A stretch of DNA of 64,000 nt, from positions 2,418,001 through 2,482,000 of the forward strand of contig OZ037766.1 in the NCBI GenBank assembly GCA_964035545.1, read 5' to 3'. The DNA comes from Bugula neritina. Its lineage: Eukaryota > Animalia > Bryozoa. Each line of letters opens with the position of its first letter. Position 1 is the first letter of the stretch. A program made the translations under genes and the position numbers. Shown piece by piece: positions 1 through 64,000 of this stretch. A model generated the notes under the pieces. It saw only the letters and a list, made by a program, of their open reading frames with translations, was not told the DNA's origin and made no database searches.

Positions 1-838
1 GCTAGACAGTAGACATGCATGCTATTAAAATGAAAATAATCTATAATACATTTTGTATTTTTAGACAGCTAACTGTTAGTTCTCCTCAGCAAAGGCCTGG
101 TGTCTCGACTAGCTGCAGTGCTATTGCGCCATAGGCCTAAACACATTTTTTGCTATTTTTTTCTTATTCTTGTGAATTTTTCGTAATTGTTAAATAAATA
201 ACAACAAACAAAGTAAAACATGACGGTACTTTACTTTCTTCTAGAGGTACCATATATTATTATAGCTTTAAATATATGTATGAAAAGTATTATGAAACTC
301 TGGGAGTAAATGCATGCAATTTAGATATTGTAAATCTTAAGACATAAATGCTAAACAATCTTAGAGGCTTTACCGGAAACATAGCTGTACATTCTTACTG
401 CTTGTTTATAACATTTATACCTATTTAATGTTTTATTTCAGCAAATATTCTCTTTAGGGATAGAGTGGGGCAAACAACTTTTAAAAGCCTCAAGACTGCA
501 AATAGTTAAGCAATTTCTAAGAACCAGAAAGCTTTTAAACTCCCTTTACAATAAAGTAAGCTTTCTCAATACATTTTTGGTTGCAGCAACATTTTTAGTA
601 TAAGAAGTGCACATACAATCTGTTGGAATACTTGCGTGAGTATACCACCACTAAAGAGCCAGACTAATGCATCACTAGAAGTAGAAACATAGTGTTTTAT
701 GAAAGTTAAAGTTTACTTTATAAATTAAAGTTGAGAAATGCATACTACTTACCCGAACCTGCAGGAGACAAAGTCCTTTGTATATAACCAACAATCAATA
801 TGCCAGTGAAAAGGGAGAGGGAAAAATCAAAACCAATT

Positions 839-927
839 GAAGCCATTTTTAAAGATCGCAGGAAGCCATTTTTAAAGATCGCAGGAAGCCATTTTTAAAG
901 ATCGCAGGAAGCCATTTTTAAAGATCA
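839..927. repeat. 23-bp tandem repeat (GAAGCCATTTTTAAAGATCGCAG), ~3.8 copies
   Basis: Unit read directly; the repeats are identical. Confidence 0.9.
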
Positions 928-3900
928 AGCTGATGTTTAGTACAATTAGCGAAGAGTAAACAATAAATTCAAAGACTAAGATTGTTGCTCCATGCTTGCT
1001 ACTATCCAACTCACTAAGTCCTTCCTGGCACAATAATGAGAACTTTATCCCCCACTCCATCAACACCTATGGTGGTGAAGGTTAACAATTATAGGAACTA
1101 AACTTGGTGGACATACTTTGGGTTTTATATATGGCTGAGAAACTACCATCACCATAGCTTACAGAGAAATGCCTGCAGACTTATTTGATATTATTTATAT
1201 ATACAGTTCGACATTTATATAAATATAATTACTACTGACTAAACAGCTCAAACCCAAAGCAAGAAATATTAAATTAATGAAACCTGTAAGACATTGCTTA
1301 AATATTACACTGCTTTGTAATTAGCAATTTAGTAAAGAGAAAAGCTAAGCACAAGGTATAAGGAAATTAACCTGACTTAACAGCATATAAATTTGTTTTC
1401 TACAGCTCTAATCTTAGTGGTTATACATAATTAAGCTTAATTAAACATTTTTAAACCAAAAATACCCAACACTATTTTTTGGGTCTTTTTACACAGTGTT
1501 TTAAATTACAGAGATAATATAGAGAGCTCTGTATACATCATTATTTGAAATAATAATTCTATTAGTTTGATTTTACTACAACTGTTTATAATAATATTCA
1601 TGCAAAATAGCTAACCTTTTTGACAGGTATAAAAGCCCTGCAATTTCATTTATCTTTACATTCCCCACTTGCAACTTATTGCAACTACACTTATAACTTA
1701 AGATGTAAGGTTTTTCACATTGCTACTTTCAGTCTGCGACAATAAATATGTCTATACAATAAAACACAACAAAAACGAGCATTCATTTTGCAAAATTGAG
1801 AGGCCCGTCAATTAATTGAAGTATTTCTATATATCCATATTGGGTCAACATTTTAGCATCAAGTTTACAAAAAGTAAAACTTGAGATTCCATTATTTTTA
1901 TACTACACTATGCAACCATGTAGACCAAGAAAAACTAAAGCAGAGGTCCTTAACTAGACTATATAAGATGTCCTGAAAGATTATGAATCCAATGTGGCGT
2001 CTGTCATGTAAGACAGATACATTATCTAAACAACATACTGACTGAACTATGGTAGCTGTGAAGTATTACCAACAAAATACAAAGCAGACAAATTCAGAAT
2101 ACAACCATGCAGATAAAGTATCAAATACAACTGGTACAAAGTCAAATCTAACCAATCCAAGTTAAATATGTCCTAAATTACAATGACATTATACAGTCTG
2201 ATTTGAGATGCAGATATTGAGTTACAATGTGTAAAGTGTAAGTATAGCAATAAAGAATAACTAACTTATTACATATTTGTAGGCTGTAGCGTATTCTATA
2301 TTAATTTTAATATATGCAAGATAACTAACTGATTTTTATATGATTTAAGGCTTCATAATATAATTTATTCCTACTATACTGATATATCTTCACATTTATA
2401 CTAAAAATAATCTACTTATATGGCAGTATAAAACTACTAGAGATAGTCCTACATGAACATTTTATAAGTTAGTTCAATTTTACTTATCTTTAAATCTTCA
2501 GGAGTTATCAGTCCATGTATGAGCAGACAAATGCCACTTCTCAAAGCAGTTCATCAGTTTCAGGAATATCTCAAGATTAAAGGGCTGGAACCCAACTTCT
2601 TACTTATCTGAAAATAAATTAATATGTATATATGTAAGTTATTTAAATGAGTGAAACTACGAAATTAGAGTTTGCGAGGGTGCATATATATAAATATACA
2701 GTTGTATACAAAGCATCACTGCTATATCTATCAGCCATATATTATTATAGTGGGTCCTCCAGACTATAATAGCATCAAAAATATATCATGGCCAAATATA
2801 CTTTATAAGTTTAAGAATTTTAACATATATTAAATTTTTCACTAGTATATAAATTGAGTGAGTTCAAATCTTAATTATAACAAGTAAAATCAATGTAATT
2901 TGCCTGTAAACTATCAATTAACAAGTAAATTGACTTAATTATTAGAAACAAATCTAAATTCTTTAGGCTTATTAGTAAGAAAAAAATAAATAATTAAGTG
3001 TTACTCACCATTCAGTTGAAGATAAACTCGAGTTGAGAGAAGAGAATGTTACTTCATATCTTCTTGTAGTTAAACTGCTAAGTATCACACCAGACTAACT
3101 TATATACTGCATACAACAGAACATAGCTTAGCTCAAGTAGCTAGCTGTACCTATACTGTACAGAGTAACTCTAGCTATTCCCTTGCTTGTAGTTGGCTAG
3201 ACCACACAAGGAGAATAGCTGTTTTTTTTATAGCTAGCTACACTGCAAATAAAGCTAGCTATTTTATACAAAGCTTAGAAATTATGAGTCATCTTTTCAA
3301 TAAAAAAAATGATCCCTTTTCAATGAAGACCCGAATTTTTTTGTGAATTGAAGCAGTTGCTTGGTGGTATTATGATGCTTACGAAATCACAATGTCAATG
3401 AAATGCAATGCTATTATCCATCATTTTCCTAATAAAAAGCATGATGAATTGCGCATAATTTCTTGCTCATTCTATAAGAAGTATTACACCAATATTACTT
3501 TTACCACACCATAAAGTATATAGCAATCTCAGTAATAATATATTATTTTATAATTGCATGTTTTAATATTTTCATAACCCTGTTTGAATCTTCATTTAGA
3601 CTTTTAATTTAGATTTTGCTTAGAATGAAAGGACATCTGCGTACATATAGATGCAATATATGGAATACATAGTGTTATTATGCAGGGACTTCGTAAAGTC
3701 GCTTTCCTATTGTGTGAAGTATTACATTCAACTTAAGTTGATATACAAGTATTGCTTGTGTTTGAGCAGATATGATCTACTTCTTGTGTAAAACGAGATG
3801 TAAAATCAGAGTATAGAGTATAAGACATAAATCCTATAATGTTGGAGCAACAATTCATGGGTTTGAAATTATTTTTACACCTTATTTATTTAGCATTGTG

Positions 3901-6278
3901 TTGATGCTATTTATAATTCAAGACAATAAATTCGCAACCGTCAACATTTCATAATTGAAATATTTGTTCTCAAGTTGAAATATACAAATATGATATTATG
4001 ATTGTTAAATAAGTATAGCGAATTTACTCTATATTATGTTAATATCACATCATTAGCTTTCTATTATGTTGCTTTTAAGCTAGTTATTCAATGTTGAATT
4101 TTTGTTTATAAAATACATTCTCAATACTAACACCTATAAGGAAGGTTAGCTGTTTTGGATATTGGCCTACACTGCAAATAATGCCAGCTATCATGCATAT
4201 GCAAATAAAGCATAGAAATTATAGTTATTTAATTTAGGAGTCATCTTTTCTCAAAAAAAGTTTATCCTTTTTCCAATGAAAACCAAAAGACTTTTTTGAT
4301 TTGACTTATTCACACTATTATTTTGTTACGCCTGCCATCGCACTGAAGTAAATAAAGTTTATTACTAATAGGGCGTATTGCAATATAAACTCATATAAAG
4401 TGAATCATAGTTTATAGTCTGACCTGCAAAAATCCAATAGATTTGATAAGTTGCTTGATCAACTTCATAACATGCAGAAACCTCTCTGTTCTCTTTATGC
4501 ACCAGTTGTAATAAAATTTGCATTACCCTGTTTTGTCTTTTTGAACAAATTTTACTATTGTAAAGCTGATGACTGTCACTGTAAAGTTAATTATTAAAAG
4601 TTTGTCAGCTACATATAATTTTTGCATATTTTAGTTTTAAGTTGTTAAACATGCAGACTTTAAAGTTGCGTTTATACCTTCATGATTTTTAGAGGGAAAA
4701 GCTATGGAAAGCTTTTAGATAAAAAGCTATAAAGCCTTATGCCCTTACTGTTACTCACTCTTTCTCTGCGACTCAAAATCATAATGTGCTTAACAAGGAA
4801 AGCGATTGAGGGCCACATTGTAAACTTTAGCTGGGGCTGGAGGCTACGGCATCTGTATTTTCAAATTACTTTATTTCAAATTTCTATGAATAATTACACA
4901 ATAAAATCCACATAGTTACTAGAAGCTGCTTGTTTTGTAGCATGTGTATAAAGAAGACTTTAAAAGGTAGTTTTTCACTCTAATTAATTTACAGTGTAAA
5001 AAATAATTTTATGTGTCATGTTTTTGAGGGCCACATATATTTGTATGCTGGGGGCCACATCTTGCTCTGGGGTCGTCTGTTGGACAACCGGCTGTTTTAA
5101 ACAAACGATAAAACTTATTCATGCAATGCTACAATAATAATTGGCAATCAGTCTCGTATTTTCAGACCATATACTTGGCAGTAAACTGCCTGACTTTATG
5201 CGACACACCTTGCCTAAGTGTCTTGTGTTGCATAGAAAATATTATAATAAGAAATTTTCTATGGCCAACTCATTAAGTTAGATCACCTGGGTATGATGCA
5301 ATTAAACTCTGTTTATTCCCAAACAGCTGCATTGTCTTCATCTTTTAATACATTGGCATTGTTCATATATTATAACTTAATTTACAACTATTTTATATTA
5401 TATTAATATGTATTTTATTACAAAATCGCCTGCTGGATTACTGGTGTATGTATTAAAAAGCAAGCTGTCGACTTTAATAATGTCACAACTTGTGCTCTTT
5501 AAATTGCACTCACAAAGGGCATTGTCCGTCATTTATCTTAATGTAACTATTATTGTTATCCTATAATTTTATATACAATTCAACCCCTCTTGAAGTGCTA
5601 ATGTATTTTTTATTACATGCAATGTCTGTAAGATATTATATATAGATGACATGGATATCTTGAAAAAGAGAAGCTGTACTCGGTCTCACACTTCTACGTT
5701 GTTTTATTAAAGGCATTGCCCATCGTATTCCTTACAGATACATATATAATTATCTCATAATTTATCATTTTTATATATATTTTATATATATCTATAATAT
5801 TATTAACAGATTTCTGAAAAATGTAATTGAATGCAAAAATTGATTAGATTTATGAGAGAAATGTAAATTAATAATTATTTCCTGTTTTTTACAGCTTTCA
5901 GCCAATAAACTCAAAGCAACACTACATGCATATACCATAATATGTATAAGAAGCTCAGAATTGCAAAAAAATATATTCACTACATGCAGCTGCAGTGCCT
6001 ACAGTAACTTAAAAGTGTTGAATAAAAAGCAGGTAAATATAATAACATATATTTTTCTAATTGACACATATATTACTATAGTTTTATTTCCATTATTTGT
6101 TACACAAATATTAACTATATTGAATTTTAAAACAGTTTATAATGCTAAATAGCTTTTATCAGTGACCATAGTTGCTATAGATAATAAGTAAACAAATTAA
6201 AAACGTATTTTTTAATCTCACAGCAAATTTTAAAGAAGAAATTCTACTGCGTGAAATTTTTATTTAGGAGCACCAATT

Positions 6279-6799
6279 ATGAAGGTCATTGCTCTATTTT
6301 TGTTCACTCTGGTTGCCCTGAGTGCATTGGGTAAGTGCAATATAATTATAATACACTTAATTGTTGGTTAAACTTGTAATATTTGTATTCTCGTTTTAAC
6401 AAGCTCTCTATTTAAAAAAGTCCAAGAAAGCTGTGCTGTATGTCTGCTAATAACTGTTCAACTGCATATTGTATATAACGACTGTTAGGAAGTTTTAAAA
6501 GTATTGCTTTTATTTTATGGCATTATAGATTCCTAAAGTTATAAAGTATATACATTATAAAAATATTATACATGCAGCTCCACATATATTATATATTGCT
6601 CAAAATAGTGTACACGCATAAGTTGTAATTATATTAAACTGATGTAATTTCACTATACGCTGTGAAATTTTCTGCAGTTTCAGTCACAAAGGCTGCCTCC
6701 AAAACCTCTGGAAAAGCTGGCAATTGCAAAAAGTTGTGTGCCAAGCATGGATTTGTAAAATCTGCTCTCTATCATGATTACTGTACATGTTTAGAATAA
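6279..6799 (+). CDS. Secreted 4-Cys defensin-like (CS-alpha-beta-like) peptide, 57 aa; coding exons 6279-6330 and 6678-6799
   Basis: Spliced translation MKVIALFLFTLVALSAL-V-SVTKAASKTSGKAGNCKKLCAKHGFVKSALYHDYCTCLE*. It has a hydrophobic signal peptide, a phase-1 GTAAGT...TGCAG intron, CxxxC and CxC motifs, and a cationic mature part. A candidate non-coding exon 1 ends at AG|GTAAAT 6032, with acceptor TTTAG 6267. Confidence 0.8.
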
Positions 6800-7288
6800 T
6801 GCTTTCTCACATGACTTAAATTTTTATACATGCTGCAATTTTATTATATCCTATCTCTCAACTTTGATGGGCTCTACAATAATATGCTTGTGAACTGTTT
6901 TGTATGAAATACTTTGCTTTCTAAATGATAACATTTGATGCACTCAAAACATTTTTAATATCTCGTTTTAAAACAAAAAATTATATTTAAACGTGATGAA
7001 AAATTATGTATGTTATTTTTACAATTTTTGATTTTATATAATGTGTTTAAATTTTAACTTATATCACTATTAGTGGTCAAGCTTCTTCAGTGATTTAAAT
7101 TGTGATTGCTACCGATACAGTAGGTTCTTCAACAATTATTTAATAAACTTCTATAAAATAAGCTACTATTGTATAGAGAAATGCGTCAACGCTTGACGAT
7201 CTGTATGCACAGTTTAATTTATATTAGTATATAGACAAAACTATTGTACAAAATAACTGAATTTCAAGCATTTTATGAGCTGCATGCA

Positions 7289-7291
<3 letters not shown>

Positions 7292-7364
<73 letters not shown>
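7292..7364. repeat. (TA)n microsatellite
   Basis: Perfect dinucleotide run. Confidence 0.97.
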
Positions 7365-7365
<1 letters not shown>

Positions 7366-8902
7366 CTATCATTTATAACACAAAACTTAATATATAAATA
7401 TTGCTTTAGCACATGTTGCTAGCATAATTATATATAATCAATTTATCAAGAAAATGCATTCTATACTATAACTAAAAATATTTAGGGTTGGTATAAGTTA
7501 TATACACACTTTACATTTCCTTCAACAAAGATTTGTTAGAAAATAGTTTTCACACAAAACATCATCAAAAACAAATAGATTCCGTTGACAGTAGAAGTTG
7601 TCATCAAATGAAAAATATAATTTTTATTGCAGCATATAATGATGTGTCATAGATCAAACAAATATGATTTATGTCAAAAAACAATATATCTTTGAATTAT
7701 AAAAGCTATTGACTCTTGTTTTAACTATAATTGCAAAACGACACGCATATTTCAGAATTGAAAGTTTTAACCTGTTTTTAACTGTTTTAAGAAAATAACT
7801 TTACAAACTTTATTGATATGCCTATTAATCAAAAATGCATAAATTTCTATAATCTATTCTATATAGTTAAATGAAAACATACATATTATAGGAGACTTAT
7901 CTTAACAATTGATAAGGTGTTCAATGTGTCTAAAATTTGGTGCAAGTTAGTCATGCACCAGCATCTTATTAGCTTCGGTATTTAACAAGTTATAGTACAT
8001 ATTGCTTTAGCAGCTAACTTTGTTTACCAAGCTTTTGAAAAATTTGAAACAAAGCTGCAATGATCTACAAAAAGCTCAACTTTAATTGCCAAAACAATTG
8101 TCTACAGAAATATACGAAAGTCAACATTCAACTGCTCAAATAGTAACTGATAAATGCACTGCTATAAGTACCTCTATCTAGTATGTAGTTGGCACCATTT
8201 TGAAAGTGAAAATTTAGTGGAAAAAACTTTTGAGGTCACATAATGTTAGAGTTATAGTTAGACTCTGAAACTATGTTATCAGTGTCAGCTGTGATTGGCA
8301 CGATTAAGTTGACTGTAGAAGCTTATAGATGTTGACACTCACTACAAATCCAAACGAAGAAGATAAGGTAACGGTGATAAGTAACAAAGATATAAACCAC
8401 GAAGGTACAGCATGTCTATGCACCAAGTTGAAACTGGTTTTAGCCACCCAGCATTATCATAGCTGGCTGCAACTCAATCATACCTCTCTGAATAATCAGC
8501 TTAATTCATCATCCTTAACCGTACTAGTTCTCAGTAAACTTTTCTGAACGGAGAAACAGTTGAAGGTTGGTAAGTACTACTCATACAAATTCTATAAACA
8601 AACTCCAAGTTCTAACGCAACATATAAAACTAAAAGAGTCATGCAATTAAAGTGGTTCATTAAAACATATTTGTTTTATTATGTTCAGTAATAAATAACA
8701 TGATGAATAAATATTAGTGCGTTATGTTGTGCTTGAAAAAAAGCTGTATTACAGCAGCAGTGCTTAATAATGGGCAAGATTTCGGGAACCAAGGTTAAAT
8801 CACTTCAGTACTTTATATGGCTTTTCCTCAAGTTTTCATTCTTGCAAGATGCAGCCTAATACTGAATAGTGATTTCCGTTTTAGACTGAGTGAGTTATTG
8901 TC

Positions 8903-11900
8903 ATGGCTGAATCGGAAGATAATCAAATAGAATGTGGGTTCTGCCTTGGTAGATTAGAAGATCTGGAAGATCCAAGATCTCTACCTTGTGGACACATACA
9001 TTGTTTAACATGTCTCACAGAAAGCTTTGGCGTTAGTAAAATAGTCAGATGTCCTTTCTGCAAGTAAGTTCACGCAATTCTGTTTATAATAAATCATACT
9101 TTGTGTTGTCTAATAGAACTGGAAACACTTAACTTGCTGATGTTTTATACCACGTACAGAGAGGTTTATGATGTTGAGATAGACTCACTTCCTACCTCCA
9201 ACACAAGAGATGACTTGTCTCTATGCTGCAACACCTGCACTAGAAAAGGTGTAACCAATCAACAAGCTGTTGTGTTCTGTAAGACTTGTACTGCTAAGTT
9301 CTGTGCTAAACACAGAGAGGTGAGAATAAGTAATTCAACTACAAAGAAATTAGTGAGTTTATTTAAATATACTGTTTAATGACATGGTTGCTATGCAAAA
9401 TGCTAAATAGTATAAAAAAAATTAGAGACTTGACTTTTTCATTCAACTACTCAGTAAAATAACCTAAATCATTTTTTCCAAACTTTTTGATTTATTAGAA
9501 TAACTTTTCAATTTTTCAATAATTTATCATATGTTATGTAAGATAAATATGTTTTAAACAGGGCAAAGTACTTCAAGTATGATATTCTAATCTAAAATGA
9601 TTCTAATAAAATTATAATTAGTTGCATTTACCTTTAAATTCCTATAATGCTGAAGAGCATAACAGATTAACTGATGTTTAAACACATATTGTATTGGTAA
9701 AACACAGTCTCATGATGACCTCCACGGAGCCCACCCTACTATTACCATAACTGAGTACAGAGTAGAGGCTAAGAAACTAGAACAAAGGCTATGCTCAGAA
9801 CACAACTTAACCTACACCATGGGATGTGGAAGTTGCCATTCTATACTCTGTCATGCCTGCATTGAGAACTCCCCAAACTGTGATGATGGTAAATTTTTGA
9901 TATCTGCTTGTCCACATTAGGCTCTTTTTCTCATAGAACTTTTTTTTTCTTAGGGTTTGCTCTAAAATATATCAATAGGTAAATTCAACATTAATTGTAT
10001 AACGTATGAAAGTTTAAGAACAAAGAAATAGAATGAATAATCTATGCCTTGAAAATGTGGGTTCAATTCTCATCAACTTTTTTAATGGTTTCAGGGTTAG
10101 CATGTAATTATAAGCATCTAATATCTGTTAAAGCTTTTGACCACGTTGTGAATAAAGTAAAGGGGCAGAAGTTTAATACCTGATTGCATAACGATCAATC
10201 ATATTTTTCTATAATTGTACAAATTTGCAACAAAAATTTGAGTATAGAAGAACAATTATTGAGCTAATAGTTTTTGCTAATAATTCTCATGCTTTTCAAA
10301 ACAATAATTGCTTTATAAAAAAGTTTAATGCATCCATTTAATACAAAAAACCAATCATCCCCAGTCATGTCTTTATCTTGCCTATATAGATCAAGAAATT
10401 GAAATCTTTTACAAAATTGAAGCAATTAGGAGACATGTTTCTTGATTTATTGAACGTACACAATCTTGTATTGTAAAAATTATTGGTTTTTTTCATAAAA
10501 TTGTATTTTTTATACATATGCAGGTTCTCCACACAAACTGATGACTTTGAATAGTTTGATGGCAAAAGTGTCTGAAGAGATGAATGAGATGACATCAGAA
10601 ATACAGGAGAAAGAAGATCAGTTTTTAGGGTTAATGAAACACATGGCTGGAGTATTATGTGACTATGACAATGAGACCAGAGATATGATAGAGACACTCC
10701 ACAGAACACGTGATGAACAGGTTTATAAAATATTAAAAACAAAATTTAAAGGTCCCAAATTAAAAAAGTATATAATAAACCTAAATGAAAGTACAAACTT
10801 CACACTATTGAGAAGAGCCAAAAAAATTGGTTGAACATTATATCTAATAATTTTTAAACAAATTTTTATGCATTGATATTTTTTTTAAATTCTCCAACTG
10901 TGCATCTAGGATAATGAATGAGTTTAAAGGCATTTAAGTGCTTTTCTAGACTCTGGGTAATTTTTTTTAATAGATCCGGAGTATTAAACTAAAGTACGAT
11001 AAGTTAGAAAAAGAGTTGATGAAGTTGAGAAAAGACGTGAAGTTAGAACTGGAGAAATTTACTAAACAAAATGTTTCAGTGAAATTGTCTGATCTGAATA
11101 TACATAGACTACAAATTGAGGCTAGACACAAGCACAATCATCAGGTATAAAACCTAAAACGTATATTTGCATTCTTGGATATTATTTTTTTCAGGAATAA
11201 TACTTTTTGCAATCGTATACATGATCAGTGACACCTCCTACTATTAAACAGTGGTGTTGAATATAAATCTATTCTTTAGGTGGATGTTATAAGGAGACAT
11301 GAGAAGACAATACAGGAAATCAAAAACCTGACATCTACCGAATTCCCTACTTTGGAGATATCGAAGTCTAGCTTACAGGTCAAGGGTCAGTAATCTATTA
11401 TATAATATACAAATTTAGTTTCATTATTGTAGAATGGTTTAATTTGCCAAATGCATGGATATTATTCATTTGGCAAATTTAATGATTCTATCTAAATGTT
11501 TTAGATGACCAGAGGAAAATTGAATTGGAAATTGTCTCCACTTTGGGCAGCATAGTTGAGGCTAGACATGCGTTGGCTATTCCCAAGCAGTTAACATTTC
11601 TACATGCAGTTGATTCAGTCTTATGCACTTCAGTCTGCAGTTATCAGGGAAAAACTTATGTGGGACTTTATCAAAAGGTAGATGTAATAGAGGGAGATAA
11701 TCAGTCTAGAAAACAGTTTATGACGGCTACTGACTGGGTACACAGTGTAGCTGTTTACAAAGACAGACTGTATACTTTAGTATATGGTGACCCTTACACA
11801 GTCGCAGTACATGATCTGACAGGCAAACTCATCACCAGCTGGACTCATTCTGACATTACACAACTCTTCTGCTTCAACAAACTGACAATTGTTAATGATC

Positions 11901-12540
11901 AAATTGTTATACCAGACAGACAGAACAAGATGCTAATAGTCTACTCACTAACTGGAGAGGTACAAAAACGTATAGAATGTAATCTACTAAGGGCTAAGTC
12001 TGTATCACTCTGTGCTGCAAATAGCTATTCTGTTGTTGTATCTGATTTGGAATCTTCTAAAGTATTCAAGGTAAATCTTTCAAGTGAAGAAGTTGAATGG
12101 ATTTCTGAACATGTGACTAAACCACTAGGTGTGGCATATTACAGACAAAAGAAAGTGTTTGTAACTAACACAACTACTGCCTGCACTAAAGTCTGGATAC
12201 TGGATGGAAAGACAGGTATAGCAGCACTGTGCCAATTTTTTGCTTGTTTTTTGTTTTTAATATAATTGAATTATGTTTATTTAATTAAATTGCCATAAAA
12301 TTGAACAAAATTATTATTATAAATCCCAAAGTTTTGAATCAACAATTTTTAATTTATTGATTCAAAACTTAAATTATAAAATAAAAATGGAGTGACTTTG
12401 TACCAGGTGACCTGCTGACGGAGATCTCAGACGCTGCTGTAAGAAGTGAATCTTCTGTATATGATCTCCATGTGACAAGAAATACTCTGGTTGTACCCAG
12501 ATTTAGTGAGCAGAAAGTGCTATTTTATCAGATGGACTGA
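8903..12540 (+). CDS. TRIM-family E3 ligase-like protein (RING, B-box, B-box, coiled coil, beta-propeller/NHL-like), ~606 aa; exons 8903-9063, 9160-9319, 9708-9888, 10524-10720, 10974-11144, 11280-11385, 11505-12215, 12407-12540
   Basis: RING C3HC4: CGFC...LPCGHIHCLTC...CPFC. B-box 1: CNTC...FCKTCTAKFCAKH. B-box 2: CSEH...GCGSCHSILCHAC. A helical E/K/L-rich region follows, then beta-strand repeats (SVAVYKDRLY, SVVVSD, KPLGVAY). All junctions are GT-AG and the summed length of 1821 nt stays in frame. Confidence 0.88.
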
Positions 12541-15500
12541 CTAAAAATGTCATGACTCACACTGAATATACTATTACGCACAAGCACACAAACACATTTT
12601 AAATGTCTACACATATATACATATTATTATTTTCATATACTTATTTACATACATATATATATATTTATATAAATATAATGTTTGATAAAATAAATAAAAT
12701 GTTCACATAACAATATATGGCGCATGGAACTTAGGTTGCATAATGTTTTATCCCTCAAAGTGCAGTAGTACTATAATAGTATATTATGATGCATCAGCTC
12801 ATTAAAATTAGCACAAAGCAATAGTTTAATTAGAACTGGTTCTTTTGTTTCCACACATTTCACTTAAATGATGAAGGGTAGACAACTCCGAGCCAATAGT
12901 TCAGAAATCAAAAAGTATTTACTTGTGCCCAGTTGACAGAATAACCATAAGTAGATGTTCATTCCTGCTTTTGAATAATAAGGTTATTGCCCTTTAGTCC
13001 AAACTGGAATTAATTTGTACATAGTGTTTCTCCAGCCGAAATGTGTTTTGGTAATTTACTTGGGATAACAAATATAGATAGCTAAATTTACTAGCATAAG
13101 TTAGCTATATAACATACTAACTATAGCGTAGGTTCATTGGATAAACAGGGCAAAGGGACTTTAGCCAGCTTTATTAAATTGTTATAATCATTTTAAAGCT
13201 GAATTTGAAATTAAAGTACATTTCTATAGCTGTTCAAAAATTACTCTTGTGTGGAAAAAGTGAAAAAGCTCAGCCAATCAACACTCAACAACATAAATTC
13301 AAGTTTGCTCATAGCTTAACTACATAATTATTTTTAGTTTAGCCAATACTCAAACATACTACTAAAAGCATACTGCTGTTGTCAAAAATCAGATAGCTCT
13401 GAGCCTCTGATGTATAGCTCAATATAAGAAGCGATGAACACTAATAACTTTTAGTAGTATATGGTGAAAATAACCATGCAACTGGAATATACATATAATT
13501 AGTATGTGCATGTCATTAGTTACTTCATCACCATTTGCTATACTTATCACATGTACAATATGCTATATATATTATACCTAATGCAATTTTGGGACTTGTA
13601 AATGGTATTTCCTGTGTCAAAATTTCTTAGTAATCCTAAATTTGCACAACTACAATAGTTTTGCTCTTAAACCTAGCATTTTATAGCCTAAGGCTTCTTT
13701 AAAATGTATAACAGCTGTTTATAATTTTTTTTTATTTTGTCTTTACCTTCTCTACGTATAGCTATAGCTATAAATACCTATAAGCCACAAAAGGATCTAT
13801 AGGTGGTTATACCCGCAGTAAAGATATTGGAAAATTATTGCAGCTGTCTATATAAATAATTCTTCAGATTCTTTGAGAAAATATCTCTTTGGAGTGTCCA
13901 TTAATTGCAGATGGCAGTTAGAAAAATATTTTAGGTTTATTTGTAGCATTCCATATATAATTAAAACATGATGAAATAATAGACTAATTTTATTCCTAGA
14001 ATCTAAGTTGCGGACACAAAGTGCTAAGTGATTCCCTGTTTTGTGACTAATCAACAACTTATTATATACATTTATCAAATAACACCTGTCATCAGTTGTC
14101 ACTTTGGAAATTAATGGGAAGTTCTAGCTGAGGAAATCATAATAGAAAAGTGACATATTGAATCATTCTCATCAACAACTGGAAGTATTATGTAAGCAAA
14201 TAAAACATGTAATTGGAAATCTATAAGCTTTCACTCCAGTTTTGTAATCTAGTTATTTGTTTGCTGTTATACCGCCATATACCTTTGCTTGTCACAGAAA
14301 AAAAGCAGTAACTGATTGCTATGTAAAATTGAAAGCAATAGAATTAATTCAAAGATAAAAAAGCTGTTTCTGTATTTGACACGCAAGCGTTACATTTACC
14401 ATGCATAAACAAAACTAAAGTTTTGTAAAATCAATTTTTCTTAACGAATTTATTTTTTTCAGTTTACTAAACATTTTTAAATTGAGCAATACAGCTAAAT
14501 AAAATATAAAACTACGTTCTATTTTAATAATTCGCCAGAATATATACAAGTAATACTTTATTCTACAATAATGCTGTAAAGCATATTATTAGAATGTAGC
14601 TATAATCAGTTTTAGAGTGTCATGCTTTCTCATATTATAGTGTTGAGAATATTGTATCATTCCTTGTGCTTAGCAATCAAAATCTTTAATATAAAAGTTT
14701 CGGCGAAAAATTGGAATATTTTAAAAGCAAATTTTGCCATATAAAAGAGTGCCATTATTGAAATGCATCAATGATAATTATAGTTATAAAAACTATCTAT
14801 GAATGATTCACATATCTTATCAATTTTTGTCTTTTTATGAAATTGGAAGTTTTAAATAGGAAATGTGACATAAAACTGACATTATATTATTTCATCTGCT
14901 AAGCGGCAAATATTTTTATAGAGAATTGAAGCCTTGCCTCTAGGAAATAGGCAATTTTATTTTAATAGAATGTATTTCTTCTGTCAAAACAAAACAATCA
15001 GGCATATTATTTGTTTATATAACTGGAAATGTATAGTAAAATGGAGTTATTAAAGCCATTATACAATGACTTATCAAAAACAAAAAATATGTTTTATTGA
15101 TCTCTACACAACCCTACTGTCAACTAGAATGCAAAATTCTTAGGCTAGTCACCAAACACTATAAATGGCTTCAACAACTTTAATGCATTCATAGTTTTGT
15201 TTAATACTTTGTAAATTAAAATTCCTTAAAAATATTTGATTTACATATTTATGCAAGATTGGTATATTTATGGCAAATGTACAAACAATATATGTATAAG
15301 CTCTTAGTTAAAATGAGCTGTTGTCATTACACACCTTTTGGAATATATTAAATAATCAAAATATTGATTAATGTTGTAATACCATATAATTAGAAATAAA
15401 ATAGAGGAAATCAATATGAAGGTCATCTGAGATATAATTTAGCTGATTAATGTATTTTCCTCATTTTATAAACTGTAACAATTAATGAGAAATTAATTAT

Positions 15501-15544
15501 AATTAAAACAGCTAAGTCATGATTATAAGGAATATGTCAAAAAG

Positions 15545-15551
15545 TATAAAA
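15545..15551 (+). promoter_or_regulatory. TATA box of Tyr-rich peptide copy 1
   Basis: TATAAAA ~30 nt upstream of a short exon ending AAAA|GTAAG (~15627); conserved in copies 2 (21498-21504, minus strand) and 3 (23288-23294). Confidence 0.7.
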
Positions 15552-16168
15552 GAGAGAAAATCTGTTAGGATAAATCATTCACTTGTTGAACATCAGTTGT
15601 ACAGTGTGATCTACCTGAACTCAAAAGTAAGATTTTTTAGTTATTTTTTATTTTAAAATATTTAAAATATTTACTATATGAGTGTATTTTAGTATAGCCT
15701 TTCTTATAATAAAAATATACTTTAATGTATTTTTTTATTTTATTGAACAACGAGGTTGAAAAATTACACATAATTTAAGAGAGCTAATTCTACTTTTGCA
15801 ATTTTACCAGTGTTTGTTACTAAAACTGCACTTTTTAATGTTTTGAAATTTTCAAATGTTATAAAACATCAACTAATCTTAAAAGAAAATTAATTGTTTA
15901 AAATTTTCAAACATGTTTCATTTGCTCTCATTAAACAAAAACTATAAAACTCTTATAAAAAAGCAACAAAAAGGTTTTTTATTTTTTGTCGACTCAAATT
16001 CTTATTCTAATTTTGTTGAAAGATTTCTTAAAATTTAAGATGAAATGCTTGGTATAGCTTTTAGACTATGTTTTGAGACAAACAATAAGTTGTTGGTGGT
16101 GATTTAACTTTCAAGTGTTTGAAACTTGATAATTGACTAATTTATTTTTGCAGACTTTAAACTCAAAC

Positions 16169-16372
16169 ATGAAGGTCATTGCAATCCTATTGGCTGTCTG
16201 CCTAGCACTTACCTCTGCTACTTACTACAACAACTATCTTTATGGAGGATACGGACTATCTAACTACAAGTACTACAACCGAGGTCTATACAACAATTAC
16301 AGAGGTTTCAACTTTGGAAAGGGCTATAACCTATACCCATCCAAACTCTCCTCTTACTATGAAAGATACTAG
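16169..16372 (+). CDS. Secreted Tyr/Gly/Asn-rich cationic peptide, copy 1 (67 aa)
   Basis: MKVIAILLAVCLALTSA signal followed by TYYNNYLYGGYGLSNYKYYNRGLYNNYRGFNFGKGYNLYPSKLSSYYERY. Acceptor TTGCAG at 16153 lies just before the ATG; 3'UTR intron donor at 16386. Confidence 0.9.
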   Translation: MKVIAILLAVCLALTSATYYNNYLYGGYGLSNYKYYNRGLYNNYRGFNFGKGYNLYPSKLSSYYERY

Positions 16373-17893
16373 ATGGTAACACCTGGTAAGTGCAACTAGC
16401 TAACTTCTATAAATTGTGGAGGGTACAGTAGCTGTCGAGGAGCTTCAATTGCAGATTTTTATATAGTTGATCTTGTATAGCTCCTATATATTAGTAATTA
16501 AACAATAAAATTATAATATGACTAAAAAATTTTATTGATTTTTTCACACGATTTCTGCAAATATTGATTTTATATTGCATTGTTAATGTCCTAAATATAT
16601 AGAATATATATTTTATTAAACTTATAGATACATTACTATCTTGCAAAAATAACTCTACACTTGAGACTCTTAATTTATATAACATGTATATGTTTATGTT
16701 GTAGAAAACTAAAAAGATGAATTCTCGACCGACTCAACTGCCTGACCTGTCCCACTAAAAACATTTGTTTGTTAAACTTTTTTTATGTCTCAGTATCTTT
16801 TTGTCTTTATTTGTTATATTTATAACTGTTGAAAATAAAATTTGTTTTGTTCACAAATAAACATAAGATCAAATCACATGTTTTTATTGTCTTTACAGTC
16901 ACCAGACGGGATATTGCATCATAATGTAAAGTTTAGCATGTAGTTGCAATCTCTTCAATTTATAAATAAATTTATTAAGAGTTGTGATATCTTGCTCATT
17001 CAGCTGAATGAGACAACTCCCACAAACAATGAATTACATCATAAATTATGATGCGTGATGAAAAGTGCACACTTCTCAAATTTCACTATAATAGTTGCTA
17101 TATGTTACAAATGAAACAAGCAAAATTTATTTAATGTTATAGCTATTATTATTGATGTTATTGAATCATACATAGGCTATATTTGAAAAGGAAGTATTAT
17201 TTCTATTGTACATATAAAGAGTGGCTGTATAATAGTAATACTGTAATATTAACAATAACAAGCAAATAGTAACTTAATTTATAAGTGTCTCATTTTTTAT
17301 CTAAAAACCATGTTACTTGTGACTATATAAGTTATTATTTTAACTGTGCTTGAAGAAAGCATATCACGTTTTTCTACGAGAAAAAGAAGTTAGATTTCTT
17401 TTATAACTAATAGGAGAAAATGAGTAAACAGCAGTATTTCATAGTTAAAAGCAATAGTCTTTATATTTAAAAATTTGCTTAGTCTTAGCAACCATCTGGG
17501 CTCTTCTGAGAAGCTAGATTTACAACTAATCTATATAAATTATGTTTTATTTTATTTTTGCGAAATATTTGAAAACCAGAATGTTTTAAATGCAAACATT
17601 TCAATATAAAGTAATTTTATTTGTAGCAGTTTGGGTCTGTTAAAAACCCAAAAGCATATGTTATAAAAGTTTAAAACTTATATGTATGGGCTCATGAGTA
17701 TAGTTACAGTATTTATTCTTAGCAAATAACGCAGAATGTAATACCTCGATGTACTAAATCCAAAAAAATGATATATGGTTAAAATACTAATTGCTACCAT
17801 ATAGTTACCAGCGTCATTTTTATAAGGACAGTCAATATTTCAGAGACCCATGCATTAATTGATCCGAAGGTTCATTGGTCCAAAGATACTTGA

Positions 17894-18176
<283 letters not shown>

Positions 18177-19039
18177 AAGTCATTTTAATCCAGAATACAT
18201 ATTTACATATATAACTCTAATTAACGATATCTTTGATTATTTAATGATAAACCAGCACACAAAACTATCGGGCATTGCTGGAGTTTAAGTTGTTTACTAC
18301 TGAATAACCAGGTCATATTGGTTTGTAGTTTGGGAGAATATTTTTCTCTATTAAGCTAAATAAGAAAACTAAAACTGGTGTCTGTATTTCAGTAAAAGCA
18401 ATGATGTTTAATCACATTACTGAAACAAGTTGTTATTCAAATTACATATAATGTTATGACAATATAATATATTGTCATAATATTATATAAGTTATAGAAA
18501 TATAATATATAGCTTTTAAAATAGCTGAGGTTATTCCGCAGCTTTTCATAATTAAACTCTATATATACTATAAATAAGAGTTTCTAATGAAAGGTTATTT
18601 TACCAACATATAATTGCATGCATAAATGCTGGGCTTGCTACAATTTAGATTTTATTATACAAGGAGAAAAACGCCAAATTAATATTTTTGAGCATTGATA
18701 AAAAATAAAAGGATCGCAAATAAAAATAAAGCACTAGCAAAACCTTTGTGCTACTTTTTTGACCAAATATAATACAATGAGCATATAGGCCTACAAGATA
18801 AATGACAACAGTATTACATCATTGCTTTTACTGAAATACAGACACCGGTTTTAGTTTTCTTATTTAGCCTAATAGAGAAAAATATTCTCCCAAACTACAA
18901 ACCAATATGACCTGGTTATCCAGTAGTAAACAACTTAAACTCTAGCAATGCACTGTGTACTGGTTTATCATTAAATAATTAAAGATGTCGCTAATTAGAG
19001 TTGTATATGTAAATATGTATTTTGGATTAAAATGACTTG

Positions 19040-19040
<1 letters not shown>

Positions 19041-19080
<40 letters not shown>

Positions 19081-19103
19081 TGTGCGTGTGTGCGTGTGTG
19101 TGT
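19041..19103. repeat. Interrupted (TG)n, mirror copy of the (CA)n in the other arm
   Basis: Same flanks as 17896-18175 in reverse complement. Confidence 0.9.
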
Positions 19104-20674
19104 ATGGACGCAAGTATCTTTGGACCAATGGACCGTCGGATCAATTAATGGGCCTCTGAAATATTGACTGCCCCTATAAAAATGACGATGTTAACTATAT
19201 GGTAGCAATTACTATTTCAACCATATCACATTTATTTTGATTCAGTACATCGAGGTGTTACATTCTGTGTTATTTGTTGAGAATAAATACTGCAACTATA
19301 TACTCATGAGCCCATACGTATAAGTTTTAAACTGTTAAAACATATGATTTTGGGTTTTTAACAGACCAAAACTGCTACAAATAAAATTACTTCATAAATT
19401 GAAATGCTTGCATGCATTTAAAACATTCTGGTTTTCAAATATTTTGTAAAAAATATAATAAAGCAGAATTTCTATAGATAGGTTGTAAATATTATGGTCT
19501 ACCAGAAGATCTGGCCAACCAGAAAAGCTCAAATGGTTGCTAAGACTAAGCAAATTTTCAAATAAAGACTATTGCTTTCAACTATAAATAGGCTAATTAC
19601 TCAAGTACTCCTATTATAAGTTATAAAAGAAACCTAACTTCTTTTTCTCTTAGAAAAACTTGATATGCTTTCTTCAAGCACAGTTAAAATAATAACTTAT
19701 ATAGTCACAAGTAACATGGTTTTTAGATAAAAAATGAGACACTTATAAATTAAGTTACTATATTTTGCTTTTTATTGTTAATATTACAGTATTACTATTA
19801 TGCAGCCACTCTTTATAGGTACAATAGAAATAATACTTCCTTTTCAAATATAGCCTATGTATGATTCAATAACATCAATAATAATAACTATAACATTAAA
19901 TAAATTTTGCTTGCTTCACTTGTGACATATATAGTAACTATTATAGTGAAATTTTAGAAGTGTGCACTTTTCATCACGCATCATAATTTATGATGTAATT
20001 CATTGTTTTGGAGTGAACGTGGGAGTTGTCTCATTCAGCTGAATGAGCAAGATATCACAACTCTTAATAAATTTATTTATAAATTGAAGAGATTGCAACT
20101 ACATGCTAAACTTTACATTATGATGCAATATCCCGTCTGGTGACTGTAAAGACAATAAAAACATGTGATTTGATCTTATGTTTATTTGTGAACAAAGCAA
20201 ATTTTATTTTCAACAGTTATAAATATAACAAATAAAGACAAAAAAATACTGAGACATACAAAAAGTTTAACAAACAAATGTTTTTAGTGGGGCAGGTCAG
20301 GCAGTTGAGTTGGTCCAGAATTCATCTTTTTAGTTTTCTACAACATAAACATACGTATGTTATATAAATTAAGAGTCTCAAGGGTAGAGTTGTTCTTGCA
20401 ATATATAGTAATGTATCTATAAGTTTAATAAAATATATTCTATATATTTAAGACATTAACAACGCAATATAATTTTGATATTTGCAATAATCGTGTGAAA
20501 AAATATCAATAAATTTTTTTAGTCATATTATAATTTTATTATTTACTTACTAATATAGGAGCTATACAAGATCAAATATATAAAATCTGCAATTGAAGCC
20601 CTTCGAGAGCTCCTGTACCTTCCACAATTTATTGAAGTTAGCTAGTTGCACTTACCATGCAGGTGTGTTACCAT

Positions 20675-20893
20675 TTAGTATCTTCCATAGTAAGAGGAGA
20701 ATTTGGATGGGTATAAGTTATAGCCCTTGCCAAAGTTGTATCCTCTGTAATTGTTGTATAGACCTCGGTTGTATATACCTCGGTTGTAGTACTTGTAGTT
20801 AGATAGTCCGTATCCTCCATAGAGATAGTTGTTGTAGTAAGTAGCAGAGGTAAGTGCTAGGCAGACAGCCAATAGGATTGCAATGACCTTCAT
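20675..20893 (-). CDS. Secreted Tyr/Gly/Asn-rich cationic peptide, copy 2 (72 aa)
   Basis: Same signal peptide; carries two NRG[I/L]Y units; same exon architecture in mirror image. Confidence 0.9.
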   Translation of the reverse strand: MKVIAILLAVCLALTSATYYNNYLYGGYGLSNYKYYNRGIYNRGLYNNYRGYNFGKGYNLYPSKFSSYYGRY

Positions 20894-21417
20894 GTTTATG
20901 TTTAAAGTCTGCAAAAAAATTAGTCATTTATAAAGTTTCAAGCATTTGAAAGTTAAATCACAACCCACAACTTATTGTTTGTCTAAAAGCTACACCAAGC
21001 AATTTATTTTAATTTTTAAAAAATATTTTATTAAAATTGGAATAATAATTTGAGTCGACGCAAGCAATAAAAAACTTTTTCGTTGCTTTTCTATAAGAGT
21101 TTTATAGCTTTTGTTTAATGAAAGCAAATAAAACAAGTTTGAAAATGTTAAACAATTAATTTTCTTTTAAGATTAGTTGATGTTTTATAACATTTGAAAA
21201 TTTCAAAACATTAAAAAGTGCAGTTTTAGTAACAAGCACTGGTAAAATTGCAAAAGTGGAATTAGCCCTCTTAAATTATGTGTAATTTTTCAACCTCTTT
21301 GTTCAATAAAATAAAAAAATACATTAAAGTATATTTTTATTATAAGAAAGGCTATACTAAAATACACTCATATAGTAAATATTTTAAATATTTTAAAATA
21401 AAAAATAACTAAAAAAT

Positions 21418-23374
21418 CTTACTTTTAAGTTCAGGTAGATCAGACTGTACAACTGATGTTCAACAAGTGAATGATTTATTCTAACAGGTTTTCTCTCTTT
21501 TATACTTTTGAGTTATTCCCTGCCATGAATTGGCTGTTTGATTATACAGTTATTTTCTTATTATTTGTTATAGTTTTTTAAGTAAGGAAAACACATCAAT
21601 TAGCCATAAATTATATCTCAGATGACCATCATGTATAAAATTCACTTCCTAAATCCTATTTCACATAAATAAGTTACAAAACTATTCATTATTTTTCTTT
21701 TTCCTCAAATTGCGATCAAATTGCATGACTGCCTCAATATTCTATATTATTCATTTCAACACTCTTCATTACTTTATGGAAATAGAAATATTCTATTTGC
21801 ATAATAATTGTTTCTATCTCATGGCTGGTTCTTGCCACATAAGTTATTAAATTATATTAAAATACACACAAAAAGCACAATTTTAAAAATAGTAACAACT
21901 GTTAAATAGCTAATACGCATATTACGCTATATATGCCATAAGTTAATGCGCAGCTATAGGAATAAACCCAGGAAATTATCATAGAATATGAATGTTCTCC
22001 AACAACACTGTGTGATAAATTCAAATTCAACTGAGAACTAAACTTTGCTGACCAATTACCCAGCAGTGAGCCAAAAGTCAATATAGATGTTTTATTAGCG
22101 TCAAAGGAAAAAGGAAAATGTTTCCATGACTATAAAAGGGTATAATATAATCCTTAATATTGATACTTGAATTATCAGAGATGTTGTCGTAAGGTAAATA
22201 TATCAAAACACAGAATCAAAACATCGAACAGTGCCCAGCGCATGGTTGCTTTTATAGGAAATATTTTATAGCTTTTGGTTCAATTATATTGCTTTGTAAA
22301 TTAAAGCAGAACTACATGGAAGAAACCTAAAGATTCAATTTAGTTTTATATTTAAAATTAGCATATATTTAAAATAGAAATGTGAAATAAATATCATATT
22401 ATGTATGGTTTTACCAAAAACTGTTTATCATTACACACGTCATTCATATATATATAATGACCATCTTATAACTGTGAAAAGTGAAAAAACTAAACATCTA
22501 TTTAAAATGCATTTGAGGGAATAAAGCCTTATAACTATACTAAGGGTTGTTGCATGCTTCAAAAAGTTTGATGTTTTGATTCTGTGTTTTGATATATTTA
22601 CCTTACAACAATATCTCTGATAATTCAAGTATCAATATTAAAGATTATATTATACTCTTTTATAGTCATGGAAACATTTTCCTTTTTCATTTGACGCTAA
22701 TAAAACATCTATATTGACTTTTGGCTCACTGCGGAGTAATTGGTCAGCAAAGTTTAGTTCTCAGTTGAATTTAAATTTATCACACAGTGTTGTTGGAGAA
22801 CATTCATATTCTATGATAATTTCCCCGGGTTTATTCCTATAGCTGCGCATTAATTTATGACATATAGTGTAATATGCGTATTAGCTATTTAACAGTTGTT
22901 ACTATTTTTAAAATTGTGCTTTTTGTGTGTATTTTAATATAATTTAGTAACTTATTTGGCAAGAACCAGCCAGATAGGAACAATTATTATGCAAATAGAA
23001 TCTTTCTATTTTCATAAAGTAATAAAGAGTGTTGAAATGAATAATTTAGAAGATTGAGGCAGTCATGCAATTTGATCGCAATTTGAGGAAAAAGAAAAAT
23101 AATGAATGTTTTTGTAACTTATTTATGTGAAATAAGATTGAGGAAGTGAATATTATACATGATGGTCATCTAAGATATAATTTATAGCTAATTGATGTAT
23201 TTTCCTTACTTAAAAAACTGTACCAAATAATAAGAAAATAACTGTATAATAAAACAGCCAAGTCATGGCAGGGAATAACTCAAAAAGTATAAAAGAGAGA
23301 AAATATGTTTGGATAAATCATTCACTTGTTGAACATCAGTTGTACAGTCTGATCTACCTGAACTCAAAAGTAAG
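21418..23374. repeat. Large inverted repeat 2: arms ~21418-22229 and ~22566-23374, ~340-bp spacer; promoters and first exons of copies 2 and 3 head-to-head
   Basis: GTAAGGTAAATATATCAAAACACAGAATCAAAACATC (~22189-22225) is the reverse complement of GATGTTTTGATTCTGTGTTTTGATATATTTACCTTAC (~22570-22606); the match continues out to the exon-1 donors. Confidence 0.92.
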
Positions 23375-23967
23375 TTACTTTGTTATTTAATAGTATAGCT
23401 TTTTAAGCTATGTTGTGTAAAACCACTGACACTTGACTAAGTTTTCCTGCTGATTCCTTAAAAATATAAAGATTATAAAGATATGGTTTTATTGACACTG
23501 GAGGTTGACTCTTTTTATTCAAAGTATTATAGTATTTGTTATTTATTGTATTCTAATACAGAGCAATTTTAGGGTATTCTTTCTAGTGCATTTTTTTATT
23601 TTATTAAACGATTGCAAAAGTATATAAAATAATATAACACATAACAAATTAAATTTTTGACTTTTTTTTAGTACACGTCATTTTTAGTTTTTAAAACACA
23701 AATTCAAATGTCAAGAATATACATCTACTTCGAAAAAGTTTGAATTTTTTCAGAAAGTTCTCAAAAATATGCTATTAATTGCTCTTAATAAAAAAAATTA
23801 TAAAGTCAAACATAGAAAATCAGCAAAGTGTCCTTTTTCAGTTTCATCAGAATATTTTTTAAAACTTTTGGAGCAAGAAATAAGCTGATAGGTTACAATC
23901 TAATTCTTTCAATTGTTTGAAATGATAAATTGGCTAAACCTTCTTTTCACAGAACTGACACCTAAAC

Positions 23968-24186
23968 ATGAAGGTCATTGCAATCCTATTGGCTGTCTGC
24001 CTAGCACTTACCTCTGCTACTTACTACAACAACTATCTCTATGGAGGATACGGACTATCTAACTACAAGTACTACAACCGAGGTCTATACAACCGAGGTC
24101 TATACAACAATTACAGAGGATTCAACTTTGGCAAGGGCTATAATTTATACCCATCCAAACTCTCATCTTACTATGGAAGATACTAA
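23968..24186 (+). CDS. Secreted Tyr/Gly/Asn-rich cationic peptide, copy 3 (72 aa)
   Basis: Signal peptide plus a 55-aa mature part with 16 Tyr, 9 Gly, 9 Asn, 4 Arg, 3 Lys and no acidic residue. TATA 23288, exon-1 donor ~23370, acceptor 23952. Confidence 0.9.
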   Translation: MKVIAILLAVCLALTSATYYNNYLYGGYGLSNYKYYNRGLYNRGLYNNYRGFNFGKGYNLYPSKLSSYYGRY

Positions 24187-27100
24187 ATAGCAAAACCCTG
24201 GTATAAGTAAGTTAAAAGCAAAATCTGCAATAAAATCATAATGATAATAAATTTCATTGACATCTTTTTTACAGATTCAACTGTTATTGAAGTTTTCCTT
24301 TTTAAAAAATTGCAAAACAGCCTAAATTTTGCTGAGTATTTTAATTCTTATAATAGTATATCATTTATAAACTTGCATTATATTGTTAATCTCTGTAGAC
24401 CAATTTCTTCGCACCTTACACTATAATATAAGATATAGAATGTTTACCTTCTGTTGTAGAAAAATAAAAGGACATATTCTGGACGACTCTACCCCTGACC
24501 CCTGACCCATGACCCTGGACTGCCTTACTAAAAACCTCGTAGTGTCAAACTTTTTAATATGCTTCCATATATCTTTCTTGTTGTTATTTGCTATATATTA
24601 ATGATTATAATTAACACTGAAATTTGTTGTGCTCTCATTTCTTATTGTTGATAAAGAAAATCAATTTAAATACATAGCTGCCTATTCTATAAAATAACTT
24701 CTCTCCCCTGTCACAAAACTTGCATCTTGATGTGAATTGCATCATTCAACTTCAATCTAATTAGGAGTTATGAGCTCGCGACACACAAAACTATTCAGTG
24801 AGACAACTCCCAATATTTCAACAGCTTCATTATAATCATATAATTTATACCAATATCAATTTTGTTCCGATATCATGATGATGTGTGAAAAGAAACACCC
24901 ACTATAGCCACTCAAATTTAGCTATATACGTAATTTAGAGCATATGGCATTGATAGCACAAGCAGTTATTATATTGCAAGTTCAAGGTTTAGGATAGTTC
25001 TTAAACTTATATGAATTAAACTAATGTAAACTATTTTGTGGGATTAATACCATGATGATAACTACAAGAGTTATAAGCAAAGTGTTATGTTATATGGTAG
25101 TTATTGAGACTGTTTGTGCAGATCCTGAATCTAAGCCATAAGAACTATTGTTTGCTTCCCTTTCAACAACTTTCAATAACTTACAATTCGCTGCTTTTAT
25201 TCTTTTTAAGCATTTCTGATACAATCCTAATTTATTTTAACTTGTAATATTTTCAGGAAATTGATATAACATTTTTTGTTATATGAAATATGTGTTTTTA
25301 TGATACACTGATGCTAAAAAAGTTTCAATTCAAATATTTATATATGTATAACTTGAATAGCCATCATAAGCTATTGAAAGAGCTTTAAAAATTTCTTTTA
25401 AAAGTATGATTGCCAAAGTTGAGACTTTAAAGGCACTAAGTTCTAGCCTCAATGTAAACAGTGTACAAGTGCACACAACTATAAAACATTTAGCCACAAG
25501 ATATCCATCACTTTGTAGATTTTAACACTTCATCTTGTGGTTTTGGTTTTTGGGTATGTGTTTAAATATACTATAAGCTATAAAATCTTTTTGAGTTTTT
25601 CAATAACTAAAGACTGAACCAACGGAAATGGGCACTTCGGAAGTACACAGTTTGGAGTTGTCAGATCAAGTATTAAAGGAAGCAGAGAAGCAGATGAATA
25701 AAGTAAAAGAGCACTAAGCACAAACAAATAAATAAGGAATGATAACATGTTAAATTTTCAACCATTCATAATACTTGGGCAATTATAAGTCTACTGCAAA
25801 CATTATTAAAAATTTGTTTGACTATAACATATATTATAGCGTTAGCTGTGGTTATTAATTAATACTTTTTAATTCAGTGAAACTCTAACATGATGACTTG
25901 CAAGTCATATTTTATATAGCAAAATGGTAATTATAGCTCTCTTTGTCAAATCATAAAAAGCGTTTAAAGTTACTACAATTAGGACAAACTCTATTGGCAT
26001 CAAATATTTATTAAAATTTTGACAGTTAACAATTTTTATCCACAGTGAAAATTAATTCTGGTGCTATATTTTGCATATTTTATTACACACTGTTGGTAAC
26101 AGAGTAAAATGCTATTTATCCATTATATCACAAATGTTTGTTGCCTTATATAAGCAAGCTCTAAGGTGTGTTGACTCAGATGTAGGTCAAATGACAAGGT
26201 CACACGACTTTTACTATCTCTTTAGTCGTATAATGAGGCTACAAAACTATATTTGGCAACTGGTTTGCTGAGATATTTGAATCTCCACCAAAGTATGTAG
26301 GCAACATAGTAATTTGCCAAAACTAGTTTTTCAGCTTGAAAATTTTTAAAATTCCAAAATAGTAAAAAAATCTAATCAAATGAGAATGGAAAATGTAAAA
26401 AATCATAAAGGATCACAGTGTAACTTAAGTTGATGAACATATTACAAACTTTTTAATATATGCCTTGGTGCAATTCTGATTAAATATTCTTTCTGTTTTT
26501 ATAAATGATAAAGAATATTAGATGTGATGTAATATATATGATATACTAAAAGATATTATAAGCTAAATACAAACTGGAATACCCTCAAAACTGTGTATAT
26601 TTCATTATTGTTTTAGTTAGCATTATGCAAGGTATTGAATATGTTCAGTTTATGTGGGTTTGATGACTAAATTCAAGATAATAAAAAGTAATATGATATT
26701 ATGTAAATACAAATGTATAATGAATTGAAGAAATATTTTGATATTTGTGTTACAGCTATACACAACAATGGTTAAAGCCAGTGACTTAAGAAGAAGTTTT
26801 ACAGATTTATTATTGTAAGCATAAAATGTCAGTACTCTAAAATCTTTATTTCAATATTTTCTTAATGTATATAATGTCATAAAAACAAAATAGACTAATA
26901 GAGACTTTCAAGATTAAAATGATGCTTAATTAAAAACTGTAAACTAATTAATGCTGAGTTTCATTTCACAGTTTAAATTTCAGCTTGTTAGAAAAACTTT
27001 CTAGACAGAGGTTTTTACTCTAAAGATTTGGTATAGCATAAAATTACAGCAAATCAATTTTCTAACCAAAGTATTATAAAATAGAAGAGGTTTTAAAAAT

Positions 27101-27727
27101 AGCCCTTTGAATTTTTGACATCTTGAAACAAATCATTTTAGCAATTAGCTGCCATTAAAGCTGTCATTAGAGCTGTCATTCTAAGTTGTCGGAAGTTTCA
27201 AACAGTAGGCCTGTGGTGTATACGTGACAAGGAAGAGAATGTTTTAAAGACAGACACACTGAAAATAGAAATAAATAAAAGAAGTAAACAAGGAAATAGA
27301 AATTTTTGCCTATAGCCTCTGATCATACTTTTATATCCTGTAATAAAGTTTGCACGATAACTTACACAACCTGAAAATAGATTTCTTTCCTGCATTAGAT
27401 TCACAGTTTTTGCAAGAGAGCATGCAGTAAAATGCTGCGTATGTATGCCACTGTCATAAGCTTTATTGCCCATTACTCTATATCATTGCCAATGTTTTGT
27501 CTAATTATTTATAATTTATGACAGCAAAAATTTGCATACACCTGTTTACTGTACAATTTTGAATTAGCTGTCCTAAAATAGTACCAGACTTTACATGTTA
27601 TAAAACTATTATTCTCTACAGGGCCTAAGCTAATGTGAAATAGTCTGTTCCAAAGGTTTATAACTCTTGCACATAGACCCTTCCAACACCAGTAGGTCTA
27701 TCATGATTTTGTACTATACAGAGTAAC

Positions 27728-27862
27728 CATGGTCTAGTCACTAGTGGTTAGAGTGCTGGCCTAAAAAAACGAGTGGTCTTATAGTAGCTGGAGTCCAAAC
27801 ACTGGCAGAGCATCCAGTCATAATTGCTTCTGTGCCACATTAGAAAAAAATTGTTAGCCCAC
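27728..27862 (+). mobile_element. tRNA-derived SINE family A, degraded copy
   Basis: A-box-like TAGTGGTTAGAG; GAGCATCCAGTCATAATTGCTTCTGTGCCACAT matches the reverse complement of the copies at 33.1 kb and 53.4 kb. Confidence 0.55.
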
Positions 27863-29702
27863 ATTTTAAAAAATCTTTTCTACCACAGCAACTATGTAAA
27901 CTTGAATAAGCTTATTTATCAGGATTATGCATTGCTAAAAGGTTTTTATTTCTAATGCTAAAAATATGCTTGGTAGAACTTGCACTTGGTGTCAATAAAC
28001 TATCTAGATTATAGTTCCTGTTTTATAGTCATAACTTTAGCTGCTTCTGAATCCTTAAGCAGGCTTCAAACTGTGCTGCCATAGAGATAGTTAAACGCTA
28101 GCTCCATCATCATCAGATACTTTTTTGACGCTTCATTAGTTGGCCTATTGCAACAATTGTCACCCTAAGGCCTACACCAATGCTTGAAACTACTATATTG
28201 TAACTGCTCTTTAAAACAGTATATTTTGTTTAAGATAAACAATTTTCAGTATTAACAGCTTTCAATTTCATTTTAGAAAAAATAAATTATGCCACTCAAA
28301 GCTAATTTTCGAAGATTACAAAATGCATTAGGTATTCATTTGTCATATAAATTAGGTTTATCAGTTTTAATATTTTATGTGTTTTAATTTATAGCTTTTT
28401 TGCTCTTTATTCATTATATTTGTTTTCAATTTATATCAAATTATTTCATCATTATGAGTTGCATTTGTTGAAGTCCCAAATTCTAACTTTAGTTCAGTTG
28501 ATTTAGTATGACATGTATGTATATAATTTATTTCAGTTTTATTATTATAAAAGAAGTTTTAGCTATAATTTAATAATTCCGATTGAACATAAAATAGACT
28601 AAAAAATCTTTTTGGATTGTTAATCTAATACATGCACATTCTTAAAGTTTAAAAAGTGGTAAATACAGTATAATACATACAACAAGAATTAATTTTGAAG
28701 GAATTAATATAGCATGAAGGTATGGAACAATACAGTACAGCTGGCCTATGGCCTATAGGATATGAGATTGCATATATTAAAGATCAAATATACTCTTAAG
28801 AAATTTTACTTATAATTAAAGCCTAGAAGTTTTTGTATTTTTTATCATAATTTACCAAAATAATAATGCGATAAAACGAGTTCCATCTATTGATGGTGTT
28901 TTCACTGGTTCAGTGCATCTTTATCTTATATCCATTTTACTAAGAAGTATAATCTACTCCACCCATGAATCTTCTATGGGATCTTCTGGGCTTTTGTAAC
29001 AGTCAATGTTAATGTTTCATGGCTCTGGAAAAGCAAAGCAGTGGAAGTTGTCTTCTTTTGAGATATTGAAGTTACATGTGAGACTTAAGCTGCAAATCAA
29101 CAGTGAAAAATATTTAAAATACAGCATGTAAAAACATTATCTATCTACAAATGCAAGGAACTTTGTTTATAAAAGTATGTTATAGATAGTTGAACTGTGT
29201 GAAAAAGTAAGATTGAAGTATCAATGTTACTTTAAAATAAAACATGTCTTATAAAGGCAAATTTCAAAACAGAAAGCAATTCATAGTATGCCTGCAGTTT
29301 TGTTATGCTTTTAGAATAGAGATACAATATTTCAAATTTACTTTTAACTTTCAATTTAATTTGTAATCAAGTTGAAAACATGAAGCTGTAGCTGAGTAAA
29401 CTTTTTACTTGATTTATAGAGTTTGATCAGTTGGGGCTGTATATCTATTTCAGCCTTCATTCAATACCTTCTTAGCAGAAGTTCAGCTGTTTTATTATGC
29501 TTGTAGTGCTGAGTTTACCCAGTGGTCACGTGGGGTAATCCCAGTGAGGGCAGTTATTTTTCAAGCTATTTTGGCCTTTAATAAAGTGTAGTATATTGTA
29601 TATAATACTCAGAGGAAGTTGAGTGGCCAGTGGAGCCTGAAAACTGAAGGAGTAGTAGAGAAGCAGTGGAGTTCCTGAGAACTGGGTGGAATGCAGTGAT
29701 GT

Positions 29703-29783
29703 GTTTACCCAGTGGCTCCTGTAGTAAAATGGTAGCGTCTGCTTGCAAGCTGTCAGTAGCTGGTCCGAATCCCAGTGGGAGCA
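29703..29783 (+). mobile_element. tRNA-like SINE head, family B
   Basis: GCTCCTG...TGGGAGC acceptor-like stem, A box TAGTAAAATGG, B box GGTCCGAATCC. The anticodon arm is poor. Homologous to 40144-40215 including the upstream GTTTACCC.GTGG; a deleted copy lies at ~29511-29550. Confidence 0.55.
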
Positions 29784-31331
29784 AATAAGTTGCGTATACA
29801 ATGCTCACACCTGGCTTGCTAAAACCATTTAGTTGAGTTCAATAACTACACGAGTCAAAGCTCTAAAGTGTATTTGAAAAACAGCAGCTCCACCTACAAG
29901 TTTTTATCTTAACCAGTGTTCTTTTGTTACTATATCATATAAGAGTTACTGTAAAATATCTAAAGTAAAATTTTCATTCTTTTGAAAGAGTGTTAGTGCA
30001 TGTCACTACGTCTTAATACCTTAATTGTTGTGGTAATACATGTTTTGCTCGGTTTTATTCTATTTATAGTAGATGCATTTCAATTAAATTAGCAATAAAG
30101 CTTGGCAGAATCTTCCCCAGGTTTACTGTACTTATCATTAGCATATTATTAACTAATTGGTAAATGATTTTAAAAGAATAATACTAAATGGTGTCACGCA
30201 ATGCAAATATTAGGTTATAGGATAATGTATAATTCATGACAGAATAATGATACTAACATTGTCTCTCTTAAACCCATGCCAATTCAAATAAAATTTGATT
30301 TTTGAAAGTTAGCGGTCAATTTAAAGCATTTAAATACATAATAAGCTTTCAAAGCTATTTGTTTAACATATTAATAATAGAAGTTGAATATAAATTGTTT
30401 TGAACTCATGCTGCAAGTTAAACTTGTATATAAAGTTTCTTGCTAGTTTAAGGAGCTTTATCATAGCCCCTTAATGAAGAGTATCATAGGAGCATTAGTT
30501 CTCAGGCTAGAATAAAAAATAATAATAAGACATCTTTAATTTATTTGTTAAATATCATTAATCACTATTTTTTACAATAATTCATTTTTTACAAAGTGAA
30601 TTTTTTTTCAATTAAACTTTTTTGATAGTTTTGATAAATTAGCGATTAGTTGGAATGTGTCAGCTATCTAATAATCCAGCTGACATCAATATTGGTACAA
30701 GAAACGCATTACTATATTAAATAGTATAGAACGCATTTTTATAATTACAGTTATCAAAGCTGAAATATGACAAATTGATAACATGTATTTGCAAAGCATT
30801 TAATCAGAATAACTTCCTTGTGTTCTATAAATAAAAAATTATTAAAATATTTGGGGTTGAAGACATCATTTCTCTGAGAGCTACAATATGCACCCAAATG
30901 ATATAAAAGGCCAGCTGCAGCTCAGAGAAATTCAAACATCTCACAATATCCACTGCTGTACTCCAGTAATTCAGAAAACTCTAAATTTGTAAGTATCCAG
31001 TATTTAGCTGCAATTTACATTACTTGAGTTTAATAATTGTTGTTGTATTGTGCTCATAGCTTATAGATTTGAATTTTTAGAAAACTAATTGCTGGTTTTG
31101 CATTATATGTACCTTGAATCAAATTTCCATTTGAAAGTAAATTATTGAGTTGTTTATCAATCTATTAGTTTTAATTATTATTAAGATAGCTTTAATATTT
31201 CACCAATAAGTTCATAAGAACTTCTAAATTAAAAATGATCTTTTAAAAACTGCAGTTTGAACAAATAAAAACAAAAATTCAAACCAGTAAGTTATAAATT
31301 GGATATGAAACATCATTGTAGACTTTCCACC

Positions 31332-31622
31332 ATGAAGCTGTACATCCTAGCTCTATTCCTCTGCATTGCCGTAGCCAGCATCTCGGCTGGCTACATAAAA
31401 CCAGTTCACCGATATGGCAGCAGCTCTGGAGGAAGTCACTCTGGCAGCAGTGATTCTGGCAGCAGTGGTTCCAGCGACAGTGGAAATAGTGCATCAGACA
31501 GCTCGGACAGCTCAAATGGTTCGGACAGCGACAGCAACAGCGACAGCAAAGGAGACTCTTCCAGCTCAGATGACTCATCCTCAGGAGGAAGACTCTACAA
31601 ACCTTACAGCAAATACTACTAA
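31332..31622 (+). CDS. Secreted Ser/Asp/Gly-rich protein with basic Tyr-containing ends (96 aa)
   Basis: MKLYILALFLCIAVASISA signal; mature GYIKPVHRY-(S/D/G core; 32 Ser and 10 Asp in 77 aa)-RLYKPYSKYY. TATAAAA 30902, exon-1 donor ~30989, acceptor 31321, Kozak-like CCACCATG, 3'UTR intron 31652-32067. Confidence 0.88.
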   Translation: MKLYILALFLCIAVASISAGYIKPVHRYGSSSGGSHSGSSDSGSSGSSDSGNSASDSSDSSNGSDSDSNSDSKGDSSSSDDSSSGGRLYKPYSKYY

Positions 31623-33109
31623 AAACCTGACCAGTACACTGACTTGAAGAAGTGAGTATAGTTTACAAATTTTATGTAATAAGTTAACGAAAATCAAAAA
31701 TGTTGTGTTAGCTAGTCAAGCAAACTTCATTGGTAGTCAAAGTATAATATACAGTCTGTTTAGGGGTTATACTTTATCGTACTCATGGCATTTAACAGTT
31801 TTCAACACATTGATTGCTGGAAAACCATAAACTTGACTATAAAATATGTTGTTGTTTAAATCATTTCACTGCTTTACTTCAAAGTATACAATACAAATTT
31901 CAATATAGTTATAGTAATTTTATATCTAAACTGGTAATTGTAATTAACAAGCAAAATTAGTTGTATAGTAAAAAGTAAAAATTTTTTGTTTAACAGAGAT
32001 ATTTCAAATATGCTTTACTAATTAATGTTTTTGGCTAGAAAGCTAATTTTATTTTGTGCATTTTAGATGCAGAAGTTTGGTAAATGGAAGAGTTTTCAAC
32101 CGATCAAGCCTCATCTTCTTTTAATTCATCTACAGATATATTTTAATTCAATTTATGTTTTTAAAAATATTTCTATTTTTCATTAGTTTCTTGTAATCAA
32201 CTTGATAAAAAATAAAGCTATTTCAAACTCCAAATAAATCGATTATTTTTCTGAAAGATGCACAACGGACACTGCATGATGAGTATAATGTAATCATAGC
32301 TCACAGCTTACAGCAATACTTTTGAAAAACTACACATAAAGACTGATCCCACCATACTAGGACAAAAAGTTGAACAATTGTCAAATTTTTCCAGAAGCTT
32401 TGCAAATAAATAATTATATGACAAATATAAGGTATGCAATTTGACAGTTAAATATAGCTGCCAAATCTATGTTCACATTTGCTATAAAGTTCTAATTAAA
32501 TCAAAACAGACAATCCTACACTTTTGGTGTTTTAGTTTGTAATGTGAGATTTACATTGTTATAGCAGCTATATAAGTTGTAACCAGTAAATTTTAAAGCC
32601 TATATATAATCTAGAATTAAAGTTTAAGCTGCTACAATATACTGCTGTTGATGTAAATTCTGATATTAAGGTACATTTCTTCAACATTGGAATTATTTTC
32701 AATTTTATATTAGCTTTTAGCCTTAGGCACAGCTGCCTGCTTTTTTCCTATTGGGTGAATCAGGACTAGTCTAGGATAGTATAAAGGTAATCTCATGGAC
32801 CCTAAACTATGGGGTTCTTTGTTAGGCATTCTACATCATAAGTCTGAAAAACAAATTAAAGCAAAGGATGGTGTTTATCTTACAGTAGCAAATCTTGCTA
32901 CTATTACACATGCTTGTTTGGATTATGTACGGTCTTTGTAAAATAGCTTTTCATTTCTATTTGATAATAGTTGCACCCATATGGTGTTGGGCAACTTCAA
33001 TATCTTCTATAGCTTTATTTCATATTGTATAATATAACTCTAATATCATCATACTACAATCTGCACATAACGCTTTCTATGTTATATACTACCGCATACT
33101 CACACAAGT

Positions 33110-33310
33110 TTATAGTCACCATCCCTGTGAGATCCCCTGATGGAAAGAGTTTCTGTTAAATCAGGCTAAGGACTTATTCATATGTGGCACAGGAAAAATT
33201 ATGACTGAATACTCTTCCCAACATCACCAATGACTTTTAAAAAGGATTCATGAACTCTTGGATAGGGATTTACTAAGTCATCGCTCTAACCCCCTAGGCC
33301 ACGACTACAC
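33110..33310 (-). mobile_element. tRNA-derived SINE family A
   Basis: Colinear with 53405-53596 (TATAGTCACCATCC...CCCTGAT...GGCTAAGGACTT...AATTATGA...AACATCACCAATG...GCTCTAAC). Confidence 0.7.
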
Positions 33311-35117
33311 CATCCCATTCTGTATTAAAATATTCTTGTCAACTAATGTGAAAGAGTTTAATGGGCTAATAATGGTTACTTTTCTTTCTAGAGAAAACAC
33401 CATTTACCAACTCAAAACATTGGGCAGATAACTACCAATGCGAAATAGCATATTATTCATTTAAATACACATATACTAATCTGATTTTGAATCAGTGGTG
33501 TTAAATATGTAATCTAGGAATTTAGCTAGCTTTCTATGTGACACAGTGTATAGACTAAGCAACCTACCCTGTCATGGTTATAAGACAAAGATAAACTTCC
33601 AGCCAAAATGAAATTTCTGAACTATACTTTGAAGATGCCTGAGCTGTGCCATCAGCATAGTTTGATTCACTTTCTAGCCACTATCAGCTATAGCTACATA
33701 TTCTCACCTATCTCTGCTTTGTCCTGTTTGGGTAGTGAGGCTATAGCTATATATGTCAACTTTAGTTATTAAACAAAAATAGAAAACATTTATATGGCGC
33801 AGACTGCAGACATTTCATTATATTAGGAGACAAGCCTAATTGCATTAAATTTTATTAATTATAATTATATATAAACATATTATAACAGCCAAAATTCTTC
33901 TCAGTGCCATAATTTGCAATAGCATGTATAGAGATAAAAATATAATATGGTTGTTAGTAGCTTTTAAATTTCACATAGCATATACTATGGCCACTCAATA
34001 AAAATTAGCACTAACACTACTATGGTCTTATAGCATTCATAGCACCCTATAATGCATGTCCCATGGGGCTACAGCTGATGGAGGTTGAGAACTAATTAGA
34101 AAAATGATTGCATAAGAGTATTTAGCAAATGAGGAATTGTGAAACTGAAACTGTGTTGATACAGTTGTTGGTCACTTGCAGTCATGCTTTGGTTCTCCTT
34201 GCACCAATGTGCAGTGAAGATTGCAGCAGACAAAGATATTTTGTGTCAGCAGAAAATTAATAAGAATTTAAACACATGCACCCAAATTAGTACAGACAGT
34301 TTAAAACAATTGTTGATTGTCATTAAGTAGTCTGCAATGATAGACCTGAAAATTAATTAATTGCAAAAGATTAATGAGATTGCATTATGTTCCATAAAGA
34401 GTTTTGTTTAGGCATGTGGTGCTTTAGTTTTGGTATCTCCTTGATGGCCTTTCAGACAATGTGATGGGTATTCAATTACATTTTAAAAAAAAATATGTGT
34501 CATATTTGCTCTTGTGTAGAGCTAGTGAACTTGTCAAGTGAAAATTGGCATCACATCTCATCTGCAGCTGAGTGTGTTCACAGATTTTTCTAATAAATGT
34601 TTTTATCCTTATTATCAGAGATAAAGTTTGAAATATTTGTAGATTATTGTTGTTCAAATAATTATATTCTGTCTAGCGCATTCACAATGCTATTAGACTT
34701 GGTTCAAATAAGGTAACTGAATTCCAGTGACCAGTCAATATTCCAAAGGCCCATTAGTCTGAAAGCTCATTGGTTAGGTTATTAAAATAAAACTGGTATT
34801 ATTTTTATTGTGTAAGCCTATATATAAAGTGTACCTAAAAGGTTTCAGGTTGAAGCCCCAAAGCCATGTAAAGGACTTTCCATATGTGCCTGTGTGCATA
34901 TGTACTAAGCAAGTATGTATGGATCAATAAATTTATGGAACATGAAATTTATAATATCAAATATAAATTCAATTCAGCACATATGAGCACAAAATTTAAT
35001 GTAACATGAAACTGTTTAAGCATAAAATCCTTAAAAATATGTAGATAGTAGCTAAAGTATATATAGGAATGTCTTAACACTGCATGAGTGAATGGTCTCA
35101 GATACTCTTTAAAATAT

Positions 35118-35709
35118 GGTGTCCGGTAAATATGGCCAGGTAAATATGGCACAGGTAAATATGGCACAGGTAAATATGGCACAAGTAAAAATGGCACAGG
35201 TATAAATAATGGCAAAAAATGGCAAAGTAGGTAAAAATGGCATATTCTCAATATTAGGGTTTGGAGATAGGGGTTTGAGTTTGGGGTTGGGGTTTAAGTG
35301 TTAGGGGTTTGGGTTTCGGCTGAGAGGTTTAGGATTTGGGGGTTGGGAAAATTCAACATCTTTAGTGTGCCATGTTTACCTACTTTACCATTTGTGTCAC
35401 TATTACCTGTGTCACTATTACCTGTGGCATTATTACCTGTGCCATTATTACCTGTGTCATTTTTACCTGTGCCATCTTTACCTGTGCCATTATTACTTGT
35501 GCCATTATTACCTGTGTCACTATTACCTGTGCCATTATTATACCTGTGCCATTATTACCTGTGCCATTATTACCTGTGCCATTATTACCTGTGCCATTAT
35601 TACCTGTGCCATTATTACCTGTGCCATCTTTACCTGCGCCATTATTACCTGTGTCATTTTTACCTGTGCCATCTTTACCTGTGCCATCTTTAACAATGCC
35701 ATTTTACCA
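35118..35709. mobile_element. Foldback/MITE-like element: inverted arrays of a 15-bp unit flanking a G-rich telomere-like core
   Basis: Left arm (GGTAAATATGGCACA)n, right arm (TGTGCCATTATTACC)n in reverse complement, core TTAGGGTTTGG...TTGGGG at ~35253-35347. Explains the CHYYL/VPLLP/CAIIT ORFs. Confidence 0.75.
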
Positions 35710-36176
35710 AAAATTTTAAAATATTTATAAGTTGAATCAGTTGACAAAATTACTTGAGAATGCTTTTGCTTGATATATCATATTATATTATATATTTTTA
35801 GTTCAAGTTTATCATATTATTGTTATTTTTAAATTATTTCATCTTGATGACAGATTACCCAGTTATGAAGCTATGCCTATAGTTTTCTTATTATTGTCTT
35901 GACTTCCGTATCAGTGTTGTAGTTACAATAGAAGGGCAGATAACTCCCTATGCTTTAAAATACAAGAGCAGATAATATATACACACCTGGAATCTTTATA
36001 CATTCTTCACTCTCTACACTAATATAATAACTAACTATAGAGCTCTACTTTGGACTTATAGCTGTAATGAAGACTAATTTTAATCCTGCACATGTAATTT
36101 TAAAAAGTGTGCTTATTTGGGTAATGTACATTGCAGCAATTACTTTTTATATCTCTGTTCTTTTGAATTATTAGGA

Positions 36177-36179
<3 letters not shown>

Positions 36180-36272
<93 letters not shown>

Positions 36273-36357
36273 TATGTGTGTGTGCGTGTGCGTGTGCCTG
36301 TGCGTGTGCGTGTTTGTGTGCGTGTGCGTGTGTGTGTGTGTGCGCATGCGCGTGTGT
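36180..36357. repeat. Compound (TA)n + (TG/CG)n microsatellite
   Basis: Read directly. Confidence 0.95.
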
Positions 36358-37818
36358 ACAAGATACAGATTGATACAGTAGTTTGTGTGAGTACTATCAG
36401 CTCAAAATTGACCAAAAAATATTATTTGCTATTCCAGATAAAAAAGATGAATTTCCACGGCAGATTGTAATTTGCTATTAAAGAACACAACACATATTAA
36501 AATTTCTGTGGCTTATTGTTCATAAGTTTTTGGCTTCAATATTTCTTTGTCTTTAATTTTATTTTCAACCATTCTATATATTTTATATCTTTTTAATAAA
36601 AACTCTCAAACTTTAAAATCTATACTGTGAAACACAAAAATTTGTAGCAAAAGAATGCCACGTTTCTTATATTATACTCTCTTTTGTTATTTTTAAAAAC
36701 TATATATAGTATAACAATTAATTGATTTAGGACGTGATAATTCAAAACATGTGGCAAATTTTAAAGTGGAAAAGAAAAAATTATAATATCATAAAAAGTG
36801 TTGGATGACAGAAAGTTTATGAATACATCTTTCAGTGATTAGATTATGTGAACAGTTGTTATTAGATTTGATAGGATGTACATACAAATATTTTCTATTG
36901 ACAAAGTTAGCGCAGCTTTGATTCAGAGTAGTAGAGAAATTTTTGCAATGTCAGCTATTTTTAGAAAATATTGTTTCCTTGTTTCAGCATGACAACAACT
37001 AAAGTAGTAAAAACATAATGTTTTTGTATTGATTTTAAATAATATTACTTTGACAAAAGTTTTTGTCGGTAGCTGCACTGTCATCTTTTGCTTAGCAAAA
37101 ATCATGTATAACAATTATTTAGATTTTCTTTGGAATTTGGACTTTATTTGTCTCCTAAGATATATATATATATAAATAGCAAAATCAAATTTGATTATTC
37201 ATAGAAATATGTTGACATTACACCGTAATGACCTTTATACTGTAAAATATATATATTTAAAAAGTTTAGTTGAAATACATAAACTGCTGTCATAATAACT
37301 CACTGTCAAACAGTTTCCTCTAACTCTTAAAATAGCATTTTCCTCATACATAACCTAGAATGTTGTCAATAACTATCATACATATTGGCAACTTTTTGCT
37401 GAAAATTTTATATAAAAGAGAAGTATATTTGGTGTCTAATCATTGCTATCTACTAGTCTGCTAGAATTACAAGATCAACTTTTTTTGAAAAGCAAACAAA
37501 ACACCGTAAGTATAATCTGAAACTTATTAAAAGTCAAGTTTCAAAACTTGAGATAAGTTTTTTAGAAAAGTAAAGTATTTCATTCACTAGAAGTTGCAGT
37601 TACTAGTTCACACTGCATTGTGAAATTTATTTTTTATTTTTTTTATTTTACATGTTCTCACACCAAAATCTTGTTAGAAATTTTTGTTGCTACCTAAAAT
37701 AGTTGTGTATATAAAACGAAATTTTTACTAGCAGTTTTTAGCTTTATCTTTATTTTTTAATTTTTTATTTTGGATTTTTGCCTCAAAGTTGTTTGTGGTT
37801 CTTACAGACTACCAAATC

Positions 37819-37923
37819 ATGAAGCTGTTCAACGCCCTTGCTGCTCTCCTTCTCATTGTTGTGCTGAGCACCGTCTCTGCAAGCAGATACTCTGATTCTA
37901 ACTCCAACAGCCGAGAGTATTAA
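37819..37923 (+). CDS. Secreted micro-peptide (34 aa): MKLFNALAALLLIVVLSTVSA-SRYSDSNSNSREY
   Basis: Below the ORF-track cutoff. TATAAAAGAG 37411, exon-1 donor GTAAGT 37506, acceptor TTACAG 37807, clear signal peptide, 3'UTR donor 37968, acceptor ~38463, AATAAA ~38568. Same layout as the neighbouring genes. Confidence 0.75.
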   Translation: MKLFNALAALLLIVVLSTVSASRYSDSNSNSREY

Positions 37924-37967
37924 CTTTCGCCTTACCGCTCTACCAGTGCCCACTACAGAAACCTACA

Positions 37968-38110
37968 GTAAGTTACAGTATATAAATAGTATATAATATA
38001 GTAAGTTACAGTATACAACTAGTATATAATATAGTGGGTTACAGTATATAAATAGTATATAATATAGTAAGTTACAGTATATAAATAGTATAGACTGTGA
38101 TAAGTTACGG
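37968..38110 (+). repeat. 33-bp minisatellite (GTAAGTTACAGTATATAAATAGTATATAATATA), ~4 copies, starting at the splice donor
   Basis: Units start at 37968, 38001, 38034 and 38067. Confidence 0.88.
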
Positions 38111-40143
38111 CAAGTATAGAACTATATTATAAAATAAATTGTAGTTACACAACATGTAACCATGCAACTACACTGTATTATACTTTGAACTGCACTATAT
38201 ATTTTGTCAAATGGCAAAGTTGAGAACTGAAATAGTTAGATGTGCTGTTTGAATATACTTTAAAACTGTAGTGAATTTACAAATTAAATATTACTTTGTT
38301 TATTTAGCGAAAACAGTAATAAAACTTTTTAGCACTGTTATGGATGTTGAAAATTCATGCATATCCAAGTTACAGCTAAACATGTAAGTCTGAACAACTT
38401 CTTCAAGTATCAGTTGCATTAGTTGCATTGAACAAAGCAAGTAAACTTTTCATTTTATTTTAGATAAAGAGAAGATGTCAACATCAACATCAAAGATCCA
38501 AAAGTTTCTGAGATTTCTAATTAACTGCATTTTATCAATTTCTTAATTTGTGTTTGTTTAATGTTGATAATAAACTCATAATTTTCAAACTGATTATATA
38601 CTATTTGTTGGTTTCCAAATAATTCTCATGGAGAATCAAGCAAGCATTTTGTGATAATTTTGTATAATTTAGAGCACAAAAAAACAATTCTTTCTTTTAA
38701 AAAATTATTAAATAATTCAGCTTTATGTTCCATAACATTTTGATTGGACAGATTTTAAAATAAGCACCTTCCATGGCCTTGAATCACAATGCTACATGTC
38801 CAAAGGGAAATAGTTCTAATAATAGAAATATAAAGCAAAAATTATTCTCTAAAGAGTAAATCAACATTGCTGAATTCAACTAATGTAGAGTTAAAACATA
38901 TGAAGCAAAAGAATAATATTGCTGCGCATTACTCCACCCATTAGCATAAGATTTCATTACCATTTAATGAAAATTAGGAAACATAAATACGCATGTTTAG
39001 TCAATATCATGGTACAGTAAAAATAATAATTTTTCTATGTATATGTTATATATGTTAGTACAGTTTTTTATTCATAATTATTTTTCATAACATGCATTTA
39101 AATAAATAAAAGTTTGCAAGAAAGTAGTTGAATAAAAAATCAGAAAAATTTCTATTTAATGAAGTAATGGTGATATCAAACTGGAAGAAAAAATTTTCTT
39201 TATCAATAAAAACATTTGTAGCAAATCTTGTCATAAATTTAATATAATACAAAATTAAAAATACAGATAAATGCTAAACATCCAACTGATTTAAAGCGTA
39301 TGTCCAAAATGCATCAAATAGAGCTAAGCAATTGGATCTAATTGATTTCTAGTTGATAAAAATAAGACATACAATGTATAAAATAAAAGCATATCATGGA
39401 CAAAGCCATTTGACATTTGGAATGCACTTTATATACTCATATAGGAGTAGTTAAAAGCTGAACAAATATTGTCTTAGTTAATCTTAGTACTCATTTCCAC
39501 ATTTTCAATATTATTTACATTATTTTTAATTAGCTAAAGCAACAACATGTAATAATTTAGTTATCAAATAAAGGATGTGTACATATTATGTATGTTTATG
39601 AATATCATGACATGCTGAAGCCACTGCTTTAATAATAAAATTCAATTAATGTATGCATTCAAAGTTACTTAATCATTTAAATAAACCCTAGCAGCCTTTG
39701 GTATAATAGTGCGTGTGGTTTAAGCAGTTAATAATAGTTATATAATCAACCACCCGCAACTCTTACAGACATAAATGTACAATAATAAATTAATTTTTTA
39801 ATAAAACAATATAACTTTTTGTATCACTAATAGATGGTAGGATTGGCTTGCAGTTATGGCTATGTGGTGACGTAATGTTGATTATGTAATTTTATGATTG
39901 ATGATGCAAGCTAATGCTGGCAGGCAGGTCATAGGCTAAATAAATGTCTGGTCATGGTTTCATAGGTCAAAATGAAATGCACCCTTTAAGCCTAATGGGC
40001 AGTGTAGGAGCAGTGAAAGGGCAGTGATATATGTCAATAACCTATGATTGTTCTTCGACTCACTAAGACTTATACAATTGGTTTAAAATATTCTCCATTT
40101 TTTAGTTTTTGTGTAAATTCAAACTTAGGCAATATAGCGTTGA

Positions 40144-40215
40144 GTTTACCCTGTGGCCCCCTGTGGTGTAATGGTAGCATCTGCTTGCAAGGCGGTGGTC
40201 CAGGATTCAAATCCC
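40144..40215 (+). mobile_element. tRNA-like SINE head, family B
   Basis: A box TGGTGTAATGG, B box GGATTCAAATCC; shares ATGGTAGC.TCTGCTTGCAAG with 29703-29783; the 3' acceptor strand is missing. Confidence 0.55.
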
Positions 40216-41846
40216 ATTTATCTAATGCTGAATTGTCTCAGGAACTACAAAATTGCTTCAAATATCAGTTATTGATAAAAATGATTTTCATAATAAATCT
40301 CTGAAGTTATAATAATGATTATTTTTATTATATCAGTGCTTGAAAAGGTTTTTTGAATAAGCATTAGTGATTTTTGTAAATGTTTTTTATCAGAAACCAT
40401 CAGTCTGAATAAATTACTTCCAATTATTGAGCAAATCACACACAGCTTCAATCAGAATGCATTGAATATTTCACTGAAGCAGCTTTGACTGTAAGCATTG
40501 AAAATGTTCCTTCATGGAGACTATAAACTGTGCTACTCTCAAATAATACATAGCAAGAGCAAAGTTTTTATGTCAGCTATACCAAAGTTGTCTTCTCCTA
40601 ATAGAAGTTTAATACTTGATTGAAATTTCTATGATGTCAATATTTAGACCAGTTCTATACTACTCATGTTTTGTAAGGCGGATTTGCTCTTGGATTTAAT
40701 CTTCTGACACTCTATCAACAAATTCAAAAATAATTCTAGATAATAATAGCAAACAAGTTAAGAAGTTAAAACTCACTGCGAATAAAAGTCGGTATTTCAA
40801 TTGACATATTTTTATGCTTAATTAATTTATGACTATAGGGATATACTTGGCCACACTAATGAAGCTAGTATGTAATATCTTTTTGAGTATGTTTCAATAT
40901 TTTTGCACATATACATTATGTGGATAGCATTTATGTGCAAACGAAATTAGGCAGTGTATTTATGAGGCTGAATCAATTAAATGAGCTGCCACAGTAATTG
41001 CATTTTGTATACCACTCAGATATTTTTACACCAACTTCTGAAGCTCATGTTGAATGGAGTAAAGGATATACGTGATCCTTTTAACATTTATATGAAATTA
41101 TTAATAGCAAGTTATTATGCTTTTACCATTGAGTAATAGATTAAAACACTAATTTTTCAGTTTATTAGGGAAATATGGCAATATATTTTATAAGTTTAAA
41201 AATACAATTTTAGCATTAAAATTAAGCATTTTACGCTTTACTAAAATTAAAATGAACATTCAATTTCATGAAAATTAAAGCATTTCTTTTACATATTATA
41301 TATATATAGCACAAAATTGCAAAATCTACAAATGTGACTATATTACGCATCTATAGTATTGAAGAAATTTTTCTTAGCCCAAAACTAATAAAACTATTGT
41401 CATTTTGAACTGATTAGAAAAAGATTCACTGTTCTTCAATTATTATGTAATATTCTATAATTACAGGATGATTTCATCTCTCAATCAAGAAATTTTTCTT
41501 TTTTGGTTAAAAGGATTTTTGTGGGTGAGCGAACTGACTCAAGATTTTATAATAATCTAGCAACACTGCGAGAAAGCACACACATCCGGTTAAAACTATT
41601 TTTCTACGTTTTGTCACAGTTTTTGGTGATTTAATTACAGATTATTAGGTAATTAGATTATTAATGGGTTCAGCACATTATGTAACAAGTTGTGAATTGC
41701 CCGATTATATAACACCTTTCCATATACATTGACTCTAAATTTCTCATTGGCTGTTTAGCATAATGTCATTATAGTTACACCTATATAAGCTGGTGCAGGC
41801 TCAGTGTTTGCAAATCTAACTGCAAGTACTAGTTGAATTACCAAAG

Positions 41847-43065
41847 ATGCTACAGGTAAAACTTTAAGATATTTCTAGCTGATACCATGTATATATTTAT
41901 TAGGGAGTTTTCATTTTCTCAATTCTCTTCTATAGAGTTCTAATTTATTTTTCTATTCTATGACTGCATGAATAATTCTTTTTTAAACTTGGAGATACAG
42001 ACATTTTTAATTTATAGTATATTACATAAAATTTAAAAGAATTGTATTATAACTTATGTCCCCCCACCCAGTTTTTTTGTTTCAAACTAATTGGAAAGGG
42101 CAGATAATGCAAATAAAATTTATTTTTCTCTCATTTGACTTCTGATAAAATATTTAAGATTGATTTGAGAGTTTTCTAAATGAAATTCTGGAAAATTCTT
42201 GTCAATTTTTGCATAACTGAGGTATCTGCATTATTTTAATAACACAGACATTTAATTTTTATAATTGCATTTGAATACAAGTTAAATATGACAATTATTG
42301 CGCTGAATATTAAATTATTATAGCTGCTCATAACTGCATGAAAATTTATTGCAGGGAACCACAAAGATGATTGGTCTGGCTAGCTTGAGCTTACATCTGC
42401 TAATTTGGTCCTTAACTGAAGCGTATGAGGATGTGGTTTATGAAGACGTGGTTTCGTATGAGAGTGTGAACCCTTTACATGATACTTCTTATGTTCACAC
42501 ATCATCTGGTAATGGGGTGGGCGGTTTGAGCCACCACAAAGGCAAAGGTTTTGGCAAGAAGAAGATAGGAAACTTAGGTGGTGGGTTCCATGATATTCCA
42601 CATGTTGGGTCACATGGTATATCATATGGTGGCCACACACCGTACGGTGATTCCCTACACGGAATTCCCCATGGTTTACCACACGGAATTCCCCATGGTC
42701 TACCACACGGAATTCCCCACGGTTTACCACATAGCCTACCACACGGTTTACCACATGGGCTACCCCACGGCTTACCATTTGGAGGTGGAAAAGTTTTGAA
42801 TGGTCTTGGTTTTGGAAAAGGTGGTGTTGGCGGGTTTGGGGTGCCACATGGCGTGGGTCACGTGGGCCTGCACGGAATAGGAGACATCTTTGGTCTGGGT
42901 AAGCAAGTCATTCCTGGAACTGGACAAATTCACGGTTTGGTTCACTCACAAAACTTGGGACATGGAAAGCGCCGCTCTAAAGGAAAGAGATATCATGGAG
43001 AGAGTGATGGTTATGGCTACAACCATGGAGGACCAGACCAGATCTATGGTTTAGATGGTTATTAA
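41847..43065 (+). CDS. Secreted His/Gly-rich protein with (HG[I/L]P)x10, ~239 aa; exons 41847-41855 and 42355-43065
   Basis: TATATAA 41782; exon 1 ATGCTACAG|GTAAA splices in frame to TTGCAG|GGAACC (an alternative start is the internal Met at 42367). Hydrophobic signal ending LTEA, YEDVV x2, ten HG[I/L]P-type repeats (one HSLP), Gly-rich tail with KRRSKGKR. Confidence 0.85.
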
Positions 43066-45563
43066 CTGTAATTATATTACTATATTATTACATACAATAA
43101 ATTGTTAATTCTCTTACTGTAGTACTATATTCAATATTGTTGGTGATTTTTATATCTTACTGCACTATTATATACATAATCACTGTTAATTACATCACTT
43201 ATTGCATTATTATGTATACATATATTAATATTTATAGCTATACATTGCTACATTCTTACATAGATTTTAATTGCTAATTATTGTTTCTGTGTATATTTCA
43301 TAGGTCTACTGTATAGTTAATAAGCTTATTCAACTTTTACAAAAGAAAGCATTGAAATATTTACATACTGTAGAAATAATTATATTTAGCTGGTCTAAGT
43401 GTATTACTATATATACAAAAGAAAATAACTTATTTCATCAATAATATTTCCTAATTATATGTTTTTGTGATTACATAATAAACATATTATTAATTTATTT
43501 CTCAACAACTCTTTGCTAATCAATATACTGATACTTCTAATATAAAATTCTATTGAGTGTTATTTCCACTATGCAGTTGAAATAAATTGACCATTAGTTG
43601 AAATTAAGTTTCCTTTACAGAAATTGAAAAGGAAAGAAATCGCTCTTCTTTAAACATGTGTAATTATATAGAACATAGTGACTGCTTCAATATTACCATA
43701 ACTTGAAAAATATAATTTATTAGCTTCGCAAAACAACAATTATTTTTTTATAGTATTATGATAGCATTCTAAGCAGAGCTATGTCAGGAGTAAAAAGCCC
43801 TTTTCTTAACAACATTTATTATTTTCAGCTATCTAGTAAATTTTAAACAAGTTTCTTTTTTATTCTGACAAATTTCTACATTGTATCAAGCAATGCAAAC
43901 AATATAGATGAATGAGAAAACCAAGCCATGCTCTTCAAGGTAACCAAAGTTAATCATAGTTGCTTTCATAAGTGTAACCTTTTAGTAAGTCCAGAGACTT
44001 CATTAGGATTATTTCTCAAATGTCGTCACTATAATAATTGCTATAAATGGAGGCAAGAAACACTGACACTTGCACTGAAACATTAAACATATTTTTCACA
44101 AATTCAATGTTCTTATTGGCGACTTACAATTATTGCGTAACATTATAAAAATAATACTGCAATTCGTTGTCAATTATATAATGCTTTGAGCCACTCTTCA
44201 CAAAAAAATAAAGGGGTATTTGGTTTTGTTCATTGCTGGAACAGCTGTCAATATTCTACACAATGCTGTAGTTTAAATAGCTCGATATATTTTAGCATAG
44301 ACTATTCGTCCTCTAAAGTCTAAAACTAGGGCAATGTTAGATTCTTTGCTGTGCAACTTTATTTACTCTACTGTCAAATCTGAGTTGCAGAGATTTAATT
44401 TGAATATAAATCAAATGAAACTGATTGCATCATAATAATTGTATAAAGAAAAGCAGCTGCAATTCTTTAGAAAAAAAGGCAATTAGACAAAATGACTCCC
44501 AGGATAATCAGTAAAGAGTTAATATGAACACACCTTCATATAAAATGGTATTATACCAATATATTATACCATAGTTCAGTTCAAATACAGTTAGCAGTGT
44601 AATGATAGCCTGTCTAGTTTGATTGAGATATAAATCACAGAGTTACAGCTTTGAAGAAGAAAAACAGAATTTTGCACAAACTAATTCTAGAATTTAAATC
44701 CACCATTAATTGTTTATTTTATTTCTTTAGTTTTTATAAAACAAACATGCTATACTTTGAAACTTTGAGCTTTTTTTCCCTTTCTCTCCCTTTCTCCCTG
44801 TTTCAGTAATGAGAACTTTTCTGCTGCACCCAGTCCTGCAAACACCAAAAGTTCTGTCAGAGATACAACATAGACATGATAGAAGGCGAGTGTAGAGTTC
44901 TTATGTTTACAGTGCACAGCTGAATTACAGTACATCATTACAATACTAGACACCAGGGTGACACGGATTTCATAGTTTATGACTTTCATTTCAGAGGTTA
45001 AGGGCTCAACTCTCAGCTGTGCCATTTCTGTCAAAAGGATTGCACCTTACCTTGCTGAATTGTATAGACTAGAACCTAAGATACAAGAGGGTTTGTTTGG
45101 TGGATTTTGTTAGAAGCCCATTTCAGCCGTTTTTGAAAGACTAATTGAAGAATAGACAGGACTGCATTGTTATTGACTATCTGGTGCATCTTTCAACAAA
45201 ACATTTCATTGGCTAAAAAATTTTAACAATGTTTTATGCCACCAAAGAGCAAAATCTGGGTAAAATGCAAGACTGGTCAGTGTTTCACATGTATTATAGC
45301 CCAATAAAAAAAAATTAATTTCAACAGACAATTTAATAATGCCAACAGTTTTAAATTACAAAAATTGCTTCCGTGATCAGCTTAAAAGTCTTCCATTGTT
45401 GATTAGGTAATACCATTTAAATATCTCTGGATGTTGGAGAAGATTTACATTACTTCAGCAGCAGAAATAACAATAGACTTTGTAGCCTCACATGCAGGTA
45501 AAATAACAGAAGTAGCCTTACATCTCAACACTTTAAAATCTTACCCTGCATCTAAGCAGAGCC

Positions 45564-55397
<9,834 letters not shown>

Positions 55398-56933
55398 AAC
55401 TTATTTAGCCTGTAATATTTAGAAACAAAATATCACAGACAACTTTGTAGAAAAGAGCTGCAAAAATTACAACAAACAATTTTTGAAACTGTGATACAAA
55501 ATATTTTATTTTCACAGTTATAGCAAAAAAACTGTAAGCTATGTGGTTTGCAAGTTTGTAAGCTAGTCTAAATTCATTGCACATAGAAGATATGTATGCA
55601 GCTCTAATTTGAAGTTTCCTTATAAAGACTACATCTTTAATTATTATTTTTGGTAAGTTATGTAATCACTATGAAGTATGATGGCTAAATTTAAAGCTTA
55701 TTATCATTATTCTTAGTGTTTACTTTTAGCATAAGCATTAGCCATTAGACTTGGCTTTTAATAGTACTAGTAGTTAACACGATTCTTGATATTCATATCA
55801 ATATCAGTCTCAGTGTAACCATCACATGAACTTTAATTTCATGTTGAAAAAATTGAGAGAGTTGGACTCAATCTTATACTTATAGTTATTACCATTATAA
55901 AAACAAAATCAATATAGATTTTAATAATCATAATGGCATCATAATGCAATCACTCAATGTAAATACTACATCAGTAAATGAGAAAATATAATATTAAAAA
56001 CATTATAACCTGAACAAAAAACATATACTTCATGTTCATTTTTAAGTTCTTTTTAGTTAGAGTAAAAAATAAAAGCTTCTAAGATTCATACTCACTGTGA
56101 CTATAACTGTAAGAATTGCTTTTTAGATGTCGCTAATAATAACTTTGTTACCAAAATTTACGATAGCTAGTAGCTAGTGCGCCTTTACTAACAAAGCATT
56201 AGGTTATGCTAGTAATAAGTAAAGAGACAACTGAAATTCTAAGTACATCTTCTCAGTACAGTAAAAGCGTGCTTCAATTACGTAAGATTGTAAGAGAATA
56301 ATAGTACATTGTATACACACCAGTGTGTTGTTAATAATAGCACTGCATTGTTCTGCACTGGTTATGGCACTGTGTTACGTAATAATTAACACCTGCTATA
56401 CAGTACAACGAGAACTTATATTTTTAACAACAGCCAATCATTTAAAACCAGTTAGAAAATAAATATTACAACTTGTTCAAGATCTGGAAGTATATAGGTG
56501 AAGTAATTGAGAAAAGCCTGTGTTCTAGATTAGAAATTTAGCATAAGAATTTATTTTCCCTAGAAAATTTCAACCCAAAACTGTAAATTAATAATAAAAT
56601 TAAAGAACTTAGGCTATCTCAATTTCTCCATTAGGACTGCTCCTATAAATAGAAAAAAATATGCTTTAACACATAGGATATGCCTGAACTATGTAGTTAG
56701 AGTGCTCTGCATAGTTGACAAGTAGAAAAATAGCATTTGTCAATTCCCTATTTTTAGTATGTCTTTTAAATATTCTTAGCGCAATAAACTGTCTTTTACT
56801 TTGATGCACAGGTTCATTGAAACCTAAACAACATATTGACATACTGATTCATTGTTTTCAGTACCAAAAGTTCCACATTTATATGCTGATCATGGTATTT
56901 GGTAGAAGGGGGAATATGAAACTGCTTAATCTA

Positions 56934-56974
56934 ACTGCTGCTGCTGCTGTTGCTGCTACTACTGCTGCTGCTGC
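56934..56974. repeat. Imperfect (CTG)n trinucleotide repeat in the divergent NAT10 intergenic region
   Basis: CTGCTGCTGCTGCTGTTGCTGCTACTACTGCTGCTGCTGC. Confidence 0.8.
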
Positions 56975-57640
56975 CTGGTATTCTACAACCAAGAATATTT
57001 GCTTAAAGCTGTTTTGAATTTATAATGTTGTTCACCTTTCCCCCAGTTTTATACCAGTTTAGGGTACTTTTCCGAAGGAAATTCCACTATTTAACTTGGT
57101 GGAAGCTTTAACAATAGTCATTATAATAATATGTTGAAAAACATTTGCTGTACATAATTATAGATTACTTGTAAATAGAAACACTGAGGACACTGTGTGA
57201 AGATATGAATGAAAGCATATGTTTCGCAACTTTGAAAGCATCAATATAATTACATAACATTACGTAACTAAACAAAACTTAAATAGCTTCTTTATGAACC
57301 GTCCGAAGTCAGGCAAAAGAAGTCACAACGTAGCTAGCTGTAAATTTAGTAGTTACCAGGTAAGTTTGCTTTCGTGTTATAATAATACTGATATATTTCA
57401 TGGCATAAAAGTATAATAAGTTCCATTAACTTGCAACTAATTGCTAGATCGGAGGTTAAAAGTAGCATGGGCTTTTAGAGTTTACTATGAATTGTGCAGT
57501 GAATCAGTGAATGTGATTAATTCAAATTATGAATTCGGAGTTAAAATTCAAATGAGAGCGGTTTTGATATTTTCAAGACAGGTTGCAAGGATTTTGTTCA
57601 ACATTACAGACTAGCCCTGTGCATATTGAACATTAATAAA

Positions 57641-60600
57641 ATGCCAAGGAAAAAAGTAGATCAACGGATTAGAATTCTGATAGAGAACAATGTGAAGACC
57701 AGGATGAGAAGTTTGTTTGTAGTGGTTGGAGAAAGAGCTATGGATCAGGTATATGCATATTTAAAAACATCTAGCCTACATGTTTAATTTGCTTGAACTT
57801 GTATAATTGTCATAAAATATACACCATATTAATATATATCATGCTGACAGGTTGTGGTGCTGCATCACATGATGTCAAAGGCAGTAGTCAAAGCTCGTCC
57901 TACTGTTCTCTGGTGCTACAAGAAAGATCTTGGATTTAGCAGGTAATTTATGAAAATCTTCTTTAATACTATAACACAATTGTATCTTTTCTTCAATTTG
58001 ATAATAACCTACAACGTAGTTTTATGTTTTTCCTCAATGCTACAATAACTTGTAACATGCTTTTTGTTTTATATAAATACACTACTATATTATATTCTAA
58101 TAAAAAGTTAAAAAAGCATGTTTTCAACAGTAATCGTAAGAGGAGGATGAAAGAAACGCAAAAAAAAATCAAAAGTGGATTGATTTCTGCCAGAGAAGAT
58201 GATCCCTTAGAAATATTTGTATCATCAACAGATATTAGATACTGCTATTATAAGGAAACTAATAAAATCCTTGGTAACACCTATGGCATGTGCGTGCTGC
58301 AGGTAATTTTGAGAGGATTAAACTCTGATTGAAACTTTATAAGGCGACATTTGGTGTCATACAAAAAGTATATTATGTAATTTTTTACAAAAGTATAGTG
58401 TTTAGCATTCACATCTGGTCTTATATAAACTTATTCAGGACTTTGAGGCACTGACCCCTAACCTATTGGCAAGAACTATAGAGACCGTGGAAGGAGGTGG
58501 CGCTATAGTCTTACTGCTGAAAAAAGTGGACTCGCTACAACAGCTGTATACTATGACTATGGATGTCCACTCACGTTACAGAACTGCAGCTAACCTTGAA
58601 GTGACACCAAGGTTTAATGAAAGGTTTATTCTCTCCCTGACTGCCTGTGCCAACTGTTTGGTAATAGATGATGAACTGAACGTATTACCCATATCATCAG
58701 CTACAGCTAACATTACACCTCTTCCTCCCAAGTCTTCAGTAAGTACATCTCCTTTATTGTTTATCTACAAACACTGCTCTAGCAAAGCCATGTACAGTTT
58801 ATTTTGAAATAATGTGTGTAGTGAACTAGGCTTTGAGTTGAGCATTAACTCTTCACTGACGTTCTCTATTATGTTTTATTATACTTCTATTGACATCCTA
58901 TTGACATTATCAAGATTATTTTGCTCTCTTAAAATTACACCAGTTCACTAGCACCAACTATTGCCAAGCGCCAGAGTTAGCACTGGCTGTGCTGTAGAAA
59001 GCTTTTCTTAGTGTAGCTAAAATAGCTTAGCAAACTAGCCCTAATTTCACTACAATGTGCTTTGTTTCTTTTTACACGAAACTTCTGTGGCATACTAAGT
59101 AGATACCCATTGAAAATATGTACATTAAGTGCATGTCTCATTTTAAAGCATCACTAACTGTAAAAGTATTAGCACAAGCCTCACTTTGAAGCATCATAAT
59201 CGGTAGCAATGATCTTGTAAGACAAATTAGGTAGCTGACTCGTCTGCCAACCACAGGCGTATTATTACCTGCGACACTTGAAAACATGAAAACATAACTC
59301 TTATATTCAATATTGAAGTTGTCCAATGATTTATCTAAACATTGTTCAACATATAATAAAGTTCAACAGGCTGTGTGGTCTAATGAAGAATTCTCACATT
59401 TCATTCTATAGGAAGACGAGCCTAGTGAAAGTGAGCTGAGGCTGTCCACTTTACAGAAGTCTCTAGATGACAGACAGCCTGATGGTGTTCTGGTTGACTG
59501 CTGCAAGACCTTTGATCAGGTCTGTCTCCTTTCATTTCTACTCAAAGTCAGAGTTGTTTTTAGAGCTTTAAAGAATTAATTTAGTCACTCTAGGCCTAGG
59601 GCTTCATGTTGTCATCAAGCTGATCAAAGCTTAAAACTTGATTAAAAAAACATAAATTTGAATAGTTTCATGGCATACAACTAAAGTAATTTCTGCTGAG
59701 CAAAAGTTATGAAGATGCCAAAAATATTCACAAAGACATGGCAAGTTCCACACATGAATCTAGTCACATAATGCCCTATAAATGTTCTCTTAGTTATGCA
59801 TTAACACTCGGTAAACAGTAGAAAAGGTTATACTTTGCTGTTGCAGGCCAATGTAGTGCTACAGCTAATTGCTAGAATTTCTGAAAAATCTTTGAGCTCT
59901 ACAACAGCAGTCACAGCGGCTAGAGGTCGAGGGAAATCTGTCGCTTTAGGTTTAGCAGTAGCTTCAGCCGTTGCCTATGGTTACAGCAACATGTTTGTGA
60001 CATCACCATCTCCAGAGAACTTGAAAACTCTCTTTGAGTTTATATTGAAAGGATTGGACACCCTTGGTTATGTGGTAACTATTAAATATTTTATATTTAG
60101 ACAGTGAAATTACTGTCTGTATTGTTTAGTTCTAAAAGCAATTTCTTACTTTACTTTAGCTTGCATTAAACATCGTAGCCTTTCAGTTCTTAGCTTTTTA
60201 CTTAAACTTCGAATTGTCTGCTACACCTTTGCAGGTTTATGTCTAAAATTATAATTATAGGTTAGAGAAGAATTGTATGTCTTTATAGTTTAGAATACAC
60301 TTAAGTTACTGCATAACATATTTATTATTGACTTGATAGAAATAAATATCTCTTAAGTCATCATCTGTAATACAAATTGGTAGTCAAGAGCTCTTTTTGC
60401 AAAAAATATAGTATCAGGAATCTGGATTTTATAGATTAACAATTGTAAAGTTTAAACAGCTGTGGTGGTGCCAAATAGTTGATATTGGACTGCTTTTTGG
60501 TCACTGTTGCGTAAGTAACTGAGTTCTAATAAAACTGCTGGTCTATATTCTTACCATGATTTTAATTTATAGAAACACACAGATTATGAAACTACACAGT

Positions 60601-63527
60601 CTACCAATGAAGAGTTCAACAAAGCTACCGTTAGAGTTGCAATATACAGGGACCATAACCAGACTATACAGGTAATACTTGAACAAATGAGAACATAACT
60701 CTTACATTTAAGTTTATTTTAATTATCCAACAGCTCAACCAAACATTGCTCAATATAATAAAGTTTAACAGGATGTGTGGTGATGCAGTTTTGTATTATT
60801 TATAAAATTGTGCACCCAAATTTAATGTTAATCAGGTTAATCATATTTGAAGTGGGTAGTTGTAATGAAAATCTTTAAAGGTTGACTTTTTTATAGTAAA
60901 TCTACCCAAATGATGCTTCATCAGCTAGCGCAAGTCAAATTAAAGTTATAACTAAAAAGCAGAGCTCTTTTCCGGCTTTTAATTATATAACATTGTTAAT
61001 TGCCAATATATGACTATATAAACCATAGCATATGCATTCTACTTGAAGTAGACAGTCTTACTAAGAAGCTCCATGTTTGTAGTACATTCACCCAACTGAT
61101 GCCCACAAGCTAGGACAAGCTGAGTTGGTTGTGATAGATGAAGCTGCTGCCATTCCACTCCCTCTTGTCAAATCTCTGATGGGTCCATATCTGGTCTTCA
61201 TGGCATCCACTACCAACGGGTAAACTTTATACACAATATTTGGCTATAACTACTAGAAACAGGTTCATGTGACAGACTAGTTAGCTTGTTGTCTTATTCA
61301 TTATTACTCACGATTCAGAAAATTTTATGCAAATGTTTGTGCTGATAACATACACTCAATGGTGAGTAAGAATACACGGTCATATAGAATTTTTAACTTT
61401 CTGTTCTGTTACTAATATTATTTATCTATATTATATACTTTTATAGGTATGAAGGCACTGGCAAGTCTTTATCTTGCAAACTATTTAAGGAGCTGAGAGA
61501 CAAGACAACCAACCCAGTATTCTGTAAACCAGGTCAGTTTCTAGCCATTTGTCCTGCGCTACTGCATATGCAACTTTTGCTCTCCAATCGATTTTATCAA
61601 CTTTCCAAAAACATTACAAGTGGTTGTCTTTTTTCTAGCTAATCTAACAGAATAAATTCAGATTATATTGTAATGGTGTTATCAACATAATAATATTGTC
61701 TGCATGCATAGTAACATTATAACCATATATATTTGTAGATAGAGAATTTTATGAGCTGTCCTTAGAAGAGTCTATTAGATATGCTGAAGGAGATTTGGTA
61801 GAGATGTGGCTCAATCAGCTGTTATGTTTCGATACTTCTGTAACTACAAAGATCTTCAAGAGAGCTCCATTACCAGAGAGCTGTGATTTATACTATATCA
61901 ACAGGTGAGTACTGCTGTATACTATATCAACAGGTGAGTATGCTATGTCAACAGGTGAGTACTGCTGTATACTATATCAACAGGTTACTCATTTAATTTT
62001 ATTTCTTTATTTTTTATTGACCCATTAACTTTTTGATTTAATTTACAAAAATTATATAAAGCAAATAACTATTTCTTCTTTTTTATGCCACACATTTTTG
62101 TTCTGGATTTGAACCAATATATGCAGATAATCTTTATTTTTCTGCAGAGATACTCTGTTTTCTTTCCATGAAGCATCTGAAGACTTTCTACAGAAGATAA
62201 TGAGTATTTATATATCTAGTCACTACAAGGTAAGCTTCATTCTGTTTAAATATCAACTACAATGATTCTAACTTTGTAGAAAATAGAATCTGTGTCAATT
62301 TCTAATTCTGACCTTTAGAGTGTTATACACAGTTACATTATCTTGCTAACAGGCACCTTGCCAGTAACTATGCTAAGATAGACATCACACTTTAAACATA
62401 TATTCCTATTAGGAATGCAGTTTCTAATTTTTTATCCAATTCAAACAGATCCAACATATGATGTTGCAGTTATAACTCCTATTGTTTGATGATACAGAAG
62501 CAGGGCTTTTAGCGTTACTGTCTAGCTTTTAAAATGAAACTTGCCTAAACTTTGTTTACTTACAGTTTGCAGCATATCAAGTTTGCTTTTTCTGTTTGCA
62601 GTACACACCTGATGATCTGCAGATGCTCTCTGATTCACCGTCTCACCACATATTTGTGTTGTTGGCTTCAGAAATTTCTGAAAAGACTCTACCAGAAGTA
62701 TTAGTAGTACTACAAGTTAGTTCTAAATTAAATATATAATGTGAACTTAATGTGTATAATTTATTTGAAACTTTTTGATGGTGAATTTGATTATATTATA
62801 AGCATTCATTTTTCTTACAAACTTAAATAGCTAATTAATGCGTATTTGTGAAAAAATTTATTCGTTTCGTTCTGGTTTGGTGGCTTGTTTTTTAAGCTTT
62901 ATTTTCACTAAAAATAAGCTTCTAGCTTATAAAATTATAAGCCGAAAATTTTGGTTTAAGGAATTACAAACAAACATAAGAGTTGAAAACATTTTTCAAG
63001 CTACTCAAACTCTACAATACCCCCCTTAAATGTACAGATTTTTACCAACTTGATGATTTGATACTTAAGTTTGATAAAAACGAAATCATCTAAAGTTTAA
63101 GATCAAGTTTAGGTAGTTTCAAAATTATGCTTATAATATTATAAAATGCATGGCTAATATTTTATATATAAAAATCATTTTGTTATTTATCCATTGAGCA
63201 CTTTTGTATAAGTATTTTCTGTGACTCTTTAGATTATAGTTTTGTCTTTATATATACGCATAAACAGCATAATATATAATGATTCTCCATAGAAAACTCT
63301 GTATAATTTACTCTGCATACAATCTTATATTTGTAATTGGTACCAACCAACAGGTATGCTTTGAAGGAGGTTTCTCACAAAAATTGATTGGCTCACACCA
63401 AAGTCAAAGGTCAAGATATGGAGATCTTATCCCATGGACTCTCTTACAGCAATTTGGAGAGCAGGAGTTCTCTCAGATGTCTGGTGTTCGGGTGGTGAGG
63501 GTAGCCACCCACCCTGCTTATCAGCGA
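57641..63527 (+). CDS. NAT10: RNA cytidine acetyltransferase NAT10/Kre33 (more canonical paralog 'b'), first 13 coding exons, runs off the window
   Basis: Exons 57641-57748, 57851-57942, 58131-58302, 58439-58738, 59412-59519, 59847-60074, 60573-60671, 61083-61219, 61447-61532, 61739-61904, 62148-62229, 62602-62715, 63354-63527. Motifs MPRKKVDQRIRILIEN, VLWCYKKDLGFSSNRKRRM, TAARGRGKS, DEAAAIP, SSHYK, GDLIPW, RVVRVATHP. Intron positions match paralog a. Confidence 0.92.
61889..61985 (+). repeat. Tandem duplication of the exon-10 end plus splice donor of NAT10b
   Basis: Four TCAACAG|GT units; three continue GTGAGTA. Confidence 0.85.
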
Positions 63528-64000
63528 GTGAGCTATTTTAATTCGAACAAAACTAATATAACAATAATAGGCCTATTTTTTCAGCGTCATGAAATGCTTC
63601 TATGCAAGTTTTAAACAGTTTAAGCCCCTTAATATTATTGGTTGATGCATTTATATTCAAATTTTTCAAGTATAAAGCTTGCTATTAATTTAATTTATAG
63701 TTTTATTATTTGAAGGTTAGAAGAAATTTAAGCTTTGGCAGACTTTATTCCTTAAACTTTACCATCAGTTTATCGTACTATCAAATCAAGACATTTGCAT
63801 GAATGTGCTTAAACTTTAGTCAACTTTACTTGGTGAAATAGTTTTACATACTCCATTGCATTTGATAAAACTATGCCTAATAGAATAATCAGTAATTGTG
63901 ATTTAGAAATTTTGCCTGTTTTTAAAGAGTTTAACCATGTAAAGAAAGTTGCATGAGAAAGTTTATGCAAAACAAAAATTATGAAAAAATGAAGAAATAA

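Follow-up and report, generated by a model that had tools for sequence, protein, structure and literature searches.

Secreted low-complexity proteins of the bryozoan Bugula neritina include a multi-copy family of tyrosine-rich peptides

Results

Six genes for secreted proteins on chromosome 2

Small, basic, tyrosine-rich peptides encoded in multiple copies on chromosome 2 of Bugula neritina most likely serve as bulk building blocks in a secreted colony material, the matrix of a cuticle or cement, a reading to which a probability of roughly 45% is given. The window, which is the whole stretch of 64,000 nucleotides that was analysed, maps to this chromosome and contains, between 15.5 and 43.1 kb, six TATA-driven genes for proteins with signal peptides. 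Three of them (Y1, Y2 and Y3) encode the Tyr peptides; the others encode an acidic protein (SD), a micro-peptide, and a His/Gly/Pro repeat protein (HG). The genes are organized as follows.

15545–16385, plus strand: Y1, Tyr/Asn/Gly peptide of type A, made as a 67-aa precursor; TATA at 15545, donor of exon 1 at 15627, acceptor end at 16153, CDS 16169–16372, and 3' donor GTAAGT at 16386, past the stop codon
20656–21504, minus strand: Y2, type A, 72-aa precursor; CDS 20675–20893, TATA about 611 nt upstream, and donor about 19 nt past the stop codon
23288–24206, plus strand: Y3, type A, 72-aa precursor; TATA at 23288, CDS 23968–24186, and donor about 20 nt past the stop codon
30902–31651, plus strand: SD, acidic Ser/Asp/Gly protein with Tyr/Lys ends, 96-aa precursor; TATA at 30902, CDS 31332–31622, and GTGAGT donor about 29 nt past the stop codon
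37411–37967, plus strand: micro-peptide, 34-aa precursor; TATA at 37411, CDS 37819–37923, and putative donor about 44 nt past the stop codon
41782–43101, plus strand: HG, protein with His/Gly/Pro repeats; TATATAAG at 41782, donor of exon 1 at 41856, second exon from 42355, ORF 42367–43065, and AATAAA at about 43096

Pfam and Rfam searches of the segment from 15 to 43.5 kb identified nothing besides the six genes. A seventh gene for a small secreted peptide, which is cationic and contains four cysteines, is located upstream of the six at about 5.9–6.8 kb.

In all six genes, a TATA[AT]AA[AG] box is positioned about 400–680 nt 5' of the ATG and is followed after about 25–30 nt by an Inr-like element. 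Downstream of the Inr are a short exon 1, a donor, an intron, and an acceptor that ends 10–16 nt before the ATG. The genes of the Tyr family have an unusual three-exon design, in which the 5'UTR exon is followed by a single coding exon with a donor just past the stop codon. A scan of 264 kb for this composite layout matched Y1–Y3, SD, the micro-peptide gene, 16 genes of the family array, and one off-target locus; the same scan of 20 shuffled sequences gave zero matches. Y1–Y3 share all three features of the family, which are a signal peptide of the MKVIAILLAVCLAL type, the three-exon layout, and a Tyr-rich basic mature part. SD and the micro-peptide share the layout only, and HG has none of the three.

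Comparisons of protein profiles and DNA detected no link among SD, the micro-peptide, HG, and the Y peptides beyond the signal peptide, and despite the common layout SD and the micro-peptide have no detectable sequence similarity to the Tyr family. The promoters of the four kinds are dissimilar outside the core TATA and Inr elements. Tyrosine is preferentially encoded by TAT in HG, and by TAC in Y and SD. SD, micro-peptide, and HG are each encoded by a single copy in the genome, and the cationic family by at least 34 genes.

A multi-copy family of tyrosine-rich peptides

The mature Y1–Y3 peptides are 50–55 residues long, with masses of 6–7 kDa and pI values of 9.5–9.7. They contain 29–31% Tyr, 16% Asn, 14–16% Gly, and only 7% Arg; the Leu content of type A, to which the copies in the window belong, is 7–12%. 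The family as a whole comprises at least 34 genes at three loci, all on chromosome 2, of which the trio in the window is an outpost. Further type-A copies are located at C2:3.23 Mb and C2:15.78 Mb, and neither of the other two loci has an SD-, micro-peptide- or HG-like neighbour. Five types of mature peptide are combined with one near-invariant signal peptide. Across the family, the mature peptides have masses of 6.2–9.2 kDa and pI values of 9.3–10.7, with 17–32% Tyr, 15–21% Asn, up to 23% Arg, and 8–21% Gly. Differences in length are caused by the gain or loss of short repeats, with one to four NRG[LI]Y units. Peptides of type C end in Gly-Lys and those of type D in Arg-Gly. In AlphaFold predictions, confidence is limited to the signal helix, and the mature peptides are predicted to be disordered.

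Within each of the five types, pN/pS is 0–0.4 at a pS of 0.12–0.19, and the copies of each type are under purifying selection. Because more than 30 paralogues are maintained in this manner, the Y genes are beyond what chance open reading frames could provide.

When the family profile was compared with 1.84 billion representative proteins, ten matched, nine of them from B. neritina and one from a metagenome contig. The contig is not from B. neritina; its homologue has the same gene layout and TATA context. The matches of a word-based protein search were confined to B. neritina and unnamed JGI sequences, and a search of the literature identified no paper on these proteins. As judged from sequence, the family is restricted to the Bugula lineage and previously undescribed.

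The SD, micro-peptide, and HG proteins

Mature SD is 77 residues long, with a pI of 4.65 and a composition of 42% Ser, 16% Gly, and 13% Asp. Its runs of Ser do not exceed four residues, its Tyr is confined to the Tyr/Lys-rich ends, which look like the C-terminus of the Y peptides, and its net charge when unmodified is −4. All six Ser codons are in use, which indicates that SD is protein-coding and that Ser is kept at the level of the amino acid; the GC content of the coding sequence is 0.51 versus 0.30 in the background.

The mature part of the micro-peptide has about 13 residues, is rich in Ser, Tyr, Arg, and Asn, and is near-neutral. Its putative 3' donor falls at the border of a tandem repeat with a 33-nt unit. 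The support for this gene comes from its layout, and it is the weakest of the six.

Mature HG has 213 residues, 26% of which are Gly and 12% His, and a core of HG[IL]P repeats. The repeat is a 24-nt unit that encodes two HG[IL]P tetrapeptides and contains no Tyr; the termini of the protein carry Tyr. HG is predicted to be disordered, with AlphaFold confidence in the signal helix only. Its open reading frame of 238 codons in DNA with 30% GC is far beyond chance, and the probable start codon is an in-frame ATG of exon 1, at 41847, which adds seven residues. Database matches to HG span 15–19% of the protein, inside the repeats, and a pro-resilin-like protein has the HG repeat too.

The gene models and domain searches thus bear out the initial annotation in its description of six genes with TATA boxes and signal peptides and nothing else recognizable between them, including a Ser/Asp polyanion with Tyr/Lys ends, a micro-peptide, and a His/Gly repeat protein. 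Its description of three cationic Tyr/Gly/Asn/Arg peptides stands as regards their basic character and Tyr, Asn, and Gly content; with 7% Arg, however, they are poorly described as Arg-rich, which fits other types of the family better.

Discussion

Possible functions of the peptides and of the cluster

The many near-identical copies of the Tyr-peptide genes under purifying selection favour a role in a bulk secreted material. The low pN/pS within types indicates that many copies keep one product, which is a pattern of dosage amplification and suits a product made in bulk more than it suits diversification in an arms race. Either the tanned chitin–protein cuticle of the zooid walls and rhizoids or the cement of these parts is the candidate material. 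The peptides would be exported through the secretory pathway, and may condense by cation–π and π–π contacts of Tyr and Arg together with pairing to a polyanion. The polyanion could be an acidic polysaccharide, the chitin matrix, or possibly SD if it is phosphorylated. Curing may proceed as Tyr is oxidized to DOPA-quinone or di-tyrosine. The window holds three copies of the Bugula family, two single-copy genes of the same layout (SD and micro-peptide), and the separately built HG; SD, the micro-peptide, and HG might also participate in the material. In favour of this reading, Fam20C-type kinase genes and a tyrosinase domain occur in the genome; against it, both are unlinked to the cluster, the kinase genes being on other chromosomes, and the tyrosinase is represented by one exon match only.

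The initial annotation regarded the products of the six genes as charge-complementary parts of one co-secreted material. This idea is weakened because the other two loci of the family are without SD- or HG-like neighbours, because the cationic genes number at least 34 and SD, micro-peptide, and HG have one copy each, and because HG differs in layout and Tyr codon preference. It is plausible, though less likely than not, that the six genes are mere neighbours with no common function, with SD, micro-peptide, and HG being unrelated lineage-specific secreted proteins in one gene-poor stretch and the type-A trio a segmental duplicate of the main array, which lies 0.8 Mb away. Such an arrangement bears on the claim of a toolkit, and the single genes could have any function under it. 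The same observations that weaken the one-material idea speak for it, including the type-A copies at both other positions that lack SD-, micro-peptide- or HG-like neighbours, as does the dissimilarity of the four kinds of gene and of their promoters beyond the core elements. By contrast, chance proximity does not readily account for three more secreted low-complexity genes within 12 kb, when none was detected across roughly 230 kb used for comparison, or for the family layout of SD and the micro-peptide, which otherwise occurs at one place in 264 kb; the similarity of the Tyr/Lys ends of SD to the Y C-terminus also argues against it.

The main rival to a bulk material is host defence, in which the Tyr-rich cationic peptides, possibly joined by the His/Gly protein, would be released on the surface of the colony or into its coelom and would kill or exclude microbes, on the model of nematode Gly/Tyr-rich NLP/caenacin clusters or insect Gly/His-rich antifungal peptides. 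The genes form tandem arrays, and their small, secreted, strongly cationic products combine a conserved signal peptide with variable mature types; the Gly/Tyr-rich antimicrobial peptides of Caenorhabditis elegans likewise occur in small clusters (PMC2453101). The Gly-Lys and Arg-Gly ends of types C and D could be amidation signals, a gene for a cationic secreted peptide with four cysteines is located 9 kb upstream, and a nematode-specific peptide family is among the language-model neighbours, with a score of 0.78 that is below the useful range. However, the pN/pS of 0–0.4 within types differs from the positive selection reported for the nlp-29 cluster (PMC2453101), the peptides have neither an amphipathic nor a Cys-stabilized design, their Gly content of 8–21% is not dominant, and the acidic SD and near-neutral micro-peptide are ill-suited to an antimicrobial role. 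An antimicrobial function is considered unlikely, albeit worth weighing.

A skeletal-matrix role, in which SD would nucleate or inhibit the calcite of a zooid wall that is only lightly calcified and the Tyr-rich and His/Gly proteins would form an insoluble framework, as do the shematrin and prisilkin types of mollusc shells, is improbable. The Asp/Ser-rich core of SD follows a DSS-like pattern of the kind that acidic biomineral proteins typically show, Fam20C kinases are encoded in the genome, and the language-model cluster nearest to HG is "Prisilkin-39-like" (0.82, a lead only). Nevertheless, the family is hugely amplified although B. neritina is weakly calcified, SD contains only 13% Asp and has an unmodified net charge of −4, and homology to any shell-matrix family was not found; a literature search that returned no bryozoan skeletal proteome also counts against this role. 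Least probable is that the genes encode precursors of neuropeptides or hormones. Small precursors with signal peptides, possible C-terminal amidation signals in some types of the family, and the 13-residue product that the micro-peptide would yield are compatible with such precursors; however, dibasic cleavage sites flanking units of bioactive size are absent, the composition is of extremely low complexity, and at least 34 gene copies are atypical of neuropeptides.

Comparison with known systems

Sequence and profile searches identified no homology of the proteins to a known structural, adhesive, or shell-matrix family, and comparison of Y, SD, and HG with Pfam found no family, including Chitin_bind_4 (PF00379). 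Judged by sequence, the six genes are not members of the mfp-3, Pc3, squid-beak HBP, or arthropod cuticle families, in agreement with the initial annotation, which had called the resemblance compositional. The nearest language-model neighbours are low-complexity proteins of the arthropod cuticle, vitelline-membrane, and prisilkin-like kinds; every score is below 0.9, under the level that separates relatives from chance, and they serve as leads only.

The NLP and caenacin (CNC) genes of C. elegans are similarly clustered, encode small secreted Tyr-rich low-complexity peptides, and expanded by tandem duplication. In the Bugula peptides, however, Gly is a minor component (8–21%) and Asn and Arg are major ones, homology to the nematode peptides has not emerged, and paralogues in all five types have pN/pS of 0–0.4, as opposed to the positive selection reported for the nematode (nlp-29 cluster, PMC2453101). 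The low-complexity cuticle proteins of arthropods, which are Gly/Tyr-rich, His-rich, or pro-resilin-like, resemble the Bugula proteins in composition and in the proposed matrix cross-linked by Tyr/His-quinones; the Bugula proteins lack the Rebers–Riddiford chitin-binding domain and any other Pfam domain.

HG is, like squid-beak DgHBP and Nereis Nvjp-1, a secreted Gly/His-rich repeat protein that is predicted to be disordered and has Tyr-bearing termini. The squid-beak HBPs contain C-terminal tandem pentapeptides of Gly, His, and Tyr, in which the GHGLY motif drives coacervation, whereas HG, with only 12% His, is built of tetrapeptides that include Pro and lack Tyr, so the proposed likeness to these proteins does not extend to the repeats. 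The glue of the sandcastle worm Phragmatopoma, in which cationic Tyr/Gly/His proteins (Pc1, Pc2, Pc4, and Pc5) are paired with the Ser-rich acidic Pc3, is similar in idea only: an acidic partner could be phosphorylated and drive complex coacervation. Pc3 consists of about 70% phosphoserine, in blocks of 6–12 Ser split by single Tyr, or has a basic C-terminal block, and that of Pc-3A is loosely like the basic Tyr/Lys ends of SD. By contrast, SD has 42% Ser interspersed with Asp and Gly in runs of at most four, is encoded by one gene against at least 34 cationic ones, and showed no homology to Pc3 in the searches; the suggested counterpart of Pc3 does not hold at this level.

The proposed compositional parallel with the mussel adhesive mfp-3 can be put in numbers. 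Published mfp-3 variants are polymorphic, non-repetitive, and 5–7.5 kDa in mass, with pI values of 8–10 (PMC9999432); the Tyr family spans 6–9 kDa and is likewise basic, non-repetitive, and rich in variants. The Tyr peptides are also secreted, predicted to be disordered, multi-copy, and Tyr-rich with Gly, Asn, and Arg, and those in the window, at 6–7 kDa and 29–31% Tyr, bear the comparison out. The two differ in phylum, in sequence, and in signal peptide, with Bugula-type matches only in the search of 1.84 billion proteins, and type A in the window contains much Leu (7–12%) and little Arg (7%). Mfp-3, which is located at an adhesive interface, carries DOPA (5–20 mol%, derived from Tyr) and hydroxy-Arg. 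It is doubtful, but conceivable, that B. neritina independently evolved an mfp-3-like system cured by DOPA or di-tyrosine, in which more than 30 cationic Tyr/Arg/Asn peptides would condense with a phosphorylated Ser/Asp polyanion, and maybe the His/Gly protein, to form cuticle, rhizoid cement, or larval glue. If so, no adhesive or cuticle proteins of a bryozoan would have been known at the sequence level before its components, and the system would represent a third independent origin of the strategy of coacervating cations with phosphoserine.

Organization of the six genes

The initial annotation proposed six genes encoding small secreted proteins, and its observation is confirmed with small corrections; all six genes were found where it had placed them:

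16169–16372, + strand: Y1, coding sequence of a tyrosine-rich peptide
20675–20893, − strand: Y2, coding sequence of a tyrosine-rich peptide, paralogue of Y1 and Y3
23968–24186, + strand: Y3, coding sequence of a tyrosine-rich peptide, paralogue of Y1 and Y2
31332–31622, + strand: SD, coding sequence of an acidic Ser/Asp/Gly protein
37819–37923, + strand: micro, a 34-residue precursor
42367–43065, + strand: HG, a His/Gly/Pro repeat protein, with the open reading frame ending at 43065

Each of the genes has a TATA[AT]AA[AG] box with an Inr-like element about 25–30 nt downstream, followed by a short non-coding first exon, an intron of 350–600 nt, and an acceptor positioned 10–16 nt 5' of the ATG. 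In Y1–Y3, SD, and micro, a GT[AG]AGT donor is located 13–44 nt past the stop codon, which indicates that the coding exon is probably the second of three. When both strands of 264 kb were scanned for this combination of features, the matches were Y1–Y3, SD, micro, 16 members of the main array described below, and a single further locus; 20 shuffled versions of the window, used as a control, contained no match. The layout of HG is distinct, with an in-frame ATG near the end of exon 1 (41847), a stop codon without a downstream donor, and AATAAA 31 nt past the stop. The HG precursor was joined by eye from the exon-1 ATG and exon 2. The ratio of the tyrosine codons TAC to TAT is 12:4 in Y3, 5:1 in SD, and 2:9 in HG.

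All six serine codons are used in SD (18 AGY and 14 TCN), and the GC content of its coding sequence is 51%, which argues that its serine richness is selected on the protein and is not the product of a DNA repeat. The weakest call among the six genes is micro, because a 34-codon open reading frame easily arises by chance and the 3' donor lies inside a 33-nt tandem repeat. The repeat (3.8 copies, 37967–38108) begins exactly at this putative donor, and every unit contains GTAAGT...ACAG, a donor-like and an acceptor-like sequence.

The window, at 2,418,001–2,482,000 of chromosome 2, has a GC content of about 30% and is rich in microsatellites. The cluster is preceded by a B-box/NHL-like gene (9–12 kb) and followed by copies of NAT10. 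Nothing else recognizable had been reported among the six genes, and the searches agree: Pfam contained no family matching any cluster protein or any of 10 intergenic open reading frames, and Rfam gave no match within 15–43.5 kb. Between SD and micro, a 15-nt tandem repeat forms two arrays of 5 and 19.5 copies (35125–35202 and 35393–35687), the consensus units of which are near reverse complements, so the arrays are mutually inverted. They are followed by TA and TGTGCG microsatellites at 36.2–36.4 kb. About 130 nt 5' of the Y1 TATA box, the sequence ATGAAGGTCATCTGA (15416–15430, + strand), where the initially annotated interval starts, echoes four codons of the start-codon region of the tyrosine-rich family and then a stop, and may be a relic of an older copy.

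Upstream of the cluster, a seventh gene for a small secreted peptide was located:

5944–6800, + strand: TATA-like box at about 5944, then a 5'UTR exon; signal-peptide exon 6280–6331; last exon from 6678, with the stop codon at 6797–6799 (spliced by eye)

The first five residues encoded by its signal-peptide exon are identical to those of the tyrosine-rich family. The predicted cationic mature peptide of about 40 residues has four cysteines (C-x3-C ... C-x-C) and looks like an antimicrobial peptide or toxin. The gene is present in a single copy genome-wide.

A larger family of tyrosine-rich peptides

Y1–Y3 are outlying members of a larger family. Y3 used as a query against the whole genome gave 23 matches, and the 200 kb examined around them contain at least 34 single-coding-exon genes with nearly letter-identical signal peptides. 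The main tandem array occupies positions 3,228,620–3,345,229 of chromosome 2 (C2). The mature parts belong to five types:

Type A: Y/N/G/L; 8 copies, three in the window, three at 3.23 Mb, and two at 15.78 Mb of chromosome 2
Type B: Y/R/N/S; 5 copies
Type C: G/Y/N/H, C-terminal FGFGK; 9 copies
Type D: Y/R/N, C-terminal YYYRG; 3 copies
Type E: longer, Y/N/R/G; at least 5 copies

The mature peptides have molecular weights of 6.2–9.2 kDa and pI values of 9.3–10.7, and contain 17–32% Tyr, 15–21% Asn, and up to 23% Arg. DNA of different types can be aligned in the signal-peptide part only; among type A copies, conservation covers the coding sequence and the promoter together with exon 1, but not the intron. 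About 20 kb ahead of the main array, an exon starting with a signal peptide (C2:3207088–3207318, + strand) encodes a motif that, by eye, resembled the beginning of a reeler-domain "defence protein".

In 27 of the 28 type A pairs, pN is lower than pS. Within types B–E, the mature parts have pN/pS values of 0.00–0.40 at a pS of 0.12–0.19, so silent sites have drifted in copies that are held nearly identical as proteins, the pattern to be expected where many copies supply large amounts of one product. The peptides vary in length as short units are gained or lost (one to four NRG[LI]Y units); the 82-residue allele of the 2020 draft assembly is among these variants. AlphaFold2 predictions of Y3 (family alignment) and HG (single sequence) are confident for the signal helix alone; the pLDDT of the mature parts is below 50, which is consistent with disorder but is not proof of it.

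Homologues in other sequence collections

The public proteins closest to the tyrosine-rich peptide are all "hypothetical proteins" of Bugula neritina, and the family appears undescribed in the literature searched. A 26-member family profile matched 10 of 1.84 billion representative proteins, nine of them from B. neritina. The tenth is encoded at 500–1510 of a 2.2-kb contig, k141_570407, from the ENA metagenome ERZ27264225, the DNA of which is not that of B. neritina. The gene shares the TATA context, 5' exon, intron, and acceptor-to-ATG spacing of the B. neritina family and has a similar signal peptide, and its mature peptide is more glycine-rich, of a GGY type. Judged from this contig, at least one species besides B. 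neritina has the family.

SD, micro, and HG are each single-copy in the genome. No homologues of them were found among 5.8 billion clustered proteins, except for matches to HG that are confined to its repeats and cover 15–19% of the protein. Exact-protein look-up of Y3, HG, and SD (two starts) returned no record, with records from the species' own genome possibly excluded. In the 2020 draft assembly (GCA_010799875.2), one sequence corresponds to the 15.78 Mb type A pair, and another, VXIV02003252.1, carries at 4662–4910 a type A gene of 82 residues with four NRGLY units in an altered local arrangement. This indicates that repeat number and copy arrangement differ among individuals or haplotypes. 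The SD/HG region of the window was not recovered among the sequences of this assembly that were examined.

Functional unit or neighbouring genes

Three further secreted low-complexity genes lie within 12 kb of the Y trio, and no additional one turned up in the roughly 230 kb of sequence used for comparison, which speaks in favour of a functional unit. SD and micro have the gene layout of the tyrosine-rich family, and the Tyr/Lys-rich ends of SD resemble the C-terminus of the Y peptides. However, the two other loci with type A genes have no neighbours like SD, micro, or HG, a single SD gene stands against at least 34 cationic genes, and HG departs in layout and tyrosine codon preference. A single ancestry for SD, micro, HG, and the Y genes was not supported: profile comparison aligned the signal peptides only (probability 27–28%), and DNA comparison gave no colinear similarity. 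Both results also count against a functional unit. The only sign that SD and micro derive from the same ancestor as the Y family is thus their gene layout. That the cluster encodes one charge-complementary, co-secreted material is unlikely in our estimate.

The reading that we prefer, with a probability of roughly 45%, is that the tyrosine-rich peptides would be secreted in bulk as cross-linkable building blocks of cuticle or cement, with SD and micro as possible related partners and HG of uncertain relation. A tyrosinase-domain exon and Fam20C-type kinases are encoded in the genome on chromosomes other than that of the cluster. The main alternative, also unlikely in our estimate, is that the tyrosine-rich peptides are antimicrobial. 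For the clustered Gly/Tyr-rich antimicrobial nlp-29 genes of Caenorhabditis elegans, positive selection has been described (PMC2453101), the opposite of the purifying pattern of the family. If the peptides were antimicrobial, they would constitute a new lineage-specific family in a holobiont that is known for the chemistry of its symbionts.

B. neritina is a major fouler of ships and aquaculture and the model species of bryozoan settlement. If the peptides are dosage-amplified and mfp-3-like, they would provide concrete molecular targets for antifouling and new short sequences for designing wet adhesives or coacervates.

Comparison with known materials

The literature on Bugula that was searched yielded no sequence-level description of glue, cuticle, or skeleton proteins, and nothing on the proteins of the cluster. 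Their language-model neighbours are low-complexity arthropod proteins resembling cuticle, vitelline-membrane, pro-resilin, and prisilkin proteins, together with one nematode peptide family, all with scores of 0.77–0.82, values often obtained with shuffled proteins too. Sandcastle-worm cement combines Lys/His/Gly/Tyr polycations with Pc3, a protein of about 70% phosphoserine arranged in blocks of 6–12 (review, PMC9999432). SD, with 42% Ser, 13% Asp, and serine runs of at most four, is not of the Pc3 type. Squid-beak HBPs contain Gly/His/Tyr pentapeptides, with phase separation driven by GHGLY (PMC9999432); HG, which had been compared to them, is not of the HBP type, with 12% His and HG[IL]P units that lack tyrosine. 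The mussel protein mfp-3 has a mass of 5–7.5 kDa, a pI of 8–10, and 5–20 mol% DOPA, and is highly polymorphic and non-repetitive (PMC9999432). The suggested resemblance of the tyrosine-rich peptides to mfp-3 stands for all the bulk properties computed but not for the sequence. If the family is mfp-3-like, it would be a clean example of convergence, with a third lineage of lophotrochozoans having evolved Tyr/Arg "sticker" peptides.
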